A DNA stretch of 64,000 nucleotides from an uncultured Gammaproteobacteria bacterium (GTDB lineage Bacteria; Patescibacteriota; Microgenomatia; UBA8517). This document shows positions 1 through 64,000 of the stretch, in pieces. The translations under genes were made by a program, and so were the position numbers. The stretch lies in assembly GCA_964645605.1 (NCBI GenBank), contig CAZYCE010000001.1, positions 64,063-128,062 on the forward strand. The letters run 5' to 3'. The notes below the pieces were generated by a model. The model ran no database searches. It was given only the letters and a program-made list of their open reading frames with translations, and was not told the DNA's origin. How positions within the stretch are numbered: the first letter of the stretch is position 1; every line of letters starts with the position of its first letter.

Positions 1-1
1 C

Positions 2-640
2 GCCAGTTACAAAAAAAGGCCTTATGAGGTAAAAGACATCTTGGATAATTTAAGCCGTAGGCAAAAGCATTTAATTGATTTGATAGTTGATGCAGGAAAG
101 CTTCCTGTAAGGGATCCTTCCACTGTAATTGATACAACTTTGGACGAGCCGGTAACGCTAAGACAGGGTGAAATTAAATTTTCTGACAAGAATGAGGTAT
201 TAAGTACCAGCGAAGAGGCAACACAAAACTTGGCCAAAGAAATTTGGCAAAAAAATGAACCATACTCCGGCAAACGTTCTATCATTTTTGCACTTCAGGG
301 AGAAATGGGCGCAGGAAAAACCCAGTTCACAAAGGGTCTGGCGCGAGCAATGGGAATTACTGAGCTTGTCACCTCCCCAACCTTTGCCATTGAGAACGAA
401 TACAAAACCGGACCAAAGAAGCTGTATCATTTTGACGCTTGGAGATTGGAAAACTCAAATGAGTTGTCTTCTTTGGGAATTGAAGATCTTATTGAACAAA
501 AGTCTGTTATTTCTGTAGAATGGGCAGAGAAAGTTGCCGATATTATTCGTGGGTTTGATGATGAAGCAATAATAATCTGGGTTAAGATAGGCTTTGGAAA
601 TAAGGATAATGAAAGAAAGATCATCTGGGGAAACTTATAG
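2..640 (+). CDS. tsaE: 5'-partial ORF open to the window edge. N-terminal part resembles the C-terminal domain of TsaC/YrdC/Sua5 (…PSTVIDTT…TLRQGEI), fused in frame to a TsaE (YjeE) P-loop domain (GEMGAGKT). TsaC-TsaE fusion protein.
   Basis: No stop codon between position 2 and 640 in this frame. Walker A motif GEMGAGKTQF. YrdC-like C-terminal STVID…LRQG motif upstream of the TsaE domain. The ORF-track start at 41 is only the first internal Met. Confidence 0.6.
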   Translation, partial: ASYKKRPYEVKDILDNLSRRQKHLIDLIVDAGKLPVRDPSTVIDTTLDEPVTLRQGEIKFSDKNEVLSTSEEATQNLAKEIWQKNEPYSGKRSIIFALQGEMGAGKTQFTKGLARAMGITELVTSPTFAIENEYKTGPKKLYHFDAWRLENSNELSSLGIEDLIEQKSVISVEWAEKVADIIRGFDDEAIIIWVKIGFGNKDNERKIIWGNL

Positions 641-1142
641 CAAATCGTATATCGCAATTCCTATCTTGGAAAGTCCTCTGTTCAAATGGGTACAGAGCAT
701 TAACGGAAATAAAAAGTTTTACCATATTACTATACTTTTTCTAGGAGCTTTAAACGACAAAACACTTCCGGAAGTAAAAGATATAATGTCTTATCTTCCG
801 AAAACAGAAAACCACCTGCCAATCATTCCCGAGAAACTTGATTTTATAGGAGCAAATAGAGATACTTTTGTGTTAAAAATTAGAAATACTGATGAGCTCT
901 CAGAAATAAGGGAAATGCTTGAAGAAAGATTGCCAAAAAATGAGTTTAGCGGCCAGCCTTTTGTGCCTCATATAACTATTAAGGCTGCCAAAAGAGGCGA
1001 CTTTTGCAAGTATGAGAGAGATAAACTTTTGGATATAAATGACAGAAGTAAAACCCTGGAATCATTTACGGCGAATACGATTGGTCTTTATTATCGAACT
1101 GAAGAAGGAGCGACTGCCCTCCTTTTTTCGAAAAAAATATGA
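594..1142 (+). CDS. 2H phosphoesterase superfamily protein (LigT/ThpR-like RNA 2',3'-cyclic phosphodiesterase). True start is probably downstream of 594.
   Basis: Two H-x-T-x motifs (HITILFLG and HITIKAAK) spaced as in 2H phosphoesterases. Overlaps the tsaE 3' end, so the start codon is uncertain. Confidence 0.5.
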   Translation: MEIRIMKERSSGETYSKSYIAIPILESPLFKWVQSINGNKKFYHITILFLGALNDKTLPEVKDIMSYLPKTENHLPIIPEKLDFIGANRDTFVLKIRNTDELSEIREMLEERLPKNEFSGQPFVPHITIKAAKRGDFCKYERDKLLDINDRSKTLESFTANTIGLYYRTEEGATALLFSKKI

Positions 1143-2164
1143 AAATACTTGCAATAGATACCAGTTGTGATGAAACCTCGGCAGCAGTAACTGAAGGGGC
1201 GTCTGTCCTTTCCAACATTATCTGGTCTCAGGCTGCCTCTCATGCAAAATTCGGCGGGGTTATGCCCTCATTGGCACGGCGAATGCATGAAGAAAGAATA
1301 GACTGGGTAATTAAGAAAGCAATTAACAATTCACAATTAACAATTAACAATTTGGACGCAATTGCGGTCACGGTAGGACCCGGGCTTTCGATAGCCTTGG
1401 GTGTTGGAATTGATCGGGCCAAGAAATTGTCAATCAGACATAAAAAGCCGTTAATTGCCGTTAACCACCTCGAGGGACACATCTTGAGTTCACTTGTGAA
1501 CTCAGGAATTTCCAATTTCCAATTTTCGAGTCTCAAATTCCCAAGTTTGGGATTGGTGATTTCCGGAGGTAATACCGTGCTCGTTAAGATAAACGGAATT
1601 GGTTCATACGAAACGCTTGCCCAAACAACCGATGACGCTCTTGGGGAGGCACTTGACAAATCAGCCAGAATGCTTGGACTTGGTTATCCTGGCGGGGCAG
1701 TTTTGGAAAAAATGGCCAGGCTCGGAGACGATACCAAATTCACTCTCCCAGTACCCATTGCCGGACAGGAAAAAAGACAAATATTTACCTATTCCGGTTT
1801 AAAAACTGCGATGATGAGAGAAATTGGCAAAGAGGGAAAGCTAACAAGGGAAAATATTTATGATCTTTCCGCAACTTTCCAAAATGTGGCATTTAGGCAC
1901 ATTGAAAGAATTTTGGATTACATTTTCAGGAAATATGATTTTAGAAATACTGTCCTACTTGTCGGGGGCGGTGTTTCCGCAAACGTTGAGATACGAAAAA
2001 GATTGAGAAAAGTTTGCAAAAAATATTCGATTGAACCACTCTTCCCAGGATCCAAGAAACTATATGGGGACAACGCCGCGATGATAGGAGTCGCAGCATA
2101 TCTAAATCAAGATTTTGTAGATCCGACTAAGATAGATCGGGAACCAAACTTAAAACTGGCCTAA
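1139..2164 (+). CDS. tsaD: tRNA N6-adenosine threonylcarbamoyltransferase TsaD (Kae1/Gcp family).
   Basis: N-terminal MKILAIDTSCDETSAAV, VGPGLSIALGVG, NHLEGH and GGGVSAN motifs typical of TsaD. Adjacent to tsaE. Confidence 0.85.
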   Translation: MKILAIDTSCDETSAAVTEGASVLSNIIWSQAASHAKFGGVMPSLARRMHEERIDWVIKKAINNSQLTINNLDAIAVTVGPGLSIALGVGIDRAKKLSIRHKKPLIAVNHLEGHILSSLVNSGISNFQFSSLKFPSLGLVISGGNTVLVKINGIGSYETLAQTTDDALGEALDKSARMLGLGYPGGAVLEKMARLGDDTKFTLPVPIAGQEKRQIFTYSGLKTAMMREIGKEGKLTRENIYDLSATFQNVAFRHIERILDYIFRKYDFRNTVLLVGGGVSANVEIRKRLRKVCKKYSIEPLFPGSKKLYGDNAAMIGVAAYLNQDFVDPTKIDREPNLKLA

Positions 2165-2175
2165 TTCGTGCTACA

Positions 2176-4233
2176 ATGTTAGCCATGGAACCTACTTACG
2201 ATCACAAAAAATTTGAGTCTGCCATTTACCACAAATGGGAAAAATCGGCAGCATTTACCCCCAAGCCCGATAAAAACAAAAAACCTTTTTCTATTCTCAT
2301 GCCTCCCCCAAATGCAAGCGACCCCCTTCATATAGGACATGCCAGATTTGTCGCCATTGAAGACGTTTTGATCCGCTATCACAGAATGAAAGGAGATGCT
2401 ACTCTTTGGTTGCCCGGTGCAGATCATGCCGGAGTAGAAACCCAGTTTGTGTTTGAACGTAAACTTCGTGAAAAAGGCCAGTCCCGCTTTGATTTTGATC
2501 GTGAGACTCTTTACAGGATGATTCGGGAGGATGTCCAAAAAAATAAAGGTATCATGGAGGCTCAAATGCGTAAACTTGGCGCGTCTTGCGATTGGACAAG
2601 GTTCAAATTTACACTAGATGCCGATATTGTAAAAGAGGTCTATTCGACCTTTAAAAAACTTTACGACGAAGGTCTTGTTTACCGAGGCGAAAGAATTGTC
2701 AATTATTGCCCAAGGTGCGGAACCGCATATTCGCAACTTGAAGTGGATTACGTCGAGCGAGATGATAAATTTTATTACCTTGACTATGGAAGCATAACCA
2801 TAGCCACTACCCGCCCGGAAACGATATTTGCCGATGTTGCCGTGGCCGTCAACTCCAAAGACGAAAGATTTAAAAAATTGGTAGGATTAACCGCAAAAAT
2901 ACCGCTCATTAACCGCGAAGTTCCGATTATTGCCGACGGTCTTGTTGATATTGCAACGGGAACTGGAGCTTTAAAAATCACGCCTGCTCATGACCCAGCC
3001 GACTTTGAGATCGGACAAAGGCATAAACTTCCCGCAATATCCGTAATTGATGGGTCAGGCAGAATGATTGGCACTCCGGAGAAATATGTCGGAATGAAGG
3101 TAGAGTCAGCTCGCGAAGAGGTTGTAAAAGACTTGATGAAAGCCGGAAAAATATTAAAAGTTGAGGTAATCCACCATACGGTTGGTACCTGCTATAGGGA
3201 CCATAGCACGATAGAGCCGACAATTTCAAAACAGTGGTTTTTGGAGGTTAAACCGTTAGTCAAAAAGTCTATGGAAGCCGTCAAAAAAGGCGAAGTGAAG
3301 TTTGCAGCCAAAAGATATGAGAAAATTGCCAAAAATTGGTATAAAAATCTTAAAGACTGGAATATAAGCCGACAGATTGTTTGGGGTATTCAAATTCCGG
3401 CGTGGAGGTGCGAGAGGTGTCTTGAATGGACCATCACTGACGGCCAGGTCCCAACCACGTGCGATAATTGTAGGCACAATAAATTAGTTCGGGATACGGA
3501 CACTTTTGATACATGGTTTTCCTCAGGACAATGGCCTTTCGCAACCCTTAAAACAACCAAACCGGGAGATTTCGAATATTTTTATCCCACATCCGTTATG
3601 GAAACCGCTTATGACATTCTCCCCTTCTGGATAATTAGAATGATAATGCTGGGCATCTACGTTACAGGTGAAGTTCCTTTCAAGGTAGTTTTGATACATG
3701 GACTGATACGCGATAAACAGGGTCAAAAGATCAGTAAATCAAAAGGTAATGTAATTGACCCGATCGAAATGGCCGACAAATACGGCGCTGATGCTCTCCG
3801 GATGGGTATTCTTTGGGGAGCCTTGGTGGAAAACGATGTTTCCTTATCAGAGGAAAACATCAATGCCCAAAGAAAATTCTGTAATAAGCTTTGGAACGCT
3901 TCCCGTTTTATTTCGGGATTTTCGGCCAAATCAAAAACGAACGAACCCTTTGATAAACATCTACATGAAGTCGTCAAAGAAACTACAAAATATCTTGAAA
4001 AATACAAATTGAATCAGGCTGCGGAGCTTTTATACTCGGAATTTTGGCACTGGTTTTGCGATGAATGCATCGAAAACTCAAAGAAGGGAGAGATCGGAGC
4101 AAAACAGATGAAAAAAGGTTTAGTAACCTTTCTGAAACTGCTTCATCCTTTCATGCCTTTTATCACAGAGCAAATTTGGGATCAGATTGGGGAAAAAGAA
4201 CTTCTGGTTACCTCCTCCTGGCCTACCCCGTAA
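2176..4233 (+). CDS. valS: Valine--tRNA ligase (class I), C-terminally short at 685 aa. It ends near the start of the usual C-terminal tRNA-binding/coiled-coil extension.
   Basis: PPPNASDPLHIGH (HIGH motif), WLPGADHAGVETQ, KISKSKGN (KMSKS motif), and a CP1-region NYCPRCGTAY zinc knuckle. Overall collinearity with ValRS rather than IleRS/LeuRS. Confidence 0.8.
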   Translation: MLAMEPTYDHKKFESAIYHKWEKSAAFTPKPDKNKKPFSILMPPPNASDPLHIGHARFVAIEDVLIRYHRMKGDATLWLPGADHAGVETQFVFERKLREKGQSRFDFDRETLYRMIREDVQKNKGIMEAQMRKLGASCDWTRFKFTLDADIVKEVYSTFKKLYDEGLVYRGERIVNYCPRCGTAYSQLEVDYVERDDKFYYLDYGSITIATTRPETIFADVAVAVNSKDERFKKLVGLTAKIPLINREVPIIADGLVDIATGTGALKITPAHDPADFEIGQRHKLPAISVIDGSGRMIGTPEKYVGMKVESAREEVVKDLMKAGKILKVEVIHHTVGTCYRDHSTIEPTISKQWFLEVKPLVKKSMEAVKKGEVKFAAKRYEKIAKNWYKNLKDWNISRQIVWGIQIPAWRCERCLEWTITDGQVPTTCDNCRHNKLVRDTDTFDTWFSSGQWPFATLKTTKPGDFEYFYPTSVMETAYDILPFWIIRMIMLGIYVTGEVPFKVVLIHGLIRDKQGQKISKSKGNVIDPIEMADKYGADALRMGILWGALVENDVSLSEENINAQRKFCNKLWNASRFISGFSAKSKTNEPFDKHLHEVVKETTKYLEKYKLNQAAELLYSEFWHWFCDECIENSKKGEIGAKQMKKGLVTFLKLLHPFMPFITEQIWDQIGEKELLVTSSWPTP

Positions 4234-4302
4234 AATCGCTCCTTAAACCGTATTTGAGTAACACTGGAAAAGCGAAAGGAAAGGTTTATCGGGTCCGAAA
4301 AT

Positions 4303-5220
4303 TTAAGGTTTAATTGTTGCAGATGGAGAGCTTGTGGGGCTTGCCTTTGGAATCGCCGTAGATGTAGCCTCAGGAAATTTAAATGTGGAGAGAACCTGAT
4401 CAAATTCGGTTTCTATCTGTAACACTTGCTGATTGTCGTACGAATCAGGATAACTTAATGTCAGCGAATAGGTTTTACCGGAGACCTCGAAAACTCCTAA
4501 GCTATTTTCTAGGGAATTTGTAATTCCGACTATTGTCATTTTAGTGACCGGGTCTTCGGATTTAAATTTATAAAGTTGATAACCATCAACTGTCACTTCT
4601 GTACCTTCATAATCTTTGCCCAGTCCTCCTATTCCAACCATGTTCGCATAAAATGATAAATTCGCTTTGTCTTTATTTAATTTGATTTGGATGTTTTCCT
4701 TCCGGTCGTCGCCGTTCTCGTTGGTCAAATCGATTGTCCATGTGGGGGGGTATTTAAAACTGAATTTTTCTGTGGGATTGGTATATATTTCCCAATTTAC
4801 AGTTGGATTCGGGGTGGTTGTTGGAATTACCTCTGTCACAGGCGTAGGCTCAGGGGTTGGCGATTCCACATTAAAGAATTTTGTCCAAAGTAGATAACCA
4901 CCTGCCACAAGAATGGCAAGAAGCATAAGAATTACCGCTATCATTAAAATCGGCGAATTCTTTTTTGTAGGAGGCTCGACCGGCGTTTGGCTTACGAGAG
5001 GTTCCGGTGGCTGGTCAACGGGAGGATTTGTTATGGTGGGTGGTGTTACAGGCTCAGGTGTGATAGGGGTAGTGGGCTCGACAACTGGCTGCACGGGAGT
5101 TGCCGGTGGAGCCGTAACGGTGGGTGTTTCTTCCAAAGGGGGCGGAATCTGTACCTCAGGTTGCACCGGTTCCACAGGAGTGTAATTTTCCCCTTGCGGG
5201 ACAGTTGCGTTTGGGTCCAT
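4303..5220 (-). CDS. Pro/Thr-rich membrane-anchored (type II) extracellular protein.
   Basis: Long P/T/E/V-rich N-terminal region, then one hydrophobic helix (SPILMIAVILMLLAILVAGGYLLW), then a globular C-terminal domain. Confidence 0.45.
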   Translation of the reverse strand: MDPNATVPQGENYTPVEPVQPEVQIPPPLEETPTVTAPPATPVQPVVEPTTPITPEPVTPPTITNPPVDQPPEPLVSQTPVEPPTKKNSPILMIAVILMLLAILVAGGYLLWTKFFNVESPTPEPTPVTEVIPTTTPNPTVNWEIYTNPTEKFSFKYPPTWTIDLTNENGDDRKENIQIKLNKDKANLSFYANMVGIGGLGKDYEGTEVTVDGYQLYKFKSEDPVTKMTIVGITNSLENSLGVFEVSGKTYSLTLSYPDSYDNQQVLQIETEFDQVLSTFKFPEATSTAIPKASPTSSPSATIKP

Positions 5221-5518
5221 ACTCTAGACTAACACATGTCAACGCCCGAGGTCAATAATAACAATAAACTTCTTCTTTTCGTGATCACTTGCTTCGTCTT
5301 GCTAATGTTGAGTTTTATTAACATTAAAAATTATATGTCGCCAAAGTTTGTTCCGGAAAAGGTATTGGGCGCCGATATACACATTAGTGCAACTGAAGAG
5401 TTCTGGGATAAATTCTTAAGTGAAAATCCCAACTATCTTCCCGGATGGATTGAAATCGGAAGAGAAGACAAGGCCTACGCCCTTGATCCAAACTTCCAGC
5501 CATAATCTCCGATGGGCT

Positions 5519-6214
5519 TTATTTCTGAGGTTCTTCTTTAGGAGTCTCCCCTGAGCCTGCGGGTTGACCTTCGGTCGGGACCTCACCTTCTGCAAGCGTT
5601 TCTCCTTCAGCAGGAGCCTCACCTTCAACCGGCGCCGGAGTCTCAATAACCTCTTCCTTTTGAGGAGGTTCAACTTTAGCAACAATTGCCTCAAGGTCAC
5701 TTTTAATTTCTACTTTCGACTTTTCATATTTAAGATCTTTGACCAAGATAGACTGGTCAACCTCCGTAAGAGTACTTATATCAACCTCAAATCTTTCAGG
5801 TAGATCTGCCGGCAAGGCTTCAACCTTAATCTCGTTAACATATTGGACTACGGTTCCGAATGCTTGTTTTTCTGCAGGAGATTCTCCAGAAAGTTCAACC
5901 GGGATATCGGCCTCGACCTTTTCCTTAAGATCAACCTGCAAAAAGTCTACATGAATAATCTCATCTGTAATTGGGTGGTATTGAAGATTGTGAATTAAGA
6001 CGGGCTTTTCGTCGCTTCCCACGGAAAGCATCAGAAGACCTGTTTCTCCTGTTTCTCTAAATGTCTTTTCGAAATCTTTAAGGTTTACCTGAACCGATTG
6101 AGATTTTATTTTTTTGCCATAAACATTCCCAGGCAAAATTCCTTCTTTTCTGAGATTTTTTACCTTACGGCCCTCAACTGTTCTTTTTTCTGCTTTGAGT
6201 ACCATTTTTGCCAT
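5519..6214 (-). CDS. rplY: Ribosomal protein L25 / general stress protein Ctc, with an acidic Glu/Pro-rich C-terminal extension.
   Basis: N-terminal L25 fold signature (AEKRTVEGRKVKNLRKEGILPGNVYG…). C-terminal 60 aa are E/P/A/G-rich. Confidence 0.7.
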   Translation of the reverse strand: MAKMVLKAEKRTVEGRKVKNLRKEGILPGNVYGKKIKSQSVQVNLKDFEKTFRETGETGLLMLSVGSDEKPVLIHNLQYHPITDEIIHVDFLQVDLKEKVEADIPVELSGESPAEKQAFGTVVQYVNEIKVEALPADLPERFEVDISTLTEVDQSILVKDLKYEKSKVEIKSDLEAIVAKVEPPQKEEVIETPAPVEGEAPAEGETLAEGEVPTEGQPAGSGETPKEEPQK

Positions 6215-8854
6215 TTATAAAGAAAGTTTCGCAAAGAGATCACGAACCAGTGTTGTATTATATAGGTAACCGCCGCCATCGGTCAAGGTAAAAGTTGGGT
6301 TGCTGGCCAAAATCTTTGTTGAAGGGTATAAAGTGATACTTACCGGGTAGCCATCAACTCCCGCCTGCTTTCTAAAATAGAGATTGTATTGCGCTATAGA
6401 CTTGTCGATCTTTCCACTCCAACTAAAAGATATTTTTTTTGTCTCCCCAGCCAACACTTCGATAAGTATTCCTATTTCTTTTCGTCCTTTGGCATCCGTT
6501 ACTTCGGGCGTCAATATTTGCGTATTCTGACCGATACTGCTTTCGACTTCAATGTCGGTAACATCCTGAGGAACAAGTAGTCTGATATAAGATTTATACC
6601 TCCCTGAAATACCAAGCTCTGTGTTTGCGGAATTTTGCAAAGTTAAAATTATATTCCTATTTGCTTGCCCATCTTCAATTTTTACAACTATATCTGCCGA
6701 TCTTTTTATAAAATAATTAGATTTATTACAACCAACGTTTGCCTCCACAATACCCAACAAGTCTGAATAGCATGCCCCGCTGCAAACGGGAATAAATACC
6801 GACCCGTCCCAACCAAGGTTGTTTATGGATCTCTGGAAATCCGAATCGTGCAAAAATATTTGTATATGTCTTTCATTTAAACTTTCGTATGCCAGTCTCA
6901 TTGCAGAAAATTTTTGCGGAGATGACAAGCCTCCAATTTTTTCAAGTGATCCCCTTGAGAGAGCCGTTAAAAAACTTGCCTTTTTGTGGGTACCGGGGAA
7001 AAAACCATCCTGTACTTCAGATTGGACACGTTCATATAAATTGCTTGAGTTAATTTCCATATTATAGTCAGACAAAAATACCGGACCGGAAATATCCAAA
7101 AAATTTTTAATTGGGTAAAGATCTATCGAGACAACTCCATCTACTTCTTTATCCATCTCCTTATTTAAAAACCATTCTGCGCGCTTGGCGGATGTTGGAA
7201 AATCGGGGTCCCAATTTGAATCTCGAAACCACCAGTTTGCTTCATTTAAATAGTTTTTTATGGGTGCCGGTGGTTCCACATGGCCATTAAGTTGGCCGTC
7301 TGCCGAATAGATGTCACTAATTGTAAAATCTGAAAGTCTTCCCTTATCAAAAGTCAGAAGACCATATGAACCAATAAAACCTCCGGTTGGACGAAGCTCC
7401 ATATTGTTTTCAAAAAGAATTAAATATGTTTTACTTTTTTCCTCACCCAAAACCTCCGGAAGCTTCCCTGTCATGACAACCATTTGTGAGGTGAGCTGTC
7501 TATAGGTCCCAATATTGATTTTTGATAAAACAAGTCCCGCTAAAAGCGAGCCTTTGTTTTTACTTTTAATACTTCTCTCTTCAAAATCAGATAGTTCGTT
7601 ATAGATCCTTTGCGTCCCCTCCTGAAAACCAGCTAGGACGGTTGAAACCGAGTATGGGTTTTTACTCAAAACGTTGCTAATTAACTCCTCGCCGGTCCTA
7701 ATAAGCGGAATGCTATTTGCGCCGATAACGGAAACTTTACTAAAAGTATCGGAGGCATATTCTGTCTCCTTGTATACCTGCCCAATAAGCGGAACGTGTT
7801 TTAGATAACTGCTTTCAAGTCGCGAGGGCGCTGAGATAGCTTTTACGATATATAGTAAAGCGTGAGCAACTTGGTCGTGTCCTGATCGAAATTGAAGAAA
7901 AGATAAATAAGATAAGCCGGCCGAGACGATCCCGGCAAAAAGAGGAAATAATAATATTATAAGAATGGTTGTCCACAATATTCTTAACTTACGCCGTGGT
8001 GCTTTGTTTGTGTTTACAAGTTTTTTTGTTTCAACGGTAATCTTTTTGGAGACAACCTTTTGGGTTTCCTGATAATGGCTGGGGTTCTTGCTGATCCATT
8101 TATATGTTTCCGTCAGTAGAAATCCAAGATCCCTATTAATGCGATAATTTTCTATACTTTCCGGTAGTTCAATTTCGGCACAGGAATTAATCGATTTTAT
8201 TTTGATATCACCGATGAGTTTAGCGTTGGCTTGCCAAAATACATTGGCTGATGTGTCAGGTCCTATTAAGGATACTTCCCTTCCATACGGTCCAAATGCA
8301 AAAAGCCACTTCACTATTTGTCGAGCCGCGTCATTAACAAAAATCGGATAAAGTAAGTCCCCCACGGGAACGGTATATGTTCTATTATTTATAATTTCAT
8401 TTAAATAATTGCTTATCTTTAAGTTGCTGTCCAAATCTAGGCGGGGCCCCAATAAATCTCCTACATATATTGTTCCAATGTTGTCTGTTAAATTTAAGCG
8501 TCTACTCGAGAGCGCGCCGTAAGCTTCCCTGGGTACTATCAATAATGTTTTTTTGCCATAGGTGTTTGTATTTTTTAAAAATTTCTCAATGTCAATCCAT
8601 GACTTTGTTTTATCTATAAATCCTGCGCAAGAGATAATATAGTTGCAGGCAATATCTTTTCTTAAAGTCCCGTAAGCGATAATACTAAATCTACTTGTTG
8701 CTGCAATGTTTTTCGTCTTATCCCTCCAACCTTTTATATTTTCAGTGATTACATTGACAAAACAGTTATTAGACAGGAGATTTTCCAAAATGTTCACGGC
8801 AAGAAAGTTTGGATCTGAGTATAGACAGACGAGGGATCTTTCGATTGAATTCAT
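6215..8854 (-). CDS. Large (879 aa) membrane protein. N-terminal Rossmann-like (epimerase-like) cytoplasmic domain, one TM segment, and a large extracytoplasmic domain (DUF4012-like, by recollection of similar Patescibacteria proteins).
   Basis: Single long ORF. Hydrophobic segment ILWTTILIILLFPLFAGIVSAGLSYL near residue 290. No recognisable catalytic motif. Confidence 0.4.
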   Translation of the reverse strand: MNSIERSLVCLYSDPNFLAVNILENLLSNNCFVNVITENIKGWRDKTKNIAATSRFSIIAYGTLRKDIACNYIISCAGFIDKTKSWIDIEKFLKNTNTYGKKTLLIVPREAYGALSSRRLNLTDNIGTIYVGDLLGPRLDLDSNLKISNYLNEIINNRTYTVPVGDLLYPIFVNDAARQIVKWLFAFGPYGREVSLIGPDTSANVFWQANAKLIGDIKIKSINSCAEIELPESIENYRINRDLGFLLTETYKWISKNPSHYQETQKVVSKKITVETKKLVNTNKAPRRKLRILWTTILIILLFPLFAGIVSAGLSYLSFLQFRSGHDQVAHALLYIVKAISAPSRLESSYLKHVPLIGQVYKETEYASDTFSKVSVIGANSIPLIRTGEELISNVLSKNPYSVSTVLAGFQEGTQRIYNELSDFEERSIKSKNKGSLLAGLVLSKINIGTYRQLTSQMVVMTGKLPEVLGEEKSKTYLILFENNMELRPTGGFIGSYGLLTFDKGRLSDFTISDIYSADGQLNGHVEPPAPIKNYLNEANWWFRDSNWDPDFPTSAKRAEWFLNKEMDKEVDGVVSIDLYPIKNFLDISGPVFLSDYNMEINSSNLYERVQSEVQDGFFPGTHKKASFLTALSRGSLEKIGGLSSPQKFSAMRLAYESLNERHIQIFLHDSDFQRSINNLGWDGSVFIPVCSGACYSDLLGIVEANVGCNKSNYFIKRSADIVVKIEDGQANRNIILTLQNSANTELGISGRYKSYIRLLVPQDVTDIEVESSIGQNTQILTPEVTDAKGRKEIGILIEVLAGETKKISFSWSGKIDKSIAQYNLYFRKQAGVDGYPVSITLYPSTKILASNPTFTLTDGGGYLYNTTLVRDLFAKLSL

Positions 8855-8999
8855 GTTACCTAATATTTTACCGCAAGTAATAAATTTTTATTTAATTAAA
8901 ATTTTGCAGGAAAAATAGTTTTCAGGTTGGGTAAATATATACTTAATTTCCGGCGCTACAGGGAACGTGAAATTTTCACAGAATGTTTCCCGAAATTTA

Positions 9000-9419
9000 T
9001 TAATGCCGATCAAGTTCGTTATTAAGCAGAAGGTCGGCAACTATATTTTCCTCTCTGGGGATATTTTTAAAGCTAACTATTTTTCCAATTTCACCTATAA
9101 TTTTTTTAATTAGACAACTTCTCGTATAAAGTTCAACATTTTTAATTTTATAAATTCCGTTTAGCTGCTTTACAACCAACTCAGAGTCTAAAAAAAAATC
9201 GACACTGTCCGTTTCTAAATCCTTAATTTTCTTATATAGCCAATTAAGGGCAAGGATTACTCCTTCGTATTCTGCTATGTTATTGGTAGTTTTACCCAAA
9301 TATTTCGATTGCTTTTTTAAAATTCTATCGCCCTGTTCTGCTATAAAAGCGCACGCCGCCGGTCCTGGGTTCCCTCTAGACCCACCGTCGGTGTGAATTG
9401 TCAAAACATTCTTTTGCAT
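9000..9419 (-). CDS. rnhA: Ribonuclease HI.
   Basis: TDGGSRGNPGPAACAFI…EYEGVILAL motif pattern of the RNase H fold (DEDD catalytic residues context). Confidence 0.8.
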   Translation of the reverse strand: MQKNVLTIHTDGGSRGNPGPAACAFIAEQGDRILKKQSKYLGKTTNNIAEYEGVILALNWLYKKIKDLETDSVDFFLDSELVVKQLNGIYKIKNVELYTRSCLIKKIIGEIGKIVSFKNIPREENIVADLLLNNELDRH

Positions 9420-9443
9420 GCAACTAGTGTAACAGAAAAATTG

Positions 9444-10697
9444 CTATTTTTCTCTAAAGGATAGGCCAGTAATTAATGCCAGAAGAAGCAGGTTTTGTTG
9501 TATTGTAAACCAATAGTGATCAAAAAGACTTGTTACCAAAACAAAAATCATTATTAAAATCCCCCACTTGTTTTTTGTTTTTATGCATCGAATAAATACC
9601 GACATCACCAATAAACATACCAGTGCTATCCCCAACACGCCCGACTCACTGAAAATTAGCAAGTATAAATTGTGGACCGGTTGTAAAAGCCATACTCCAT
9701 TTTCCCTTCCCGAAAAAGCTGTGCCGGTTATGATAAACGTGTTTAATCCACTCCCGGTTATCCAATTCCGGGAAAATATTCTTCCCGAAATATTTGCCAG
9801 TTCCAGCCTTTGAGAAAAACTTTGAGAAAAGCTCACCCGACTTGAAAGAAGCGGTCGGGCGAAAAGCGAAAGACCCAAACTTGCCAAGAACAGCAGTAAT
9901 AATAATAGACTAAATATTTTTTTACGATAAATATTTTTTCTAAGTAAAAAATAAAACGGCAGGCAGATTGAAAGACCGATGTGTGCCGACAAAGAAAAAG
10001 TAAACATAAAGGTTAGGAAAATGATTGTCAAACCAAAAAATTTTATCAACTTATTTTTGAGATTTAAATTAAATAGAAAATAAATTATCGAAGCTCCCAA
10101 AAAACCCGCCAAGGAGTTCGGATGAGGAAATGTTGAATAAACTCTTAGTAAATTTCTGCCGAACATGTTCACAAGTGCAATTCCCGGCGTATAAATTGAG
10201 AAAGACCTTTCTCCAATCAGGTAAAATATATTTCCCGAGGTTCTCCCATTGAAGAGCTGGAGCAGACCAACAAAACAAAAAAATAACAACGAGAAAAATA
10301 TTGTCTTTGCTACGTCTTTAACAGTAAAAACGTCTTTTCTTTCCGCAACATAATAGCCGAAGACAAGTAGTTCGAATACTTTTACCCATTTAATGGCCGA
10401 TACATAAAACGATTGAGAAAAAATCAAATTAATGAAACAAATCATCAAGAGTAAGGCCAAAAGGTATTTATGTTTACCAAAATCCTTTGCTATTTTGCGT
10501 CTTAACTTAAACGCCCACGGGATAACGAGCAGCAAAAACAAAATATCGGTTAAATAAATAGCCGGAGCCAGATAATCAATTCTTATTCCGAAAATAAAAG
10601 CAAAGCTCGGCCAAAAATGTAATGCTAGCTGTGTCGGTATAAGAAAAATAAGAAGAAAGTTTAAAATTCTTTCGAAGATTTTTAGTTTAGAGATCAC
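9444..10697 (-). CDS. Polytopic membrane protein, O-antigen ligase / Wzy-like family.
   Basis: About 10-12 predicted TM helices with a central larger loop. Composition typical of the Wzy_C/O-antigen ligase family. Assignment by architecture only. Confidence 0.4.
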   Translation of the reverse strand: MISKLKIFERILNFLLIFLIPTQLALHFWPSFAFIFGIRIDYLAPAIYLTDILFLLLVIPWAFKLRRKIAKDFGKHKYLLALLLMICFINLIFSQSFYVSAIKWVKVFELLVFGYYVAERKDVFTVKDVAKTIFFSLLFFCFVGLLQLFNGRTSGNIFYLIGERSFSIYTPGIALVNMFGRNLLRVYSTFPHPNSLAGFLGASIIYFLFNLNLKNKLIKFFGLTIIFLTFMFTFSLSAHIGLSICLPFYFLLRKNIYRKKIFSLLLLLLFLASLGLSLFARPLLSSRVSFSQSFSQRLELANISGRIFSRNWITGSGLNTFIITGTAFSGRENGVWLLQPVHNLYLLIFSESGVLGIALVCLLVMSVFIRCIKTKNKWGILIMIFVLVTSLFDHYWFTIQQNLLLLALITGLSFREK

Positions 10698-11155
10698 TTC
10701 TTGGGACTGATTATTAGGTATCTATCCTCCCCTTCTCCTTCGGAGGTTGTGGTTACGTCTTTGTTGTCTGCCAAAAATAAATGAATCACTCGTCTTTGCC
10801 AAGCTTTAAGGCTGTAAAGGTTCTGGGGGCTACCCGTTTCTACTGCCCTCTGGGCGGTATTATCCGCCAAGTTTTTTAAATACTCTTCTTCCTTCTGTCT
10901 ATAATCTCCAACATTAACAATGATTTTTTCCCACTCACCGGTTTTCTGTTTAAAAAGAATCGCCAATACGTTTTGTATGCTTAGAAGTGTTTCACCTCTC
11001 TTACCAATCAATAAGCCCGTAGCATCTCCGGCATCGATATCCACCACAAAGACACCTTCGTCTTCATCATAAGAAGTATTTATTTTGACATCGGTTGTCA
11101 TTAGAGCAAACAGTTTCTCCGCGACTTCTTTGAGTATGTTTATCTTATCTTTCAT
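10694..11155 (-). CDS. jag: Jag/SpoIIIJ-associated KH + R3H domain RNA-binding protein.
   Basis: KH-like LLIGKRGETLLSIQNVL motif. Conserved position immediately downstream of yidC. Confidence 0.7.
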   Translation of the reverse strand: MKDKINILKEVAEKLFALMTTDVKINTSYDEDEGVFVVDIDAGDATGLLIGKRGETLLSIQNVLAILFKQKTGEWEKIIVNVGDYRQKEEEYLKNLADNTAQRAVETGSPQNLYSLKAWQRRVIHLFLADNKDVTTTSEGEGEDRYLIISPKK

Positions 11156-11161
11156 GGTCTG

Positions 11162-11989
11162 CTATTGTGTTTTTAAACCGAGTCTGGATTTTATCAGATT
11201 AACGCCGGGCGTCAAACTTCCCCATCCTGACATCTGAATTTGTTGCCAAACATTAACAATTGAATAAACAAGCCAGTATAGAGCCAGACCGGAGGGAAGC
11301 CGAAGACCAAATATTAAAGTCATCAAAGGCATCATATATGTCATTGATTTTTGCATGGCTACCTGTGTGTTATCGAGATCGCTTTTGGTCTTTTTGGCAA
11401 TCTTTTGTTCTTCCTTTATATACGGACTTGTTATTTTCACGGACAAAAACTGCGCAAGAGTTGCAAGAATTAGGAATAATCCGGGAAGGCCGAATGAAAT
11501 TCCGGGAATCTTGAACGTGTCCGGTTTGGTTATGTCCATGTAGAAAAATTTGGTATTCAGGCTTTGCCCGTCAGTAAACTTAAGGGGAGGGTAAAGAAGT
11601 TGATTCAGTTTTCCCGAAGCCATATCCTGACCCGACAGAGCGGTTGTGAAAACCTGAAAAAGGGCAATTATAACAATAAATTGTAAAATATAGGGAAGGC
11701 ATCCCGCCATTGGATTAATTTTGTTTTGCTTGTAAAGCTCGGCCTGCGCTTGAGACATTTTCAGTTTGTCGCTTCCGAATTTTTTTCTCAGTTTGGCAAG
11801 CTGCGGTTCCATTTCACGAATCTTTTTCATTGACTTTAAATATGGTTGTGTCAAAGGTCTCAAAATAAAAATTAGGAAAATGCTAAAAAGGATAATCGCA
11901 ACTCCCAAATTTTGCCCAAGATATTTATAAAATAAGATAAGACCGTTGGTTAACGGCTGGACTAAAATTGTTGTAAATATGTTTCCCAT
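11162..11989 (-). CDS. yidC: Membrane protein insertase YidC (short Gram-positive/CPR-type).
   Basis: Five TM helices. Conserved rnpA-yidD-yidC-jag gene order. Confidence 0.75.
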   Translation of the reverse strand: MGNIFTTILVQPLTNGLILFYKYLGQNLGVAIILFSIFLIFILRPLTQPYLKSMKKIREMEPQLAKLRKKFGSDKLKMSQAQAELYKQNKINPMAGCLPYILQFIVIIALFQVFTTALSGQDMASGKLNQLLYPPLKFTDGQSLNTKFFYMDITKPDTFKIPGISFGLPGLFLILATLAQFLSVKITSPYIKEEQKIAKKTKSDLDNTQVAMQKSMTYMMPLMTLIFGLRLPSGLALYWLVYSIVNVWQQIQMSGWGSLTPGVNLIKSRLGLKTQ

Positions 11990-12042
11990 AAGTTCCCTTA
12001 ATTTATCTAAAATTGTAATGCACGAGCTCTGCCTATAATATT

Positions 12043-12264
12043 TTATTTGACCGGATCAAATCCGCAACCACCCCAGGGATGGCAATTTCCTACTCTCTTG
12101 ATACCCATTTTTAAGCCTTTCGGAAATCCGTATTTCTTGAGAGCTTCTATTGTATACTCCGAACACGTTGGAGTAAAACGGCAAGCACTTCCGAATATCC
12201 CGGCAAGGGGGACGGAAAAATAATTTTTATAAAGACTTAGGACTGAAATTAAAATGTTTTTCAT
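12043..12264 (-). CDS. yidD: Membrane protein insertion efficiency factor YidD.
   Basis: CRFTPTCSEY…HPWGGCGFDPV matches the YidD/haemolytic-domain signature. Confidence 0.8.
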   Translation of the reverse strand: MKNILISVLSLYKNYFSVPLAGIFGSACRFTPTCSEYTIEALKKYGFPKGLKMGIKRVGNCHPWGGCGFDPVK

Positions 12265-12605
12265 TTTGTGAGGCCTGCGCTTTTAAGTGAACCTCTAACT
12301 TCTTTCATTATGTCCGCCGTGGAAACTCTGGCTATACTTGTTTTTGCCAAAAAAACAACATCGTATCCGGGAAGCAAATTTATGCTATCTATCCTGACTG
12401 CTTCACTCATGGCTCTTTTAAACCTGTTCCTGTCAACGGCATCCTTGGCTATTTTTGTGGAAACAACGAAACCGAACCTGCTTGGATTTTGATCCCCTCT
12501 ATCTATATAGGCAATTCCAAAATTGTCGGACTGAAAAACCTTTCCATTATTTTGAACATTGGAATAATCTTTTGTCCCGGTAAGTTTAAATTTTTTTGCC
12601 AGCAT
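12261..12605 (-). CDS. rnpA: Ribonuclease P protein component.
   Basis: RNR motif region (FGFVVSTKIAKDAVDRNRFKRAMSEAVR). Position between rpmH and yidD. Confidence 0.8.
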   Translation of the reverse strand: MLAKKFKLTGTKDYSNVQNNGKVFQSDNFGIAYIDRGDQNPSRFGFVVSTKIAKDAVDRNRFKRAMSEAVRIDSINLLPGYDVVFLAKTSIARVSTADIMKEVRGSLKSAGLTK

Positions 12606-12614
12606 GTTTGAAGT

Positions 12615-12755
12615 CTAAACAGAAAGGTTCTTTCTACCCTTCATTCTCCTTCTTTTTAAAATGTTTCTACCTGACTTAGTTTTCATTCTGGACATAAAAC
12701 CATGGGTTCTGACCCTTTTTATCTTGCTTGGTTGGTAAGTTCTTTTGGTTGCCAT
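12615..12755 (-). CDS. rpmH: 50S ribosomal protein L34 (46 aa). The ORF-track start at 12803 is an upstream in-frame Met; the true start is [10 protein letters not shown].
   Basis: [46 protein letters not shown] is near-identical to bacterial L34. Confidence 0.85.
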
Positions 12756-12820
12756 GAGGATTATTATACCAGAGAAATCTTTAATTGGTAACCCGAAACA
12801 CAAAATGGGGCTTGACGAAT

Positions 12821-12829
12821 TGTGGATAA
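12821..12829 (-). promoter_or_regulatory. Perfect DnaA box (TTATCCACA on the minus strand) in the rpmH-dnaA intergenic region, overlapping a TTGACG -35-like element upstream of dnaA.
   Basis: The plus-strand sequence tgtggataa is the reverse complement of the consensus DnaA box TTATCCACA. cttgacg is immediately 5'. Confidence 0.6.
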
Positions 12830-12951
12830 CTCATTAAAAGTACATAGTGCAGAGTATCTAGTACTTAGAAAATAAAACTTCCGTTCCTGCCTCAAATTTA
12901 TCTATGTATTGCGTACTCGGTACCAATTCCTATCCCTACGGGTAACATATT

Positions 12952-14313
12952 ATGAATAATGAACAAGTTTGGAAAGATTCTTTAGAAATTATTAAGGTCA
13001 CGGTTTCTCCGGCTATTTTTTCGACGTGGTTTTCCCAAACACACCTTGTTTCGTTAGAGGACTTTCCTGATAAATCAAGTATCGAGGTGGGTTGTCCGAC
13101 TTCGTTTGCAAAAAACACAATTGAAGCCAGGTATTTTGGGTTGGTACAGGATTCCTTGTCAAAAGTATTAGGTAAAAAATGCGATCTAACTTTCATCGTC
13201 AAATCTAATCCTAAAACAATAAAGGGTAGCCAAGTTCCGTCTTCCCCTCTTTTCTCTATCGAAAAAGACGAGAAGAGCTCGCTTGAGGTTTTACAAAAGG
13301 CGAGGATCAGGCCCAGTTTTACTTTTGAAAATTTTGCGGTTTCATCGTCTAACCAAATGGCACATGCGGCTGCAGAAGCAGTATCAAGAGATTTGGGGTC
13401 TGCATATAATCCGCTATTTATTTGGGGTGGGGTGGGGGTTGGTAAAACACATCTTATGGTTTCTGTCGGAAATTACGTATTGAAGAACAGCTCCGACAAA
13501 AAGGTGTTGTTTTGTACTGGAGAGGACTTTACCAACGATATAGTTGAGGGAATCAGAAATAAAACAACGCAGGCATTCAGAAACAAATACAGGAAACTGG
13601 ATTTACTGTTAATAGACGACATTCAATTCATTGCCGGAAAAGACACTGTCCAGGAAGAGTTTTTCCACACATTTAATGCGGTGACCTCGGTAGGGGGACA
13701 GATTATCTTGACATCGGACAGGCCTCCCTCGGAAATATCAAGACTTGAAGAGCGCCTAAGAAGCCGTTTCGAGGCGGGCTTGATTGTAGATATTGCGCCA
13801 CCGGATTTTGAGCTAAGATGTGCCATTACACAAATAAAGGCTAAGGAAAAGGGAATTGACCTAAGTTCCGAGCAAGTCCAGATGATTGCCGCAAATTCGG
13901 AGTCGGCCAGAAAAATCGAGGGGATTTTAACGAAAATTTTGACCGAAATTCATATCAAAAACATCGTAGTCACAAACGAGTTAATTGAAAGCATGTTCTC
14001 AAGAAGCTTAGAAAATATGGGCAATGTAACGAGAAGCACTCCGGATGAAGTGATCGACGCTGTTTCAAAATATTTCCAAATAGGAAAAAGGTTGCTTTTG
14101 GGAGAATCCCGTGCCAGATCAATTGCCAGACCAAGGCAGATATTAATGTATCTTCTAAGAACACATCTTGGGGAACCTCTTGAGGAAGTGGGAAGAGTAA
14201 CCGGGGGAAGAGATCATACGACTGTTATGCACGCTGTGGAAAAGATAACCCAACTAGCCACAAACGATGTGCAAATCCGTGAGGATATTTTGAAGATAAA
14301 ACAAGTCATTTGA
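12952..14313 (+). CDS. dnaA: Chromosomal replication initiator protein DnaA.
   Basis: AAA+ Walker A GGVGVGKTHLM, Walker B LLLIDDIQF, and a C-terminal DNA-binding helix-turn-helix region. Flanked by rpmH and dnaN. Confidence 0.95.
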   Translation: MNNEQVWKDSLEIIKVTVSPAIFSTWFSQTHLVSLEDFPDKSSIEVGCPTSFAKNTIEARYFGLVQDSLSKVLGKKCDLTFIVKSNPKTIKGSQVPSSPLFSIEKDEKSSLEVLQKARIRPSFTFENFAVSSSNQMAHAAAEAVSRDLGSAYNPLFIWGGVGVGKTHLMVSVGNYVLKNSSDKKVLFCTGEDFTNDIVEGIRNKTTQAFRNKYRKLDLLLIDDIQFIAGKDTVQEEFFHTFNAVTSVGGQIILTSDRPPSEISRLEERLRSRFEAGLIVDIAPPDFELRCAITQIKAKEKGIDLSSEQVQMIAANSESARKIEGILTKILTEIHIKNIVVTNELIESMFSRSLENMGNVTRSTPDEVIDAVSKYFQIGKRLLLGESRARSIARPRQILMYLLRTHLGEPLEEVGRVTGGRDHTTVMHAVEKITQLATNDVQIREDILKIKQVI

Positions 14314-14329
14314 GGATTGTTTTTAGGTT

Positions 14330-14460
14330 TAGCGAATTTATCAACAACAAGATTACACTTATCCACAAAACTGTACACAAATATCTATGCGTATCATCAA
14401 CACAAACACATCCCGAAAAGTAAATTTATTTTTAAAAAGTTTTCAACTTATCAACCCTTA
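14330..14460. promoter_or_regulatory. Probable oriC. AT-rich dnaA-dnaN intergenic region with clustered DnaA boxes.
   Basis: Perfect TTATCCACA at 14359-14367. One-mismatch TTATCAACA at 14334-14342. Two-mismatch TTATCAACC near 14446-14454. A/T-rich stretch (aaatttatttttaaaaagtttt) suitable as a DNA unwinding element. Confidence 0.65.
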
Positions 14461-14527
14461 CTACTACTAGAACTACTAGTTAATATATGATATTAACAAA
14501 GAAAGGAAAAATCACTTAAAACAATAA

Positions 14528-15640
14528 ATGAAACTACAAATTCTTCAGGAAAATCTAGAAAAAGCGGTTAATATAACCACAAGGTTTGCAAGCACCAGAG
14601 CACAACTTCCGATACTTGGGAACATACTTATTTCGGCCAGAAAAAATAAAATTTACGTCTCCTCAACTAATTTGGAAATTTCTGCAAGTGTTCAGGTTGG
14701 GGCAAAAGTAGAAAGAGAAGGGGAAATAAGTATTCCGGCCAAGGTCATAACGGATTTGATTTCCAATCTACCCAAGGAAACAATAAATCTTGAGGCGGAA
14801 AAAGAACAGTTAAAAATTACAACAAGTGGTTTTTCTTCGATGGTTTTGGGAATGAATTCGAGTGATTTTCCCAAAGTTCCCAATTCATTATCCGAGAAAA
14901 ATACAATCACCTTTTTGAGAACAGAAATTTCGGAGAGTTTGAATAAGGTCATCTTTTCAACCTCGACAGATGAGACAAGACCTGTACTAACAGGTGTTTT
15001 ATTTATTTTATCGGGTAAATTCTTGTCTTTAGTATCTACGGATGGCTTTAGACTTTCCAGAAAGACAATCCTCTTAAAATACAATGTAAAAGAAAAGAAA
15101 TCGGTTGTTATTCCAAAGGGCGTACTGGCGGAAATCGGCAGGGGAGTTTTTGATGTGGATGAAATCCTTTTTGATCTCGATGAGTCGGAAAAACAAGTAA
15201 TTTTCGGGCTGGGGGACACTGTTTTGACGTCACGGCTTTTGGAAGGGGAGTATCCCGATTTTGAAAAAATTATTCCTAAAAGTTCATTTGTTAAAATTAC
15301 TTTAGATAAAGAAGAATTTTTGAGAGCTGTAAAGCTGGCATCTATTTTTGCGAGAGAATCCGCAAATATAGTAAAAATAAAGGTACTAAAAGATTTGATT
15401 AAGGTATCTGCGGAAAGCGGGGCAGCGGGAAGTCAGGAAACAAAAGTTGATGCTAAAGTTGAAAAAGAGGGTGGTGACGAATTCGAAATCGCCTTTAACT
15501 ATAGATTTTTGGAGGACTTCCTGCATTCGGTGGCAGGGGAGGAAATTCGAATGGAGTTTACCAACCCTACTTCGGCGGGTGTTTTTAGAGACACCGGTGA
15601 TCCCGAATATCTTCATTTAATCATGCCGGTTAAATTATAA
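14528..15640 (+). CDS. dnaN: DNA polymerase III beta sliding clamp.
   Basis: 370 aa, three-domain clamp length. Position immediately after dnaA/oriC. Typical N-terminal MKLQILQENL…. Confidence 0.85.
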   Translation: MKLQILQENLEKAVNITTRFASTRAQLPILGNILISARKNKIYVSSTNLEISASVQVGAKVEREGEISIPAKVITDLISNLPKETINLEAEKEQLKITTSGFSSMVLGMNSSDFPKVPNSLSEKNTITFLRTEISESLNKVIFSTSTDETRPVLTGVLFILSGKFLSLVSTDGFRLSRKTILLKYNVKEKKSVVIPKGVLAEIGRGVFDVDEILFDLDESEKQVIFGLGDTVLTSRLLEGEYPDFEKIIPKSSFVKITLDKEEFLRAVKLASIFARESANIVKIKVLKDLIKVSAESGAAGSQETKVDAKVEKEGGDEFEIAFNYRFLEDFLHSVAGEEIRMEFTNPTSAGVFRDTGDPEYLHLIMPVKL

Positions 15641-15645
15641 AAGAA

Positions 15646-16677
15646 TTAGTTTTTAAAGGCGGGCAAATACATCAGAATATTGACAGAATTGCCGATGTTA
15701 TTAACTGAAGCGGTTCCTTCACTAAGGAAAACCGGTTGAAGGTTTGCCCCACTCTGATTGTCTAAAAGATATACAACCGAAACTTTATTAATCTTTATGT
15801 TGGAGACATCACCTATTTTTAAATCCGGTAAGTTAACGTTGTTGTTATTTAAACTTACAATTATGCTTTGAGGGACCATTTGCAGGAACTCCTCATAATT
15901 CAAAATTGGATATCTTTCAGTTGACTCCTGAAAAACGTATCCGATATTACCTTTAAAGTTAAAAGGGGTACCGTCTTTTAACATCTGTACATACAACTGT
16001 GGCTCATCGGGGTTAACAGTAAATATTGGATAAACGGAAGGGCTTTGAGAATAATTTACCTGCACGATATCAGCATTTTCTTTTGTTGTTTTTAAAAGAT
16101 TCTCGATATTATCCGAAACTTTGTAATAGGTAAAATTGATAAATTTTAAATTGGTGTTATCAAGCCCAACCTTGTTTACCAGAAATTGTGACGCTATTGC
16201 CCGGTATTCGTTTTCGGTTACTTGCTTGTTAACAGTGTTTTTAATAAGTGTGCGAATACCCTTATTCGAAGAATAAAAAATATTGTTTGTTTTTAATATA
16301 ATTGTTAATGAATAATTATCATTATTCCATATCATTATTGTTCCGCTTTGTGCATCGTTCGCCACTATTGGTTTTAATGTAAAACCCATTCTCGCAGCAA
16401 TTTCGTTTGCCATAGATTCGCTAATAACACCGGGCGATATTGGTTTTAGAAAAGGCAGGTTTGGAGGAAAGCTAAAGTCTGATTTATTAATGTGACTTTC
16501 TATTGACAAACTACCTTCTTTAAAATAGTTTGTGATATTTAAAGGTTGACGAACGCCGTTTTGGTTTTCTTCCGTGTTGTTTTTTGCTTTTTTTAACGCC
16601 AAAAATATAAACAACAAAGACGCCACAGACATTATTGCTAAAATTAATATAATTAGCTTTTTATTTATTTTAAACAT
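15646..16677 (-). CDS. Secreted/membrane-anchored hypothetical protein (343 aa), first gene of the accessory island downstream of dnaN.
   Basis: N-terminal signal/anchor KLIILILAIMSVASLLFIFLAL. No known motif. Confidence 0.4.
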   Translation of the reverse strand: MFKINKKLIILILAIMSVASLLFIFLALKKAKNNTEENQNGVRQPLNITNYFKEGSLSIESHINKSDFSFPPNLPFLKPISPGVISESMANEIAARMGFTLKPIVANDAQSGTIMIWNNDNYSLTIILKTNNIFYSSNKGIRTLIKNTVNKQVTENEYRAIASQFLVNKVGLDNTNLKFINFTYYKVSDNIENLLKTTKENADIVQVNYSQSPSVYPIFTVNPDEPQLYVQMLKDGTPFNFKGNIGYVFQESTERYPILNYEEFLQMVPQSIIVSLNNNNVNLPDLKIGDVSNIKINKVSVVYLLDNQSGANLQPVFLSEGTASVNNIGNSVNILMYLPAFKN

Positions 16678-16682
16678 CTTTT

Positions 16683-19427
16683 TTACGGTATGTAACCACA
16701 GTAATTGAATTCATCTGAACAGTTTCTTTTAATATTTTTAGGTATATACGGTGGCTCCATGATTATTCCTCCTATAAATTCATAATGCAAATGAGGTCCC
16801 GTTCCTTGGGTTCCTGAAAGTCCTATTGGTTGTCCAAAGCCGATTTCTCCGTCTTTGGCGAAAACAACAGAAAGATGTGCATACCTTACGGTTACCTGTT
16901 TTCCTCCACAATCGGAAGAAACGTCAACATAATTTGGCCCGTAGGCGGCAACTCCCCTAACAACATTTGCTACGCCGGTAGAAGTTGATTGGACGTGTGT
17001 TCCTACGGGTACGGCAATATCAATAGCCTCATATCCTCGATGACTATAACCACCGTTTGGTGTCTGTGTAATCGGATAACTACCCAATATCGGCCAACCG
17101 GCAGGACACGTATCTGGGGGGTTTCCGATTTTGATTGATGTCGTTGCGGCCGTTTCCTGTTGACCACCATCGGCCGTGTTGGCGCTCACAGTGACAGTAT
17201 TTATTACAAGAGAGTCTTTATACTCACCGCCTGAATAATTTGACTCGTATGAGTAGGAGTATGGACCACTGGTTACAATTTCACCGGGAATATCTGAGGC
17301 AGACGGGGTGTTTGAAGGACATTTCTTGTTTCCCGCAGCAGAAATTATTTGACAATCATCTTTTATTGAGATGTTTGTCAAAGTGCTCTTTTTTGCATTG
17401 ACGGTAACATTATAGGAAACTTTAAGAGGGAGACTTGAATTTTGAAACGGTCCGGAAGGACTGACGTCTTTTTGTACATGTATATAAGGATTCGTGCTCG
17501 TTCCCGCGGTGGCAGTAGGTGGTACTATGTACGCTCCTGAGTTGATAATAAAAAGTATAAAAGCCACAAGAATTGGAGTAACCAATACAGTGATAAATAT
17601 AGGCATAAAGATGGGTGCGATAGCCAATTTACCCAAGGTAACAAAGAAACCTCCAATGCTTGTGCCAACAGCCCCTAAACTAACACTTCCTGCTGACACA
17701 GCAGCAGAAACTCCAAAAGCCCCAAGTCCGGCAATAATTCCCACAACAGGCCCTGCAATCAAAAAGGCTCCAAGACCTATGACGGCACCAATTATGTAGT
17801 CTGCATTCTTTTTAATCCATGGCCCCACCTTTTCCAGAATTTTTCCAAAAACTGCTCCGATAATTAATCCCGCAATTGTGCCGATAACGGGAATTATTCC
17901 AGTTCCAACCGTTGCCCCAACTTTTGCGGCCGCCGCTTGCATACCAAGTTTACTAAGTAAAGAAGACGCACCTCTAGCGATAGCGTTTCCCAGTGTGATA
18001 TTCAAACTTTTTCCTGCGACTGCTTTGGCAACGGCCCCTTCAGTTATTCCCTCCGCAACAACGGCACTCTCGGCAACAATCGCACCTTCCGTGGCAATCA
18101 TCTCGGTTGCAACCGGGGCGACAGCCTGAATGCCTACATTTATACCTAATCGCCCGGCGATATTTGTTATTAATGGGGCATAACCAGGGAAAGCTGTGGT
18201 GATAAGTTTTCCAAAAGAACTGGTACCAACATATTCAAAGTTGGTTTGTAAACCCAAAAACGGGGCTATGCTGTCAAATGCTTGAGAATTGGCAAAACCG
18301 GAGATTTTTCCAAGTGATCCAGTTGTAGTCAAAGATTTTGTTTTTGACAATGCCAACACCTTAAGCTTTGATTCGGCAATCCCCTTTACACTCTCAGTTA
18401 CCGGAGAATTAAAACCGTCGGAGATATCTCCTTCCTGGAAAGAAAAGGAATTATTCTGAAGTTGACCCAGTTTAATTGTAAAAGCTCCGTCAGATTTTTC
18501 AGTGGATAAAATATACTGCTGCTCGACCGGACCCAACACCGTGTTTGTAATATTTTCGCCGAGGGTTCTTAGGAGAACTGTTCTGTAAAGGTTGTCATTA
18601 CTTTCTGAAAACACCGTGAGCATGGATGTTGTTTTTACCAACTCTCTTTGTGCTACGGAACTTAGATCGGGTATCAGTTCAGGAGCCTTTGCGGTCGCAG
18701 CAAAAACTCCCACGGGGACAGGTTTTTGGGCCGGATTAATAAGAGCTTGGGTAGTATCTACCGCAATAATTTGGGACAAGGGTTCTAATATTTCTTTCGG
18801 AATATCCGGATTTTTCTGAGATATGAGTTGCGAAAGTTTTTGAGAAAAGAGCTGAGAATCATTCTTGGCAATATCCACTAGTTTTTGTTCGTTTTCAGAA
18901 AAAATAATATCCGGAACTTTTGTAGCGGGTACAGCATACAAGGTTTTGTCGCCAATCTCTGTCAATACATTCTTTTGGATATCTTTGGGGGCGGCTTGAA
19001 TAATTTTGGCGCGCGATTCATATATCTCCTGCTGTTTATTTATAGATTTTCTTACAGCTTCTTCAGCTTTTGTTTTTGTTTCAAGACTTTCTGTCTCACG
19101 TTTCCGTCTTTCGAGTTCCTGCAACGCGCGTGCTTCCTTGTCCGGCACGTTTGCTTCAACCGGCTTTTCCTCGTTTTCGGATTCTCCCACAAGTTTCTCT
19201 ACAGCAAGTTCTGCCTTTTTAATATTTTCAATATCTTTATCGGACTTTATGCGGATGCCGGTTAGCCTGTAAACAAAATCTATGAAATCGCTTCTGTTTT
19301 TCCAATTAAATTCTCCAGAAACATATGGCTTATCAGAAGAATATATAGCGTCTTCAGGGAAGAAATGGGCAAAGGCAAACCTTAGATAATTTACATTTTC
19401 GGAGGTCAAGCTGATCTTATTTGCCAT
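16683..19427 (-). CDS. Giant (914 aa) membrane protein. Cytoplasmic coiled-coil N-terminus, Gly/Ala-rich multi-helix membrane region, and a C-terminal extracellular M23 (LytM-type) metallopeptidase domain. Candidate cell-wall-remodelling component of the secretion/pilus apparatus.
   Basis: C-terminal GYSHRGYEAIDIAVPVGT… and GPHLHYEF (HxH) motifs are characteristic of M23 peptidases. A glycine-zipper-like hydrophobic block spans residues ~430-620. Directly adjacent to the VirB4-like ATPase. Confidence 0.6.
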   Translation of the reverse strand: MANKISLTSENVNYLRFAFAHFFPEDAIYSSDKPYVSGEFNWKNRSDFIDFVYRLTGIRIKSDKDIENIKKAELAVEKLVGESENEEKPVEANVPDKEARALQELERRKRETESLETKTKAEEAVRKSINKQQEIYESRAKIIQAAPKDIQKNVLTEIGDKTLYAVPATKVPDIIFSENEQKLVDIAKNDSQLFSQKLSQLISQKNPDIPKEILEPLSQIIAVDTTQALINPAQKPVPVGVFAATAKAPELIPDLSSVAQRELVKTTSMLTVFSESNDNLYRTVLLRTLGENITNTVLGPVEQQYILSTEKSDGAFTIKLGQLQNNSFSFQEGDISDGFNSPVTESVKGIAESKLKVLALSKTKSLTTTGSLGKISGFANSQAFDSIAPFLGLQTNFEYVGTSSFGKLITTAFPGYAPLITNIAGRLGINVGIQAVAPVATEMIATEGAIVAESAVVAEGITEGAVAKAVAGKSLNITLGNAIARGASSLLSKLGMQAAAAKVGATVGTGIIPVIGTIAGLIIGAVFGKILEKVGPWIKKNADYIIGAVIGLGAFLIAGPVVGIIAGLGAFGVSAAVSAGSVSLGAVGTSIGGFFVTLGKLAIAPIFMPIFITVLVTPILVAFILFIINSGAYIVPPTATAGTSTNPYIHVQKDVSPSGPFQNSSLPLKVSYNVTVNAKKSTLTNISIKDDCQIISAAGNKKCPSNTPSASDIPGEIVTSGPYSYSYESNYSGGEYKDSLVINTVTVSANTADGGQQETAATTSIKIGNPPDTCPAGWPILGSYPITQTPNGGYSHRGYEAIDIAVPVGTHVQSTSTGVANVVRGVAAYGPNYVDVSSDCGGKQVTVRYAHLSVVFAKDGEIGFGQPIGLSGTQGTGPHLHYEFIGGIIMEPPYIPKNIKRNCSDEFNYCGYIP

Positions 19428-19429
19428 CT

Positions 19430-21295
19430 TTATTTATCTCTATATGGACTGGTATTGATTTTTACTACATCTTGTGGTTTGGTAGTAATTAATTTGTTTT
19501 CGCTTTCTGAGGCAACAACCCTGATTGGGGCATGGTGGGGGCCTGCAAAAAAGATTCCCTCTCCCACATTGGCTGCCAAAAGAAGGCGCTTTTCGCCCTG
19601 GGACAAATAAAACACTTCTCCTATTTTGTCGATTGCTGCCGGAGATTGTTTAAAAAGTACCTGCATGGAGCTATTTGTAACGATCGCCTTACCTATATCC
19701 TGTCCCAAAAAGTCCTCGACGTCCTGAGTGATAGTGGTAAGGCCAAGATAATATTTTCGGGCTCTTTTTACAACACTCCACAAAAACTGGGCAGTATCGG
19801 GATATTTCATCATTTGCCAGGCCTCATCAACAAGCAAGACCCTCTTTTTTAAATCCTTTTTGATTCTGTTCCAAATGTAGTCAAGGATGACAAACATGGC
19901 AATCGGCCGAAGGACGTCTTGAAGGTCTTTGACGGAGAATACCGTGAAGGGGTTTACAATATTTATATTAGTTTGTTGGTCGAAAATTCCGACAAAGCTT
20001 CCTTTAACGAATTTTTCTATACGTGCGGCCAAATCAAGAGCATCGGCAACCTCCATGCCAATCAGGGTTTTATAAAGATCTTCCATTAAAGGGGGTTCTT
20101 TTCCCTGAGTATCGGGATCCATTGTTATTCCTTTTGCCCGGTAGGTCATAATTAGAGCTCTATCAAGAAGTGCCTCCTGGGTTGGAGTAATGGCTCCCAT
20201 GATCACTTTCATTAACGAGTGCAGAGACAAGATCTTAAGACCCAATTGGTTTTCCCCCTCCTCTCTTATTTGGGACAGATCAAATGGGTTAATTTTCGCG
20301 CTGGAATTAAACGAAAAAGCTATATACTCTCCGCCCACAGCTTCAGCTATGCTTTTATATTCACTTTCGGGATCGATAACTATAGTCTCTATCCCAACCA
20401 TAAGAGATCTTAATGCCTCTAATTTTACAAAATATGATTTTCCTGCTCCGGATGTTGCAAAAATTGTCATGTTGGCATTGGGAAGGGTGAATCTATCGAA
20501 AATAATAAAAGATTCGTTTTGGGAATTCATGCCGTACAAAACCCCCCTATCGCTTGAAAGCTCTGTTGAAGTTAGGGGAAATGTGGTGGCAACGGACGTA
20601 GTATCCATGTTCCTGGTTATATTAAGCCTATCTATTCCAAAAGGAGCGGTTGCCAAAAACCCTTCAGCCATATCAAGCGTTGCGTGTTTGCTGAGAACCA
20701 TTAAGGAACCAAGCTGAGATTCAACTTGTTTAGTTACTTGGTTAAGTTCTTCTACGGAGTTGGCGGGAATAGTTATGTAAAAAGCGAATTCATAAAATCT
20801 CTCAATTCCTTTTACAAGTTGTTCTTGAAGGGCCTGTGCATCTTCGAGTTTTGCTTGAGTAACAGGGTCCACTATCTTTCCGCGTTCGATGTCGGTATTC
20901 ATTTCCGCTTCCATTTCAGCAATTTTGCGCCTGAGATCGTCAAGTACGGTTTTACCGTCAACTGGATAAATGTAAAAAGATATATCAAGAGATGTGTCAA
21001 TATTAACAACCGGTTCAAGCCAGCCCGGGGTAACAAACCTTGGGTATCCTCCCACAAAAATTGTCCTGAAATAGACGTCGTTAACTTTTATATAATCAAA
21101 ATCAACCTCGACTGATTGTGGCGAGATGACATCAAGCAAATTATTTTTCTGGGCAATTACAGAATATGCGGGCGAGAGAACAGGAGGCTTTATCTCCGGT
21201 TTGGGGACGGCTGTTTGAGGGCTATTGGTTCTTGTTTGAGTTTCTTGTTTTTTGTCCATATTTTTAAACTTTGGGTGCAACTTCTCTATCTTCAA
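19430..21295 (-). CDS. virB4: VirB4/TraE/TrbE-family conjugative type IV secretion ATPase (Gram-positive PrgJ/TcpF-like).
   Basis: Walker A FATSGAGKSYFVK and Walker B VLLVDEAWQMM. N-terminal FRT…GYP…WL region typical of VirB4/TraE. Length 621 aa. Confidence 0.85.
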   Translation of the reverse strand: MKIEKLHPKFKNMDKKQETQTRTNSPQTAVPKPEIKPPVLSPAYSVIAQKNNLLDVISPQSVEVDFDYIKVNDVYFRTIFVGGYPRFVTPGWLEPVVNIDTSLDISFYIYPVDGKTVLDDLRRKIAEMEAEMNTDIERGKIVDPVTQAKLEDAQALQEQLVKGIERFYEFAFYITIPANSVEELNQVTKQVESQLGSLMVLSKHATLDMAEGFLATAPFGIDRLNITRNMDTTSVATTFPLTSTELSSDRGVLYGMNSQNESFIIFDRFTLPNANMTIFATSGAGKSYFVKLEALRSLMVGIETIVIDPESEYKSIAEAVGGEYIAFSFNSSAKINPFDLSQIREEGENQLGLKILSLHSLMKVIMGAITPTQEALLDRALIMTYRAKGITMDPDTQGKEPPLMEDLYKTLIGMEVADALDLAARIEKFVKGSFVGIFDQQTNINIVNPFTVFSVKDLQDVLRPIAMFVILDYIWNRIKKDLKKRVLLVDEAWQMMKYPDTAQFLWSVVKRARKYYLGLTTITQDVEDFLGQDIGKAIVTNSSMQVLFKQSPAAIDKIGEVFYLSQGEKRLLLAANVGEGIFFAGPHHAPIRVVASESENKLITTKPQDVVKINTSPYRDK

Positions 21296-21980
21296 TTACC
21301 TCTGGTTCCTTTTTGACTGTAGGTTTCTCGGGATTATAAATTGAGTAAAAAAGATTAATAAGCTCGGGGGTTGTAAGTTGTTTAAATTTAATTCCAAGCC
21401 GGCCGGCCTGGCGAATTAGATGATCGCGTCTTGGATAAAGAACAATTTTGGCTTTTTTAATGACATACGATTCCGAAAAAGGAAGGGTTTCTCCCCGTTT
21501 TGTCAAAGCCGCAACAGATTTAGCCACCCCCAGTTCAAGGGGGGAAAGATAAAGAACTACGAAAAACCTTTTGCCCAAAACATTTTTCTTCTTAACGGAT
21601 TCAGAAATGAAGTTTTGATAATCTTGCATAAGTTTGGAAAGAAGGGGTTGCGTAATCTTTTGAGACTGGTCTTTTAGAAAATTTAAATACGACGAGATAT
21701 CCTTCTTCTGAGTTAGAACGACAATCTGTATTGAAAAACTGAGGGAATTTATCATTGCGGCATAGGCTGCGATGACCGCTTCTTGTTCCTTTTCGGATAA
21801 AAGACCGAAGTTAAGGGATGTTGATTCCATAACAAGTGCGGCTCCACCATCTTTGTAAAGAGCCATATCATTTGTGATGTCCGCCACAGGTACAAAATTT
21901 TGTGTAGTTGAATTAAGAGGAGCATCGGGTAATGTTAAAAAAGGAACCCTTAACTTTAATTTTGGTATTATTTTTGCCAT
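21264..21980 (-). CDS. Hypothetical cytoplasmic protein (238 aa) within the T4SS-like island.
   Basis: ORF only. Its 3' end overlaps the virB4 start, suggesting translational coupling. Confidence 0.35.
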   Translation of the reverse strand: MAKIIPKLKLRVPFLTLPDAPLNSTTQNFVPVADITNDMALYKDGGAALVMESTSLNFGLLSEKEQEAVIAAYAAMINSLSFSIQIVVLTQKKDISSYLNFLKDQSQKITQPLLSKLMQDYQNFISESVKKKNVLGKRFFVVLYLSPLELGVAKSVAALTKRGETLPFSESYVIKKAKIVLYPRRDHLIRQAGRLGIKFKQLTTPELINLFYSIYNPEKPTVKKEPEVIEDREVAPKV

Positions 21981-23048
21981 TTAATTATAAATTGTCTGAC
22001 CATTTACGTTTACAGGAACTTGCTGTGTTGTTGATTGTATAAGCCTTCGACCCTCGACAAGTATGGGAGGAACAATTTCTCCCTTGGCCTCAAAATTTAC
22101 AGGCATGAACTGATAACCCTCCTTATCGCTGATGATGCTGTATTTTCCATTATCAAGTGGGGTAACGGCAATAAAATGCCCTAGCTTATTACTTCTGAGG
22201 GCTCTTATCGGACGGCCATATTCATCTCTAATTTCAATGATTGCTCCTTCGACAATTCTTCTTGCCTCATCAACTACTTGGCCAACAATTACGTTTGGAT
22301 TTGTGGGGGGGTTTGGGGGGGCAGCGTCAATCGAGAAAATGGCTTCCTTGGTGGAAACAATTTCTTCGCCGACAATAGTCGGATTAACATTCTGCGTTTT
22401 AATTTGTACTGTCTGGGAAACCGGTTGGGGTTTTTCTTCAACCACCAGGTGTGTCGGTTGTTGTGGCTGGCTGATTTTAACAGGCATGGTAGTTGGAATT
22501 TCCAGCTTTTTGGGTTGGGGAGGGGTGGTTGGGGCAGTTGCCACCTGAGGGGCTGCCGGCGTTGCCGCAATCCTTATCCCTGTAAGCATGTCGGATAGTT
22601 TTGTCAAGAAACCCTGTTCAGCTCCCTCCAGCTTTGCAAGAGGCCCTGGAGGGGCTTTAGTGGCGTTAAGGTAACTTTTGAGAGCCGCTTCCTGACTCTG
22701 TGTCTGTGTGTTTGGTATATTGGTGGTTGGTGTATCATCTGCAAAAAATTTGGGAACTTCTGTAGTTTTTTTCCATCGGAAAATGGTGGGGGAATATATT
22801 GCTCCGAAAAATGCCAAGATCCATTGTTCGAGAGGACGTTCTTGAAGTGGAACAAAAGCCATGGCAGCTCCCAAAATTACAGATACGATTACAAATGGCC
22901 ATTTTATTATTCCGATAAGGGGGGAGGAGTAAAAAACAAGTCCCACCAATACCCCTCCGGCAAGTTCAAAAAATTGCTTCAGGGTCATGTCTCCCACAAG
23001 TTTGAACTGGTATGAACTAACGTTTTGCGGTATCGGATGTTGTTCCAT
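21981..23048 (-). CDS. Membrane protein (355 aa) with two N-terminal TM helices, a Pro/Thr-rich linker and a C-terminal extracytoplasmic domain. Possible VirB3/VirB8-like scaffold of the island.
   Basis: Hydrophobic helices at residues ~30-50 and ~52-72. PTTPPQP-type linker. Functional call is inference from position only. Confidence 0.35.
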   Translation of the reverse strand: MEQHPIPQNVSSYQFKLVGDMTLKQFFELAGGVLVGLVFYSSPLIGIIKWPFVIVSVILGAAMAFVPLQERPLEQWILAFFGAIYSPTIFRWKKTTEVPKFFADDTPTTNIPNTQTQSQEAALKSYLNATKAPPGPLAKLEGAEQGFLTKLSDMLTGIRIAATPAAPQVATAPTTPPQPKKLEIPTTMPVKISQPQQPTHLVVEEKPQPVSQTVQIKTQNVNPTIVGEEIVSTKEAIFSIDAAPPNPPTNPNVIVGQVVDEARRIVEGAIIEIRDEYGRPIRALRSNKLGHFIAVTPLDNGKYSIISDKEGYQFMPVNFEAKGEIVPPILVEGRRLIQSTTQQVPVNVNGQTIYN

Positions 23049-23192
23049 AAAGACAGTAAAAGCAGAAAGCTCTACTCTAGGTTAAGATTAGCGCGTGAAG
23101 TATTCTGTGCAAGAAGTATCGTTTTTCACAGTTTTAATTTTCTTTTATCTCTTGCCTTTCATCTTTTATCTGTGATGTTATATAATTTGCAT

Positions 23193-25817
23193 ATGCCCGA
23201 CAGTATGTCATCAGAGAATAGACCAATTACACCAGATTTTCATATAGGAGCTCCGGCAAAACTTCCGGCGAATGAGACTTCGATGCAGGCTGCACAAAAC
23301 GAGTTTAAACCTGAGTGGAAATCTAGCATGTCTGATATAAGGATGCAGCTTGGAAATGGAGGAAAGGATGATGGGGAAGGGCTTAATATTATGGATTTGA
23401 TTAGGGCAATGTCTGGTAGGGCGGCTACTTCTGGTTTGGAAAAGTTTAGTAATGGTTTGCAGGGCATAGCTGAGACAAAAGAGAGGATGGGTGATATAGA
23501 GAATGGATTGGGGAGCAATAAATATATCGGGGACGAAAAAGATAAAAAAGAAGAGGAGCAATTGATGCTCAAGGAAAAACTAGAAAACTTGCATAATTCG
23601 CTTAAGAAAAAATACAGCACCATGCAAGAACAGTCCATTTCTGTAGTAAACGATTTATTTGTTGTCTCTGTTGACCAAAAAAAGAATGCCTATCCTTATG
23701 ACCACAGAACAGCTGAACTGACAATCAAAACAATATTGGAGACGGCACAAACCCTACAAGAAGAAGAATGGGCTGACGATCCGGAACTTTCTCTTTGGTT
23801 GAAGAGAATGGAAAGAGATGCTACATGGATGGCGGGACTTTTGCAGGTTTCTGTTGGGCAATCCGCCTCAGCACCATATTTTTTTGATGTCGTGATGCAG
23901 ATGCAAGTATTAAAGGAAAGATATAAAGCTTTTATAACTTCGGAAGATTTAAAAAATATGCACGCAAAAGAACTTCCTGGTTTGGAATTCAGTAGTGACG
24001 AAAAAGCCAAAATGGATGAAAAGGGCATTGGTCTAAAAGTTGATGATGAATATAGAACTTTAGTAGAAAATACCCCTCCGGAAAAAAGATTATTGTTCAA
24101 TAAAGAGGAAAGTGTTGGTCTAAGAGAATTGGGGGTTAAAATGATTGATTCTAGCTTTGCTATGAGAATGCGAATTGCTGCTGTCTCGCAGTCCGATTTG
24201 GCAGCACCAAACGGAGACAAAAATACTTTTATGGGTGATTATTTAAAACCTGAAGAGATTGCTTTTTTTAGAGACCTTTTATTAAGAAGAAACCCAAAGG
24301 GAGAATATTACATATTGTCTCCCCACATGGCCTCAATGGATAAAGACAAAAGAGACGCGACAGCTTATCTAGAGGCCTTACTTTTGACCAACGCGGAAGA
24401 AAGACTAAATAGCATCATTGCTAATGACTCGGTGAACAAGGAGAACTTGATTTCTGAATTAGTCGAAGATGTTAAAGAGAAAGCTACCTATAGAATTACG
24501 AACTGGAAATCAAGAGACAATGGAGATATTGTTTCTCAACTGGCCTCTTTAGTAACAAAACAGGGTTTATATGAAGATTACGCATTTTTAAACGCCTATA
24601 AATATTGTTGGGAATATACTTGGGCGATCGGCTCGGACGGCAAGTTTAAGAAAGTTGGGGTTGAGACAGCAGGCATTTATTCATATTCAGGAGATATTTA
24701 CAGTTTGTATTACATGAGAAGGGCAGCTCAGTACGATAGAAGTTCGAATTCTAGGACTCAGCTTCTTCTTCCGACGAGCAAAGCAGGCAGAAAAGAACTG
24801 GACCTAATGCCCTATGACAAAATGCCTGAATATAAACCAGGCATGCCTGGTGACCAAGATCGTTTTTTGGCCGACCAGTGGGATTTTGTTTTTGGTACTG
24901 ACCCTAAATCTAAAAAGGCTAGAGAAACCATGGGATACGTCGATATTCCGCAGCAGGTTGCTGATAAGCTTAAAAGTTGGGCCGTGTCTTGGAAAACTCC
25001 ATACAATAGTAAATATGTGGAGAATGACACTAGTTACGAATTGGTTGTTCCACATTTAATGCCACCAGGGCTAGATATAGCCTGCTTTTTAGATGCGATA
25101 CCTAGCAGTGAAACAAAATTAAACGCAGGGGGAAAGAGTGTTTGGCAGAGCATGGTTGAAGGAAAAAGGTTCTCAGAAGTAAATTGGGATATACAGGAAA
25201 ATTTACCAGTAGACAGGTGGTATGTTGATTTGGATATGGCCTCAAGGTATATGAATGTTCTGATCGGAGTTTTTGACAAAGAGAAGGATCCAATAATGGG
25301 TCTTATCAACGAAGGTCCGTCTACTCTTGCACCCAAAGAGTTTGCTAAAAGGTTAAGGCTGTCCTTCCGCGATAGCCCGAAGGGGTACCCAGAGGAATAT
25401 GAAGTTGCTTTTATCCCATTTATAGTTACACTTTCTAGTATTCAAAAATATGACCTCACCTCTGCTAGCGCGTGGCATGATGTTGATAAAAGCAATATGA
25501 CCTCCGTAGAACACTTTCTTTTGGAAATTTCTAAGTGGCAGAGAGCATTCAAATGGTTACCTTCTGATAGACCAAATCCCGCACTACTCTCACGTGATTC
25601 TGAAGGTAACGTCTTGGAATGGGATTACGGAAACACAATGGCTCTTTTGATGGAATTTTATACAGGGGTGCTTCTTCGTGTAGCTAAAAGCTCTGCCGAA
25701 GAGTCTGCCCGTATGGCATCTAAGAATTATCAAAACACCATTAGTCGTCTGAACGAAATGCCCTTCATTGGAAACGGTCTTTTGGATAGAAAGCCAAGCA
25801 AGAATTTGATACCGTAA
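23193..25817 (+). CDS. Large (~874 aa) soluble hypothetical protein, the only plus-strand gene inside the island. Possible secreted substrate/effector or regulator. The ORF-track start at 23025 is probably an upstream extension.
   Basis: Long uninterrupted ORF with normal composition. TATAAT at 23181-23186 sits 6 nt before the in-frame ATG at 23193, suggesting a leaderless transcript. No TM segments. Confidence 0.45.
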   Translation: MPDSMSSENRPITPDFHIGAPAKLPANETSMQAAQNEFKPEWKSSMSDIRMQLGNGGKDDGEGLNIMDLIRAMSGRAATSGLEKFSNGLQGIAETKERMGDIENGLGSNKYIGDEKDKKEEEQLMLKEKLENLHNSLKKKYSTMQEQSISVVNDLFVVSVDQKKNAYPYDHRTAELTIKTILETAQTLQEEEWADDPELSLWLKRMERDATWMAGLLQVSVGQSASAPYFFDVVMQMQVLKERYKAFITSEDLKNMHAKELPGLEFSSDEKAKMDEKGIGLKVDDEYRTLVENTPPEKRLLFNKEESVGLRELGVKMIDSSFAMRMRIAAVSQSDLAAPNGDKNTFMGDYLKPEEIAFFRDLLLRRNPKGEYYILSPHMASMDKDKRDATAYLEALLLTNAEERLNSIIANDSVNKENLISELVEDVKEKATYRITNWKSRDNGDIVSQLASLVTKQGLYEDYAFLNAYKYCWEYTWAIGSDGKFKKVGVETAGIYSYSGDIYSLYYMRRAAQYDRSSNSRTQLLLPTSKAGRKELDLMPYDKMPEYKPGMPGDQDRFLADQWDFVFGTDPKSKKARETMGYVDIPQQVADKLKSWAVSWKTPYNSKYVENDTSYELVVPHLMPPGLDIACFLDAIPSSETKLNAGGKSVWQSMVEGKRFSEVNWDIQENLPVDRWYVDLDMASRYMNVLIGVFDKEKDPIMGLINEGPSTLAPKEFAKRLRLSFRDSPKGYPEEYEVAFIPFIVTLSSIQKYDLTSASAWHDVDKSNMTSVEHFLLEISKWQRAFKWLPSDRPNPALLSRDSEGNVLEWDYGNTMALLMEFYTGVLLRVAKSSAEESARMASKNYQNTISRLNEMPFIGNGLLDRKPSKNLIP

Positions 25818-26068
25818 CTTTCAACCGAACAGCTTCCTTCAGAGGAGATTTTGGACAATCACAATTTACTTTTTATTTAAACGACCGTCCTTGCTCATTT
25901 GCGAAATGTAATCTTTTATCCAGTTTGGTAATACCCTCGAGACCCAAACTCGATTAGCACTCTCGGGTGACAATTTTTTATTCAGACCAGTGTAAACTTT
26001 TCTGCTTACGATTTCGTTGAGATCGGTTTTTATATTTTCTACCCCCATTTTTGTTATTATGATATTTA

Positions 26069-27685
26069 TTATTTGGGATTAGTCCTATTGGGATTAGCCC
26101 TATTATTTACATAATCTTTAAACCATTGCGGAGCCTTTGAGGATTTGCCACTGATCGCTTCCGGATTTATCCTTTTATTTAAGTTTCTATAGAAATTCTG
26201 AGCGCCAACTTCTCCTCCATATTTTCTAATTGCCGCGATCTGAGGACCCATTGTTTGCCCATAGACCCCCTTAATGGTTCCTGTGGCTTCACCAATTGCA
26301 CTTCCATAGTCAAACGGTTTGCCGGAGAAGAATGATTGGACAATCTCGGCAGCTTTTGTGATCTGACTGAATATGAAAAAACTTACAAACACCCATATCA
26401 ATTGACCCCCATTATGCTCCGCATTGGTACCTACCCCAAATGGGGGATTCCATGTGTCGGAGCCAATCATGTTAACAACCGGCCTGAAAGGAGTGGAATA
26501 GGCTTCCCTTTCGGCTTCGATGGTCATACCTTGTTTCAGGAAGAAAAAAGAAAAGAAAATCATCACAACCATGACCGGGTATATAGCCAGGTAGGACGCA
26601 ATTCGTTTTAGCCAGCTTCCAAAACCGATTTTGGAAGACACCGCACCCATCATTATTTCAAGAGGTCCTGTTGCAATGGAAATCATAAGCATGGCGAAGT
26701 TTTTGATCATCACAAATATGATTTTTAGTGACCACCAGAGTATTGGAAAGATAGAAAAAACTGAAACAAGCAGAAGCAAAATACCAGCCCACCACATGTT
26801 TCCGCTGTTGACAATTGCAAGAAACGAATTCATTACAAAGTGAACCCAGTAAGTGTACATAAGACCAAACCCGTCAAATGTATAAAGAAACTCATCAAAT
26901 AATTTTGAAGGGGCAAGAGCGCTCAGTCCGCCGGTACTGATAATGGTTGAGATAAGTCCAATAACCAAGTACATCAAATCAATTAAAAATCCGGCGATAG
27001 CATAAGAAAAGGTGATCAGAACCATAGACACGATCAATTTCGGAAGGGCAGACTGGACAGTAATTACAGTTTGAGGGTTAATTTTTACTCTAAACATAAT
27101 CATAAAAGCGATGACAATGACGGCAACCACAAGGAGACTGAAACTCAAATTTCTAAATACTCTCCAAAGGCCAACCATGGATTGTCCTACGTTAAAACCA
27201 ATTCCATTATCGGCCGCTTTGACGCTTGAGACGGGTGAAAGTTTTTGGAATAAATTATTAAAGTATCCGACACCGGAAAGCGGGCTTTTAGAAACAGTTT
27301 CTAAATAGCTTGAAGCTAAACTTTGGTTGTCGTTTGCCGTGGCTTGGGAATTAACAATTTCATCAAATTTACCCAAACAATTGTCAAAATTTATACTGCC
27401 TCCGACCATACACAAAAATAAGTCCGGATTTCCCGGGAGAAGATTGAGAAGTGTTGACGGCAAACTATAAAGAATCCATTGAACTTGGGCTGCGGTATAG
27501 CGCTCTCCAAAAATTTCACTTGATGGAGAAACGGATTCGTCATAGACTTTTCCATACCAGTCAAGAAAATTCTGGTTGTACCATGTGTTTTGTTCGGCTT
27601 TAGCTTGGAAAAGGGTAGCGGATGAAAAAAGGAGAACAATACCGATAAATGTTGAAAAAACTATTTTTTTGAGCAGGGTAGACAT
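26069..27685 (-). CDS. Polytopic membrane protein (538 aa). N-terminal signal peptide and large extracytoplasmic loop followed by ≥6 TM helices. VirB6/TrbL-like channel candidate.
   Basis: Signal-like N-terminus (IVFSTFIGIVLLFSSATLFQAKA). Multiple long hydrophobic helices in the C-terminal two thirds. VirB6 assignment is by architecture and context only. Confidence 0.45.
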   Translation of the reverse strand: MSTLLKKIVFSTFIGIVLLFSSATLFQAKAEQNTWYNQNFLDWYGKVYDESVSPSSEIFGERYTAAQVQWILYSLPSTLLNLLPGNPDLFLCMVGGSINFDNCLGKFDEIVNSQATANDNQSLASSYLETVSKSPLSGVGYFNNLFQKLSPVSSVKAADNGIGFNVGQSMVGLWRVFRNLSFSLLVVAVIVIAFMIMFRVKINPQTVITVQSALPKLIVSMVLITFSYAIAGFLIDLMYLVIGLISTIISTGGLSALAPSKLFDEFLYTFDGFGLMYTYWVHFVMNSFLAIVNSGNMWWAGILLLLVSVFSIFPILWWSLKIIFVMIKNFAMLMISIATGPLEIMMGAVSSKIGFGSWLKRIASYLAIYPVMVVMIFFSFFFLKQGMTIEAEREAYSTPFRPVVNMIGSDTWNPPFGVGTNAEHNGGQLIWVFVSFFIFSQITKAAEIVQSFFSGKPFDYGSAIGEATGTIKGVYGQTMGPQIAAIRKYGGEVGAQNFYRNLNKRINPEAISGKSSKAPQWFKDYVNNRANPNRTNPK

Positions 27686-27725
27686 ATATTTATTCTAGAC
27701 TGTTATATTAAAAAATCAAAGAGTC

Positions 27726-28334
27726 CTAAAGTAAACCATAGGTTCTTATCCAAAGGTCAGCTGTTTCTTGAATGAAAGTTCTTTGACCAAAGATAAAATA
27801 AATATTATGTATATCCACCCCTTTTGTGGCAAGCAATTTTTTAATCTGTTCAAACGAATCAATAAAAGCGACAACATTTGGATTGGTTTCTTTCGATGGA
27901 TCCTGGTTCCTAAAATTAATTCCATAAATTTCTACATGGACAAGATACTCCGGGTCGCTTGGAATGGTATAGACATTTAAGGTGGTTAACATTCCGTTAG
28001 AGTTTTTAAAACTTTCAATGTAAATTGGCAGGCTGCCTTTTAACTTATTTTTGCTTTCAATGGCGGTAATTACTTTGTCGGATGTCATATCAACCTGCCC
28101 CGCGATATTTTCGGGAGGTTTTGAGTATGAAGGTTCTACAAAATTACCGGAAACAGGAGTTGCGGAAATTGATATTGAATTTTGTTCAGCTTGACCGGCG
28201 GGCTGTGCTGAAGATTGGAGGGCTTCCCCGCTCTGATTTTTGGTGGATAATTGAATAAAGACGAGTATCAAAATTGCCACAATGGATAGAATTATGTAAA
28301 TTTTGTATTTTGAAATAAAATTTCTCATTCTCAA
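27726..28334 (-). CDS. Membrane-anchored hypothetical protein (202 aa).
   Basis: Single N-terminal TM (IYIILSIVAILILVFIQL) followed by an extracytoplasmic domain. Confidence 0.35.
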   Translation of the reverse strand: MRMRNFISKYKIYIILSIVAILILVFIQLSTKNQSGEALQSSAQPAGQAEQNSISISATPVSGNFVEPSYSKPPENIAGQVDMTSDKVITAIESKNKLKGSLPIYIESFKNSNGMLTTLNVYTIPSDPEYLVHVEIYGINFRNQDPSKETNPNVVAFIDSFEQIKKLLATKGVDIHNIYFIFGQRTFIQETADLWIRTYGLL

Positions 28335-30920
28335 TTAATGATTATATAACTCTGTTGCCACAGTTAAGGCCCCCGGTCTACCGTCGATTGGGTAAGGCAG
28401 GGGACATTTTGTGTAATCCCAGCAATAGATGATATTCATCTTAAGGTGGCTGTAGTCTATCCAGTTTACGGTATAATTATGGTCAATGCCCTCCGGCGGA
28501 GGGCAGGGACCAGAGTAAATTGAGTTAGTATCAGAACAATTACTGTTACCAGGCCCATTGTACCGCATAAGCGCTGTAATAAGCTCATTCCAAGAGTCAA
28601 TGGTACCTCCAACGGCACCCGCAAGCTGCCATCCTGCCGTTTCCGCCGATTCCAAAAGACAACCCTGTATTGGACCTCCGTTCTGAAGAGACTGGTTGGG
28701 GTTATTGCTTCCTTCGCGAAAATGGATTCCGGCCAAGACTTCGCAGGGAACACCGGTTCTTCTCTCAGCCTCTTTATAAACAGCTAAAAGATCGGAAGAA
28801 AGATAGGGAAAAATATATGTTTCAAAATAATTTTTACCCGATGCGGTTGTTTTTGGCGGCGGATTATATTTACTAAACACGCTTCCGTCGCACGTTCCGG
28901 GTGGAACTTCTTCATTAGAGCACTCCGTCGGTAGGCCTATTTCTGGAAGAGATGAAGAATTAGCAAAAGCGATAGGATCTCCATACCCTTTTGGCCTTAA
29001 GGCGGTTTGAATGCCCTTTAAAAAATACTCGGAAATTCCACCCAGGTGGGGAAGCTTTAAATCTGTATTGGCGCTTGATACGTCTATATTGGTTCCAGAA
29101 TAGGTAACGTTTATGGACCCGGGAATGTCCATTATTTGCCCGACGCTTCCTTCTGTGTTGGTTTTGGGAAAAATTCTTTTAAATATTGACATGGGGCCTG
29201 CCACCAAACGTGACCATATATTATCAACCAAAGGAATTTTGGTTTGTGTGGACATTCCGATATAAATATCTTTAGTACATTTTTGGATTTGAGAAACACA
29301 ATTATTGCCGCAAGTTGTTCCGGTTGGACAATCTTGTTGACCAAATGTGTTGGCACAAATCCAACCGGTTGGGGCACACCTTCCGCCAACAGCGTAACAA
29401 GCATTAGAAGTAGATGTGGCAGGAGATGCTTCGTATTCGCAGGTAAACTGGGCGGTATAACCTAAATTTCCTCTTATCTGACTGGCAAAAAGGTCGTCTC
29501 CGGGGTTTGAACGGACTTCTACCGAAGAGCAGGCTGAGCTTTTTGCCACTTGAGTAGGATCCCCCAATTTTCCTTCGCTCGTTGCAACAAAAGTGCTTTG
29601 GAGTAGACCACCAAGTTGATCTACCTCTCCCATGTGAGATAGGTATATTTTAGATGTTGATGAAGATTCAAAAGTTATGTCTTTAACAACGGTTCCGTTC
29701 GAGGAAGGAATTAAGGTCAAAGATTGATTGTCCATCTTAATTTCTCCCTCGACATCCTCCGTGGTGGAAAGAGGCACATAGGGAAAAAGATCCGAATACA
29801 TATTGGGAATTATTAAGTTCTCAACACATACAAGATGTTTCACTAAGGGGACAATTACACAAGTTTTACCGTGCCATTCATAATAAGCCTTGCGGTAAAG
29901 AAGTTCGCTGGCAAAAGGCTTCGCTGGCTCCCCTGGATCTGCTGTGCCATCATCCCATGGAAGTGGGGGGGTGGCCTTGTTCCATGCGGAAGATAAAGAT
30001 GTATCAATATTCCCTTGAATCATCTCCGTTACCATAGATTCGGGGAACAACTTAAGCAAACTTTCTAGGACAAATTTTATTCCGTCGGGGAAAGCGTTTG
30101 CTATAGATCTGGCCCAAGAGATCTTGTCGTCCCAGCCGTAAGCGTTACGATCAATTGATTCTGCTTTTAATCTAAAAATTTCGCCTTGCGTCTCAGCTCC
30201 ACCTCCTTTATAGCATTCAATTGGCTTAACGTATCCAACATTCAAGAGATTTCTGATTGGACCGCCGCGTGTGGCACAGGCAACAATTTGATTGTGATTT
30301 GTTTCTCTGGCATTTTCGATTGTCTTAATTCTTTGGGCGTTTAGAATGGCATCGGGCAGGAGTTTTTGCAGAGGTCCCGAAAGATTAACTGTACTATAGT
30401 CATCACTTTTTGAGCTGCCATATTCGGCTTGATTTATAACCCCATTTAAATACCAACTGGCATAGCTATTCATTTTTTCCTGATCACTAAGATTATCTGC
30501 CGCGTTTGTTGAATTCGTCACATCTTCGGTATTGCCCATAATTGGAAGTTCTGCACCGTTTAAATTAATACCAATAGGTTTATTAACCTCTACAGTGTAA
30601 TCACAATATATTTTGTTGCCGGTGGTTGTGCAGCTGTCGGTCTGGTCTCCCGGATATTGAACTTCGACAGTGTCTTTTATTGTTAGGTCGTTTCCGCAAA
30701 AGGTAGCCGTGTTTGTATCATATGTTACGCAAGGTCTTGCCCTGTATGGTCTTAAAGAGTTAAATTCAGGATTTATTACCTCGTTACAGCTGACTATAGC
30801 TGGTAGAGGAGTTTGTGCGCAGATATTCCTTGGGGATATGAGATTATAACCAAGAACCGAAAATACGAATAAACAAGAAATAAGTAAAGTACTTTTTCTC
30901 GGACAGTGCATAATAATCAC
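28335..30920 (-). CDS. Large (861 aa) secreted Cys-rich protein. Possible cell-wall hydrolase or adhesin associated with the secretion/pilus apparatus.
   Basis: N-terminal signal peptide (LLISCLFVFSVLGYNLISP). Many Cys residues in CxxC/CxC clusters. The C-terminal region (…GVPCEVLAGIHFREGSNNPNQ…) is globular. No confident family match from memory. Confidence 0.4.
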   Translation of the reverse strand: MIIMHCPRKSTLLISCLFVFSVLGYNLISPRNICAQTPLPAIVSCNEVINPEFNSLRPYRARPCVTYDTNTATFCGNDLTIKDTVEVQYPGDQTDSCTTTGNKIYCDYTVEVNKPIGINLNGAELPIMGNTEDVTNSTNAADNLSDQEKMNSYASWYLNGVINQAEYGSSKSDDYSTVNLSGPLQKLLPDAILNAQRIKTIENARETNHNQIVACATRGGPIRNLLNVGYVKPIECYKGGGAETQGEIFRLKAESIDRNAYGWDDKISWARSIANAFPDGIKFVLESLLKLFPESMVTEMIQGNIDTSLSSAWNKATPPLPWDDGTADPGEPAKPFASELLYRKAYYEWHGKTCVIVPLVKHLVCVENLIIPNMYSDLFPYVPLSTTEDVEGEIKMDNQSLTLIPSSNGTVVKDITFESSSTSKIYLSHMGEVDQLGGLLQSTFVATSEGKLGDPTQVAKSSACSSVEVRSNPGDDLFASQIRGNLGYTAQFTCEYEASPATSTSNACYAVGGRCAPTGWICANTFGQQDCPTGTTCGNNCVSQIQKCTKDIYIGMSTQTKIPLVDNIWSRLVAGPMSIFKRIFPKTNTEGSVGQIMDIPGSINVTYSGTNIDVSSANTDLKLPHLGGISEYFLKGIQTALRPKGYGDPIAFANSSSLPEIGLPTECSNEEVPPGTCDGSVFSKYNPPPKTTASGKNYFETYIFPYLSSDLLAVYKEAERRTGVPCEVLAGIHFREGSNNPNQSLQNGGPIQGCLLESAETAGWQLAGAVGGTIDSWNELITALMRYNGPGNSNCSDTNSIYSGPCPPPEGIDHNYTVNWIDYSHLKMNIIYCWDYTKCPLPYPIDGRPGALTVATELYNH

Positions 30921-30937
30921 ATTATATCAGCTTGGAC

Positions 30938-31222
30938 TTATGGAGAAATCATTAGATTAAACTGTGTGACATCAACACCTGTAATGTTACTTATAATTAC
31001 AAGGATTATATAAGAAACCAAAATTACAATAAGGCCTATTACCGCGGAAGTAATTGTTTTTTTTGCTCCCTCTGCCGCTTTTGGATCGCCACCCGAAGTG
31101 ATAAACCCGAAACCTCCTATTAAAAGAAGGATGAAGAAAACTATTCCGGCAAGTCCTAATGCATAACCAATCACTCTTTGTAGGATACCGCCCAAATCAG
31201 ATATTTTTGCTACATCATCCAC
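30938..31222 (-). CDS. Pilin-like two-TM small protein (TrbC/VirB2-like, T4SS pilin family), paralog 8 of the tandem array.
   Basis: 94 aa. Helix, then loop ITSGGDPKAAEGAKKTITSAVIGLIVIL, then a second helix. The motif is shared with seven neighbouring genes. Confidence 0.55.
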   Translation of the reverse strand: MDDVAKISDLGGILQRVIGYALGLAGIVFFILLLIGGFGFITSGGDPKAAEGAKKTITSAVIGLIVILVSYIILVIISNITGVDVTQFNLMISP

Positions 31223-31260
31223 GAAAACATTCTAACCTAAACAATTATTTTGAGCAATTA

Positions 31261-31602
31261 TCAAAGATTAATAGTCGGGATCGCGAGGTTGAAGATGTCT
31301 ACGTGGAAGATAGTGTTTATAAGGGCAACTATGGCCCAAGCCGCAAAGACTATAACAAGGCCAACCAAAGCCGCCGTAATCTGATTCCTAGCAGCCTCTG
31401 TTTTGGCCTTATCACCGCCGGAGGCGATCCAGCGAATCCCACCGATAACCAAAATAAAGAAAAATATTATAGCGGCAACAATCACAACAAGCCTTATCCC
31501 TACAGAGATAATGCTTGGAATAGTTAAATTGCCCAATGCGCTAAACTGAGAATCGGAAGACGGTTGAAGGTTGATAGTGTCCTCCGCAAGTAATTTCAAC
31601 AT
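31261..31602 (-). CDS. Pilin-like two-TM small protein (TrbC/VirB2-like), paralog 7.
   Basis: 113 aa. IASGGDKAKTEAARNQITAALVGLVIVF motif between two hydrophobic helices. Confidence 0.55.
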   Translation of the reverse strand: MLKLLAEDTINLQPSSDSQFSALGNLTIPSIISVGIRLVVIVAAIIFFFILVIGGIRWIASGGDKAKTEAARNQITAALVGLVIVFAAWAIVALINTIFHVDIFNLAIPTINL

Positions 31603-31623
31603 ATTTATATTATATACGTATTA

Positions 31624-31983
31624 TTAAATAATTAGCTTACCGATGTCAATACTCAGAATGGAAACGTGGAAAATGTCTTGTATAAGTCCGATTATTGCAA
31701 AAACAGCAAAGAGAATAACAAGACCCACCAACGCGCTGGTAATCCTACTCCTTGCTTTTCCGACTGCCTCTTTATCTCCTCCTGAGGAAATCCACTGAAT
31801 TGCCCCCACCACTAAGTTGAAAAAGAAAACAATCGCACCGACTATCAAAATCAAGGTAACTGCCATCGGAAGAAATTTCTGAAGGAAGCCAATAGAGTTG
31901 GGGTCTTGTCCCAAGGTTGACGGAAGCACGGGGTTTACAATTGAACCCTGAGCCAAATTTTGAGCGATTAAATTATTTAACAT
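31624..31983 (-). CDS. Pilin-like two-TM small protein (TrbC/VirB2-like), paralog 6.
   Basis: 119 aa. ISSGGDKEAVGKARSRITSALVGLVILF motif. Confidence 0.55.
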   Translation of the reverse strand: MLNNLIAQNLAQGSIVNPVLPSTLGQDPNSIGFLQKFLPMAVTLILIVGAIVFFFNLVVGAIQWISSGGDKEAVGKARSRITSALVGLVILFAVFAIIGLIQDIFHVSILSIDIGKLII

Positions 31984-32357
31984 TATTGGCTGTTCGTGAT
32001 TACCCCGAAAAGTGCACCGATATTAAGAATATTTGGAATCCCGATAATTTTGCCTATTAAGTTGATTATAACCAGGGCCAAAATTACAACAATCAAACCG
32101 ATGGCCCCCGTTGTGATTTTTTTCCTGGCGCTTTCCAAGGCTTGCTTATCTCCTCCGGAACCAATGATACTTATCGCCCCGGTTATAAAAGTGAACACAA
32201 ACCAAATAATTGCAACAATTGTCATAACTCCGATTGCCATAGAAATTATTGAAGAAAGTTTTGAGACACCTTGCCCTTCTTCCGTTATGTTGCCAAGCGG
32301 ACCAAGACCTTTAAAGCCTCCCTCGGGTGCAATTGAAATGTCGGTTAGTAATCTCAT
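31983..32357 (-). CDS. Pilin-like two-TM small protein (TrbC/VirB2-like), paralog 5.
   Basis: 124 aa. IGSGGDKQALESARKKITTGAIGLIVVIL motif. The overlapping plus-strand ORF 31996-32376 is judged spurious. Confidence 0.55.
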   Translation of the reverse strand: MRLLTDISIAPEGGFKGLGPLGNITEEGQGVSKLSSIISMAIGVMTIVAIIWFVFTFITGAISIIGSGGDKQALESARKKITTGAIGLIVVILALVIINLIGKIIGIPNILNIGALFGVITNSQ

Positions 32358-32370
32358 GCTTTCAATTTCA

Positions 32371-32883
32371 TTATAAAGTCGGAATCGTCGGGTTGAGTAT
32401 AAAGTCCCACCTTCCGAATATCAACTGTCCGAAAATAGCTGCTAGAACAAATGCCGCCGCTGCAACCACAAGCCCGAGAGCCGTTTGCCAAATTTTGGCC
32501 CACGCACCGGCAACCTTTTTAGGGTCGTCTCCGGCAGAAAGAAAGGCATACCCGGCAAGAATAAAATTGAAAAGGGCATAGATGCCCGCCCCAATAATTA
32601 AAACCCAGATTATTCTTTGAATTAAATTCCCTATCCCAGTTCCCGGGTCTCCCGAAACTGCCACAGGGGGATTAATAGTTCCGAAAGGGTTATTGTTGGG
32701 CGCCGCATTCGAACCCGGTTTACAACAGTGTGCCACACAACGTTCCCCCATGCCGCACTCGGTATCAAGGGTGCATTCAGGAGGATCACACGCAGCAATT
32801 ACACTATTGACATGTAATATCAAACCGATAAAAACCCCTAAGGAAATGTAGAATATTTTCCTAATTTGCATTTTTTTAGACAA
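32371..32883 (-). CDS. Pilin-like module fused to an N-terminal secreted Cys-rich domain (170 aa), paralog 4.
   Basis: Signal peptide, then CDPPECTLDTECGMGERCVAHCCKPG, then C-terminal LSAGDDPKKVAGAWAKIWQTALGLVVAAAAFVL two-helix pilin module. Confidence 0.5.
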   Translation of the reverse strand: MSKKMQIRKIFYISLGVFIGLILHVNSVIAACDPPECTLDTECGMGERCVAHCCKPGSNAAPNNNPFGTINPPVAVSGDPGTGIGNLIQRIIWVLIIGAGIYALFNFILAGYAFLSAGDDPKKVAGAWAKIWQTALGLVVAAAAFVLAAIFGQLIFGRWDFILNPTIPTL

Positions 32884-33196
32884 CCCCAGGAATCCCCAGC
32901 AATTGTCCTATTAATTTTACTATCCAATAGGATGCAAATACAATAACAAAACCAACTACGGCTGATGTAATGGTTTTTTTGGACTTCTCTGCACTTTGAG
33001 GATCGTTTTTGCCGGCCGAACTAATGAGTCCAATTCCTCCCAGAATAAAAAAGAAAAGAAGGGTAATTCCTGCAAGGACAAAGGCGGCATTTAAGAAAAC
33101 TGAAACAATACTGCTTATTCCGGTGGGGCTTTGTAAAGCGCCGGGTCCCGAATTGCCAAAAAAAGCTTCGCCTATAGAAAAAGCAAGTTCATTCAC
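32876..33196 (-). CDS. Pilin-like two-TM small protein (TrbC/VirB2-like), paralog 3.
   Basis: 106 aa. ISSAGKNDPQSAEKSKKTITSAVVGFVIVF motif. Confidence 0.55.
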   Translation of the reverse strand: MNELAFSIGEAFFGNSGPGALQSPTGISSIVSVFLNAAFVLAGITLLFFFILGGIGLISSAGKNDPQSAEKSKKTITSAVVGFVIVFASYWIVKLIGQLLGIPGVV

Positions 33197-33242
33197 AACA
33201 CCATTTTAGTATAGAGTTTTACTTAAGACAAGTGAGTGGATT

Positions 33243-33575
33243 TTATTTTACACCGAAGATTTGACCAAAAAGTGTGGATTCGAGGCCAAAAAGCTGTCCG
33301 AATAGCTGGACAATTGTGAAAGCCACTATTACGATAACAAATCCTATTACCGCATTAGTAATTTTTGCTTGTGCTGCCTGAGCAGCTTTAGGATCCCCTC
33401 TGGAAAGCATAAATTGGAAACCTCCAATAATGAGGTAAATTAAAAGAGCGATTCCGGCAGCACCGAAAATATAGGGCAATACAGTTCCGATTATTTCCCC
33501 AAGAGTAGTATTTGTTCCAAAATTTGCATTTGGGAATGCTCCTTTTTGTATGGATTCAAGATTTTGCGCAAGCAT
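33243..33575 (-). CDS. Pilin-like two-TM small protein (TrbC/VirB2-like), paralog 2.
   Basis: 110 aa. LSRGDPKAAQAAQAKITNAVIGFVIVIV motif. Confidence 0.55.
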   Translation of the reverse strand: MLAQNLESIQKGAFPNANFGTNTTLGEIIGTVLPYIFGAAGIALLIYLIIGGFQFMLSRGDPKAAQAAQAKITNAVIGFVIVIVAFTIVQLFGQLFGLESTLFGQIFGVK

Positions 33576-33577
33576 TT

Positions 33578-34423
33578 TTATTTATTGAAACCAAATTGGT
33601 CTAATCCAAGTATATCAACTCCGATAAAGTTAAGTATAAATATTGAGAATATAAGAAGTATTAACCCTGCAATCGCTGATGTTAAGAGTTCTTGTCCGGC
33701 CTTCATTCGTTCCGGATTGCCGGATGCCGTCATAATCATAAATCCTGCATAAAGCATCAAAGCGAATGCAATACCACTCCCGATACCGACGGCCCACTTG
33801 AGAAGTGCGCCTAAAAAATCATTTGTGGAGCCAAAAACAGGGAAACAGCCAATTGCAGTTTTTATTCCTTGTCCGGAAGTGCCACATGTAATATCGAGTT
33901 TATTTTTTAAATCTACACAAATACCCTCGTCGTTTAGCGAGGAACCGGCACAACAAGTTTGACCAGGACCTGGCTTACCTTTCGATACACAGTTGTGATA
34001 TGGGTCAGTGCCATTCTTTATACACATCAGACCTGATCCGTAATTAAACTCAAAAGTTCCGGTACAACACGGTTTACTTGATGTTGGAACACCACCCTCT
34101 TTTGTGCATCCTCCGGAATTTGATTCTATGCAGTCACAAGTTACAGAAAGATCATAAAGAGAACTACCAGACACGTGACATACGGGTGTAAAGTCTTCGG
34201 AAGGGCAATTGTCAGAGATAACTATTGGATCCGGGTTGGTAAAGCTTCGAATAGTACAAACACATTCAGGGTCCTCGGCAAGTATGGGTTTCGGAGTTAA
34301 GAACAAAAAACTAAAAACAAAAGCACAAACAATAGAAACGGCCTGCAAATATTTTCTCATTCCATTTATTCTAAAACAAAAGGGGTAAAAGTAAAAGAAC
34401 AGTGCTGGTATAATAAATGGCAA
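33578..34423 (-). CDS. Secreted Cys-rich extracellular domain (about 20 Cys) fused to a C-terminal pilin-like two-helix module (281 aa). Candidate pilus tip/adhesin subunit. First gene of the pilin array.
   Basis: N-terminal signal. CVCTIRSF…CPSEDFTPVCHV…CDCIESNSGGCTKEGG…CCTG…CIKNG…CVSKG…CCAG…CVD…CGTSGQG. C-terminus …GSGIAFALMLYAGFMIMTASGNPERMKAGQELLTSAIAGLILLIFSIFIL matches the array motif. Confidence 0.5.
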   Translation of the reverse strand: MPFIIPALFFYFYPFCFRINGMRKYLQAVSIVCAFVFSFLFLTPKPILAEDPECVCTIRSFTNPDPIVISDNCPSEDFTPVCHVSGSSLYDLSVTCDCIESNSGGCTKEGGVPTSSKPCCTGTFEFNYGSGLMCIKNGTDPYHNCVSKGKPGPGQTCCAGSSLNDEGICVDLKNKLDITCGTSGQGIKTAIGCFPVFGSTNDFLGALLKWAVGIGSGIAFALMLYAGFMIMTASGNPERMKAGQELLTSAIAGLILLIFSIFILNFIGVDILGLDQFGFNK

Positions 34424-36102
34424 TGGTCATAAAATTCAATATTTGCCAATTCGGCCTGCGGCTTAGTCTTTCGATGGTTCTTCTGGCTATCGTGTTTTCT
34501 TTTTTAACCTTCACTACGATCAACGCGCAAGATTGCGGAACGGATCTTGATTGTCAGATAGCCCAAATTCAAAGGGATATTGATGCACTTTCTCCGGCTC
34601 AAGAAAAAAACAAACAGGATTTGGCGTCTCTTAACAAGCAAATAGCCGATTTGAATTTTAAAATTGCAAAACTTTCCTCACAACTTAAAACCCTTGAAGA
34701 CCAGATTTCTGCCCGAGAAGAAGACTTATCCTACACAAGGGCAATATTTGAAGAAAAAGCCAGTAGTCACTATACGTTTTTACGACTTTACGATCCGATT
34801 ACTCCGTTTATTTTTTCGGATAGTGCTTCTCAGGCATTCCAGGAGATTATTCTGAGACAAAAAGCGGCTGATGCCGACAGAAATACAATGGAGAAGTACG
34901 CTTCTGATTTGATATCACTTAACGAAGATAAAGTAAATCTAGTTAAAAACAAAGCAAGTATTTCGTCTTTGCAGTCTCAGCTTGCGGAAAAACAGAAATT
35001 TTTAGTGGCAGAAGTGGCAAAAGTAGATACATATCTTTCCTCACTTTCCGCAAAGCAACAAGAACTTTTAGCTGCCAAAAGCGGCAATTTTATCGCAAGT
35101 GTAGGTGACAGCGAGCTTGCAGATGATTATAAGGCTTCAATAAAAGGATTCAGAGAAGCTGCTCCGTCCGGCTCATTCGCTGTTTTTTCTTTTGGTGCCT
35201 ATACCCACAGGAAAGGAATGAGTCAATATGGTGCAAGAGGCAGGGCTCAAAACGGAAAAAAATATGAAGAGATACTAAAGGCATATTACGGAAAGGAAAC
35301 CGTGAAAAAGGATACTGGTGGAACGATTAGTGTTGCAGGATTGGGAAATGTAAATTTTGAAGATTACTATTTGATGGGTATTGCGGAGATGCCGTCAAGC
35401 TGGCACCCGGAAGCATTAAAAGCTCAGGCTGTGGCCGCCCGAACATATGCTTATAGATATAAAATAGCGGGCACACAAATTTGTACAACGGAGGCTTGTC
35501 AGGTATTTAGAAAATCGAAAGCGGACAACCCCCCAGCCGAATGGAAAAAGGCCGTAGAAGATACCCGCGGCCAAGTTTTAGAAGATGTTGTGACATATTA
35601 CTCATCGACGTCGGGTGGGTATTTGACCACTTCAGGTTGGGATACAACCGATGGGGGTGGAGGTGCAAATTTCTTTGACAAAAGTTATGAAAAAATCGGG
35701 GGTTCGCCTTGGGCATATAAGGCCTGGTACAGGCAAGGCTATACTGCGAGCGGAGCAACCTGTGGACAAGATGACCCATGGCTTAATAATGAAGAGTTTA
35801 CTGACATTGTAAACGCAGCGATTGTTCTTAAAAATGGTTCCGACGACAGGGTAACTTCCACATCTACTTCGTGTTGGGGTGGCAATCCATATAGCTATGC
35901 AGAGCTTAGGTCAAAAGGCGGAGTTGGTACAGTAACTAGCGTCTCGGTAATTCAGGGGAATGGTACAACCAATGAAGTTGTAATTAATGGTTCAATTCAC
36001 TTAACAGGGGCGGAATTCAAACAAGCATTTAATTTAAGAGCTCCAGGCTACATTATGATTCCTCAAAAAGGCTTCGCGTTTTTTAATATCGAGAAGAAAT
36101 AG
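34417..36102 (+). CDS. Secreted SpoIID/LytB-domain peptidoglycan-remodelling protein with an N-terminal coiled-coil region (561 aa).
   Basis: GMSQYGARGRAQNGKKYEEILKAYYG matches the SpoIID/LytB signature (GMSQ.GA). N-terminal signal/TM, then a heptad-rich Q/L/K region. Confidence 0.6.
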   Translation: MAMVIKFNICQFGLRLSLSMVLLAIVFSFLTFTTINAQDCGTDLDCQIAQIQRDIDALSPAQEKNKQDLASLNKQIADLNFKIAKLSSQLKTLEDQISAREEDLSYTRAIFEEKASSHYTFLRLYDPITPFIFSDSASQAFQEIILRQKAADADRNTMEKYASDLISLNEDKVNLVKNKASISSLQSQLAEKQKFLVAEVAKVDTYLSSLSAKQQELLAAKSGNFIASVGDSELADDYKASIKGFREAAPSGSFAVFSFGAYTHRKGMSQYGARGRAQNGKKYEEILKAYYGKETVKKDTGGTISVAGLGNVNFEDYYLMGIAEMPSSWHPEALKAQAVAARTYAYRYKIAGTQICTTEACQVFRKSKADNPPAEWKKAVEDTRGQVLEDVVTYYSSTSGGYLTTSGWDTTDGGGGANFFDKSYEKIGGSPWAYKAWYRQGYTASGATCGQDDPWLNNEEFTDIVNAAIVLKNGSDDRVTSTSTSCWGGNPYSYAELRSKGGVGTVTSVSVIQGNGTTNEVVINGSIHLTGAEFKQAFNLRAPGYIMIPQKGFAFFNIEKK

Positions 36103-36117
36103 TATAATTAGTTTAGG

Positions 36118-36729
36118 ATGCCGGATGTATTTGTTTCATCAAAGCACAACAATCAAAACTCCAAGAAGAGAATCAAAGGCTTTTCCGAAAGCGAAAGAAG
36201 GGGGCTTTTTTCTGCTTTTAACCCTTACCCTCAAAATATAAATTTTGAAACAAGAGAAAGCGATGAAAAAATAGTTTTAATGCTTCGACAGCACCCAATA
36301 CTGAACGTCAAATGGATTTTTATAGGGATAATTCTTTTCCTTTTACCGTTTTTTATTGGCAAAACCGGAATCTTAGATCTTCTTCCCAAGGGATACCCGT
36401 TAGTTGTTGTTATGACATGGTATTTGGTCTCTTTTGCATACGTCATTGAGGGGTTTTTCAAGTGGTATTTTAACGTGTTTTTTATAACCACAAGGAGAGT
36501 TATAGATGTAGACTTTTTTAATTTAATTGACAGGAGGGTATCCGATGCCGAAATAGAAAAAATTCAGGATGTTACCTATTCGACAGGTGGAGCCATCGGG
36601 ACAACCTTGAATTACGGAGACGTTTTGATTCAAACAGCTAGCGAAATCCAGCAAATTAGCTTTGAGAAGGTTCCCAATCCCGAAAAAGTTGCCGATATAT
36701 TGGATGATTTAAGAATTGCTGCTCATTAG
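36118..36729 (+). CDS. Membrane protein with two TM helices and a bacterial PH (bPH_2/YdbS-like) domain.
   Basis: TM hairpin (WIFIGIILFLLPFFIGKTGIL…VVVMTWYLVSFAYVIEGFF) followed by a …DVDFFNLIDRRVS…IQDVTYSTGGAIGTTLNYGDVLIQTAS β-rich domain typical of bPH_2. Confidence 0.45.
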   Translation: MPDVFVSSKHNNQNSKKRIKGFSESERRGLFSAFNPYPQNINFETRESDEKIVLMLRQHPILNVKWIFIGIILFLLPFFIGKTGILDLLPKGYPLVVVMTWYLVSFAYVIEGFFKWYFNVFFITTRRVIDVDFFNLIDRRVSDAEIEKIQDVTYSTGGAIGTTLNYGDVLIQTASEIQQISFEKVPNPEKVADILDDLRIAAH

Positions 36730-36739
36730 ATTTTGAAAG

Positions 36740-36961
36740 ATGGAAACTATAATAACCGATTTTAATATTTGGATAATAGTCAAGATTTTGCTAGCCATCG
36801 TCTTGGGGATGTATGTATTTTTTGCTTTTGTAATCACAAGACAGGTAAGAGTCATGACAAATACCTTGACTTTGGGTTTTGAATCAGTGGCTAAATTCTT
36901 GGCATTTATACATTTGTTGTTTGCAATTTTCGTTTTTATAACGGCAATAACAGTTCTTTAG
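36740..36961 (+). CDS. Small (73 aa) two-TM membrane protein.
   Basis: Two hydrophobic helices. Tightly packed between neighbouring genes on the same strand. Confidence 0.3.
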   Translation: METIITDFNIWIIVKILLAIVLGMYVFFAFVITRQVRVMTNTLTLGFESVAKFLAFIHLLFAIFVFITAITVL

Positions 36962-36962
36962 G

Positions 36963-38834
36963 ATGCTAAGAATACAAAGTGCCAAAGTTACGGCTTCCCC
37001 CGGAGGTACCGGTTGGGTGCAAATTCACGGATTTTCGCCTGCAGAATCTGATCAGGTAAAAACCAGAGGACAGCTTTTTATTGTGATTGCCTCTCGAAAC
37101 GGAAACGAGGGTATTGAAGCCATTTCTTTTGAAAGGAAAATTGTCGGAGAAATAAGAGAGAGTTATTATAATTCAGGCGATGCGAAGGCTTTTGATGCTC
37201 TTTCGGGAGCCGTCCGAAAGGTAGCCGTAGAGACTAAAACTGCAGGGGAGGATGTTGAAATTGCCGGCTGCGCTTTTGCCGACGGAGTTTTATATTCCTC
37301 GGCTTTTGGCGGCAGTAGTGTGATTGTCAGTCGGGACGGATCTTTTGCATCAATTTTGGAAAGTGAATCGGATGTTATTGCCGCATCGGGTTTCCCGAAA
37401 GAGGGAGATGTGGTTATTGTTGGGACAAAGGCTTTTTTTGAAAAAGTAACGCTCGGGGATCTTAAAAAAGCCCTGATAAGTAAAAATCCGGAAGCGGCTG
37501 TTGAGGAGCTGACACCGCTTGTTTACGGCGGGGTTGAAATAGGAACTTCAGGGGCGGTAATTATTAAGTTCGAAGAAACTCCGGAAATTCGTCAACCAGC
37601 GCAAGTTACCATTCCGGCAGAGAAAGTTGCGGAACCGAAAATCGATTTGGCAAAAAAGTTTTCCGGTTTTTGGAGCGGAATAGTAAAAAAAGTTCCCAGG
37701 AGAAATATATATATAAAACCGGAAATGGAGGATCAGGCGACTTCCCAAAGCAAAAAACTAACTCTTTCTGTGGGAGTTATCCTCCTTCTCATATTGGCGG
37801 TAAGCGTAGGCTTTGGTATCAGACAAAAAAGATTAAATGATGTTAAAAAAGAATATCAGGGACTATTAACTCAAGCCACAAACGAAGTGGATCAAGCAAT
37901 TAGTCTGGCCAGCTCGAACCCCGAGGAGTCAAGGCAACTTTTTCTAGACAGTGAACAAAAGTTGGTACAAATACAAGCCTTGAAAGTCAAGGATGTAAAA
38001 ATTGAAGAACTACAGAAAAAAATTGAGGACAGTCGGGCTGCGGTTTTGGGTGAATATAGCGTGAATCCTGAGCTTTTCTTGGATCTTGGCCTCCTTTCCT
38101 CAGGATTTAAAGGTGATGCGATCTCTTCATCGGGCGGAAGCCTTTACGTTCTTGATAAAACCGGATCCAGGGTTGTTGGTATCGCCCTTGATACCAAAAA
38201 GAGCAAGGTGGTTTCCGGCCCCACAGTGATCGATAGCCCTCAGGATCTGGCATCATATGAAGACAGCGTTTTTGTTCTGCTATCCGACGGAATTTATTTG
38301 ACAGAGTCCACCAAAACGAAAGTTATCGATAAAACTTGGGGCGGGGAAGCTTTGATATGCGCTTTTGGAGGAAACCTTTACGTTCTTGATAAAACCGGAA
38401 ATGCCATTTATAGATACGCGGGGAGCTCCGGAAACACTTTTGGGACTCAGCAACCCTGGCTTTCAAGCTCGACTCAGGCGAATTTCTCAAACGCAGTTTC
38501 CTGGGGAATAAATGGGGCAGTATATGTTCTTTATCCCAACTCCAAAATCTTGAAATACAGTCTCGGTTCTCCTCAAAGTTTCTCTTTGTCGGGGGTAACG
38601 CCGGAAATAGGAAACGTAGACGCAATCTATGCGGATCCTGATAATACCTACGTTTATTTACTTGATAAAGCAGGTAATCGTATAGTGGTGATTGACAAAA
38701 ACGGAAAATATAGGGCTCAATACATCAGTGACCAGATTTCATCCGCTACTAGGATAGTTGCCTCCGAAGCTGAAAAGAAAATTATTTTTCTCACAGGGGA
38801 GAAGCTTCTTTCAATCGAGATAAAACATCTTTAA
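36963..38834 (+). CDS. Bitopic membrane protein (623 aa). Cytoplasmic N-domain, central TM helix, and C-terminal extracytoplasmic β-propeller-like repeats.
   Basis: TM LTLSVGVILLLILAVSVGFGI near residue 265. Repeated …G(G/N)SLYVLDKTGxxVxxI… units in the C-terminal half. Confidence 0.45.
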   Translation: MLRIQSAKVTASPGGTGWVQIHGFSPAESDQVKTRGQLFIVIASRNGNEGIEAISFERKIVGEIRESYYNSGDAKAFDALSGAVRKVAVETKTAGEDVEIAGCAFADGVLYSSAFGGSSVIVSRDGSFASILESESDVIAASGFPKEGDVVIVGTKAFFEKVTLGDLKKALISKNPEAAVEELTPLVYGGVEIGTSGAVIIKFEETPEIRQPAQVTIPAEKVAEPKIDLAKKFSGFWSGIVKKVPRRNIYIKPEMEDQATSQSKKLTLSVGVILLLILAVSVGFGIRQKRLNDVKKEYQGLLTQATNEVDQAISLASSNPEESRQLFLDSEQKLVQIQALKVKDVKIEELQKKIEDSRAAVLGEYSVNPELFLDLGLLSSGFKGDAISSSGGSLYVLDKTGSRVVGIALDTKKSKVVSGPTVIDSPQDLASYEDSVFVLLSDGIYLTESTKTKVIDKTWGGEALICAFGGNLYVLDKTGNAIYRYAGSSGNTFGTQQPWLSSSTQANFSNAVSWGINGAVYVLYPNSKILKYSLGSPQSFSLSGVTPEIGNVDAIYADPDNTYVYLLDKAGNRIVVIDKNGKYRAQYISDQISSATRIVASEAEKKIIFLTGEKLLSIEIKHL

Positions 38835-38870
38835 AAAAGACGTCCGGTCTTCATGTTAAAATAGGCTGAT

Positions 38871-39305
38871 ATGAATATCGCGAATAAAAGAGCCAGGTTT
38901 GAATATGAATTAACGGGCGAGGGGGTCGAAGCCGGAATCTCTCTTTTGGGGGCTGAGGCCAAATCGGTACGGGAGGGAAGGGTCGATATAAGTCAAGCCG
39001 CAGTCAGGATTTTGAACGACGAAATGTATCTGATCAATGCCAATATTCCCGTTTCTGGCATGCAAAAATACAGTTCGACCAGAATAAGAAAACTCCTTCT
39101 CCATAGGGGGGAAATTTTGTCGCTTATTACAAAAATGAAGCAAAAAAGATTGCAAATTGTGCCTATCAGGGTGTATAATAAAGGCCGCTTAATTAAGATT
39201 TACCTTGAGCTTGGTAAGAGCAAGCATAGGTTTGAGAAAAAGGAGGCAATTAAGCGCCACGACATAAACCGAGACATCGAGAAGGAATTTAAAGGTTCGA
39301 TTTAA
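38871..39305 (+). CDS. smpB: SsrA-binding protein SmpB.
   Basis: MNIANKRARFEY…GAEAKSVREGRVDISQA…LLLHRGEI motifs. Followed immediately by tmRNA. Confidence 0.85.
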   Translation: MNIANKRARFEYELTGEGVEAGISLLGAEAKSVREGRVDISQAAVRILNDEMYLINANIPVSGMQKYSSTRIRKLLLHRGEILSLITKMKQKRLQIVPIRVYNKGRLIKIYLELGKSKHRFEKKEAIKRHDINRDIEKEFKGSI

Positions 39306-39308
39306 GTC

Positions 39309-39675
39309 GGGGACGATCGGTCTCGACGGAATGCTCTTTACAATACTGCAAGCCAAGTTTGATCGACACTTGTCAAAAGAGATCAAAAAATAAAAGCTAG
39401 GAATTCATTCCAAGCCCAACCTAACTACGCAGTAGCGTACGCTTAAGTTGCATCCTTAGATTTGATTCTCGGTTGAATCAAAAGGGTGTAAACCAATCCG
39501 AGATGCTTTTTAAAACTTAATGATTTAGAGTTTTGAAATTAAGCCTAAATAAATCTTACGTTCAGCAGCTGTAAGTTTGCTTAAACTGAACGAAAATTTA
39601 AAAAATTTACTAAGCTTGTAGAGGTTTTGTAGAAAGTTTTTTCGGACGCGGGTTCGATTCCCGCCGTCTCCACAG
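39309..39675 (+). ncRNA. ssrA: Transfer-messenger RNA (tmRNA, ssrA). Predicted tag reading frame ends …AQPNYAVAYA-stop.
   Basis: 5' GGGGACGATCGGTCTCGACGG matches the tmRNA acceptor/D-analog consensus. 3' GGACGCGGGTTCGATTCCCGCCGTCTCCA is the tRNA-like T-arm/acceptor. The internal ORF GCC CAA CCT AAC TAC GCA GTA GCG TAC GCT TAA (39414-39446) resembles ANDENYALAA-type tags. Location just after smpB. Confidence 0.8.
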
Positions 39676-39676
39676 A

Positions 39677-39706
39677 CAAAAAACCGCTATGCCGGCGGGT
39701 TTTTTG
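39677..39706 (+). terminator. Rho-independent terminator after tmRNA (A-tract / stem / T-tract, potentially bidirectional).
   Basis: AAAAAACCGCtatgccGGCGGGTTTTTT. Confidence 0.5.
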
Positions 39707-39720
39707 GTGGAAAAATATGA

Positions 39721-40395
39721 TTGATGGGCATTCTTGACCTTGTTTTTCCGAAAACGTGTCTTGGGTGCGGACGCGGCGGAAGATACTTATGCCAAGCCTG
39801 TATCGATAAAACTCCGAAGGCTGATGCAATCCGCCCGTATTGTAAACACCCCTCCATTGACTGAACTACACACGTAAATTGTCAAAAGAAGTTCGGGATA
39901 GACGGCTTGACCACAATCTGGGGTTATGAGGGAGTTATCAGGAAGGCGATACTGTCGTTAAAATATAAATATGCCACGGAAGTGGCGAATGAAATTTCTG
40001 ATTACTTAATTATTTCACTGGTGAGCAGGGTGATGCCTTCTGTTCAATGTTTAGCTCCGGTTCCGATCCATTGGCATAGACAAAATACAAGGGGATTTAA
40101 TCAATCGGCTGAAATCGGTAAGCTCGTAGTAGCCTCAATAGGGTGTAAATTTACTCAGGATTTATTGATAAAAACCGTTTCAACGGCTTCTCAAACCGAA
40201 CTGGGCAGAAAAGACCGCCGCCGAATTTACGGGGTGTTTTTTCCGTTAATTCCATATATAAATCATCTTTGGTAAATCTGAAATCCGTTATTATTTTTGA
40301 TGATGTTTTACTATCGGTTCAACACTAATGGAGGTGGAAAAAGTTTTAAAAAGAGGGGGCGTGGAAAAAGTTTGGGGACTGACGATTGCAAGATA
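39721..40395 (+). pseudogene. comFC: comFC (ComF family phosphoribosyltransferase-like competence protein) disrupted by one in-frame TGA and two frameshifts.
   Basis: Frame 1, 39721-39861: LMGILDLVFPKTCLGCG…YLCQACID (ComF zinc-finger N-terminus), then TGA at 39862-39864. Same frame resumes at 39907-40275: IWGYEGVIRKAILSLKYKY…LAPVPIHWHRQNTRGFNQSAEI… -1 frame, ~40224-40325: NLRGVF…KSVIIFDDVL. Third frame to 40395: TIGSTLMEVEKVLKRGGVEKVWGLTIAR-stop. The shifts coincide with a CCGCCGCCG repeat and a T-homopolymer. Confidence 0.6.
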
Positions 40396-40401
40396 ACCGT
40401 G

Positions 40402-40483
40402 CGGTAGGTACAGGGGTCGAACCTGTTAGAGCTTGCGCTCACGAGTTTTCAAGACTCGCGCGTTACCGTCCCGCCCACCTACC
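40402..40483 (-). tRNA. tRNA-Ser (anticodon TGA, reads UCA/UCN), long variable arm.
   Basis: Minus-strand sequence GGTAGGTGG…CGAGT-CTTGAAA-ACTCG…long extra arm…ACAGGTTCGACCCCTGT-ACCTACC-G. Anticodon loop CT-TGA-AA. Confidence 0.8.
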
Positions 40484-40489
40484 ACTGAG

Positions 40490-40575
40490 CGGAGGGGGTG
40501 AGATTTGAACTCACGCGAGCCTTGCGGCTCAGAGGTTTAGCGAACCTCCGCAATGGACCGCTATGCGACCCCTCC
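40490..40575 (-). tRNA. tRNA-Ser (anticodon GCT, reads AGY), long variable arm. Only 6 nt from the preceding tRNA-Ser.
   Basis: Minus-strand GGAGGGGTCGCATAGCGGTCCATTGCG-GAGGT-TCGCTAA-ACCTC-TGAGCCGCAAGGCTCGC-GTGAGTTCAAATCTCAC-CCCCTCC-G. Anticodon GCT. Confidence 0.75.
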
Positions 40576-41562
40576 ATATTTGTATTTATTTAGCCTCTGA
40601 TTACTACTACCAACAATATTGAGATATTTTTCTATCTCATGGCTATTATACAGCCAAACCTTCTTATTCACTACGTTCTTGATAATTTTCGGGTGAAACT
40701 TTAATTCTTTGAGTGTTTCGTAAACAAAGGTCAAAAGAGGAACGGAATAGTTGGTGAAGTTGGCTTTTGGGTATATGTATATTTTCCCATTTACTTTATA
40801 CCTGTGGATGAAGATTCCACCATCAGTATCCATCAAACCACGCAAACAGCGAATTTTATATTTTTGGTTCGATTTTATCCAATCTGGTACGTCCACTTGG
40901 TTTTTAACCTTATTACCCGGGACTAATCCAAGTTTTGTTAGAAGTTTGGTTAAGTTGGCTCCGTTATAATAAATTTCCAATGCATTGGCATTATTTCTTT
41001 TCCTGACTTTGGGCTCGTGTCCAAACAAAGATTTGCATAGTTTTACTACATAGTGCGAATAATCCAAATCCTTAATACTGTTTAATGTTATGCGTATTTG
41101 TAATCTTCCCATGCTCCCATCACCAAGCATAATCCCCATGAACTCAGCAAGGTTCGAAGAGCGTTTCGGTGTGTAAAATGTAGCGATTGGTGATATTGAC
41201 CCTGATTTTCTGAGGATTTCTAGAGTTTTTAATCCTCCTTTTTGTCTACCTTCTTTTGTACCTGGATTTCCATATTTTTGTTTGTAGGCAATCCCACCTC
41301 GTTTTCCAATCCGCGATCTATTCGTTTTCCATCTGTTTTCCAATACCCCAACCTTTTCAGGTAAAATGACATTAAACTTGCTGCCTAATATAAGTACGGC
41401 ATTTTTTGAAATTGACATCTTTTCATTTTTCCAATCAGTAAAACTTCTAGGGGAAACACTTACCAAATTAGCCAATTTATTGGTGCCTAAACCGCTTTTT
41501 TGAATCACTGTTTTGAGGAATATCTTTTGATGGTTGGGCAAGAATTTTAGGTGATTTTCCAT
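40561..41562 (-). CDS. Free-standing LAGLIDADG-family homing endonuclease (two LAGLIDADG-like motifs) with an N-terminal HTH-like region. Its 3' end overlaps tRNA-Ser(GCT) by ~15 nt.
   Basis: FMGIMLGDGSMGRLQIRITL and LRGLMDTDGGIFIH motifs are separated by ~100 aa, as in double-motif LAGLIDADG enzymes. The TAG stop lies inside the tRNA 5' end. Confidence 0.65.
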   Translation of the reverse strand: MENHLKFLPNHQKIFLKTVIQKSGLGTNKLANLVSVSPRSFTDWKNEKMSISKNAVLILGSKFNVILPEKVGVLENRWKTNRSRIGKRGGIAYKQKYGNPGTKEGRQKGGLKTLEILRKSGSISPIATFYTPKRSSNLAEFMGIMLGDGSMGRLQIRITLNSIKDLDYSHYVVKLCKSLFGHEPKVRKRNNANALEIYYNGANLTKLLTKLGLVPGNKVKNQVDVPDWIKSNQKYKIRCLRGLMDTDGGIFIHRYKVNGKIYIYPKANFTNYSVPLLTFVYETLKELKFHPKIIKNVVNKKVWLYNSHEIEKYLNIVGSSNQRLNKYKYGGVA

Positions 41563-41623
41563 ATCCGCTAGACGACACCTCCATGATATACTTTTCCAGA
41601 TATAAAATGTATACTACGCATGT

Positions 41624-42160
41624 ATGGAATCTGCCAATAGCACATTAAATGTTGAGCCACAGGCGGTGGTTGTCAGGCGTGAACCTGAACGCGATTTGGT
41701 TACCTGGACGGCGCCAGCGCGGCCATTTAAAAGGTACGGCAGAAAGTTTTATGTAACTATTTTTTCATTTGTAGGAATAATCAGCATAATTCTTTTTATA
41801 GCCGAAGGTGCCATACCGGTAGTGCTCTTAGTTTCACTTATCTTTTTGTTTTATGTTCTTTCTACGGTTTCACCGGAGAATATTGAGTATAAAATAACCA
41901 ATAAGGGAGTCAAAATCGCAGGCAAGGAAACACCCTGGCAAAATATAATCAGGTTTTGTTTTTTGTCAAAAACAGGAGGCGAAGTTTTGGTTTTTGATGC
42001 GGCAACGTTTCCCGGAAGAATAGAGCTTGTCATAAATCCCGAGGACAAAGATAGATTGAAAAAAGAAATTTCTGCATACACTCCTTATGAAGAAATTAAG
42101 CCTTCTTTTTTGGATAAGATTGTGGACTGGGTTGTTAAAAAGCTGCCGGAGAGTGAGTAG
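41624..42160 (+). CDS. Membrane hypothetical protein (178 aa, two TM helices).
   Basis: Hydrophobic hairpin FYVTIFSFVGIISIILFIAEGAIPVVLLVSLIFLFYVL. Confidence 0.4.
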   Translation: MESANSTLNVEPQAVVVRREPERDLVTWTAPARPFKRYGRKFYVTIFSFVGIISIILFIAEGAIPVVLLVSLIFLFYVLSTVSPENIEYKITNKGVKIAGKETPWQNIIRFCFLSKTGGEVLVFDAATFPGRIELVINPEDKDRLKKEISAYTPYEEIKPSFLDKIVDWVVKKLPESE

Positions 42161-42182
42161 GCACAACTCCGAATAAGCATCT

Positions 42183-42255
42183 GCACCCGTAGCTTAACGG
42201 ATAGAGTAGGAGCTTGCGGAGCTCTTGGTCCCAGTCCGATTCTGGGCGGGTGCAC
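42183..42255 (+). tRNA. tRNA-like gene, best read as tRNA-Arg (anticodon GCG). The T-loop (TCCGATT) is non-canonical.
   Basis: GCACCCG-TA-GCTT-AACGGATA-GAGT-A-GGAGC-TTGCGGA-GCTCT-TGGT-CCCAG-TCCGATT-CTGGG-CGGGTGC-A-CC. Seven-bp acceptor, anticodon loop TT-GCG-GA. Confidence 0.45.
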
Positions 42256-42259
42256 CTAA

Positions 42260-42341
42260 GGAGGATGGGCAGGACGGTAATGCGTTGGTTTCGAAAACCA
42301 ATTCTCGTAAGGGATAGCAGGTTCGACTCCTGCATCCTCCG
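42260..42341 (+). tRNA. tRNA-Ser (anticodon CGA, reads UCG), long variable arm.
   Basis: GGAGGAT…TTGGT-TTCGAAA-ACCAA…GCAGGTTCGACTCCTGC-ATCCTCC-G. Anticodon loop TT-CGA-AA. Confidence 0.75.
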
Positions 42342-42461
42342 CTCGTCGGAACTAAACATTGCTGGTCGTTTTTCAAAACTGAGAGTTTTGAAAAAGATTG
42401 CAAGTTTGTTCCTTCTCTCGGAATTGTTGTACAATTTCGGTTGGAAACATAGATACAAGAG

Positions 42462-42908
42462 ATGGATACAAAAATAAATCAACAAATATTTATAGGAGGC
42501 GCAGTGGTTTTCAAAGATAACCGTGGCAAGCGCCAGTATTTGCTGGTTAAAACGAAAATAGATAGTAACTGGGAAATTCCCAAAGTAACGGTGAGAAGGG
42601 GAGAATCCTCTGTGCGTGCCGTGATTAGACTTACGGGAGAGCAGGGGGGGATTACGGCCAGAATTTTGGAAGAAGCGGGTAGATATTCGGTAACCACGAT
42701 AATAAACGGCAATACCATTCCCCAGAAATATTATTATTACTTGATGCTTCAAAAAGGAGGCCCTGGAGAAATGATCGGATTTCAAGATTACAAATGGATG
42801 GAATTTCCAAATGCCTTGAAAAAGATTGATTCCGAGAAAGAGAAAGAGATGCTCAAAAGTGCAAAAAAGGTATTGAAGGAGTGGGAATCCACACATAGGG
42901 TTAAATAA
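42462..42908 (+). CDS. Nudix hydrolase family protein.
   Basis: Nudix-box-like RGESSVRAVIRLTGEQGGI (GX5EX7REUXEEXGU pattern). Confidence 0.55.
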   Translation: MDTKINQQIFIGGAVVFKDNRGKRQYLLVKTKIDSNWEIPKVTVRRGESSVRAVIRLTGEQGGITARILEEAGRYSVTTIINGNTIPQKYYYYLMLQKGGPGEMIGFQDYKWMEFPNALKKIDSEKEKEMLKSAKKVLKEWESTHRVK

Positions 42909-42913
42909 AGCCA

Positions 42914-43390
42914 ATGTTGCGCGAGTTTTCTTCTGGCGGAGTAGTCTACAAGAAAGAAAAAGGAGAGGTTCTGTGGGTAGTAAGGATGACTGCTGCCAGT
43001 AAACTTTTTCCCAAAACACACTGGATGCTTCCAAAGGGTTGGTTGGATGATGCGGGAGATGGTGTCCCCGGGCCAATGGCCTCGGGCACGTTAAAGGCTG
43101 ACGAAAAAACGCTTCAGGCAACTGCGGTCCGTGAAGTTGTGGAAGAAACGGGAGTTAAGGCTGAAATTATTAAAAAAATTGGGACGCTTAAATATGTTTA
43201 TACCCATCCTGAAAGGGGTAAAACTTTAAAATTTGTCACTTACTTCCTAATGGAGTGGAAATCCGACCTACCAGGAGGTTTTGACGGAGAAACCTCAGAA
43301 ATTGCCTGGCTTCCGTATGGGGAAGCTTATAAAAGACTTTCTTTTGGTAAAGAGAAGGAAGTGCTGAAAAAAGCAAACGCTCTTCTTTGA
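42914..43390 (+). CDS. Nudix hydrolase family protein (second, tandem).
   Basis: Nudix box …EKTLQATAVREVVEETGV…. Confidence 0.6.
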   Translation: MLREFSSGGVVYKKEKGEVLWVVRMTAASKLFPKTHWMLPKGWLDDAGDGVPGPMASGTLKADEKTLQATAVREVVEETGVKAEIIKKIGTLKYVYTHPERGKTLKFVTYFLMEWKSDLPGGFDGETSEIAWLPYGEAYKRLSFGKEKEVLKKANALL

Positions 43391-43407
43391 TATAATACAA
43401 GTTCAAT

Positions 43408-43492
43408 GGAGGAGTCGCCTAGTGGCCTATGGCACGGGTTTGGAAAACCCGGACCCGAAAGGGTCTCGTGAGTTCGAATCTCACCTCCTCCG
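43408..43492 (+). tRNA. tRNA-Ser (anticodon GGA, reads UCC/UCU), long variable arm.
   Basis: GGAGGAGTCGCCTAGTGGCCTATGGCA-CGGGT-TTGGAAA-ACCCG-GACCCGAAAGGGTCTC-GTGAGTTCGAATCTCAC-CTCCTCC-G. Confidence 0.8.
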
Positions 43493-43533
43493 CATTTTGT
43501 AATGATGACAATATATAAATGATATAATCGCCT

Positions 43534-45048
43534 ATGTCTATTAAAAAAATTTCTCCAATCGCAATTGCCACCCTGGTCGTAATTTTGGTTGTCGGTTTTT
43601 TATTTTTGAAAAGAGAAAAAAACTCCTCTTTTGATCAGGTGGTTTACGAAGAAGCACTGTCTATTTCCAAAAAATATGCCTTGCTTAGATACCAAACTGA
43701 GAATGTTTTGGAAAAAGCTAAAGAATATGGAGACTATGACAAGTGGAATCAGGAAATGACACTAATTATTGAAGGTTGGAAAAGTATGGAAAGTGAAGCC
43801 TTAATGCTCGAAGAAAAGGCCGATAATCTAGCCAGTGAAAAAACAGCACCTAATTTAGTTAAAGATGTTTATGCTTATGACTCAGTTGAAGTTCAACAAG
43901 TCATTAAAAATGCCCCTGCGGGTAAACAAATTAGAACTTTAGCTAAACATCTCGGAGTTGATGCCAAAACGGCTCAACTGATTTTAAATCAAACCCAAGA
44001 TCAGATTACCCGAGAAGCCTATGGAGAAGAAGGAGATGTGTTTGAAACCTGTGAACAAAATTCCATGAGAATTAAAAATGGAGCCAAAGTAACGATGTTT
44101 GTTGGAGGAATAGCACTGACAGGGGGCGCTTCGGCGGTCGCTACCAGTGGAGTGGTAGCAAAAACAGCCTTGGTTGTTGGAGGAGCCGATTTAGTGCTCG
44201 AAGTAACCGATGATGAGGCTAAAATTGCCTTGGGAGATAGAAATAAAGTGTCAGAAATGGTGGGCAAAGTCAGAACGGTGACGGAACCAACGGCTAGTAT
44301 TTTAACTATAGTTAATATTCCGGGAAATATAACTAAAGCTATGGATAAAATAAGTGCCCTTTCTTTTACTGGAGATCAGATTAGATCAGTAGCCCAAGAT
44401 GAAAAAATCTTGGGAATTAGTATTAAAACTAATGAAAAAGGTGAAGTAAAAGCCGTCGTCAGCGGTCTAACTGAAATTGAATTAACTGAGTGGAAAAAAG
44501 AAAATAATATCGTCACTTCGATTCAGTCGATTGAAGAGATGATAAAGCAAATTGAAGAAGAAAGTGCAAAAGAAAAAGAAATTGTCCAAGAAAAACAGAA
44601 TAGGGTTGAAGAAAAAAAAGAGACATCTGCATCTGAAATTAATTTAGAAAATATTCCAAATCAGATCTACGAAGTGAAAAATGTAAGTGGATCGTCTTTT
44701 ATGATGGATGTCTGTCTTAATCCAACTTGTTGGGATGATCTAGCGGCTAACCCAGCAGAAGATAGGGATGTGGGTGGCATTTATACGATGGGAAAAGTTT
44801 ACGGTCCTGGAGAAAGTTTTAAAAGTGGTTTTCGTCCATCAGATCTAAAAAGCAACAGCCAAATAGCGGAGATGTTACCAGATGGTTATAGAATAACGGT
44901 TTATTTCGCCATAGCTCCTTTTGAAGGCCCCAAACATAAAACAATTGATTATGGAACTTGGCAAAACCATTCTGTGGAAATACAAGCGAAATATGGCGAT
45001 GAACCGGTGATCGAATGGGACGGAGGTAGCTTAAAACAAGTTAAGTAA
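43534..45048 (+). CDS. Membrane-anchored hypothetical protein (504 aa) with a coiled-coil/acidic middle region.
   Basis: N-terminal TM ISPIAIATLVVILVVGFLFL. No known motif. Confidence 0.4.
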   Translation: MSIKKISPIAIATLVVILVVGFLFLKREKNSSFDQVVYEEALSISKKYALLRYQTENVLEKAKEYGDYDKWNQEMTLIIEGWKSMESEALMLEEKADNLASEKTAPNLVKDVYAYDSVEVQQVIKNAPAGKQIRTLAKHLGVDAKTAQLILNQTQDQITREAYGEEGDVFETCEQNSMRIKNGAKVTMFVGGIALTGGASAVATSGVVAKTALVVGGADLVLEVTDDEAKIALGDRNKVSEMVGKVRTVTEPTASILTIVNIPGNITKAMDKISALSFTGDQIRSVAQDEKILGISIKTNEKGEVKAVVSGLTEIELTEWKKENNIVTSIQSIEEMIKQIEEESAKEKEIVQEKQNRVEEKKETSASEINLENIPNQIYEVKNVSGSSFMMDVCLNPTCWDDLAANPAEDRDVGGIYTMGKVYGPGESFKSGFRPSDLKSNSQIAEMLPDGYRITVYFAIAPFEGPKHKTIDYGTWQNHSVEIQAKYGDEPVIEWDGGSLKQVK

Positions 45049-45198
45049 ATAAAGCTTGGACAAATAAGCGATATTACCATTACCTAATTTAGATACGATG
45101 GTTGGGAGAATAAGATAAGGGTTGGTACTTAGGGGTTCCAGACCCTCTAGTTCCGCTTGCATGTGTTCGTGTAGGAGTTTGCGATTCGGTACCACTCG

Positions 45199-45993
45199 AT
45201 GGTTATGTACGGCGAATCTCGCCTCCCCCGCACGGCGGAACAAAACGTCTTTATGAGAATAATATTCTTTAACATCTGGCATGGACAAGCCTGGAACGGC
45301 TTAAAAAGTTTTTTGCAGGAGAATATCGCAAGAACAGATATTTTTTGTTTATTGGAGGTAGACCCGGATGTGCAAAATAAACTCGAGAAATTGTTTAACA
45401 ATTTTGATGCTATTTACGACTGGGGAATCGCAACTGAGTATATGGGCGGAATAACCGAAGGGAGGAGTATTTTTGTCAATAAGAACCTAAAAATTGTAAA
45501 TAGAGGCAAATTGCAGCCTTTCAAAGTTACCCCGAAAGATGCGGGCGGTTTTCAATATATAAGGTTGGAGATTGAAGGTAAAAAACTTTTTGTTGGTGAA
45601 GTTCACGGAAAGACGCACCCTGGAAACAAACTGGATACGCCGGAGCGTTTAGGTCAGTCGGAAATGATAATAAATTTTTTGAAAAATATACAAGGGGCAA
45701 AGATTGTGGGAGGGGATTTCAATTTGATGCCCGAAACTGAAAGTATTAGACTCCTTGAGTCGGCCGGTTATAAAAATCTAATTAAAGAGTTTGATATTAA
45801 ATCGACCAGAAATAAAGTGAGTTGGGAAGAGTTCAAAAACCAACCCGGATTTGTTAAACAGCGTTTTGCCGATTACGTTTTTGTTTCTCCTGAGGTAAAG
45901 GTGAAAAGTTTTGAAGTGCCCTATTTAGAAGTTTCGGATCACTTGCCGTTGATTTTAGAATTTGATCTGCCTGCCGGTGGGGCAAGAATCTAA
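45199..45993 (+). CDS. Endonuclease/exonuclease/phosphatase (EEP) family protein. True start is probably the internal Met at 45253 (MRIIFFNIWHG…).
   Basis: N-terminal …NIWHG… and C-terminal SDHLPLILEFDL motifs of the EEP fold. Confidence 0.55.
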   Translation: MVMYGESRLPRTAEQNVFMRIIFFNIWHGQAWNGLKSFLQENIARTDIFCLLEVDPDVQNKLEKLFNNFDAIYDWGIATEYMGGITEGRSIFVNKNLKIVNRGKLQPFKVTPKDAGGFQYIRLEIEGKKLFVGEVHGKTHPGNKLDTPERLGQSEMIINFLKNIQGAKIVGGDFNLMPETESIRLLESAGYKNLIKEFDIKSTRNKVSWEEFKNQPGFVKQRFADYVFVSPEVKVKSFEVPYLEVSDHLPLILEFDLPAGGARI

Positions 45994-46034
45994 TTTCATG
46001 TTATTTTCGGGTTATATGCTACAATCGGAATAAG

Positions 46035-47834
46035 ATGCCTGAAAATCAAATTGAAGAGGTAAAATCAAGAACTGATATGGTCTCCATCATCGGGGAAAGG
46101 ATCGAGCTTAAAAAAGCAGGCAGAAATTATAAAGCGCTTTGTCCGTTCCACGGTGAAAAAACACCTTCTTTTATGGTTTCCCCCGAACTTCAAATTTTTA
46201 AATGTTTTGGTTGCGGAGAAGCGGGGGATATATTTGCGTTCCTGGAAAAATACGAGGGTATGGAGTTTGCCGAAGCTATGAAATATCTTGCCGACAGAGC
46301 CGGAGTCAAATTGCAAAAATTTCAGGGAGGTGCCTCATCCGAAAAAGAAAGGCTTATGGAGGTAAATAGACAGGCCATGCGGTTTTATAACTATCTTTTA
46401 TTGGAACACCCTATCGGTAGGAAAGCATTGGGTTACCTGATTGAAAACCGGGGACTTACAACCGCGACAATTAAGGAATTTCAGCTTGGATATTCTCCGG
46501 AAAGTTCTTATTCCCTCAAGAAATACCTGATTGATAAAAGCAAGTTTACTTTAACCGAAATAGAACGTGCAGGTATTGGGATAGTAAGAGGGCAAAGTCT
46601 TTATGATAGGTTCAACGGAAGGATTATTTTTCCTCTTTTTGACCATCGAGGTAATCCGATCGGCTTTTCAGGCAGGATTTTGCCTTGGGATAAGCGTGAA
46701 ACCGGAAAATATATCAACTCTCCCGAGACGCCCCTTTATCATAAAAGCAATGTCCTTTTCGGTTTGAATTTGACCAGAAGCTTTATCAAGAAGAAAAAAA
46801 CCGCAATTGTTGTTGAGGGTGAACTGGATCTCATTTCCTCGTGGCAGGCAGGAATTAAAAATGTTGTAGCCATAAAAGGTTCAGCACTTACCGAAGAGCA
46901 GGTTAGGCTTTTGTCCCGTTTTGCCCAGAAGTTTATATTGGCACTGGATAGTGATATGGCCGGGGATGCTGCCACCAGGCGTGGAATAAAAGTGGCCAGC
47001 GATATGGGAGTCGAAATTAAAGTTGCTGAAATTACGGGAGGCTACAAAGACCCTGACGAGGCAGCCAGGGGAAATATTGAAAGTTATAAAAAGAATCTTA
47101 TCGGTGCAAAAGTAATTTGGGACTTTCTGATAGATTCAGTTTTTGCGCGCAATAATGCCGAAACGGGATCGGGAAAAGCAAAGATCTCAAAAGAAATCAT
47201 CCCTATTCTTTCAGAAATAAGCGATAATATTGTTCGGGCTCATTATGTGAATGTTGTTGCAAAAAAACTCGGAGTTCCCCTGGACGCCGTAACCGAGGAA
47301 ATTTCAAAAGTTGAAAAGGGAGGGGTCACACATGCTGTCCCAGAAGAGAAGCGGGAGGAAAGAACAAAAAGAGAAATACTTGAAGAAAACTTTTTAAAGC
47401 TGGCATTTACGGGGAATCCTAAGGCCCTTCTTATGAATGACGTTTCCAAGCTTGTGAAGTTGCCGCTTAATGTCAAATTGATTGAGGAGTACAAAAAAAA
47501 GCCTCAGGGTAAGACTTTTGAAATATCCGAATTTGGGAAAAATTTGCCCAAAGAGCTATTTGAAGGATTTTCAAAAATGGTTCTTGGTGAGGAGCGTAAT
47601 TTAGATGAGAACGCCGAGGAGTTGCAAAAGGAGTTGGAATTAGTTAAAAAAGAGCTTAAAATACTAGCTGTAAAAGAAAAGTTAGAAATTTTACAATCTC
47701 AAATACGTGAGATGGAAGATAAGGGCGATAAGAAAAAGCTTCTTGAAGCTCAAAACAAATTCAATAGACTCGCCAAAATACGCTCCACTTACGAAAAAGA
47801 TGAAGTAAGCGGTATAATACTAAATGAACCCTAG
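46035..47834 (+). CDS. dnaG: DNA primase DnaG.
   Basis: Zinc-binding CPFHGEKTPSFMV…FKCFGCGEAGD. TOPRIM region VVEGELDLIS…LDSDMAGDAA. Followed by rpoD. Confidence 0.85.
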   Translation: MPENQIEEVKSRTDMVSIIGERIELKKAGRNYKALCPFHGEKTPSFMVSPELQIFKCFGCGEAGDIFAFLEKYEGMEFAEAMKYLADRAGVKLQKFQGGASSEKERLMEVNRQAMRFYNYLLLEHPIGRKALGYLIENRGLTTATIKEFQLGYSPESSYSLKKYLIDKSKFTLTEIERAGIGIVRGQSLYDRFNGRIIFPLFDHRGNPIGFSGRILPWDKRETGKYINSPETPLYHKSNVLFGLNLTRSFIKKKKTAIVVEGELDLISSWQAGIKNVVAIKGSALTEEQVRLLSRFAQKFILALDSDMAGDAATRRGIKVASDMGVEIKVAEITGGYKDPDEAARGNIESYKKNLIGAKVIWDFLIDSVFARNNAETGSGKAKISKEIIPILSEISDNIVRAHYVNVVAKKLGVPLDAVTEEISKVEKGGVTHAVPEEKREERTKREILEENFLKLAFTGNPKALLMNDVSKLVKLPLNVKLIEEYKKKPQGKTFEISEFGKNLPKELFEGFSKMVLGEERNLDENAEELQKELELVKKELKILAVKEKLEILQSQIREMEDKGDKKKLLEAQNKFNRLAKIRSTYEKDEVSGIILNEP

Positions 47835-47944
47835 CGATAGGGTATTGTTGTGTTCAAGTGTGTGATTGTTGACTCATATCTCGCCGACACTCTTCGCAGT
47901 GTCAATTCATGAGGTTATGACGAAAACAGTCGTTTGCAAAGCAA

Positions 47945-49024
47945 ATGATACGAAAACCAGTACTCGATTTAATTAAAAAAGGACGTGATCAGGGGTTTGT
48001 GACCCAGGAAGAGATCATGGACGTCTTTCCTGACGCGGAAGAAAGAGTGGTGGAACTTGATGATCTGTATGAGAAACTTCTTGCGGAAGGAATTGATGTT
48101 TTTGAGTCTGTTACTCCGGGTGAGATTGAATCCGATGAAAAAGCTAAAGAAAAGCTAGACCGTGAAATTGAGCTTCTTACAAAACTTGAGGGGATTGAGT
48201 CGACAGATCCCGTCAGACAATATTTAAGGGAAATCGGCAGGGTCCCTCTTCTTTTGGCAGAGGATGAAGTTGAGCTTGCGAAAAGATATGAAAAAGCCGA
48301 CAAAAGGGCTAAGGACAAACTTACGGAGAGTAACCTCAGGCTTGTTGTATCAATTGCCAAAAAGTACATAGGACGCGGGCTTTCACTATTGGATCTTATC
48401 CAGGAAGGAAACCAGGGACTTATCCGCGCTGTCGAAAAATATGATTGGAGAAAGGGTTTTAAGTTCTCAACTTACGCAACCTGGTGGATAAGACAGGCCA
48501 TTACTCGCGCAATTGCCGACCAGGCCAGAACCATCAGAATTCCTGTCCACATGGTTGAAACAATAAATAAAATTTATAGAACCAGCAGGAGGCTCATGCA
48601 GGAACTTGGCCGTGAGCCTACTCCTGAGGAAATCGGGGAAGAGCTGGAAATGGAGGGAGATCGCATCCGCGAGATATTCAAAATTGCCCAGGAAACGACC
48701 TCATTAGAGGCTCCCGTGGGTGAGGATCAGGAAAGCTTCCTCGGAGATTTTATTCCCGATGAAACAACCCTTTCCCCGGTTGACCAGGCCAGCAAGCAGC
48801 TTTTGAAAGATCATCTTGAAGAAGTTTTAGGCACTCTTTCGGAAAGAGAGGCAAAAGTACTAAAACTGAGATTTGGTCTTGAGGGCAGCAAAGCCATGAC
48901 TCTTGAGGAAGTCGGAAAAGTTTTCGGAGTTACCCGTGAGCGTATCCGTCAGATTGAGGCCAAGGCATTAAGAAAATTGAAGCACCCTTCAAGGAGAAAG
49001 AAATTGCAGGATTATCTCGACTAA
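47945..49024 (+). CDS. rpoD: RNA polymerase sigma-70 factor RpoD.
   Basis: Region 2 (…[41 protein letters not shown]) and region 4 ([15 protein letters not shown]…[27 protein letters not shown]) signatures. Confidence 0.9.
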
Positions 49025-49034
49025 TTCTCAATTT

Positions 49035-49988
49035 CTAATTACTAATTCCTAATTTTTTCTTTAATCCCTCAATCATTACCTCGGTCATTTTTGTTAGATC
49101 AAATGAAGGTTCCCATCCCCAATCACGCCTTGCATCGGAGTCGTCAATTGATTCAGGCCAGGATTCGGCAATGGCCTGTTTGGTGGGGTCAGGATTGTAA
49201 GTACAGACAAAACTTGGATAAAGTTTTTTGATTTCGGCCACCAATTCTTCGGGGGTAAAGTTAATTGCGCCAAAATTATAACTTGTTCTAACACTTATTT
49301 TTTCGGCAGGAGCTTCCATAAGATCAATTGTTCCCTTTACCGCGTCGTCAATGTACATCATGGGAAGCCTGGTGCCTTCTTTTAGAAAACAGCTATATTT
49401 ACCCTCATTTAAAAGGCCGTAAAAAATGTGGACCGAGTATTCGGTCGTTCCGTCGCCCGGTGGTGCTTTGTAGCCGGTTAAACCAGGGTATCTTAGGCTT
49501 CTGGCATCAACTCCCCAGCGTTTCCAGTAGTATTGACATATGAGCTCCCCGGCAACCTTCCCGACTCCGTATATAGTTGTCGGTTCAAGGCTGGTGTGTT
49601 GAGGTGTGTTTTTCCTGGGAGTGGTGGGGCCAAAAGCCGCGATAGAACTCGGGAAAAACACTTTAAATTTGTAAGTTTTTGCCAAATCCAATACATTTTT
49701 TAACCCCCCAAAGTTTACTTTCCAGGCTAGGTCCGGATCCTTTTCACTTCCTACGGACAAGATTCCGGCTAGATGATAGACCTCGGTAACTCCGTTTTCT
49801 TTGATGATGTTTTCGAGCGAAGAAATGTCCGTTACGTCCCCTCTGACCAAGTTTCCGTCAAAATCAGGAGGAATTGTTTTATTGCCCATGGCAAAAATGT
49901 TTTCCTTACCGAATTGTGTCTGAAGTTCAGGTACAAGATCGCTTCCCACAAGTCCGAATGCGCCCGTAACAAGAATTTTCTTTATCAT
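49035..49988 (-). CDS. tdh: NAD-dependent epimerase/dehydratase-fold enzyme, most likely the short-chain (UDP-galactose-4-epimerase-like) L-threonine 3-dehydrogenase.
   Basis: N-terminal [14 protein letters not shown] Rossmann motif. The catalytic Tyr-x3-Lys region is present, read as YGVGK-type spacing. Co-directional and overlapping by 4 nt with the KBL gene. Confidence 0.55.
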
Positions 49989-51157
49989 ATAACGGCCATT
50001 TTTTTGCCAACCTTCTCAAAAATTTGAAGCGCTCCATCCAATTGCCCCTTTGAATGTCCGGCGGAGTTCATAATTCTAATTCTGGCTTTTCCCTGAGGAA
50101 CTGTAGGGTAGACTATTGCTTTGGCAAAAAGACCCTCGTTGAAAAGTTCCCTGCTCATGTCCTGAGCGAGCTTGGCGTCCCCAAGCATCAGGGGAATAAT
50201 GGGAGAGATGGAGGTCCCGGTATCAAATCCGAGCTTTTTTAAACCGGCTCTAAGGTAATCTGCGTTTTCCCAAAGTTTTTTAACCAAATCTCCCGATTTT
50301 TCCAAAAGTTCCACGGCTGCAATACAGGCTGCAACATCGGGAATGGTCATCGCCGAGCTAAACAGGAACGGTCGGCCGCGCTGTGAAAGCCATTCAATTA
50401 TTTCCTTTTTCCCTGCAACAATTCCGCCGACAACTCCGAAGGCTTTGCTCATAGTTCCTACCTCAATATCTACTTTTCCGTGGAGATGAAAATGGTCAAC
50501 TATGCCCCTGCCCGATTCTCCCAAAACTCCCTCTCCGTGGGCATCATCAACCATAAGCATTGCGTCATATTTCGAGGTAATTTCATACAGTTTGTCCAAA
50601 GGTGCAATGTCACCATCCATAGAGAATACGCCGTCGGTTATAACCAGCTTTTTAGCCTCTTTGGGTGCGGCTTTCAGTTTTTCTTCCAAATCGGCAGGGT
50701 TTGCATGGGCAAACCGGATTACCTCCGCTTTACTCAGACGGCAGCCATCAATAATACTGGCATGGTTAAGCTCGTCTGAAAAAATGAGATCTCCCTCACC
50801 GGTGAGAGCGGGGATAACCGCCAGATTTGCGATAAAGCCCGATTGAAATGTGATTACAGCTTCTGCTTTTTTAAACTCGGCAAGTTTTTCCTCAAGTTTT
50901 TTATGGAGTGTTGTGGTTCCTGCTATTGTTCTTACGGCAGCCGGGCCAATCCCGTATTTATCAATCGCGGCTTTTGCAGCCTCCTTCATTTCAGGATTGT
51001 TGGCCAATCCCAAATAGTTATTGGAACAGAAGTTTAGAAGCTTTTTGCCGTTAATTTGAATTTCGGGCCCGATTGCGCTTTCTATTGTCAGGATGTTGTT
51101 GTAGAGATTTTGCTCCTTGAGATCACTAACCTGTTTTTTGATCCAGTCCGTGGCCAT
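49985..51157 (-). CDS. kbl: 2-amino-3-ketobutyrate CoA ligase (glycine C-acetyltransferase), PLP-dependent AONS family.
   Basis: AONS-family fold length (390 aa). PLP-lysine region …[12 protein letters not shown]…. [12 protein letters not shown] motif. Coupled to the tdh-like gene. Confidence 0.65.
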
Positions 51158-51311
51158 GAGAAGAGTATACCACTAAAGTAATTAATAATTAATAATTTAT
51201 AATTTACAACTTATAAGTTTTAAAAGCGCGAAAACTAGGTTATAATAGCTTCAGAGAATAGTAATTATTACTTGTAAATTATTGATTATAAATTCTCTTG
51301 TTCTTTTATAT

Positions 51312-51578
51312 TCCCCTGTAGCTCAATGGTAGAGCGAGATCCTGTCTGGTTTGGCAGCTCTTGACAGTAATGTCGGGATGAAAATCAGGCTAATTCGGGG
51401 AACCCCTCCTTCGTATAAAACTACGGAAGGGTAATCCCGAGCTAAATCACAAAAGTGTAAATGTGTAGAGACTATATACCTGACACCCTTTGGGGTGATA
51501 AGATAGTCCGATCCTTTTGGTAACAGAAGGGCTATTGTAAGATCGAGGTTGGAGGTTCGAGTCCTCCCGGGGGAGCCA
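51312..51578 (+). tRNA. tRNA-Asn (anticodon GTT) interrupted in the anticodon loop by a ~192-nt group I intron. Exons are 51312-51345 and 51538-51575(+CCA to 51578).
   Basis: 5' exon TCCCCTG-TA-GCTC-AATGGTA-GAGC-G-AGATC-CTGT. 3' exon TAA-GATCG-AGGTT-GGAGG-TTCGAGT-CCTCC-CGGGGGA-G-CCA. Reconstituted loop CTGTTAA matches the E. coli tRNA-Asn loop. G73 discriminator and acceptor resemble bacterial tRNA-Asn. Confidence 0.7.
51346..51537 (+). ncRNA. Group I self-splicing intron (catalytic core R/S elements present) inserted between anticodon positions 35 and 36 of tRNA-Asn.
   Basis: GTGTAGAGACTATA (R-like, cf. UCAGAGACUA) and AAGATAGTCCG (S-like, cf. AAGAUAUAGUCC) form P7 (GACTA/TAGTC). The intron ends with G (omega-G) right before exon TAA. 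The 5' exon ends in T (U•G in P1). Confidence 0.7.
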
Positions 51579-51948
51579 AGATTGACGAGAGGCGTAAAAA
51601 GCTATCTTGTCAAAGGGATTTGTCCAGTCGTATCGGGCTTTTTTGCCATTTAGTTCTAAGTTCTGAAGTGTCATCTTCAAAAGTAGCCGTTTTTCGTGAA
51701 CTTCAGAACTTTCAAACAGTTTGCCTGCGTTAAAAGCCAGTTTTAGCGGGTATCCTGTTGGAATTCTTATTAATTCCAACAGGAAAGTTGGGTATTCCTG
51801 CCAATAAGTGCCATGGTGCATTAAGTTAAAATCCAAAGGATTTTGGATTTGCCATTTTGGCCTATCCAACAATTCTTTGGGTTCTTTTATTGGAAAAATG
51901 CCTTAAATGGATGTTTAAGCCGAAATTTTGTAGAATGGCGGAAACAAT

Positions 51949-52494
51949 ATGTATAACCAACTGTTTTCAAACCAATGGGTTTTTGATAGATGTGTGGAAG
52001 GCGAAGGTGTTTTCATCCCCTTGGTTGTTGCCGTTTCGATACCGGTTCTGGTTTTTCTTTATCGTTACTTGGGAGTGCGAAAAGTTCTCTTTGTAATTAC
52101 CCTCTTTTTAATCCCTCCGCTAGTGTTTATTAGTGGCTCGCTTTTGGGATTTTCCGCTTGCAGCGCGGGCTTATTTTGGAAAGGAATAAGACCAGCACTT
52201 GAACTTAACAATGAAGTGAAAAGAATGTGCGCGGATAATGAGTGCCCTAAGTCAGAAGATGAATTATCCAGGCTAGATACCGATCTTTATCATCAGATAT
52301 CTTCCAATGCAAAGACTAAATATAATTATAGTCAGTCTACCGGAGAATATGTTTGGTACGTTCGGCCAAGTAGATATTATGTAGGCATATTTCAAGAGGG
52401 TACGTTCAGTCTTTATAAAATTCCTTCATTCTTACTGATAAGACACTGGAACAATGTTCCCGTCTATAATGGCAAGATTGAGACGCTTCCTTAG
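51949..52494 (+). CDS. Membrane hypothetical protein (181 aa).
   Basis: Two N-terminal TM helices followed by a Cys-containing soluble domain. Confidence 0.3.
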   Translation: MYNQLFSNQWVFDRCVEGEGVFIPLVVAVSIPVLVFLYRYLGVRKVLFVITLFLIPPLVFISGSLLGFSACSAGLFWKGIRPALELNNEVKRMCADNECPKSEDELSRLDTDLYHQISSNAKTKYNYSQSTGEYVWYVRPSRYYVGIFQEGTFSLYKIPSFLLIRHWNNVPVYNGKIETLP

Positions 52495-52638
52495 TTCCGG
52501 TAGTGTTTATTAAACTAGAATTATTTATAATACTGTTTGAGATATATCTCATAGCGTAGTTATTAGAGGAAACTTTCACTTAAAAAACAACACCACTGTG
52601 CCATCCAAAGTGGTAAGTTAGTATAATATAATTATCAG

Positions 52639-52944
52639 ATGTCTAAAAATCCTATCATTAATGCTCTTAGCACTTTAGCGTACATCATCCTTGTCGTCAC
52701 TGTTATGAACTTTGTTACGCAACCTTTAAAGAATAAGCCTGATACTTTTTTCGCTCCAGTCACATTTTTATCAGTACTTACTCTTTCTGTTGCCGTAATG
52801 GCCTTCTTGTTTTTTTATCAACCACTCCAGCTTTTTATTGAAGGAGAGAAAAAAGAGGCGGTAAATTTATTTACCAAAACCGTTAGTATATTCAGCGTCA
52901 TAACGATCGTGGCCTTAATACTTCTTTCTTCGGGTTTGATTTAA
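52639..52944 (+). CDS. Small (101 aa) three-TM membrane protein.
   Basis: ORF with three hydrophobic helices. Standalone with its own upstream spacer. Confidence 0.3.
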   Translation: MSKNPIINALSTLAYIILVVTVMNFVTQPLKNKPDTFFAPVTFLSVLTLSVAVMAFLFFYQPLQLFIEGEKKEAVNLFTKTVSIFSVITIVALILLSSGLI

Positions 52945-53244
52945 ATTTTGACTGTTTCAGCGATGTGGTGGGGACACTTGGAGATGGTAGGGCTTTGCCG
53001 ATTTTAAAGTCTTACTATGCAGGGAATATTCCGGAAAAAGAACTCTTCAATGAAGTTTTTGGTCAGTGCAAATTCTAAAAAGCCATTAATTTAACAAGTG
53101 GGGGAATTAGTCTAACGGCTGTCTTTCGGTGTTATGGCTTAAAATAAACATAGTTGCTATAATGGGGCAATGCTAACCAAACATCATGTTTTGGTGAAGC
53201 AGTTTTTTACAATTGCGTTTGTTTTGGGTATACTCATATAGATT

Positions 53245-53769
53245 ATGTCTAAACCAAAATCTAAAAAAGTAATAGTTAAAAGGAAAGAATCCGAGCAGAC
53301 TTTGGGGGGAAAAATTGGAAAAGCATTATTAACTTACCTAACTACCCAGTTTGTTTTAATGATCTTGGTTGGGCTTGCTACTTGGGGTATTTTATCTTTA
53401 CTTCATGTTGGATATCCGATTCTTCTGGCAGTCATGACAGGAGTTTTGTCCGGAGTTCCGGGCTTTGGAATGACTGTTTCAACAATTATTATCGCCCTGG
53501 TTGCAATTTTGGACAATACTAATATGTGGACGAACTCTCCGTCATGGCTTGAAGCATTAATAATTTTAGTTTTGTTTTTTGTATTCAATAAATTTATTGA
53601 TCTGATCATTGGTCCGATTTTCTTAGGCAAAACCAATAAAGTAAATCCTTTTGTTGTTGTTATTTTGGTAGTCTTAGGAACCGTCTTTATGGGGATTCCT
53701 GGGGCAATTTTGGCCATGCCGATTTATTTGGTTATTAAAACAACACTTGAACACTTCGAAGGGAAATAA
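53245..53769 (+). CDS. Short (174 aa) membrane protein resembling the C-terminal half of AI-2E/UPF0118 family transporters. Possibly truncated.
   Basis: Four TM helices. …LLAVMTGVLSGVPGFGMTVSTIIIALVAIL… resembles the conserved AI-2E C-terminal region. Confidence 0.35.
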   Translation: MSKPKSKKVIVKRKESEQTLGGKIGKALLTYLTTQFVLMILVGLATWGILSLLHVGYPILLAVMTGVLSGVPGFGMTVSTIIIALVAILDNTNMWTNSPSWLEALIILVLFFVFNKFIDLIIGPIFLGKTNKVNPFVVVILVVLGTVFMGIPGAILAMPIYLVIKTTLEHFEGK

Positions 53770-53772
53770 AAA

Positions 53773-53808
53773 CCCCGCCGTTTGAGGCGGGGAAAAGTCT
53801 TTTTTTAA
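53773..53808. terminator. Bidirectional rho-independent terminator between convergent genes.
   Basis: CCCCGCC-gtttga-GGCGGGG followed by aaaagtcTTTTTTT, and preceded by AAAAA on the other strand. Confidence 0.65.
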
Positions 53809-53814
53809 AACTTT

Positions 53815-54255
53815 TTATTTAATTTGCTTTGCTTTAACAGCAATTTTCTTGGGCTTTGCGGTTTCCGCAATAGGAGCTTTTATAGTAACCACTCCGTCAT
53901 TCACCTCAGCTGAAATTTTGGACCCGTCAACTGCCCTTGGCAGATTAGTAGTGTAATCAAAATAGCTCACCTTTTGCTGTTTATAGACCACTTTCTTTTT
54001 CTTTTTTTCCTCCTCTGTCTCGGTAGTCTCAGCCTTGATTCTCAGTACCCCATCCTCAAAAGTAACGTCGACTTTATCGGCGGGAATTCCAGGAACAGCC
54101 GCTTTAACAACAACATCTGTGTCCGTTTCATACACATCAAGGCCTTCGGTTACTTTAATCATCGGCCAGTTTTCGTCTTCCTCAAAAGGGGTTAAGAAAC
54201 GATCACTTAGCCACGGCGCAAAAGGATTGAATTTAACAATTGCCATATATTTCAC
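53815..54255 (-). CDS. Hsp20/alpha-crystallin family small heat-shock protein. Start is likely at MAIVKF (54246).
   Basis: …VYETDTDVVVKAAVPGIPADKVDVTFEDGVLRIKAE… and C-terminal …DGVVTIKAPI match the ACD fold plus I-x-I/V-like tail. Confidence 0.8.
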   Translation of the reverse strand: MKYMAIVKFNPFAPWLSDRFLTPFEEDENWPMIKVTEGLDVYETDTDVVVKAAVPGIPADKVDVTFEDGVLRIKAETTETEEEKKKKKVVYKQQKVSYFDYTTNLPRAVDGSKISAEVNDGVVTIKAPIAETAKPKKIAVKAKQIK

Positions 54256-54322
54256 CTCCTTTCAAATCAGTTAGCAGTCTAATACACTGAGTGCTAGTTT
54301 GTCAAGAGGGTTTTTACGGGGG

Positions 54323-54811
54323 TTATTTTGTCTTTTTTGAAGATGCCTTCTTGATTACCTTCTTTGCTTTCTCAGGTTTAATTTCCTTTGTCTCGCCGGA
54401 GTCTTTAACGGAGGCAGGCTCAATCTTTTCCTCGACAACTGTCGGGGTAGGAGTTGGGGCTAAAATATTAAGAATTCTATCAAGTTTGGTATCCATTGCA
54501 TCAAACCGAGCTTTATTTTGATCAAAAGAGGGAACCTGGGGCTTAGATTCAGATCTTCGGGAGTCTCTTCCGCCGTTCATTTTTTCAAAACACTCACTGC
54601 AATAAACCGGTTTTCCATTTGAAGGCTTAAAAGGTACCTGACAATCTTTTCCGCAGTTGCTGCAGACGGCGCTGAACATCTCGCGGTGTCCGGCGTCTCT
54701 GTCAAAACCTCCACCAAAACCACCACGTCCGCCTCGGTTGCCGCCGAAATCGCGCCTACCGAAGTCTCTACCTCCACCGCCACCTCTCCTGTCTCTTCCA
54801 AAATTTCCCAT
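54323..54811 (-). CDS. RGG/Gly-Arg-rich protein with a C4 zinc-ribbon (CxxC-x16-CxxC) and a lysine-rich C-terminal tail. Putative nucleic-acid-binding protein.
   Basis: N-terminal MGNFGRDRRGGGGGRDFGRRDFGGNRGGRGGFGGGFDRD. CSNCGKDC…CSECF. C-terminal KPEKAKKVIKKASSKKTK. Confidence 0.45.
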   Translation of the reverse strand: MGNFGRDRRGGGGGRDFGRRDFGGNRGGRGGFGGGFDRDAGHREMFSAVCSNCGKDCQVPFKPSNGKPVYCSECFEKMNGGRDSRRSESKPQVPSFDQNKARFDAMDTKLDRILNILAPTPTPTVVEEKIEPASVKDSGETKEIKPEKAKKVIKKASSKKTK

Positions 54812-54868
54812 AGAGTGTCATTGTATCATGCTTATCTAAATTAACCTAATGAATGTATAATATCTACC

Positions 54869-55849
54869 ATGAAAACCTGGCAGAAAATCAAAATCGACCC
54901 GGCACTTTTGGAAAAATTTTTGGTCAGAGAGAAAGTAGTAGATTCGATCAGATTCTTTCTTAAAGATCGAGGTTTCCGTGAAGTTTTTACACCAATTCTT
55001 GTTCCTGTTCCGTCAATTGAGCCTAATTTGGAGGTTTTTGAGACAGAACTCAGGACCTCGAAGGGTGTAAAAAGAGACGGATATTTGATAATGAGCCCCG
55101 AATTTTCGATTAAAAAACTTCTTGCGGCAGGAGTCGGAAATTGTTTTGAAATTACCAGGTGCTTCAGAAATGAGGAAGAGGTAAGTACACTTCACAATCC
55201 GGAATTTACAATGCTTGAATGGTATAGGGTGGGGGCAAACTATTTTGATGTGATGGACGATTTTGAAAATTTATTTATCGAGATAGTCAAAAAAATAAAT
55301 CCCAAAACAGATCTCAAAAAATGGGAATATCAGGAAAAATCATTTGATTTAACCGTGCCTTGGCCGAGGGTGAGAATTCCCGATGCCTTCAAAAAATATG
55401 CCAAAAAAGATGTTCTGAAAATAACCGACGCGGATTTTTACAAGATTTATTTTAATGAAATTGAGCCAGAGCTTAAGAAGCTCGGCAAGCCTTATTTTAT
55501 TTATGATTATCCGATTTCTCAGGCATCACTCTCAAAACCTACCCCTGACCCGCGTTTTGCGGAAAGATTTGAAGTATTTTTGGATGGGATTGAACTCGGA
55601 AACTGCTTTTCGGAATTGATTGATGCTAAGGAGCAGAAAAAGAGATTTGAAGCAGAAAAAGTTCTTCGGCAAGCTCAGGGTAAAACAAAATATCCCATCG
55701 ATGAAGATCTGATAAAGGCTTTAGAGGTGGGGTTGCCTGAAGTTTCAGGGATTGCGGTTGGTGTAGATCGTTTAGTTATGCTTGCCGCAAATACTTCTTC
55801 AATTTCTGAAACGCTCTTTTTCCCCGGAAAAGAGTTATTTGACCTCTAA
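54869..55849 (+). CDS. epmA: Elongation factor P--(R)-beta-lysine ligase EpmA (PoxA/GenX), a truncated class II LysRS paralog.
   Basis: Class II aaRS motifs (…FREVFTPILVP… motif 1, FEITRCFRNEE motif 2, GIAVGVDRLVML motif 3). 326 aa with no anticodon-binding domain. Adjacent to efp. Confidence 0.75.
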   Translation: MKTWQKIKIDPALLEKFLVREKVVDSIRFFLKDRGFREVFTPILVPVPSIEPNLEVFETELRTSKGVKRDGYLIMSPEFSIKKLLAAGVGNCFEITRCFRNEEEVSTLHNPEFTMLEWYRVGANYFDVMDDFENLFIEIVKKINPKTDLKKWEYQEKSFDLTVPWPRVRIPDAFKKYAKKDVLKITDADFYKIYFNEIEPELKKLGKPYFIYDYPISQASLSKPTPDPRFAERFEVFLDGIELGNCFSELIDAKEQKKRFEAEKVLRQAQGKTKYPIDEDLIKALEVGLPEVSGIAVGVDRLVMLAANTSSISETLFFPGKELFDL

Positions 55850-55875
55850 CTAGCTTCGGGATTACAATACACGGT

Positions 55876-56445
55876 ATGGCAAATACAATTAATGCCGGTA
55901 ACATTACCAAAGGCAGCTTCATTATTTTCAAGGGAGCGCCTGTTTTTATAACAAAAGCGGAGTTTATGTCTCCGGGAAAAGGGTCTCCCGTAATGAGAAT
56001 TAAGTTTAGAAACGTACAGACGGGAACCGCAGGGGAGTTTACTTATAAAACCGGCGAAAGTGTTGAGACCGCCGAAATTGAAAAGAAAGAAATGGAATAT
56101 CTTTACCGCGACGGAGACGAACTTGTTTTTATGGATCCCAAAAGCTATGACCAGGTAAATATTCCTCTTGCTCTCATTGATGAACAGTTTGGGTATCTCA
56201 CACCGAATCTTAGGTGCTGGATCGTCTGGTACAAGGGAAATCCTATAGGAGTCAATTTGCCCTCTCACGTGACATTGCGAGTAACCGACTCTCCGGATGA
56301 AGTCGCCGGCAATAGGATTAATGCTCCCAAAAAAACCGTTAAACTTGAAACCGGAATCGAAGCTCAGGTCCCTTTGTTTATTAAGGTTGGAGAAAAAGTG
56401 CAGCTCGATACGGGAACAGGAGAATACCTAGGGAGAGTCAAGTAA
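55876..56445 (+). CDS. efp: Translation elongation factor P, with the conserved modifiable Lys in the SPGKGS loop.
   Basis: MANTINAGNITKGSFIIFKGAPVFITKAEFMSPGKGSPVMRIKFRN… KOW/OB-domain pattern, 189 aa. Confidence 0.9.
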   Translation: MANTINAGNITKGSFIIFKGAPVFITKAEFMSPGKGSPVMRIKFRNVQTGTAGEFTYKTGESVETAEIEKKEMEYLYRDGDELVFMDPKSYDQVNIPLALIDEQFGYLTPNLRCWIVWYKGNPIGVNLPSHVTLRVTDSPDEVAGNRINAPKKTVKLETGIEAQVPLFIKVGEKVQLDTGTGEYLGRVK

Positions 56446-56490
56446 ACCTGGTCTTCAGGCGGACCTCATTTTGAGTTATTATTATTTCTA

Positions 56491-57990
56491 ATGACTCTTT
56501 TGTCTACTTTTCTTGCAACTGCTCCCTTTTTATTGTTTTTGATACTTCTCATTTGGAAAAAATTACCTCTTATTTGGATTTCTTTGATTACCTTGGTCTT
56601 GGTAACGCTACTGGCGGCTCTTTTTTGGCAGGTTTATCCCGCATATATTGTGGGCTCTGTTGCAAAAGGCTTTTTTGTGGCCCTTGACATATTTTTCATT
56701 ATTTTCGGGGCAATATTTTTCCTGGAAATTATGAAGGAGATTAAAATAATTGAAAATATCGGCTACTATCTGGAATCCGTTTCCAAAGATCTTCGGGTTC
56801 AGGTAATATTTTTAGCTTGGTTTTTTGAGAATTTTTTGGAGGGAACTGCAGGATTCGGAACTCCGGCGGCGGTTGTCGCCCCGCTCCTGGTAGGCCTGGG
56901 AATTACCCCGATCAATGCCGTGATAATTGCCCTTTTAGGCAACAGTGCCTCGGGAGTTTTTGGTGCCGCGGGAACCCCGATCAAAATTGGATTTGGCTCT
57001 CTTGCCGGGGCGGGTGTTCCTCTTACAGCCTCAATTATAAATTTAATCGGGATCTTAGTACCTGTCTTTATGCTTTGGTTTTTAACTAAGGGTAAAGAAA
57101 ACGGAAGGAAAGAATTTACCGAGGCTCTGCCTTTTGCACTTTGGGCAGGAGCTGCTTTTGCTATTTCCTCGATATTAACTGTATTTTTAGGTCAAGAGTT
57201 TCCGTCGATCTTAGGATCGGTAATCGGTCTTTTGCTGGTACTTATTACCACTAAACTCGGAATTTTTATCCCAAAAAAGGAAAAGGAACTCATAGACAGG
57301 CCTCACCCGGCCAGGCTTCCATTGGTCGAGGTACTCACTCCTTATTTACTGTTGATCATAATTCTGGTTGCGGGAAAGTTCCTGCTCGGATCATCCGGTA
57401 TTCAAATTCCGATTTTTATTAAACACACGTTTGCATTCTTTAACCCCGGTTTCGTTTTCATAATTGCCGGAACAATAACGTTATTACTGCACAAAAAGGG
57501 TACAAAATTTTTTGCCAATTCCGCAAAAACTGCATTAAAGGGATCCTTGATACCTTTTTTAGTAATTGTTTTTATGTCTTCAGTTGCACAAATTATGGTT
57601 AATTCCGTACATAATGCAATCTCACTGCCATCGATGATAGATTTATTGGCAACCAATGTTAAAAATGTTCTCCTTCCGCTGTGGGCACCTTTCGTGGGCG
57701 CATTCGGAAGTTTTCTTACAGGGAGTGTTACAATTTCGAATTTAATGTTTGGAAATTTTTTGGCAGTCGCTGCGAAAGATCTGGGCTTTGCTGTTGATAA
57801 AATACTGGCACTTGCACTCGTCGGGGGAGCGGCGGGGAACATGATTGCACTAGCGGATATAATGGCTGCGGAAGCCGTGGTGGGACTAAAAAATGAGGAG
57901 AGAAAAGTAATAAGAGGAGTTATAATTCCCTGTATAATTTATATCGGTTTGGCAGGTTTGATTGGAATGTTTGTTCTACGGCCTTTGTAG
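56491..57990 (+). CDS. Polytopic permease (499 aa, ≥12 TM), possibly LctP (lactate permease)-like. Family uncertain.
   Basis: Hydropathy only: dense Gly/Ala-rich TM helices throughout. Confidence 0.35.
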   Translation: MTLLSTFLATAPFLLFLILLIWKKLPLIWISLITLVLVTLLAALFWQVYPAYIVGSVAKGFFVALDIFFIIFGAIFFLEIMKEIKIIENIGYYLESVSKDLRVQVIFLAWFFENFLEGTAGFGTPAAVVAPLLVGLGITPINAVIIALLGNSASGVFGAAGTPIKIGFGSLAGAGVPLTASIINLIGILVPVFMLWFLTKGKENGRKEFTEALPFALWAGAAFAISSILTVFLGQEFPSILGSVIGLLLVLITTKLGIFIPKKEKELIDRPHPARLPLVEVLTPYLLLIIILVAGKFLLGSSGIQIPIFIKHTFAFFNPGFVFIIAGTITLLLHKKGTKFFANSAKTALKGSLIPFLVIVFMSSVAQIMVNSVHNAISLPSMIDLLATNVKNVLLPLWAPFVGAFGSFLTGSVTISNLMFGNFLAVAAKDLGFAVDKILALALVGGAAGNMIALADIMAAEAVVGLKNEERKVIRGVIIPCIIYIGLAGLIGMFVLRPL

Positions 57991-58128
57991 AGTAATATAT
58001 CCAGTATGTCGCTGCATAATACGGAAACTGACTTTTTTGGTAAGCAGGATGGAGAAAAAATTCTTTATGTAATTAAACCCCACCCTCTTTCGCTCTCATT
58101 TAAGATTGTCAAAATATAGGTAATTTCA

Positions 58129-58620
58129 TTGGCGGTATTTTTTGCATTCACAATGCTTGGATCCCAGTTGGTTCTTCATACGGCGTTTGTGATGGCGGGA
58201 CTTATTGTGGCGATTTTGATCGCACTGGTCGGAACAAAAATAGTTACTGATTGTCAAAAAAGAGAGATAGCGTATATCACAGATAGACGCCTGATCCGTT
58301 TTGAGCCGACGACTCTCTTTGCTACAAATCCGAGGTCTTTAAGCTGGGACGAAGTTGTTAAGGTTAAAACTTACCCCAAAAACGCTCTCTGGAAACAAAT
58401 GGCTATAGGAAATGTTGTGGTTCATGCCAGAACTCCGGCAAGATCTAAAGAAAATACCCCCGGAATGGTGGACGCCGATGATATTGAATTAAAAGATGTT
58501 TATTATTACAAAGATTTAGGAAATTACATCGATAAAATTCTTTTTACATACAAACAGAGGCCGAAAGAAATGGATGAAATAAGGCCTTTTATCCTAAAAC
58601 CAAAATGGGAAAGATACTGA
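58129..58620 (+). CDS. Membrane protein with TM hairpin + bacterial PH (bPH_2) domain.
   Basis: TM hairpin, then ITDRRLIRFEPTTLFATNPRSLSWDEVVKVKTYPKNALWKQMAIGNVVVHA… as in YdbS/YdbT-like bPH_2 proteins. Same architecture as 36118-36729. Confidence 0.4.
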   Translation: MAVFFAFTMLGSQLVLHTAFVMAGLIVAILIALVGTKIVTDCQKREIAYITDRRLIRFEPTTLFATNPRSLSWDEVVKVKTYPKNALWKQMAIGNVVVHARTPARSKENTPGMVDADDIELKDVYYYKDLGNYIDKILFTYKQRPKEMDEIRPFILKPKWERY

Positions 58621-58639
58621 TCAATTAACAATTGGCAAT

Positions 58640-59191
58640 TTACAATTCACGGTTGAGGCGGATTGCAGGGGATAGGATAAACCTTTTGGCCAGTTCGTAA
58701 GCTCCGAAGAATACTCCTGTATAGAAAAAGTCTCCCAAAATAGTGTTGCGGAAAAATGGTATGGCCAAGGTAAAACACTCAACAAGCCCGAAAATGTTTT
58801 TGGCATACATCGTCCCGAAGGCCCAGACGGCAAAATTGGTAATGATAAAAAATAGAACCGAAGACGCGATTGGGGCAAGCAAAATATTTTTAAGGTCTTT
58901 ATGCTTTTTGAGCCGGAAACCGATCAAGACGGTTATTAAAAAGCTTCCGTAAACAGCAATTCTTACAGGTATGTTGTCGAAACCGATCAGAAAATCCGAG
59001 ACTATCATTGCCAAAAGCGGGATAATGAGAGCTTGTTTTTTTGACATATACACCCCCCCGAAGAGGGCCATTGCGGCAATCGGTGCAAAATTGGCCGGAT
59101 GCGGAATAATCCGCGAAAAGGCCCCGATGACAATAAAGGCGGTGGGCTGGGATATCTTAGTAATTAGCGACTTTCCATTTAATTTCATCAT
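58640..59191 (-). CDS. Six-TM small membrane protein resembling an ECF-transporter substrate-specific (S) component.
   Basis: 183 aa, six hydrophobic helices. Architecture only. Confidence 0.35.
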   Translation of the reverse strand: MMKLNGKSLITKISQPTAFIVIGAFSRIIPHPANFAPIAAMALFGGVYMSKKQALIIPLLAMIVSDFLIGFDNIPVRIAVYGSFLITVLIGFRLKKHKDLKNILLAPIASSVLFFIITNFAVWAFGTMYAKNIFGLVECFTLAIPFFRNTILGDFFYTGVFFGAYELAKRFILSPAIRLNREL

Positions 59192-59546
59192 GGTTTTTGA
59201 TTATATAGCTTCCTGCGCCGATCGGTGCCTCGACTCCGTTGACATCAAATTCCCAAAACTCACGCTTAAGAGTATTTGCCGATCGCCCTCCGATTGATGT
59301 TATAAAAGCATTGGCTCCGGTTCCGTTTGTTGTAATGCTAATTTTAGCCTCCGTTGCCTCCAGAGCAGTTTTGCCGACATAGTCGGAAATATCATAGGCC
59401 TGACCCTCGATTTTTAGAGTAGCGTAGTTTGTTTCCCGGGAAACTGCAGGCAAAGTACGGGGTGATTTAAATTTAAATATAAGAAAACCCGCTACCACTA
59501 CGAGGATCAAAACTGCCGGAAGTAATAATTTTTTAAAGTTTTTCAT
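59157..59546 (-). CDS. Secreted/anchored small protein (129 aa), DUF4430-like by recollection. Overlaps the downstream S-component-like gene, suggesting co-translation.
   Basis: Signal/anchor LLLPAVLILVVVAGFLIF. Domain …FITSIGGRSANTLKREFWEFDVNGVEAPIGAGSYIIKNHDEIKWKV. Confidence 0.3.
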   Translation of the reverse strand: MKNFKKLLLPAVLILVVVAGFLIFKFKSPRTLPAVSRETNYATLKIEGQAYDISDYVGKTALEATEAKISITTNGTGANAFITSIGGRSANTLKREFWEFDVNGVEAPIGAGSYIIKNHDEIKWKVANY

Positions 59547-59961
59547 TTCCTACTCGGGTTTTAATTTGTCCTTCGATTTATCTCAGGACTTCGGCTTTTA
59601 GCCTCAGGGTTCCGGGTATACGGTAGCGGTACTCCCACAGACTTACACTGTGATTCACCAACAATCACAATGTAGTTTGAAAAATTATATTGGTCAAGTG
59701 GTATATTTATATTGGAAGGGGGTGAGTCGGGTGAAAATTATCGGCAAAAACAAAAAGTTAGCCTCCAGGGTTTTGTTTTATGGATCAGTTGTCGCGGTTT
59801 TATTTTCAGTTTTTAGCTGGATAGGGGTTGATATTTGGCTTGCATCAACCCAGTGGCTTCTGGTGGCTGCAGTTTTGGCACTTTTCAGTATTTATTTGAA
59901 ATAAACTGAGCCCTGCGGTAATAGCGCGTTAAATTTGCGGAAATTATGAAATCCCTTTTGC

Positions 59962-59990
59962 TTGACTTTATAGAGAAGTAGTGCTAAGTT
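59962..59990 (+). promoter_or_regulatory. Sigma-70-like promoter candidate (TTGACT -17 nt- TAAGTT) upstream of the 60000 gene.
   Basis: cTTGACTttatagagaagtagtgcTAAGTTtcg with 17-nt spacing. Confidence 0.35.
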
Positions 59991-59999
59991 TCGCTCAGA

Positions 60000-60440
60000 A
60001 TGAACACAAAGAAAGTTATACTCATCTTTGTAGCCTTAATTGCATTAATTGTTGTCTTCTTTTTTGTTTTTCCAAAGTTTAATAAAAAGCCCTCAACAAC
60101 TCTTCCCGTCGGTACCCCCTCGGTAGAACAACAGTTGGAGCAAAAACTCAACGGCCTCACAATACCCAACGATGTGGAGAAGATTGAGCTTAAAAATGTA
60201 TCGGGCGGGGAGGAAATGGGGATTGCCACGAGAACAGAAGTTGTGGCGGATTTACCGGAGCCGCCCGCAGGGAAAAGTTATCAGGTATACCTGGGTAACG
60301 GAACAAAAACGGTTCTTTTGGGGACGATGCATCAGGCGAAGGGCGGATGGATTCTCGAGTATAATTCTTCGAAATATCCGGGATATGACCAAATTACGGT
60401 CGTAAGAGGATCGGAACATATACTCGAGGGCTCATTTTAA
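60000..60440 (+). CDS. Membrane-anchored extracytoplasmic hypothetical protein (146 aa).
   Basis: N-terminal anchor KVILIFVALIALIVVFFFVF. Confidence 0.35.
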   Translation: MNTKKVILIFVALIALIVVFFFVFPKFNKKPSTTLPVGTPSVEQQLEQKLNGLTIPNDVEKIELKNVSGGEEMGIATRTEVVADLPEPPAGKSYQVYLGNGTKTVLLGTMHQAKGGWILEYNSSKYPGYDQITVVRGSEHILEGSF

Positions 60441-60490
60441 CATCTTAAGTAGACTAAGCGCTGCCTTTTGAGCTAATATAAGGTTAGCGT

Positions 60491-60745
60491 ATGCAATTTA
60501 CAATTTACTCCACATCGGCCTGTCCTTATTGCAAAATGCTTAAGGATTATTTGGAAGAGAAGGGGGTTGCTTATACTGAAAAAATGGTGGATTTGGATGA
60601 GGCGGCGAAGGCGGAGATGTCGGAACTTTCCGGTGGCTTTTTCGGAGTACCTTTTACGCTGGCAACTTTTGATGATGGGAGGCGTGAAACGGTAATAGGT
60701 TTTGATAGAGGAAAGATCGATTCACTTTTAAATTCTCAAGGATGA
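60491..60745 (+). CDS. Glutaredoxin-like protein (NrdH/Grx fold).
   Basis: CPYC active site in MQFTIYSTSACPYCKMLKDYLEEKGV… and a GVPFT-type cis-Pro loop region. Confidence 0.65.
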   Translation: MQFTIYSTSACPYCKMLKDYLEEKGVAYTEKMVDLDEAAKAEMSELSGGFFGVPFTLATFDDGRRETVIGFDRGKIDSLLNSQG

Positions 60746-61401
60746 TATTTGTAAACTACAAAACTTTTGAAGAAGGCTCGGGTGAGGCTGCAATATCCCT
60801 GACAAATGCTCTGGAAGAAGCGGCTCGCAAATCGCAAGTAAAAATAATCCCGGTGGTTCAGGTAATTGATGCTGAGAAAATTATTGCCTCAACTACTCTG
60901 GAGGTTTGGATACAGCATGTTGACCCGGTAAGCTACGGGCCGCACACGGGTTGGATCCTGCCCGAAGAAGCGGCAAGTATAGGAGTTTCGGGGGTATTTT
61001 TAAACCACTCGGAGCACAAATTTAACGATTTTGAAGCTCTTCGTATGGCAAACGAGAAAGCCCTTGAGGTTAATCTCAAAACCCTGATTTTTGCAGGGAG
61101 TCTTGAGGAACTTAAAAACATTGTTACACTCAAACCCACATATGTTTCCTATGAACCTGTAGCCCTAATCGGTTCTACTACAAATTCGGTTGCTAGGGCG
61201 CAACCGGAAATTATTTCTCAGGCGTATGATATTGCCCGGGAGGGTGGAGAACCTTTAATAGTGGGAGCAGGGGTAAATTCGATGGAAGATATCAAAAAAA
61301 GTTTGGAGCTGGGAGCCACCGGGGTTGCTATTGCGACTGCCGTTGTCAAGGCTCCGGACCCAAAAGCAAAACTGTTAGAATTAACGGAGGGATTTAAATG
61401 A
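60742..61401 (+). CDS. tpiA: Triosephosphate isomerase, short archaeal-type (219 aa).
   Basis: …LNHSEHK… (catalytic His region) and …VSYEPVALIGS… (catalytic Glu, E-P-V-W-A-I-G-like) in a ~220-aa protein. Confidence 0.65.
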   Translation: MIFVNYKTFEEGSGEAAISLTNALEEAARKSQVKIIPVVQVIDAEKIIASTTLEVWIQHVDPVSYGPHTGWILPEEAASIGVSGVFLNHSEHKFNDFEALRMANEKALEVNLKTLIFAGSLEELKNIVTLKPTYVSYEPVALIGSTTNSVARAQPEIISQAYDIAREGGEPLIVGAGVNSMEDIKKSLELGATGVAIATAVVKAPDPKAKLLELTEGFK

Positions 61402-61847
61402 AAATTTTTCTCGGCGCTGATCATAGAGGCTATGAATTAAAGGAAAAAATTGCCAAGTGGCTTTTTGAAATGGAGTACCCGTATCAGGATTTGGGTGCAT
61501 ATCACTTTAATCCTCACGATGACTATACAAAATATGCCGAACAAGTTGCCTCTCTTGTTGCCACTACCGAAAACGCACGCGGGGTACTTCTTTGCGGAAG
61601 CGGAGTAGGTGTGGACGTGATGGCTAATAAATTCGACGGGATTAGGGCATCAATAGGAAAGGACGTTTTTCAAGTTGAAGCGGGAAGAAATGATGATGAT
61701 ATGAACGTATTGGTAATTGCGGCAGACTTTACAGAAGAAAAAGACGCCAAAGCGATGCTTATTGCCTTCCTGGAAACAAAATACTCAGGTAAGGCCAAGT
61801 ATGAACGAAGGCTTCAGGAAATTGCTGAGATAGAGGCCAATAACTGA
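61398..61847 (+). CDS. rpiB: Ribose-5-phosphate isomerase B (RpiB/LacAB family).
   Basis: MKIFLGADHRGYELK… and …LLCGSGVGVDVMANKF… signatures. Confidence 0.8.
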   Translation: MKIFLGADHRGYELKEKIAKWLFEMEYPYQDLGAYHFNPHDDYTKYAEQVASLVATTENARGVLLCGSGVGVDVMANKFDGIRASIGKDVFQVEAGRNDDDMNVLVIAADFTEEKDAKAMLIAFLETKYSGKAKYERRLQEIAEIEANN

Positions 61848-61850
61848 CTT

Positions 61851-62813
61851 ATGAACTTGCCCAAACCGATTGACTTTGATGTTGCCGGAAAAAGAGTGCT
61901 TTTAAGGTTGGATCTTGATACAAACCCCGATAAGGATGATTTAAGAATCAAGGCCTCAGAAGAGTCACTGAACTTTTTAAAAGAAAAAGGTGCTTCGAAA
62001 ATTGTAATTATTGGTCACAAAGGCAGACCCAATGGCAAACCGGATGAAACTCTGAGTTTGAAGCCTTTTGAACAGATTTTTTCATATTGGGGAGCTGAAG
62101 TTAAGGAAAATTTGCGTTTTGACAAGGGTGAGGAAACAAATGACGAATTGTTCGTAAAAGAAATTGCCTCTTGGGGAGATGTTTACATCAACGATGCTTT
62201 TGCCTCAAGCCATAGAGCACATGCCTCAATTGTAGGCTTGCCAAAACTTTTGCCCCACGCGGCTGGATTCAGATTTGAAAAAGAGGTAGAAAACTTAAGT
62301 AAAGTTCTCGAAAATCCCCAAAGACCCCTGGTTTTTATGATTAGCGGAGTGAAGGAAGACAAACTTTCCTATATTTCCGAATTTGAAAAAAATGCCGACA
62401 AAGTTTTGGTGGGGGGAAGGCTCCCGTATTTTTTGGGTGATAAAAGGCTTGAGAGCGTGAGAACCCAAAACGGGAAAGTAGTGATTGGGAATTTAGTTAT
62501 GGATAAAGAGGATATAACACTAAATACAATTCAGAGATTTGAGAAGGAAATTAGGGAAGCAAAGACGATCATAGTTTCGGGTCCTCTGGGAAGATTCGAA
62601 GATGCAGGTCATAGACAGGGAACGGAGAGAGTCCTGAGGTCTGTGACAGAGAATAAAAATGCTTACAAAATTGCAGGTGGTGGAGATACCGAGGCGGCGA
62701 TAAGTCTTTTTAGTCTTTCGGATAAATTTGATTGGATTTCGGTTGGGGGTGGAGCAATGCTTGAATTTTTATCTAAAAAGACTCTTCCAGGAATTGAGGC
62801 TCTTCTTAAATAA
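61851..62813 (+). CDS. pgk: Phosphoglycerate kinase-like protein, unusually short (320 aa).
   Basis: N-terminal …DVAGKRVLLRLDLD… (cf. PGK L-x-GKRVL-x-RVDFNVP) and C-terminal …KIAGGGDTEAAISLF… (cf. GGGDTAAA). About 70 aa shorter than typical PGK. Confidence 0.55.
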   Translation: MNLPKPIDFDVAGKRVLLRLDLDTNPDKDDLRIKASEESLNFLKEKGASKIVIIGHKGRPNGKPDETLSLKPFEQIFSYWGAEVKENLRFDKGEETNDELFVKEIASWGDVYINDAFASSHRAHASIVGLPKLLPHAAGFRFEKEVENLSKVLENPQRPLVFMISGVKEDKLSYISEFEKNADKVLVGGRLPYFLGDKRLESVRTQNGKVVIGNLVMDKEDITLNTIQRFEKEIREAKTIIVSGPLGRFEDAGHRQGTERVLRSVTENKNAYKIAGGGDTEAAISLFSLSDKFDWISVGGGAMLEFLSKKTLPGIEALLK

Positions 62814-63632
62814 TTTCATTGATTTACTATCAACTGTGTTGCCTTGGAATAAGATCGAAATGAAATTTCTCAACTTAATATTTCTTTTATCACCCCTTTT
62901 GTAAAAAGAACCGCCTTTCATTGGGTAAAGAAGTAATGTATCTTTTTTGGTTAGTTTGCCGCCCTTAAGCATTTTTAGAATTTCCATTTGAGACATTTCT
63001 TGCAGCATTTTAAATGTACCTATTTTTTTAAGTCTTCTGAATGAATATGTATATTTAGGGGTTTTAACAAACTCAAACTTCATACTTAATTTGCGTGCTC
63101 TTTTAAGAAGATCTTCGCCTTCACGCCAATTTATATCTACATCAAATCCTTTCAGGATATCGAAGGATTTTTTCTTAATGACCATCATAGATTCCATAAC
63201 GTAAGGAGTGGAAGAATTTTTATTTATATCCATAAAAACATTCATAACTGTGGCTGTAAATTTATCCTGCTTATTGTCCGTATCGGGTTTGAGCCATGTG
63301 GACAGAATATCGGGGTTAAGTGTTTCTATTTGGTGTTTTAAGCCAGTGAGAAAATTTTTGGGAATTCTATTATCTGCATCCATGAACACAATCCAGGGAG
63401 AATTACTGCTTTTTGCTCCGAGATTTCTCTGGTATGAAACATTTTTCTCGCTGCTGCTAATGATTTTAGCTTTGTATTTTTTGGCAATTACAGTGGTTTT
63501 ATCTTTTGAATTTGCGTCAACTACAATTACTTTAAAATCCTTGAATGTTTGTTTTGAAAGGTCATCAAGGAGATTAGGGAGGTGTTTTTCCTCGTTTAGG
63601 GTAGGAATGACAATTGTAAAATACACATTCAT
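62769..63632 (-). CDS. Family 2 glycosyltransferase.
   Basis: N-terminal FTIVIPTLNEEKHLPNLLDDLSKQTFKDFKVIVVDANSKDKT, and a DAD-like (MDAD) motif. Confidence 0.65.
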   Translation of the reverse strand: MNVYFTIVIPTLNEEKHLPNLLDDLSKQTFKDFKVIVVDANSKDKTTVIAKKYKAKIISSSEKNVSYQRNLGAKSSNSPWIVFMDADNRIPKNFLTGLKHQIETLNPDILSTWLKPDTDNKQDKFTATVMNVFMDINKNSSTPYVMESMMVIKKKSFDILKGFDVDINWREGEDLLKRARKLSMKFEFVKTPKYTYSFRRLKKIGTFKMLQEMSQMEILKMLKGGKLTKKDTLLLYPMKGGSFYKRGDKRNIKLRNFISILFQGNTVDSKSMKLFKKSLNSWKSLFR

Positions 63633-63701
63633 TCTTGTAATTATATCTCAAGATTTAGGGTATGGCTTGTTCTTCAGGGATGTTATAATTAGTATACTGT
63701 C

Positions 63702-64000
63702 ATGGTCAAAGTAGGAATAAACGGGTTCGGAAGAATAGGAAGAATTGCCTTCAGAATAGGTGTATTAAAACATCTTGATGAAATTGAATTTGCTGCAATA
63801 AATACCTCAGGGAGTATGCCGGTGTCTGGTTGGGCCCACCTCACAAACTATGACACGATGTATCGGGCTTTTCAGTACAAAGTTCTGGGACGTGATTTAA
63901 AGGACCCGAAGGACGCAACCGATGAAGACTCGCTGATAGGGGAGATTGCAATTCCTGAAAGAAATGTTAAAGTTCCGATTCTTGCTCAGAAAGACCCTGC
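63702..64000 (+). CDS. gap: Glyceraldehyde-3-phosphate dehydrogenase, 3'-partial (runs off the window).
   Basis: MVKVGINGFGRIGRIAFR NAD-binding N-terminus. The ORF-track entry 63208-63714 is in a different frame and judged spurious. Confidence 0.8.
   Translation, partial: MVKVGINGFGRIGRIAFRIGVLKHLDEIEFAAINTSGSMPVSGWAHLTNYDTMYRAFQYKVLGRDLKDPKDATDEDSLIGEIAIPERNVKVPILAQKDP

Follow-up and report, generated by a model that had tools for sequence, protein, structure and literature searches.

What kind of system is encoded by the genes that directly follow dnaA and dnaN in this bacterium, and has it been described before? The window, that is, the whole 64-kb stretch of DNA analysed here, had been the subject of an original prediction that placed a secretion- or pilus-like island of about 23 kb at this position and held that its gene set may be undescribed. 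We find that the locus is very probably a chromosomal, vertically inherited type IV secretion system (T4SS) of the Patescibacteria clade, carried by a Microgenomatia (Woesebacteria-like) bacterium. The evidence supports a T4SS of Gram-positive type, related to MPF-FATA, that includes pilins and cell-wall hydrolases; this is the resemblance originally proposed.

Gene content and extent of the locus

The placement after dnaA-dnaN is borne out. Both flanking genes, dnaA (12952-14313) and dnaN (14528-15640), lie on the plus strand and are domain-confirmed, and five bases separate the end of dnaN from the end (15646) of the first ORF of the cluster. Features are listed below; L085 is one of the related loci used for comparison.

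12952..15640, plus strand: dnaA and dnaN, the conserved origin-proximal anchor (Pfam Bac_DnaA 1e-63; DNA_pol3_beta domains)
15646..16677, minus strand: 343-aa bitopic protein, partner gene of the hydrolase (N-terminal TM helix and three alpha/beta domains)
16683..19427, minus strand: 914-aa membrane protein with a C-terminal M23 (LytM) domain (PF01551, ShyA 6ue4, TM prediction)
19430..21295, minus strand: VirB4 ATPase without the usual N-terminal ~180 residues (NF045971, PF19044, PDB 4ag5)
21264..21980, minus strand: 238-aa TrsD/TraC-like protein, the VirB4 N-terminal domain as a separate gene (NCBIfam matches)
21981..23048, minus strand: 355-aa PrgI (VirB3-like) membrane protein (PF12666, PF13620)
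23193..25817, plus strand: 874-aa orphan protein lacking both signal peptide and TM segment (mostly helical body after ~70 disordered N-terminal residues)
25866..26048, minus strand: 60-aa ORF of uncertain status (sole similarity 32%, within the 3' end of the L085 VirB6-like gene, which is longer)
26069..27685, minus strand: 538-aa polytopic protein, VirB6 candidate (predicted signal peptide and ~7-8 TM segments)
27726..28334, minus strand: 202-aa bitopic protein, lineage-specific (predicted TM at residues 12-30)
28335..30920, minus strand: 861-aa secreted Cys-rich protein (signal peptide, 29 Cys)
30938..34423, minus strand: eight VirB2-like pilin genes (PF18895 T4SS_pilin in all eight consecutive ORFs)
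30938-31222, 31261-31602, 31624-31983 and 31983-32357, minus strand: pilin genes 1-4
32371-32883, 32876-33196, 33243-33575 and 33578-34423, minus strand: pilin genes 5-8
34417..36102, plus strand: SpoIID-domain protein with a coiled coil and, at its N-terminus, a TM/signal segment (PF08486 3e-20)
36118-36729, plus strand: bPH_2 membrane protein (Pfam; no T4SS signature)
36740-36961, plus strand: DUF5657 protein (Pfam; no T4SS signature)
36963-38834, plus strand: 623-aa protein with one TM segment and a C-region resembling a beta-propeller (no T4SS signature)

The predicted extent holds as far as 34423, where the T4SS block ends; the genes at 34417-38834 are syntenic neighbours without a T4SS signature. 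Among these, the SpoIID-domain enzyme, correctly named in the original prediction, is encoded divergently to the pilins, and L085 and L086 have it at the corresponding place (81% and 51% identical, respectively); it is only a putative member of the T4SS. The order of the bPH_2, DUF5657 and 623-aa genes is preserved in the same two loci, and the full layout including the eight pilins is retained in L001, L085 and L086. A promoter and terminator scan yielded nothing informative on operon structure.

Motor and anchor belong to conjugation-type families

Profile searches gave matches for the VirB4, TrsD/PrgI, pilin, M23 and SpoIID families. The VirB4-type ATPase originally called at 19430-21295 matches NCBIfam NF045971, ‘VirB4-like conjugal transfer ATPase, CD1110 family’, with 364.5 bits (cutoff 325), as well as PF19044 (E 3e-27) and the VirB4 structure 4ag5 in the PDB (E 4e-44), and its Walker A (GAGKS) and Walker B (LLVDEAW) motifs are visible in the translation. 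The NF045971 alignment spans model positions 183-735 of 752. The TrsD/TraC-like gene, which encodes the N-terminal domain separately, overlaps the virB4 start by 32 nt. Its product matches positions 102-285 of the Mbov_0397 VirB4 model of NCBIfam (E 4.5e-11), TrsD NF041427 (3e-7) and positions 29-113 of the CD1110 model, and PF26593 TraC-like is found in its orthologues. PrgI matches PF12666 (29.0 bits, cutoff 27) and PF13620 (3e-4), with a Pro/Gln-rich linker followed by a C-terminal CarboxypepD_reg-like beta domain. Of 82 loci, 76 have the TrsD/TraC-like gene and 74 have prgI.

Comparison with relatives reveals a gradient: motor and anchor are conserved (VirB4 81-91%, TrsD 71-83% and PrgI 51-76% identity), whereas the envelope and surface components evolve quickly (VirB6-like protein 34-40%, hydrolase 30-38%, 861-aa protein 32-47%).

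The VirB4 ATPase also matches the DNA-import ATPase CedB (4e-15). The system might accordingly be read as an importer of DNA or nucleotides, like H. pylori ComB or archaeal Ced, in a nucleotide-auxotrophic organism, an idea raised in a PNAS perspective, and a non-donor role fits a locus lacking relaxase and coupling ATPase (T4CP). However, the CedB match reaches 55 bits, far under the cutoff of 700, and no CedA-like or ComEC partner is found in the locus, so that we regard import as rather unlikely. This reading concerns the direction of transport only and is compatible with the identity of the locus as a Patescibacteria T4SS.

The locus occupies a conserved chromosomal site

Of the related loci with sufficient flank, drawn from several Microgenomatia and Paceibacteria lineages, 60 of 61 have dnaN within 6 kb of virB4, and VirB4 identity falls to 57% among the lineages sharing this dnaN-adjacent site. 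Because the GC content of the locus equals that of its surroundings and the dnaN/dnaA linkage is kept in these 60 loci, the locus is not an ‘island’ as had been claimed; synteny near oriC, which the original prediction had left as either conserved or variable, is conserved. VirB4 homologues carry Woesebacteria/Microgenomates names, and among the matches listed the source-named top VirB4 matches (81-100% identical) are Woesebacteria, Microgenomates or Patescibacteria.

These observations bear directly on whether the locus could be an integrated conjugative element, or the remnant of one, that moves DNA into other cells. Family membership would agree with this, since the VirB4 falls into the CD1110/MPF-FATA conjugation family and the TrsD and PrgI families are those of conjugation plasmids. 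Yet no relaxase, VirD4-type coupling ATPase or integrase, all three predicted to be missing, was found among the larger ORFs scanned across the whole 64-kb window, and no repeat-bounded ends were found in it. Moreover, the composition is that of the flanks, the chromosomal site is shared by lineages with diverged VirB4, VirB4 is conserved to the same degree as DnaA, and of about 3,000 genomes only 103 have a relaxase (PMC12102498). We therefore consider a conjugative element very improbable. A VirD4-like ATPase could exist outside the window; those of Patescibacteria lie mostly far from virB4 (PMC12102498).

For the preferred reading, a vertically inherited Patescibacteria T4SS, the absence of relaxase, T4CP and integrase in a reduced-genome CPR organism leads to a non-conjugative role in host contact, which is the accepted inference and had also been the original proposal.

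Eight pilins form separate orthologous lineages

All eight tandem pilin-like genes anticipated in the original prediction match PF18895, with E-values from 1.4e-11 to 9e-4 (five above the gathering score and three just under), and two hydrophobic helices are predicted in each product. The fifth and eighth pilins are extended at the N-terminus by a signal peptide and a domain rich in Cys (6 and 18 residues, respectively). While the paralogues are mutually 28-39% identical, every pilin has a collinear one-to-one orthologue, 49-82% identical, in L085 and L086. The maintenance of eight separate orthologous lineages argues for distinct structural roles of the paralogues and against the idea that they were duplicated recently to provide antigenic variation.

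Many small tandem pilin-like genes beside membrane proteins might suggest a locus for a type IV pilus, for type II secretion or for a competence pilus. This reading can be dismissed, since the pilins are VirB2-type PF18895 two-helix hairpins and not type IV prepilins, the ATPase is VirB4, and the region contains no Pfam match to PilB/PilT/PilC, prepilin peptidase or secretin (secretin and PilB/PilT had been predicted to be absent). Both the conjugative-element and the type IV pilus readings were discarded after the family tests.

A wall hydrolase and its constant partner

The 914-aa protein, foreseen as a membrane protein ending in an M23 peptidase, is predicted to begin with a cytoplasmic N-region of ~430 aa, to cross the membrane 4-5 times in a block rich in Gly and Ala, and to have its C-region outside the cell. 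PF01551 covers residues 800-884 (E 8e-10), and this region matches ShyA 6ue4 (E 4e-10); the N-terminus gave only noise in Pfam and NCBIfam scans. In the M23 domain the HLH motif is kept, but the canonical HxxxD reads Y-E-A-I-D, with the first His absent, and its catalytic activity is therefore uncertain. By position the protein would correspond to a PrgK-like cell-wall hydrolase: in at least 40 loci a homologue is encoded after virB4 or before prgI.

The three domains of the neighbouring 343-aa protein resemble the YpeB/YycH/YycI (PepSY-like) type, which fits better than VirB8, and searches of its family profile against PDB sequences returned chance-level matches only. The gene for this YpeB/YycH-like protein always accompanies that of the wall hydrolase.

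The 861-aa protein is likely a component at the surface or acting on the cell wall. Its family sits between the pilins and the VirB6-like gene in 13 loci, and 2 of 12 members match the lysozyme-like PF18896 SLT_3 (5e-9). The copy in the window has no Pfam match, its C-terminus gave noise in Pfam and NCBIfam, and a PDB sequence search with it returned nothing useful.

VirB6 and VirB8 candidates

The VirB6-like protein of the original prediction is indeed polytopic; its VirB6 identity is that of a candidate, based on topology, position and isolated weak matches only. The family is found at the same position in 28 loci, and single members give scattered weak matches to TrbL/VirB6 (0.0015), to a CD3337/EF1877 mobilome membrane protein (0.0037) and to the MMCAP2_0566 conjugal transfer protein (0.0034). 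The 538-aa protein itself has no VirB6-family match, and the family profile retrieved nothing from the PDB. The 60-aa ORF next to it, for which Pfam and NCBIfam scans returned nothing but noise, may be a C-terminal tail that has become separated from the VirB6-like protein, judging by its similarity to the L085 gene. No convincing VirB8 was found among the locus proteins. The 202-aa protein, which has no homologue in 84 related loci and no Pfam, NCBIfam or PDB match, is VirB8-like in size and topology.

A hypervariable slot on the opposite strand

Two very large secreted proteins had been predicted. This holds for the 861-aa protein with its signal peptide and fails for the 874-aa protein, which has neither signal peptide nor TM segment. 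The start of the latter at 23193 is backed by an exact database copy; no known fold was matched, and a PDB sequence search gave nothing useful. Its gene lies between prgI and the VirB6-like gene, in a slot that is conserved in position and hypervariable in sequence: 24 of the 26 loci with both anchors have an ORF of 530-1340 aa there, on the same strand as in the window, and these ORFs fall into many groups without detectable similarity to one another. In a closer relative, L084, the first 53 codons are 91% identical at the nucleotide level and the body is unrelated, while L085, more distant than L084, has a 70% identical orthologue. Just two body classes occur among the 31 full-length proteins that share the N-terminal peptide, which lends little support to the view that the 874-aa family is built like polymorphic toxins.

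A hypervariable slot for a cytoplasmic protein within the operon could hold the long-sought T4SS substrate. It may be a replaceable cargo site, filled by a polymorphic T4SS substrate or effector for the host or by a lineage-specific adaptor that replaces the missing coupling protein, a proposal that we hold to be unlikely. If so, the short conserved disordered N-terminal peptide would dock on the conserved VirB4/TrsD motor, and the body of this large cytoplasmic protein would be swapped or rapidly diversified among strains.

A model for the apparatus

The VirB4 ATPase and its separately encoded N-domain (TrsD/TraC-like) make up a cytoplasmic motor, which we propose would dock via PrgI onto the polytopic VirB6-like protein, giving a monoderm translocon. 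The hydrolase would open the wall locally, and its PepSY-like partner may restrain or position it. The predicted pilins would be pulled from the membrane into a surface filament, and the two that bear Cys-rich extensions would face outward on it. Such a filament may touch a host cell for protein export or uptake of host material, with no conjugation, and proximity to the origin may raise gene dosage.

Comparison with known systems

Nearly all ultrasmall Patescibacteria (CPR) have an origin-adjacent T4SS/pilus cluster; the locus is therefore real but already described, and the suggestion that it may be undescribed does not stand (PMC12102498, PMC10633639, PMC12857230). Quinonero-Coronel et al., 2025 surveyed 3,035 Patescibacteria genomes and found virB4 in 2,417; the systems comprise TrsD, PrgI and 2-11 VirB2 genes in an array, have no relaxase, and in Microgenomatia and Paceibacteria lie close to dnaA/dnaN (PMC12102498). 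In Saccharibacteria, Wang et al., 2023 showed that Southlakia epibionticum requires its T4SS genes SEML1_0006-0019 to grow as an epibiont (PMC10633639), and a 2025 T4SS review includes the Patescibacteria system (PMC12857230). Publications between 2020 and 2025 thus already describe the system, the lack of a relaxase, the arrays of pilins and the nearness to dnaA. It is held to be central to the way in which these ultrasmall, biosynthetically poor bacteria live on other cells, and was essential in the one species tested.

There is no essential difference from the Microgenomatia layout of PMC12102498: VirB4 lies beside TrsD and PrgI, with a pilin array (eight genes here), M23 hydrolases, no relaxase or T4CP nearby, adjacency to dnaA/dnaN and rnpA/rpmH/yidC beyond. 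The window offers a clear-cut case from Microgenomatia and does not represent a novel type of system. Beyond that report, it adds three leads: the one-to-one orthology of eight separate pilin lineages, the pairing of a YpeB/YycH-like protein with the hydrolase and the hypervariable opposite-strand slot.

The origin-proximal cluster of S. epibionticum ML1 (PMC10633639) likewise starts with hydrolases, VirB4, a TrsD-like protein of 293 aa and PrgI, followed by a large unknown protein, a VirB6-like protein and a pilin array. It belongs to Saccharimonadia instead of Microgenomatia, and its pilins number six and are encoded on the opposite strand, while the eight here share the strand of the other genes. 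It has lysozyme-type hydrolases in place of M23 and an NTF2-like protein, SEML1_0012, and the gene for its large protein runs in the same direction as the flanking prgI and virB6, whereas ours is on the opposite strand. With the MPF-FATA systems (pCF10 prgH-I-J-K-L, pGO1 trs and CTn2 CD1110) the locus shares the VirB4 family, TrsD, PrgI, a membrane-anchored multi-domain hydrolase after virB4, a polytopic protein and the lack of an outer-membrane core. Those systems reside on mobile elements and have a relaxase, a T4CP and adhesins but no VirB2 pilins; unlike in them, the N-domain of VirB4 is here a separate gene.

Gene content and boundaries of the locus

The locus was mapped using an ORF map and domain scans. 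As originally predicted, a mostly minus-strand gene block follows straight after dnaN, beginning five bases past its end. Read in the direction of transcription, the block runs from the eight pilins through the 861-aa, 202-aa, 538-aa, PrgI, 238-aa, VirB4 and 914-aa proteins to the 343-aa protein, and a single large opposite-strand gene sits between prgI and the gene for the 538-aa polytopic protein.

Genes of the T4SS block and the adjoining dnaA-dnaN pair
12952-14313, dnaA
14528-15640, dnaN
15646-16677 (-), 343-aa bitopic protein
16683-19427 (-), 914-aa membrane protein with an M23 domain at its end
19430-21295 (-), VirB4 ATPase
21264-21980 (-), 238-aa protein
21981-23048 (-), 355-aa PrgI-family protein
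23193-25817 (+), 874-aa protein
26069-27685 (-), 538-aa polytopic membrane protein
27726-28334 (-), 202-aa bitopic protein
28335-30920 (-), 861-aa secreted protein with 29 cysteines
30938-34423 (-), eight small two-helix proteins

All eight tandem two-helix proteins match PF18895 (T4SS_pilin), in agreement with their prediction as pilin-like. To the right of the array lie genes for a SpoIID protein, a bPH_2 membrane protein, a DUF5657 protein and a 623-aa protein. We end the T4SS block at 34423: the predicted extent of 15646-38834 is upheld up to that position, but the genes beyond it, which are syntenic in relatives, carry no T4SS signature. The SpoIID gene is a possible accessory of the T4SS. 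The other larger ORFs of the window are housekeeping genes (tsaE/tsaD, leuS, rplY, yidC, rnpA, smpB with tmRNA, dnaG, rpoD, pgk and others), and none of the larger ORFs in the 64 kb encodes a relaxase, a VirD4-type coupling ATPase or an integrase, as had been anticipated for the locus. Housekeeping genes resume right of the locus, where smpB is directly followed by tmRNA (38871-39675, +; tag peptide ARNSFQAQPNYAVAYA).

Conservation of the locus next to dnaN

Close VirB4 relatives number in the thousands, and the named source among the VirB4 matches listed is Candidatus Woesebacteria, Microgenomates or Patescibacteria. A scan with one genome per species yielded 80 loci, which were queried with every window protein. 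dnaN lies within 6 kb of virB4 in 60 of the 61 loci having at least 6 kb downstream of virB4; TrsD was found in 76/82 loci and PrgI in 74/82. Two layouts recur. In the Microgenomatia type, to which the window belongs, virB4, hydrolase and a small gene are followed by convergent dnaN-dnaA; in the Paceibacteria-like type, hydrolase, 343-aa homologue, prgI, trsD and virB4 are followed by co-directional dnaA-dnaN. The window gene order is kept in all three relatives read with called genes (L001, L085 and L086), and in the last two it matches end to end, with eight pilins and then SpoIID. The GC content of the locus is that of its flanks. By these sequence criteria it is a conserved core locus and not a variable, horizontally acquired island as first proposed; the suggested synteny comparison comes out as conservation next to the origin.

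Identity to relatives differs strongly between components. VirB4 (81-91%, as conserved as DnaA), TrsD (71-83%) and PrgI (51-76%) are conserved; much faster divergence is seen in the hydrolase (30-38%), in the VirB6-like protein (34-40%) and in the 861-aa secreted protein (32-47%). Parts of the envelope and surface that follow a changing partner would be expected to produce such a gradient.

Motor, candidate channel and hydrolase

The VirB4 assignment of 19430-21295 is firm. It matches the NCBIfam model 'VirB4-like conjugal transfer ATPase, CD1110 family' with 364.5 bits (cutoff 325), PF19044 at 3e-27 and the solved VirB4 C-terminal domain 4ag5 at 4e-44. All of these matches are significant, so the original call of a VirB4-type ATPase stands, and a lack of any VirB4 match, which would have counted against it, is not what is found. 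The NCBIfam model is matched only over positions 183-735 of 752, the N-domain being missing from the gene. Judged by its matches, the separate upstream 238-aa gene is this missing N-domain: its product is similar to TrsD and to two VirB4 models in their N-terminal parts, and its orthologues bear Pfam PF26593 (TraC-like).

The 538-aa protein itself has no family match. Among 19 members of its family searched, single sequences weakly match TrbL/VirB6 (0.0015), the CD3337/EF1877 mobilome membrane protein (0.0037) and the MMCAP2_0566 conjugal transfer protein (0.0034); the three agree in direction and weakly suggest a VirB6-type protein. A 60-aa ORF (25866-26048, -) lying 20 nt downstream shows similarity only to the tail at the C-terminus of the VirB6-like protein of L085, which is longer; the 3' end of the window gene may therefore have been truncated or split off.

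The M23 domain of the 914-aa protein can be aligned to ShyA, and its HLH motif is intact. In place of the canonical HxxxD it has Y-E-A-I-D, with a His found three residues further upstream, and activity is uncertain, as it is for degenerate LytM domains of other systems. The 343-aa family comes straight after the hydrolase gene in 26 loci that span both layouts, and its AlphaFold model (pLDDT 84.4) comprises one TM helix plus three alpha/beta domains. Precedents exist in YpeB, which partners SleB, a lytic enzyme of the spore cortex, and in the regulation of proteases by PepSY domains; on these grounds it is reasonable to infer that the 343-aa protein may position or restrain the M23 protein next to it. 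Alternatively, the 343-aa protein may be a VirB8-like scaffold.

Pilin array

The eight pilin paralogues share only 28-39% identity with one another, and each has a collinear orthologue in L085 and L086 (49-82%). The array is therefore old and every copy has been retained, a pattern that speaks against recent duplication and for distinct roles, e.g., as major and as minor subunits. Two pilins (170 and 281 aa) have a signal peptide and a Cys-rich domain preceding the pilin hairpin. The loop joining the two helices is positively charged, which leads us to infer that both ends lie outside, as in a VirB2-like topology; the Cys-rich extensions would then be on the cell exterior.

A variable slot on the opposite strand

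The plus-strand ORF listed from 23025 truly starts at 23193, and an identical 874-aa protein exists in the database. Read from this start, it lacks both a signal peptide and a TM helix and is therefore not secreted; of the two very large secreted proteins predicted, only the 861-aa protein (28335-30920) remains. An opposite-strand ORF of 530-1340 aa lies between the VirB6-like and PrgI anchors in 24 of the 26 loci with both anchors present, and these ORFs split into many groups with no detectable similarity between groups. L085 carries a full-length orthologue of the 874-aa protein (70% identical). In the related locus L084, the VirB6-like protein shares 54% identity with that of the window, against 40% for L085, and the first 53 codons of the slot gene plus 54 upstream bases are 91% identical to the window at the nucleotide level; the other 711 residues of the slot protein fail to align with the 874-aa protein. 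Among 31 full-length proteins, this N-terminal peptide heads two body classes. The slot thus looks like a replaceable position within an otherwise rigid operon; its product may be a substrate, an adaptor or something unrelated. This hypervariable slot is the main lead worth pursuing from the locus.

Small extra genes between prgI and the slot gene are gained and lost among relatives. In the related locus L083, a 127-aa protein at 3358-3741 (-) is a member of the 23S_rRNA_IVP family of four-helix bundles (E 2e-34), with a weak bAvd-like match too; other relatives have unrelated 172-, 181- or 364-aa genes at this position, and the window has none.

Relation to known systems and proposed mechanism

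Among 3,035 Patescibacteria genomes surveyed, virB4 was present in 2,417, forming a monophyletic clade nested within the monoderm MPF-FATA class (Quinonero-Coronel et al., 2025; PMC12102498). That survey reported TrsD as the most frequent accessory, along with PrgI/VirB3, M23-domain hydrolases and 441 VirB2 arrays of 2-11 pilin genes each, especially in Microgenomatia and Saccharimonadia; VirB6 was scarce in Microgenomatia, which its authors blame on divergence, VirB8 was nearly undetectable, and relaxases were almost absent from the genomes. The commonest virB4 neighbours in Microgenomatia and Paceibacteria were dnaA, dnaN, rnpA and rpmH (PMC12102498). In Southlakia epibionticum, Tn-seq showed SEML1_0006-0019, likewise origin-proximal and with nearly the gene order of the window, to be essential for epibiotic growth, and the authors also noted that it has pilins and neither coupling nor relaxase proteins (Wang et al., 2023; PMC10633639). 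In view of these studies, there is no support for the idea of a possibly undescribed gene set. The system is already known, and the original prediction was right in kind and wrong on novelty and on the 'island'. The function proposed there, host contact without conjugation in an episymbiont-like organism, agrees with current opinion in the literature. A 2025 review and a 2024 perspective that discuss the Patescibacteria T4SS both call its role unknown.

Motor, anchor, pilins and hydrolase domain are identified, their origin-proximal position is fixed and DNA-processing genes are absent nearby; the steps by which they would act can be drawn from what is known of monoderm T4SSs and of VirB2 pili. 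Hexamers of VirB4/TrsD would dock via PrgI onto a VirB6-like channel, the M23 protein would open the wall locally, possibly helped by lysozyme-like or SpoIID proteins, and pilins would be pulled from the membrane into a filament touching the host cell. The literature favours protein export. A live alternative is that DNA or nucleotides are imported, as VirB4 also resembles CedB at 4e-15, although this match is far below the CedB family cutoff.

Additional observations

Many public MAG records with this clearly patescibacterial locus, L007, L011 and L012 among them, are titled 'uncultured Gammaproteobacteria' or 'Pseudomonadales' and appear mislabelled. The window contains a group I intron (51232-51577, +; Rfam RF00028, 66 bits) and no rRNA gene alongside it. 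The surrounding sequence reads as an intron-split tRNA, with a 5' half (TCCCCTGTAGCTCAATGGTAGAGC...) from near 51313 and a 3' half ending ...GGAGGTTCGAGTCCTCCCGGGGGAGCCA near 51577; it was missed by ARAGORN, and trial intron removal gave no settled isotype. A 333-aa LAGLIDADG homing-endonuclease-like ORF (40561-41562, -), apparently free-standing rather than intron-borne, abuts and slightly overlaps tRNA-Ser(GCT) (40489-40575) in a region (40.4-43.5 kb) where four tRNA-Ser genes and a tRNA-Arg gene cluster. Two tRNA synthetase ORFs are short for their families and may therefore be reduced or split genes: one of class I (2176-4233, +; 685 aa), which has a LeuRS editing-domain match, and one of class II (D/K/N; 54869-55849, +; 326 aa).

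Follow-up and report, generated by a model that had tools for sequence, protein, structure and literature searches.

An exchangeable catalytic end and a covarying downstream gene in a predicted cell-wall hydrolase encoded after virB4 in Microgenomatia type IV secretion loci

Introduction

The type IV secretion systems (T4SSs) of Patescibacteria are widespread, adjacent to the replication origin and lack conjugation proteins, and in the one species tested the system is essential for epibiotic growth (PMC10633639, PMC12102498). This relaxase-less, dnaA-proximal system, derived from MPF-FATA, has already been described (PMC12102498). The closest described counterparts of the protein examined here are likewise encoded directly after virB4. 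In the Enterococcus faecalis plasmid pCF10, the gene that follows virB4 (prgJ) encodes the 871-aa PrgK. Its N-terminal domain (~240 aa) is intracellular and rich in K and E, one transmembrane helix spans residues 245-278, and the extracellular part comprises a LytM, a muramidase and a CHAP domain, of which only the muramidase has demonstrated activity; PrgL, encoded next, is bound by PrgK (PMC11323569). In the saccharibacterium 'Ca. Southlakia epibionticum', the 1113-aa SEML1_0007 sits directly after virB4 and was essential in Tn-seq; its sole recognised domain is a C-terminal Hedgehog/DD-peptidase (residues 951-1105), and genes for additional wall enzymes and for an exported protein of PEGA/Ig-like type come after it (PMC10633639).

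Tn916 has VirB4 (Orf16) followed by a 725-aa membrane protein (Orf15, an extended VirB6), a hydrolase (Orf14) and a bitopic protein (Orf13). Polymorphic toxins such as CdiA and Rhs join a conserved N-terminus to an exchangeable C-terminal module that comes with a downstream gene. Among the bacteria-killing effectors of the X-T4SS are peptidoglycan hydrolases, which are neutralised by extracytoplasmic immunity proteins (PMC6536674). Here we compare a Microgenomatia locus with these systems.

Results

The window (the whole stretch of DNA analysed, 64,000 nt) contains the relaxase-less T4SS that Patescibacteria of the class Microgenomatia carry on the chromosome close to dnaA; its gene content and context match the published system (PMC12102498). 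It contains PrgI, TrsD, VirB4, a 914-aa ORF and an anchored protein and adjoins dnaN/dnaA, with T4SS pilin genes (VirB2-like) and a VirB6-like gene near the 914-aa ORF. A Pfam scan of the 44 window ORFs recognised no relaxase and no coupling protein; virB4, TrsD, PrgI and the VirB2-like pilins lie near dnaA/dnaN, as described for the Patescibacteria chromosomal T4SS. The virB4 gene (19430..21295) precedes the 914-aa ORF (16683..19427), both on the minus strand; only the two nucleotides AG separate the virB4 stop codon TAA (19432..19430) from the ATG of the 914-aa ORF at 19427. The sequence-only reading had the 914-aa ORF ending 3 nt before the VirB4 start, which reverses the order, as the 914-aa ORF is downstream of virB4. 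Its claim that a VirB4 ATPase is coupled to a giant membrane protein bearing an M23 peptidase at the C-terminus agrees with the 2-nt gap and with the intact catalytic residues described below. TrsD-VirB4 was found directly upstream of the gene of this family in all 40 species-level loci examined, and in loci L001-L004 the gene order is that of the window.

The VirB4 ORF extends for 621 aa from a TTG at 21295 and represents the C-terminal two thirds of a classical VirB4. Its identification as a VirB4-type ATPase was correct: NCBIfam NF045971 (CD1110-family VirB4) matches at 364.5 bits against a cutoff of 325 (1.1e-108), Pfam gives P-loop_TraG, AAA_10 and DUF87, and the translation shows both Walker motifs, A (SGAGKS) and B (LLVDEAW). 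Since orthologues are 608-609 aa long, the start is probably the ATG at 21259, giving 609 aa. VirB4 identity is 63-92% across the 40 species-level loci. The VirB4 N-terminal domain is absent from the ATPase ORF and is encoded separately by a TrsD/TraC-like ORF (21264..21980, minus strand) that matches NCBIfam TrsD (3.2e-07) as well as the N-terminal portions of two VirB4 models, Mbov_0397 and CD1110, and whose orthologues carry PF26593 (TraC-like). Beside it lies the gene for a PrgI/VirB3-like membrane protein with a C-terminal extension (21981..23048, minus strand; Pfam PrgI 29 bits, cutoff 27). The cluster also encodes a 538-aa polytopic membrane protein (26069..27685, minus strand) from a large conserved family, with hydrophobic segments at residues 1-28 and 173-389. 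Its AlphaFold2 model (mean pLDDT 76.8) has TrwI/VirB6 of R388 as all of its top seven Foldseek matches in the PDB (probabilities 0.72-1.00), and on this modelled structure we identify it as the VirB6-like protein of the Microgenomatia T4SS.

The 914-aa ORF (16683..19427, minus strand, as are all of its parts below), which we term a T4SS-linked anchor-hydrolase protein, is 100% identical to NCBI protein P0001 from a 199.7-kb contig. Its family comprises 487 cluster representatives at E<1e-30, and the start MANKISLT is kept in homologues. The concern that two genes, for a membrane protein and a secreted M23 peptidase, had been joined by an assembly or annotation error, such as a sequencing error or an overlooked stop codon, had been raised together with the original claim, and we consider the chance of this practically nil: the ORF is uninterrupted and an identical protein exists at NCBI; independent assemblies supply more than 100 relatives that are full-length, at 800-1000 aa; and the junction motif does not vary, with the protein encoded by a single ORF at each of 36 independent loci. 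The gene is a genuine single one, kept in hundreds of lineages.

The first ~500 aa are Cys-free and without a signal peptide. Residues 1-95 (19143..19427) are the most conserved part and form an alpha/beta domain (AlphaFold2 pLDDT ~70-85) with the consensus MANKISLTxENIxYLRxAFxHFFPEDTIYxADKPYxSGEFNWKNRxDFIDFVYRLTG, presumed to be cytoplasmic because no signal peptide precedes it. A long K/E/R-rich helix follows at residues 97-142 (19002..19139; pLDDT ~70-79). The cytoplasmic coiled-coil N-terminus proposed earlier is thus present as a long helix, with the coiled coil a candidate and the cytoplasmic location a prediction. Residues 148-370 (18318..18986) are mostly helical in the AlphaFold2 model, and this domain had no relatives in Pfam, in the PDB by sequence or in the PDB by Foldseek.

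By Kyte-Doolittle hydropathy there are no hydrophobic segments before residue 503. Residues 430-503 (17919..18140) are an Ala/Gly/Val-rich low-complexity linker that carries Glu and Lys and is not membrane-like; AlphaFold2 models it as disordered (pLDDT ~25) and the family hydropathy profile agrees. The membrane block proper is residues 504-633 (17529..17918), as delimited by Kyte-Doolittle, AlphaFold2 and a family-wide charge/hydropathy profile. A helix of weak hydrophobicity (~510-528) comes first, followed by a basic loop that is conserved in the family (529-543, GKIxEKIPWxKVKK), two helices paired as a hairpin (~544-558 and 560-579) and, last, a long helix (~590-633). AlphaFold2 places helices at 513-540, 542-558, 560-579 and 585-629, at low confidence (pLDDT 25-60); the number of passes is ambiguous (3 or 5). 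No charged residues occur from 544 to 652. The block ends in the motif INSGAY (residues 628-633, nt 17529..17546), in which N629, G631, A632 and Y633 are invariant columns. An earlier estimate of a Gly/Ala-rich multi-helix block of ~190 residues was therefore right in kind, the block being rich in Gly, Ala, Val and Ile, and too long, as residues 430-503 carry Glu and Lys and are modelled as disordered, leaving hydrophobic, charge-free segments over ~130 residues (504-633). The GxxxG/A zippers suggested for this block were not borne out, with 18 small-xxx-small patterns observed against 15.6 +/- 2.6 in composition-preserving shuffles, which is no excess. Cysteine frequency rises from 0.04 per 100 aa before INSGAY to 2.7 after it, and the number of cysteines past the motif is even in 109 of 129 proteins. 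This distribution, the basic loop and the missing signal peptide suggest that the N-terminus is intracellular and the C-terminal enzyme extracytoplasmic.

Past the block, residues 645-775 (17103..17495) form a beta-sandwich spacer (Ig-like, DUF7507-like) containing Cys692, Cys703 and Cys774; a spacer of this kind is common to three of the module classes described below (M23, divergent M23 and HExxH), and Pfam DUF7507 was matched in 2 family members. Residues 790-890 (16758..17060) are an M23 (LytM/lysostaphin-type) metallopeptidase domain. The Peptidase_M23 HMM search that had been proposed as a check was run and found PF01551 at residues 800-884 with 39.3 bits (cutoff 28.7), or 42.9 bits with the isolated tail, and the domain also matches solved M23 enzymes in the PDB, including ShyA (4e-10) and zoocin A. 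The catalytic residues H796, D803, H851, H879 and H881 are conserved in ~45 of 47 aligned family members. H851 (RYAHL) and H879-L-H881 (HxH) are canonical and kept in nearly all 47. The first zinc-ligand motif, read earlier as HxxxD, is H796-RGYEAI-D803 (Hx6D; Hx7D in some relatives); the literal HxxxD is absent, with H796 and D803 its likely equivalents, and the HxH stands. The histidine of this first motif is conserved in 46 of 47 members and pairs with the HxxxD histidine of lysostaphin only across an insertion of 3-4 residues. Variable H...D spacing is known in subfamily M23A. Zinc-dependent cleavage of peptidoglycan peptides is the activity predicted for this domain, and none of the 31 family members examined contains a lysozyme or SLT domain.

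What the sequence-only reading overlooked is that M23 is one of six interchangeable modules, each travelling with its own downstream gene, and this cassette exchange is the new result of our analysis. Among 155 proteins the C-terminal modules fall into M23, divergent M23, HExxH (zincin), two CHAP and Amidase_2 classes, of which HExxH was not recognisable as a peptidoglycan hydrolase. The exchange point lies exactly after the invariant INSGAY motif. Scaffolds that are 96.9% identical can carry unrelated tails, and module class agrees between a protein and its nearest scaffold neighbour in just 38 of 139 cases, which indicates frequent exchange. The variable cassette of the window (15635..17516, minus strand) comprises the C-terminal module and the downstream gene between flanks conserved with the orthologous locus L001; blastn aligns the two loci over 23222..17517 (77.5% identity) and again over 15634..12043 (75.7%) and gives no match in between. 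Between loci L047 and L007 the cassette, including the next gene, is replaced inside flanks of 97.6% DNA identity. The DNA breakpoints fall at INSGAY and at the end of dnaN.

Module class agrees with the family of the downstream gene in 34 of 36 loci, a level that none of 20000 permutations reached. In the window the downstream gene (15646..16677, minus strand) starts 5 nt past the stop codon of the 914-aa ORF and encodes a 343-aa protein of family D2, with a predicted N-terminal membrane anchor (residues 3-31) and then a putative extracytoplasmic domain. All eight D2 loci adjoin M23-type modules, which points to the D2 protein as the cognate partner of the M23 module. Every downstream family has a single N-terminal transmembrane segment, and cysteine is absent from all but one of the members listed. 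The families include Big_5, PEGA/beta-propeller-like and others without an assigned domain; by Pfam they are not VirB8/NTF2-like, and none matched a known immunity family. This covariation is a cognate-pair pattern of the effector/immunity-like kind.

Discussion

The architecture had been called unusual, and the comparison with described systems does not support this, as PrgK and SEML1_0007 occupy the same position with the same layout. PrgH-PrgI-PrgJ(VirB4)-PrgK-PrgL of pCF10 is collinear with the window locus. PrgK resembles our protein in following virB4, in length (~870-910 aa), in its charged intracellular N-terminus, membrane segment and extracellular hydrolase including an M23/LytM-type domain, and in having a bitopic membrane protein (PrgL) encoded next. 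It differs in having one transmembrane helix, where the window protein has a 130-aa multi-helix block after ~500 cytoplasmic residues, and in its three hydrolase domains, of which the LytM is degenerate and binds no metal while the muramidase is active; the window protein lacks a glycosidase and has one M23 domain, in which every catalytic residue is present. Cassette exchange is not described for PrgK. The 914-aa protein showed no sequence or profile similarity to PrgK (hhalign probability 0.1%), Tn916 Orf15 or PrgH. As in DELTA-class VirB1-like proteins, a T4SS-operon gene encodes a membrane anchor, an intracellular N-terminus and an extracellular hydrolase (on predicted topology), and what is missing relative to that class is homology to PrgK and a glycosidase (SLT/muramidase) domain. 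SEML1_0007 is similar as a very large 'hypothetical protein' with a C-terminal peptidoglycan-type metallopeptidase in a Patescibacteria T4SS adjoining the replication origin; its catalytic fold is M15-like and not M23, and a separate lysozyme/CHAP protein (SEML1_0006) comes next in Southlakia, where the window has none.

We interpret the 914-aa protein as a machine-tethered cell-wall hydrolase of the Microgenomatia T4SS, in the VirB1-like 'DELTA-class' place and role (compare PrgK), and give this a probability of about 0.55. The T4SS context, the precedent of PrgK and SEML1_0007, the M23 residues, the signs of topology and the cassette data all argue for it. The protein would be translated directly after VirB4 across the 2-nt gap, with its Cys-free N-terminal half in the cytoplasm and the first ~95 residues probably docking on the VirB4/TrsD/PrgI base. 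A Gly/Ala-rich bundle of 3-5 helices would anchor it, the last helix ending with INSGAY at the outer face, and the spacer, likely stabilised by disulfides, would keep the M23 endopeptidase in the wall zone. There the enzyme may cut peptide cross-links of the cell's own peptidoglycan locally, opening a passage for the channel and the VirB2-like pilus. Recombination between the INSGAY-coding block and dnaN would replace the catalytic end as a cassette, always with the next gene, whose anchored extracytoplasmic protein (here 343 aa) may bind its cognate enzyme and control or position it. Several points speak against this interpretation: the lack of similarity to PrgK, Orf15 and PrgH; the lack of a glycosidase, unlike PrgK with its active muramidase; the ambiguous passes and low-confidence model of the membrane block; the HExxH class, not recognisable as a peptidoglycan hydrolase; and the partners, which are not VirB8/NTF2-like. 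Furthermore, opening the cell's own wall gives no obvious need for rapid exchange of catalytic type among near-identical relatives.

Alternatively, the protein may belong to a polymorphic effector-immunity system, in which the N-terminal part and membrane block would be a T4SS delivery or presentation module, the C-terminal enzyme would attack the wall of a host or competitor at the contact site, and the anchored partner would be the cognate immunity protein, shielding the producer and its kin. As in CdiA-CT/CdiI, Rhs, LXG and X-T4SS proteins, a conserved N-terminus precedes unrelated C-terminal enzymes behind a sharp, invariant junction, INSGAY being comparable to VENN in CdiA, and the module is exchanged together with a covarying downstream gene, almost one to one by class, even within 97.6%-identical DNA. 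The low class agreement between scaffold neighbours again indicates frequent exchange, and the downstream proteins would be in the very compartment in which the enzyme is expected to act. Patescibacteria are epibionts whose T4SS, without relaxase or coupling protein, is essential for epibiotic growth in the one species tested (PMC10633639, PMC12102498), and there are T4SSs known to deliver peptidoglycan hydrolases for which cognate immunity proteins exist (PMC6536674). However, the protein has a multi-helix anchor and no recognisable site of cleavage, which speaks for its staying in the membrane of the producer, and the spacer and enzyme together (~270 aa) can hardly reach past the producer's own wall. 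Unlike polymorphic toxins, the protein is polytopic, its gene lies within the operon of the core machine and nothing points to its release, and the family's modules, except HExxH, are wall hydrolases, with no nucleases or cytoplasmic toxins. None of the partners matched a known immunity family, the VirB1-like hydrolases found in ordinary conjugation systems vary in domains too and yet are not toxins, and S. epibionticum encodes, near its hydrolases, an essential exported PEGA protein (SEML1_0005), with which a structural role is equally compatible. We hold the effector interpretation only tentatively. It is possible, with the same reserve, that the T4SS of these CPR bacteria carries a built-in polymorphic wall-degrading effector and an immunity-like partner, the enzyme being matched to the wall chemistry of host or rival and the partner protecting the producer.

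A fusion is a further candidate, in which the membrane block would be a diverged VirB6 (as in Tn916 Orf15) joined to an Orf14-type hydrolase. The Tn916 gene order, with VirB4, a large membrane protein, a hydrolase and a bitopic protein, suits this, as does the combined role of Orf15 and Orf14 in membrane anchoring and wall opening. The protein also belongs to the size class of the 'extended VirB6' proteins known from monoderm systems (700-900 aa; PMC12857230), and VirB6 is reported to be scarce in Microgenomatia (PMC12102498). Still, Tn916 uses two genes where the window has one, Orf14 is a lysozyme/NlpC-P60 hydrolase (glycosidase and C40 peptidase), and the weak TrbL/VirB6 signal of Orf15 is missing here: the 21 members of the scaffold alignment gave no TrbL/VirB6 match even at E<=5. 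Against Orf15, hhalign aligned only a coiled-coil stretch (probability 9%; 0.2% against PrgH), the best Foldseek match of the low-confidence scaffold model had E=0.68, and the separate 538-aa polytopic protein of the cluster is the one that matches TrwI/VirB6. The earlier description of the 914-aa protein as a scaffold is not supported in so far as no VirB6 likeness is detectable in it, and a neighbouring ORF fills that place. We disfavour the fusion and regard it as improbable.

These results place the gene that follows virB4 in Microgenomatia in a large family that had no name before and whose members, as the interpretation we prefer has it, are wall hydrolases tethered to the machine. They also point to a separate, VirB6-like 538-aa protein as the VirB6 that had been 'missing' from this class. 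The catalytic end and the next gene are a cassette replaced between near-identical genomes, which points to a specific interaction of enzyme and partner under diversifying pressure. If the partner is an adaptor, the pair would show by what means a monoderm T4SS positions its hydrolase; if it is an inhibitor, the CPR T4SS would be linked to wall attack or to tightly controlled autolysis. Should the effector interpretation be true, no earlier effector-immunity pair would have been linked to the T4SS of Patescibacteria, and the locus would give a direct handle on what that system does.

Genomic setting and gene order

The locus sits among core housekeeping genes, namely leuS, L25, rnpA, yidC, jag, dnaA (12952..14313), dnaN (14528..15640), smpB with the tmRNA gene, dnaG and rpoD. 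An origin in a mobile element such as an ICE or plasmid was rejected on the basis of these core flanks and of synteny conserved across species, and the T4SS locus is chromosomal. On the minus strand the cluster runs from three pilin genes through genes for proteins of 861, 202 and 538 aa to PrgI, TrsD, VirB4, the 914-aa protein (16683..19427) and a 343-aa protein (15646..16677), with an oppositely oriented 930-aa ORF between the 538-aa gene and PrgI. A Pfam scan of the 44 window ORFs revealed neither a relaxase nor a coupling protein. The locus is the Patescibacteria T4SS that Quinonero-Coronel et al. described (PMC12102498), which is MPF-FATA-derived, adjoins dnaA, lacks a relaxase and carries pilin arrays, especially in Microgenomatia. 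We found related loci in Woesebacteria, Microgenomates and Amesbacteria MAGs.

Within the window VirB4 is split. The ATPase ORF (19430..21295, minus strand) matches the NCBIfam CD1110-family VirB4 model at 364.5 bits (cutoff 325) as well as Pfam P-loop_TraG, AAA_10 and DUF87, and covers only the C-terminal two thirds of VirB4 models. The N-terminal domain that it lacks is encoded separately by a TrsD/TraC-like ORF of 238 aa (21264..21980, minus strand), which the ATPase ORF overlaps if read from its listed TTG (21295). Since the ATPase orthologues are 608–609 aa long, translation probably begins at the ATG at 21259 (609 aa) and not at that TTG. Two bases separate the virB4 stop codon TAA (19432..19430) from the ATG at 19427 that opens the 914-aa ORF. 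Both genes are on the minus strand with the 914-aa gene downstream, the reverse of the order given by the sequence-only reading. A spacing of 1–3 nt recurs in orthologous loci, and the 2-nt gap suggests that virB4 and the 914-aa ORF may be translationally coupled.

Several other genes in the window deserve mention. The three arrayed VirB2-like T4SS pilin genes (31983..34423, minus strand) match PF18895, with weak Mbov_0395 pilin-like matches, and two of the pilins have N-terminal extensions rich in Cys, the 281-aa protein containing 18 Cys and the 170-aa protein 6. A hydrophobic segment lies at the N-terminus of the 861-aa protein (28335..30920, minus strand), which contains 29 Cys and belongs to no known family. 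After it comes a 202-aa bitopic protein (27726..28334, minus strand) that resembles PrgL in size and topology, making it a possible candidate for a VirB8-like component. The 930-aa ORF (23025..25817, plus strand) had no family match; an 889-aa or 916-aa gene is found at the same place and orientation in orthologous loci L001 and L003, and the 998-aa "T4SS protein" SEML1_0011 of S. epibionticum is its positional equivalent, though encoded on the same strand. Further along, smpB lies directly 5′ of a full-length tmRNA gene (39309..39675, 143.6 bits; together 38871..39675, plus strand), an ordinary chromosomal marker. A LAGLIDADG homing-endonuclease-like ORF (40561..41562, minus strand) lies directly upstream of, and slightly overlaps, two tandem tRNA-Ser genes (40401..40575) and appears to be free-standing. 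A group I catalytic intron was found at 51232..51530 on the plus strand (Rfam, full-length match, 66.3 bits), with no tRNA detected around it by ARAGORN.

Conservation of the 914-aa protein

The sequence-only reading had allowed that the 914-aa ORF might be a fusion artefact of two genes. We excluded this: a 100% identical copy of the protein is present in NCBI, it has hundreds of relatives, and the family is encoded by single ORFs in 36 independent loci. Searched by profile, 1.84 billion cluster representatives yielded 1167 matches, 487 of them with E<1e-30, mostly full-length at 800–1000 aa. The ORF is a genuine single gene, and the probability that it joins two is negligible. VirB4 is directly upstream of the family gene in all 40 species-level loci, a TrsD match is also present in 35, and dnaN comes next, on the opposite strand, in 36 of the 40. 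Across these loci identity is 63–92% for VirB4 and only 25–53% for the scaffold, the part of the protein before its C-terminal module.

Anatomy and topology

Residues 1–95 are the most conserved stretch of the protein, and this N-terminal domain had no relatives in a profile search of PDB sequences or in a Foldseek comparison with the PDB. A long K/E-rich helix (97–142) and a helical domain reaching to about residue 370 follow, with pLDDT of 70–85 in this N-terminal part of the AlphaFold2 model. Residues 430–503 are rich in Ala, Gly and Val yet charged, and are disordered in the model. The hydrophobic block (504–633) comprises a weakly hydrophobic helix (~510–528), a conserved basic loop GKIxEKIPWxKVKK (529–543), two short helices (544–558 and 560–579) and a long helix (~590–633) that ends in the invariant motif INSGAY (628–633). 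The GxxxG "zipper" once proposed for it did not hold up, as small-xxx-small motifs are not enriched above compositional expectation. Residues 544–652 are charge-free throughout the family. Cysteines number 2.7 per 100 aa after INSGAY as opposed to 0.04 before it, with an even post-motif count in 109 of 129 proteins. Given this Cys distribution, the positive-inside rule and the lack of a signal peptide, the most economical topology would have the N-terminus inside, three true membrane passes and the C-terminus outside, with five passes a possible alternative. Outside the membrane, a beta-sandwich spacer (645–775) precedes the M23 domain. Some family members are much longer, with 2012 aa in locus L017 (383..6421) and 1270 aa in L036 (1637..5449), the extra length being large N-terminal expansions before the conserved membrane block and M23 module.

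The M23 identity is clear from matches to Pfam and to solved structures, though the catalytic motifs originally proposed stood only in part. The HxH motif (H879, H881) is present and H851 is canonical, but there is no HxxxD, a Tyr being found four positions ahead of D803. A conserved H796 lies seven residues ahead of D803 (eight in some relatives), and in a 47-member alignment it appears to line up, across a short insertion, with the zinc-ligand His of lysostaphin. The domain is probably active.

Exchange of the C-terminal module and its partner gene

The C-terminal ~175 residues of 155 family members sort into six unrelated classes: HExxH zincin-like (51 members), M23 as in the window (47), divergent M23 (31), CHAP type a (11), CHAP type b (8) and Amidase_2 (7). 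The HExxH module gave only sub-threshold zincin matches (Reprolysin_5, Peptidase_Mx1 and M64). Module class is not predicted by scaffold relatedness, with the nearest scaffold neighbour sharing the class in only 38 of 139 cases. Proteins P0007 (divergent M23) and P0013 (Amidase_2) are 96.9% identical over 606 residues and unrelated directly past INSGAY. The same is seen in DNA, where loci L047 and L007 show 97.6% identity between the left end of L007 (upstream of TrsD) and the INSGAY codons, cannot be aligned through the C-terminal module and the entire gene after it, and return to 93.8% identity from the dnaN end. Between the window and L001, which is of the HExxH class, the unalignable stretch is 15635..17516, that is, the M23 end plus the 343-aa ORF.

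The ORF after the hydrolase gene (gap of −19 to +30 nt) belongs to one of seven families, D1 to D7, in 36 loci. HExxH modules are paired with D1 (8/8 loci), divergent M23 with D3 (7/7), and CHAP type a, CHAP type b and Amidase_2 with D4, D6 and D5, respectively (3/3 each), while M23 modules are paired with D2, the family of the window's 343-aa protein, in eight loci, D1 in two and D7 in two. Module class and partner family are concordant in 34 of the 36 loci, a level reached by none of 20,000 permutations. Phylogenetic linkage alone is insufficient to account for this association because the swap occurs within near-identical flanks. The sole exceptions to the one-class-one-partner rule are L023 and L026, whose M23-type modules lack the beta-sandwich spacer and have tails of 179–187 aa; their D1-clustered partners are 389 and 334 aa long, the former with a PEGA domain, and may themselves be modular.

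The partners all share a basic N-terminus, a single membrane anchor and an extracytoplasmic body, and with one exception the listed members are Cys-free. In domain content they vary (Big_5, PEGA/beta-propeller-like, or unknown), and none matches TcpC/VirB8 or a known immunity family. For the 343-aa partner we found only 6 homologues, too small a set to model its structure reliably, and only a Pfam transmembrane-region match, with nothing returned by a PDB profile search or by PADLOC.

Counterparts in other T4SSs

The sequence-only reading had called the layout unusual, which it is less than was claimed: the 914-aa protein is the positional and architectural counterpart of the hydrolases PrgK and SEML1_0007. 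In pCF10 the order is PrgH (VirB6), PrgI, PrgJ (VirB4), PrgK and PrgL. PrgK (871 aa) begins with ~240 K/E-rich residues, crosses the membrane by a single helix (245–278), carries extracellular LytM, muramidase and CHAP domains, and binds PrgL; its LytM domain is degenerate and metal-free (PMC11323569), in contrast to the probably active M23 domain of the 914-aa protein. Homology to PrgK was not supported by hhalign. In "Ca. Southlakia epibionticum" the essential 1113-aa SEML1_0007, with a C-terminal Hedgehog/DD-peptidase domain, comes directly after virB4, and genes for a lysozyme/CHAP protein and an exported PEGA protein come next (PMC10633639 supplementary tables). Features already known are the locus type, the pilin array, the split VirB4, membrane-anchored, LytM-containing T4SS hydrolases and, in Patescibacteria, a peptidase gene after virB4. 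In the literature searched, we found no description of this large Microgenomatia family, its multi-helix anchor or INSGAY junction, nor of repeated catalytic-module exchange together with a cognate downstream gene.

Function of the 914-aa protein

The membrane block could be read as a VirB6 fused to a hydrolase. Pfam gave no TrbL/VirB6 signal for the scaffold in 21 members even at E<=5, and hhalign comparisons with PrgH and Tn916 Orf15 were negative. The AlphaFold2 model of the scaffold had no Foldseek match in the PDB, a weak negative since residues 432–645 are of low confidence. We disfavour this reading as quite improbable. The 538-aa polytopic membrane protein (26069..27685, minus strand), from a family of >1400 detected members, has no Pfam or NCBIfam match; the top seven PDB matches of its AlphaFold2 model (mean pLDDT 76.8) are all TrwI/VirB6 of R388, with probabilities of 0.72–1.00 and E-values of only 0.02–0.5. 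This model suggests that the 538-aa protein is probably a divergent VirB6, which would probably account for the scarcity of VirB6 that HMM surveys report for Microgenomatia (PMC12102498).

We favour, at a probability of roughly 0.55, a T4SS-tethered wall hydrolase that is functionally VirB1/PrgK-like and forms a cognate pair with the anchored protein encoded downstream. The main rival casts the pair as a polymorphic effector-immunity module directed against the wall of a host or competitor. The cassette behaves exactly as in effector-immunity systems, and there are known bacteria-killing T4SSs that have peptidoglycan-hydrolase effectors and immunity proteins (PMC6536674), but the polytopic anchor and short extracellular reach argue for action inside the producer's own wall, and we hold the effector explanation to be possible though rather doubtful. 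What chiefly separates the two readings is the target and the partner's role. As a tethered hydrolase, the 914-aa protein would be anchored by its multi-helix block and docked by its conserved cytoplasmic N-terminus, the M23 domain would open the peptidoglycan for the channel and pilus, and the downstream anchored protein would control or position its cognate hydrolase.

Follow-up and report, generated by a model that had tools for sequence, protein, structure and literature searches.

A plus-strand orphan gene with a predicted leaderless start fills a polymorphic slot in the chromosomal type IV secretion locus of a Microgenomatia bacterium and may encode tagged, exchangeable cargo

It has already been reported that the T4SS of Patescibacteria are widespread in the phylum, lack a relaxase and usually have no coupling protein nearby (PMC12102498), and that in the one species tested by Tn-seq the system is needed for epibiotic growth (PMC10633639). 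In the parts of these two studies considered here, the systems were concluded not to be conjugative and their substrates were unknown (PMC12102498; PMC10633639). The locus described in this work lies in a stretch of 64,000 nucleotides, analysed as a whole and hereafter called the window. In the features covered by those parts, it resembles the published Patescibacteria/CPR MPF-FATA-like T4SS (Quinonero-Coronel et al. 2025, PMC12102498; Wang et al. 2023, PMC10633639) in its monoderm-type VirB4, separate TrsD, PrgI/VirB3-like protein and VirB2-like pilin array, as well as in its location beside dnaA/dnaN with no relaxase or coupling protein nearby. The same parts of the surveys differ from our analysis in that genes without a profile match were left unannotated and no substrate was named, and they make no mention of a plus-strand slot gene, of its tag or of the polymorphism of its body (PMC12102498; PMC10633639).

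The features of the locus are collected in Table 1. The gene order, shared with related loci, is dnaA-dnaN, a minus-strand block (hydrolase, VirB4, TrsD, PrgI), the plus-strand slot gene that is the target of this study, a second minus-strand block (g538, a large secreted protein, the pilin array) and SpoIID. The match of the VirB4-like protein to conju_CD1110 exceeds the curated cut-off, and the separation of TrsD from VirB4 as an independent gene is kept in all related loci. The 914-aa protein, a candidate cell-wall hydrolase, may take the VirB1 role and g538 the VirB6 role; the orthologue of the latter adjoins the slot gene in every related locus that reaches that far. A scan of the genes of the locus and of ten other large ORFs in the window revealed neither a T4CP nor a relaxase. 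A sequence-only reading of this DNA had called the region an island, which is a misnomer: the T4SS locus is chromosomal, vertically conserved beside dnaA-dnaN, of normal GC and not mobile. In every related locus with readable flanks the slot gene is genetically associated with the T4SS and sits at the same position, gene order and plus orientation being maintained down to loci whose slot protein shares as little as ~23% identity with the target; moreover, the slot is never empty in the related loci, always holding one soluble protein of 750-1000 aa.

Table 1. Coordinates of the slot gene and of the surrounding T4SS locus in the window.
Feature	Position	Strand	Remarks
914-aa protein	16683..19427	-	central TM segments, C-terminal M23 peptidase domain
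VirB4-like T4SS ATPase, CD1110/MPF-FATA type	19430..21295	-	NCBIfam conju_CD1110 E=1.1e-108; Pfam P-loop_TraG
TrsD/TraC-like protein, 238 aa	21264..21980	-	NCBIfam TrsD, VirB4_plasma; related to VirB4 N-terminal region
prgI/VirB3-like membrane protein, 355 aa	21981..23048	-	Pfam PrgI E=1.5e-6; TM-like segments at residues 27-70; divergent neighbour
Remainder of the divergent spacer (144 bp in all) from the prgI-like gene to the target	23049..23138		no extra gene in the window
Conserved promoter segment	23139..23192	+	-10 TATAAT 23181-23186; TG 23176-23177
Target CDS	23193..25817	+	874 aa; member of the orphan 'family A'; soluble, no TM segment or signal peptide
N-terminal tag, codons 1-53	23193..23351	+	MPDSMSSENRPITPDFHIGAPAKLPANETSMQAAQNEFKPEWKSSMSDIRMQL; predicted disordered; common to proteins with unrelated bodies
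3' spacer, unusually long (251 bp)	25818..26068		before the convergent gene
60-aa ORF, putative	25866-26048	-	in the 251-bp 3' spacer
Terminator-like hairpin and T-run, predicted	26009-26025	+	in the 251-bp 3' spacer
g538, polytopic membrane protein	26069..27685	-	signal-like N-terminus; convergent neighbour closing the slot
g202, single-pass protein	27726-28334	-	between g538 and g858
g858, large protein with signal-like N-terminus	28335..30920	-	no family match
Array of eight VirB2-like T4SS_pilin (PF18895) paralogues	30938..34423	-	same array in related loci

The presence of a large soluble gene on the plus strand among minus-strand neighbours, pointed out by the earlier reading, was borne out: the ORF 23025..25817 (+) is the sole plus-strand gene between two minus-strand blocks (15646-23048 and 26069-34423). 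The in-frame ATG at 23193 gives a product of 874 aa, and we take this codon as the true start because 13 homologues align from the same MPD/MAE start. The NCBI version of the protein (P0113), of 926 aa, begins instead at ATG 23037 and is probably over-extended, since it runs through the promoter and overlaps the start of the prgI-like gene. With a maximum Kyte-Doolittle hydropathy of only 1.27 (19-residue window), the product has no TM segment or signal peptide, as had been stated; equally, no family could be recognised, no match being found in Pfam, NCBIfam, PHROGs, PADLOC and the PDB sequences, the last searched both with the single target sequence and with a profile. Nothing consistent emerged when 57 members of family A and family X, whose proteins carry an unrelated body, were compared with Pfam, NCBIfam, PADLOC and PHROGs. 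The search for a toxin or enzymatic fold proposed by the earlier reading gave none, as the AF2 model of the target (pLDDT 76, pTM 0.76) had no Foldseek match with E < 1e-3 in PDB and BFVD; the model of family X, built on two sequences only, was unusable (pLDDT 33). A profile search of 1.84 billion cluster representatives returned 95 related representatives for family A, and a re-search with the 57-sequence profile (word prefilter) added one sequence only, the partial P0025, while a metagenome scan with P0036 gave no match. The organisms named for family A are only Patescibacteria, Microgenomates or Woesebacteria, and the body of ~820 residues has no detectable relative outside its own family.

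Several specific identities were considered and rejected. The target is not an NTPase, having no Walker A motif, nor a metalloprotease, having no HxxxH/HExxH motif. A conjugative relaxase was discarded on the same missing HxxxH/HExxH motif, on the lack of a match to MOB profiles and on H171, the one histidine conserved in the clade of the target, at which position the wider family has a consensus Ser (NPYPYDSR). A type IV coupling protein (VirD4/TcpA) would have a Walker A/B NTPase domain and an N-terminal TM anchor, but the target shows no Walker A motif, no TM segment and no Pfam/NCBIfam match; no sequence or profile similarity in Pfam and NCBIfam relates the target to a known T4SS subunit (VirB1-B11, Prg, Trs). 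We also dismissed paralogy between the target and the cytoplasmic portion of the adjacent 914-aa protein (hhalign probability 0.5%).

The TATAAT hexamer noticed 6 nt ahead of ATG 23193 was confirmed, with TTGCAT as the spacer and the hexamer at -12..-7 relative to the A of the ATG. Its longer form, tgTTATATAAT, had been described as near-consensus and is not a canonical extended -10 for TATAAT, since the TG lies 3 nt upstream of the hexamer and is canonical only for the shifted hexamer TATATA; moreover, no -35 was found at 16-18 nt from this -10, and a promoter scan left the site unflagged. With six nucleotides between the -10 and the ATG, transcription is predicted to start at the A of ATG 23193. 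The -10 hexamer ends exactly 6 nt before the start codon in 14 of 18 independent related loci, with the remaining upstream DNA diverged, a recurrence far above chance; the geometry is found in loci with slot proteins 20-100% identical to the target as well as in loci with unrelated bodies, and the pattern TGTTATATAATTT.C.TATGCCC is invariant in four loci carrying three different bodies. The sequence upstream of the target start, ...TGTTATATAATTTGCAT, contains no GGAG, GAGG or AGGA, i.e., no SD-like motif. A leaderless mRNA, as suggested by the earlier reading, is thus supported by the position of the -10, by the absence of an SD-like motif and by the conservation of this geometry across diverged loci, but it is not special to the target. 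In fact, TAnnnT occurs 5-9 nt upstream of 24 of the 62 crude gene starts in the window (39%), against a background of 9.8% for ATG trinucleotides as a whole, and an SD-like motif precedes only 4 of the 62. Leaderless starts therefore appear common in this organism, to the point that the data suggest leaderless initiation as the prevailing mode in this Microgenomates genome, and the predicted geometry is a habit of the lineage rather than of one gene. A literature search found, in the library it covered, no paper documenting the prevalence of leaderless genes in Patescibacteria. In Actinobacteria and Deinococcus, leaderless genes carry TANNNT ~6-7 nt upstream of the start codon; Cortes et al. 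2013 is reportedly an example of the studies on such genes. The target resembles them in the -10 at -12..-7, in the lack of an SD motif and in a geometry that is window-wide and not gene-specific, and differs in that its leaderless start is predicted from sequence alone.

The main result concerns what follows the promoter. Across the loci compared the slot is polymorphic: the promoter and codons 1-53 are kept, and the body goes from 71% identity through 20% identity to no relationship at all (family X). This polymorphism is a new result. The conserved N-terminal tag, with the motif MPD...PEW[KR]SxxPDIRMQ, lies in a region predicted to be disordered (pLDDT < 50 for residues 1-71 in the AF2 model); just 29 of the 91 family representatives carry this motif. 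Two proteins, P0015 and P0016, share with the target residues 1-52 only, and their genes lie in the same slot, the former between PrgI and the g538 orthologue and the latter after VirB4-TrsD-PrgI. A profile-profile comparison of family A and family X aligned residues 1-56 only (probability 93%), with nothing in the bodies. At DNA level, similarity stops directly after PDIRMQL: over 23139-23345 the window shares 91% nucleotide identity with locus L016, after which the two cannot be aligned until g538. Locus L016 has the flanks closest to those of the window (g538 54%, PrgI N-terminus 88%) and a 91% identical tag, with no similarity in the body. Body replacement is seen also when loci are compared through their core genes, identities to the window for VirB4, TrsD and PrgI being 89%, 83% and 76% in L001 (body 71%), 88%, 78% and 76% in L025 (body 20%), and 85%, 82% and 72% in L017 (no body similarity). 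For this reason we dropped the idea that the target is a core component conserved by vertical evolution. Some differences within the tag are synonymous, which points to selection on the protein sequence.

A motif-based DNA-pattern scan of JGI metagenomes recovered 7 true loci. Six of them reach flanking genes, and all six are in the same T4SS slot with bodies of family A or family X-like; the remaining one (L023) is too short to show the body and has PrgI only, on one side. No second tagged protein was found within the 64-kb window, and the N-terminal motif of the slot proteins matches no known translocation signal. Family-wide, the last 20 residues are only mildly basic, with a mean charge of +1.0 as compared with -0.35 for all 20-residue windows, and a charge >= +2 is found in 41% of these tails and in 17% of all such windows; the tail of the target itself has a charge of +1.

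Most related loci have one extra variable soluble gene, on the minus strand between prgI and the slot gene, which is missing in the window. This upstream gene does not co-vary with the body type; for instance, L005 and L013 have similar bodies and upstream genes without BLASTP similarity. No cognate immunity gene could be recognised, as there is nothing extra beside the target and the variable gene of the other loci does not follow the bodies. No remnant of another cassette was found in the 251-bp 3' spacer. The extra soluble genes between prgI and the slot gene are unrelated to one another's loci only in part of the set as shown, and further variable insertions occur in related loci, namely a HEPN-nucleotidyltransferase pair in L006 and bAvd/23S_rRNA_IVP-like genes in L014 and L017.

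We tentatively propose, as a reading with a little less than an even chance of being right, that the slot gene encodes an N-terminally tagged, exchangeable T4SS cargo or effector, whose export we infer. The target would fill a 'cargo slot' at a fixed place in the chromosomal T4SS locus of Microgenomatia (Patescibacteria) and would be transcribed alone from a -10-only promoter (extended -10 in relatives), with transcription starting at the A of the ATG to give a leaderless mRNA. The soluble product, a disordered tag of ~53 residues followed by the body of ~820 residues, would be made in the cytoplasm, from which any export must begin, given that the protein has no TM segment or Sec signal. The body would be exchanged, probably by recombination, with the breakpoint just after the tag; the tag may dock the protein to the T4SS, no coupling protein being encoded nearby, and the body may be delivered as interchangeable cargo to the host cell and act there. 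A candidate substrate or effector had previously been guessed from size and solubility: the guess now has independent, if indirect, support from a promoter and 53-codon module fused to unrelated bodies in the same slot of closely related loci, but no toxin or enzyme fold came to its aid. A conserved trafficking-type module, non-homologous variable parts and a sharp junction, as in polymorphic systems, were all found, with no recognisable toxin or enzymatic domain in the variable part. A more ambitious proposal, which we consider doubtful, is that MPD...PEWKSxxPDIRMQ is a new N-terminal disordered T4SS signal read without a VirD4-type coupling protein, and that the slot holds interchangeable injected or deployed effectors whose swapping sets the host range.

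The same data could be explained by a protein that is not exported at all. The target could be a cytoplasmic accessory of the T4SS, for example by standing in for the coupling protein as a substrate receptor or adaptor, or by acting in assembly or regulation while bound to VirB4/TrsD through its N-terminal peptide. The single copy with strictly conserved position and orientation down to ~23% identity, the solubility without a Sec signal, a conservation intermediate between that of the ATPases and that of the envelope parts, and the absence of a T4CP encoded in the locus would all suit such a subunit. Nevertheless, it should follow the phylogeny of the core, yet alongside VirB4 proteins 85-89% identical the body goes from 71% identity through 20% identity to no detectable relationship, and neither an NTPase motif (Walker A) nor similarity to VirB, Prg and Trs components was found; we regard this explanation as unlikely.

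The slot may, on the other hand, have nothing to do with secretion and be a hot spot of recombination for accessory genes (defence, conflict or other), the 5' module being a mere crossover site. The other variable insertions in the same loci (the soluble genes adjacent to prgI, the HEPN-nucleotidyltransferase pair, the bAvd/23S_rRNA_IVP-like genes) go in this direction, as does the fact that tag identity tracks flank similarity and not body type. What makes it quite improbable is that PEW[KR]SxxPDIRMQ is kept as protein, despite synonymous changes in the DNA, both in family X and between subfamilies that share only ~20% identity, which indicates a function for the peptide itself; moreover, an empty slot was never seen, each one holding a single soluble protein of 750-1000 aa, and PADLOC and PHROGs gave no matches. 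Very improbable, in our view, is an ordinary conserved cytoplasmic protein of housekeeping type lying by chance in the T4SS locus, with the leaderless start as the genome default. Leaderless geometry is indeed common in the window, and the well-conserved internal motifs of the target and its homologues (NAYPYDHR, RMxxAAVSQxD, PKExAKRLRLxFRD) would suit an enzyme; against this stand the tiny size of the family, its restriction to Patescibacteria among named organisms, and its occurrence, in the loci with readable flanks, in this slot only, where an unrelated body can replace it.

Tagged, exchangeable cargo thus remains our preferred reading, and it names a possible cargo for the T4SS of ultrasmall Microgenomates/CPR bacteria together with a possible signal peptide. 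If the tag were the recognition signal of the T4SS, the first substrates of the Patescibacteria systems would be identified. The polymorphism of the slot could also serve as a marker of host-range evolution in an uncultivated class. Leaderless initiation matters also for the calling of gene starts in CPR genomes, and the NCBI start of the target appears wrong.

Among better known systems, the effectors of the Xanthomonas-type killing T4SS (X-Tfes) are delivered into other bacteria and carry a C-terminal XVIPCD of ~120 residues, which is folded and bound by VirD4; their bodies can be recognised as hydrolases of the cell wall or of lipids, and immunity genes lie next to them. The slot proteins are similar in having a conserved, putative recognition module on diverse bodies and, as we infer, delivery by a T4SS, whereas their module is N-terminal, ~53 residues long and disordered, the locus has no VirD4, and neither a known toxin fold nor, in the window, an immunity gene was found. 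Polymorphic toxins with a conserved N-terminal trafficking domain (T7SS LXG, T6SS PAAR/Rhs/MIX effectors, CdiA) share with the slot proteins the conserved N-terminus, the swappable C-terminus, the sharp breakpoint and the discordance with the phylogeny of the core machine. They belong to different secretion systems, and in the slot nearly the whole protein, some 800 residues, is exchanged instead of a short toxin tip; neither an orphan cassette array nor an immunity gene was observed. Like the target, CagA of the Helicobacter cag T4SS is a large soluble protein of orphan fold with its own transcription unit inside a T4SS locus. CagA forms one family, which varies in its C-terminal repeats, and is delivered to eukaryotic cells, in contrast to the replacement of the whole body in the slot described here.

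The plus-strand reading frame proposed at 23025..25817 by the sequence-only reading is real, and its first supported ATG, in frame at 23193, gives a protein of 874 aa. In fact, 13 full-length homologues, 39–79% identical in the alignment, all start at the aligned MPD/MAE, and in one homologue called with a longer N-terminus the same MPD is found internally; this alignment settles the size, which had been left at 870–930 aa. The 926-aa version deposited at NCBI (P0113) starts at ATG 23037 and is probably over-extended, since this start passes through the promoter and overlaps the start codon of the divergent prgI-like gene. The claims that the neighbours are all on the minus strand (15646–23048 and 26069–34423) and that the protein has no TM segment or signal peptide were also borne out, the maximum 19-residue hydropathy being 1.27, with no hydrophobic segment. 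The 3' spacer (25818–26068) measures 251 bp, versus about 5–90 bp in related loci; it holds a 60-aa minus-strand ORF (25866–26048) and a terminator-like hairpin (26009–26025), and showed no similarity to the tails of the other proteins encoded in this slot between prgI and g538, a polytopic membrane protein gene.

The target and 57 diverse relatives had no match in Pfam, NCBIfam, PHROGs, PADLOC or PDB sequences, in line with the earlier statement that no family is recognisable. Only 95 relatives, in four main subfamilies about 20% identical to one another, emerged when 1.84 billion cluster representatives were searched exhaustively with a profile. The AF2 model was reasonable (pLDDT 76, pTM 0.76), with residues 1–78 disordered, followed by a long helical region and then by a mixed alpha/beta region; in the structure-prediction check suggested for toxin or enzymatic folds, Foldseek found nothing for this model in the PDB or BFVD. 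Walker A, HExxH, HxxxH and CxxC motifs are absent from the target, and most of its conserved residues are W, P, R or D (e.g., R311, Q333, K719, R720, R726 and W782).

The genes around the target are a chromosomal type IV secretion (T4SS) locus as described for Patescibacteria, and the named sources of the homologues are Microgenomates group, Candidatus Woesebacteria or Patescibacteria MAGs. The layout agrees with passages of PMC12102498 (Quinonero-Coronel et al. 2025) and PMC10633639 (Wang et al. 2023), which describe a T4SS close to dnaA/dnaN, a TrsD gene, pilin arrays (especially in Microgenomatia) and no relaxase, and conclude that the T4SS substrates are unknown. Neither VirD4 nor a relaxase was found among the locus genes and ten further large ORFs scanned in the window. 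The VirB4 function is split: one gene encodes a TrsD/TraC-like N-terminal part and another the ATPase. Since all related loci keep this arrangement, a frameshift artefact can be discarded; TrsD shares 32 nt with the longest form of the ATPase ORF, and no overlap is left if the ATPase starts at ATG 21259. The pilin paralogues are divergent and are matched one by one by orthologues in related loci (44–82% identity), so that the array is old rather than the product of a recent amplification. The locus had been called an island, a label that does not hold: its GC content is uniform and every related contig repeats the gene order, so that the locus is conserved vertically and is no mobile element. 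Among the related loci, L005 has a VirB4 orthologue of 1191 aa (3343–6918, minus strand) with an intein and a LAGLIDADG homing endonuclease (Pfam Intein_splicing, LAGLIDADG_3), and L006 has a HEPN and nucleotidyltransferase (MNT-type) pair (5753–6248, minus strand) that separates the g538 orthologue from the large secreted protein.

Features of the window and extra genes found in related loci (L0xx)
Feature	Contig	Position	Strand	Remarks
dnaA	window	12952–14313		
dnaN	window	14528–15640		
Single-pass protein	window		−	after dnaN
914-aa TM + M23-peptidase protein	window	16683–19427	−	follows single-pass protein
VirB4-like ATPase	window	19430–21295	−	NCBIfam CD1110 type, E=1e-108
TrsD/TraC-like protein	window	21264–21980	−	separate gene
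PrgI/VirB3-like protein	window		−	between TrsD and target
Target	window	23193–25817	+	between PrgI-like gene and g538
g538 polytopic membrane protein	window	26069–27685	−	beyond target
Single-pass protein	window		−	beyond target
Large protein, signal-like N-terminus	window		−	beyond target
Eight T4SS_pilin (VirB2-like) paralogues	window	30938–34423	−	
SpoIID	window		+	after pilin array
tmRNA gene	window	39309–39675	+	Rfam 143.6 bits; tag peptide ARNSFQAQPNYAVAYA
Primary sigma-70	window	47945–49024		
Group I intron	window	51232–51530	+	Rfam RF00028, 66 bits; flanks to about 51578
Extra gene	L001	8810–9904	−	
Extra gene	L004	9309–9854	−	
Extra gene	L005	8770–9912	−	
Extra gene	L006	645–1319	−	
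Extra gene	L010	954–1715	−	DUF2268 zincin-like
Extra gene	L011	2734–3762	−	
Extra gene	L013	78–743	−	
Extra gene	L015	9204–9920	−	
Extra gene	L016	248–766	−	
Extra gene	L017	3358–3741	−	23S_rRNA_IVP/bAvd-like four-helix protein

In the first homologue search, two homologues, P0015 (764 aa) and P0016 (867 aa), resembled the target over no more than its first 6%, with 91% and 79% identity, respectively. The N-terminus of P0015 is almost that of the target and the N-terminus of P0016 almost that of P0002, the 79% orthologue of the target, while beyond this tag both are unrelated to the target; P0015 and P0016 are 47–54% identical to each other over aligned segments. A profile of the target's own family A, built from 57 sequences, was compared with one of family X, made up of P0015, P0016 and two relatives from metagenomes; the two profiles aligned only at residues 1–56 (probability 93%). 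Both genes occupy the same slot: P0015 is flanked by PrgI and a g538 orthologue, and P0016 comes after VirB4-TrsD-PrgI and a small bAvd-like gene. Between L016 and the window, DNA identity is 91% along 23139–23345, a stretch that begins 54 nt ahead of the ATG and reaches codon 51; past it no alignment is possible as far as the interior of g538 (65% identity), and the neighbouring 5' end of prgI shows no more than 78% identity. In a four-way DNA alignment, TGTTATATAATTT.C.TATGCCC is invariant and similarity stops right after PDIRMQL, and synonymous differences inside the tag indicate that selection acts on the peptide.

A DNA-pattern scan of JGI metagenomes with W[KR]xxxPDIRM[QE] gave seven genuine loci, all with a -10 hexamer 6–9 nt before the ATG. 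The six that reach flanking genes lie in the same T4SS slot, with bodies of family A or family X-like, and the seventh (L023), a short fragment, has PrgI to one side and breaks off after residue 65 of the slot protein. The PEW[KR]SxxPDIRMQ-type motif is patchy, occurring in 29/91 full-length representatives (11/22 in subfamily A, 7/22 in B, 5/17 in C, 1/7 in D and 2/2 in family X); the slot proteins of L004, L014 and L015 are without it, and their N-terminus is still disordered. No second tagged protein was found within the 64-kb window, and the C-terminal 20 residues are, across the family, only mildly basic.

Percent identity to the window in the four closest loci (tag, residues 1–56; body, residues 57–874)
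Locus	VirB4	TrsD	PrgI	Tag	Body	g538
L001	89	83	76	49	71	40
L025	88	78	76	56	20	37
L017	85	82	72	79	none	47
L016	not on contig	not on contig	88 (first 41 aa only)	91	none	54

These identities imply that the body is out of step with the core machine. The tag, instead, follows the flanks, tracking most closely the fast-evolving g538, with whose identity, and not with that of the body, it rises; this trend may reflect co-evolution, or only the shared ancestry of the flanks. A passage of PMC12102498 counts 2,272 TrsD homologues in 2,221 assemblies, about one per assembly, which favours one T4SS locus per genome; families A and X may be alleles rather than two loci of a genome. The locus has a second hypervariable site in the prgI–slot gene interval: most related loci have there one extra soluble minus-strand gene, missing in the window, and these genes showed no similarity to one another by BLASTP and no co-variation with body type.

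As for the start of the gene, the TATAAT described 6 nt before the ATG is present at 23181–23186, followed by TTGCAT and ATG 23193; the TG at 23176–23177 of the near-consensus tgTTATATAAT is placed for an extended -10 with the shifted hexamer TATATA alone. We found no SD-like motif upstream of the ATG and no -35 at canonical spacing (TTGCCT at 23152–23157 sits 23 nt away), and a generic promoter scan did not list the site. By comparing the upstream DNA of 18 independent related loci, we observed that TAnnAT (TATAAT, TACAAT or TAAAAT), usually preceded by TGn as in an extended -10, ends exactly 6 nt before the ATG in 14; the spacing is 8–9 nt in three loci, one has no such element, and the remaining upstream DNA has diverged. 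With the hexamer at -12..-7, as is standard for sigma-70, +1 would fall on the A of the ATG. A leaderless mRNA, or one with a 0–3 nt leader, has therefore good comparative support as a prediction. The target is not alone in this: TAnnnT precedes the first ATG by 5–9 nt in 24 of the 62 crude gene calls of the window (~39%), whereas the corresponding share is 9.8% for all ATG trinucleotides and 4.5% for internal in-frame ATGs, so that the geometry is real but a habit of the organism. With an SD-like motif in only 4/62 calls, leaderless or SD-less initiation appears to prevail in this Microgenomates genome; no paper documenting leaderless initiation in Patescibacteria was found in the literature searched.

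Elsewhere in the window, the 3' flank of the group I intron looks like the T-arm and acceptor end of a tRNA (ggttcgagtcc...gggggagcca) and ARAGORN in intron mode reported an interrupted tRNA ending at 51578; this is probably a tRNA gene that contains an intron. Near the tmRNA gene there are five tRNA genes, four of them tRNA-Ser isoacceptors.

In the related loci the slot is never empty and always holds one large soluble protein. We suggest, tentatively, that this protein is an N-terminally tagged, exchangeable T4SS cargo or effector, in which a short, disordered and conserved peptide is joined at a sharp junction to bodies exchanged among close relatives. A cytoplasmic accessory subunit is a less likely possibility, and the exchange of bodies could, with still lower probability, mark a recombination hot spot for unrelated accessory genes. 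A housekeeping protein, with so few relatives and a body that departs from the core machine, appears the least probable of these explanations. The slot protein and its tag are, at any rate, concrete and testable candidates for the T4SS cargo of Patescibacteria and for its recognition signal.

Conserved trafficking modules are known from the XVIPCD effectors of the Xanthomonas T4SS, the LXG toxins of the T7SS and the PAAR/Rhs effectors of the T6SS. These polymorphic effectors share with the slot proteins the combination of a conserved module and an exchangeable part, and for this architecture the tagged cargo or effector was ranked first. The original guess of a secreted substrate or effector thus gains partial support from the tag found on exchanged bodies in the same slot; on the other hand, classical polymorphic toxins are defined by a toxin domain that can be recognised and by a cognate immunity gene, and the slot protein has neither. 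The usual T4SS substrates, moreover, carry a C-terminal, coupling-protein-dependent signal, which was not recognised in the slot protein. Since none of these three features was recognised, we did not file it in any such family but, by analogy, it may work like the polymorphic effectors.
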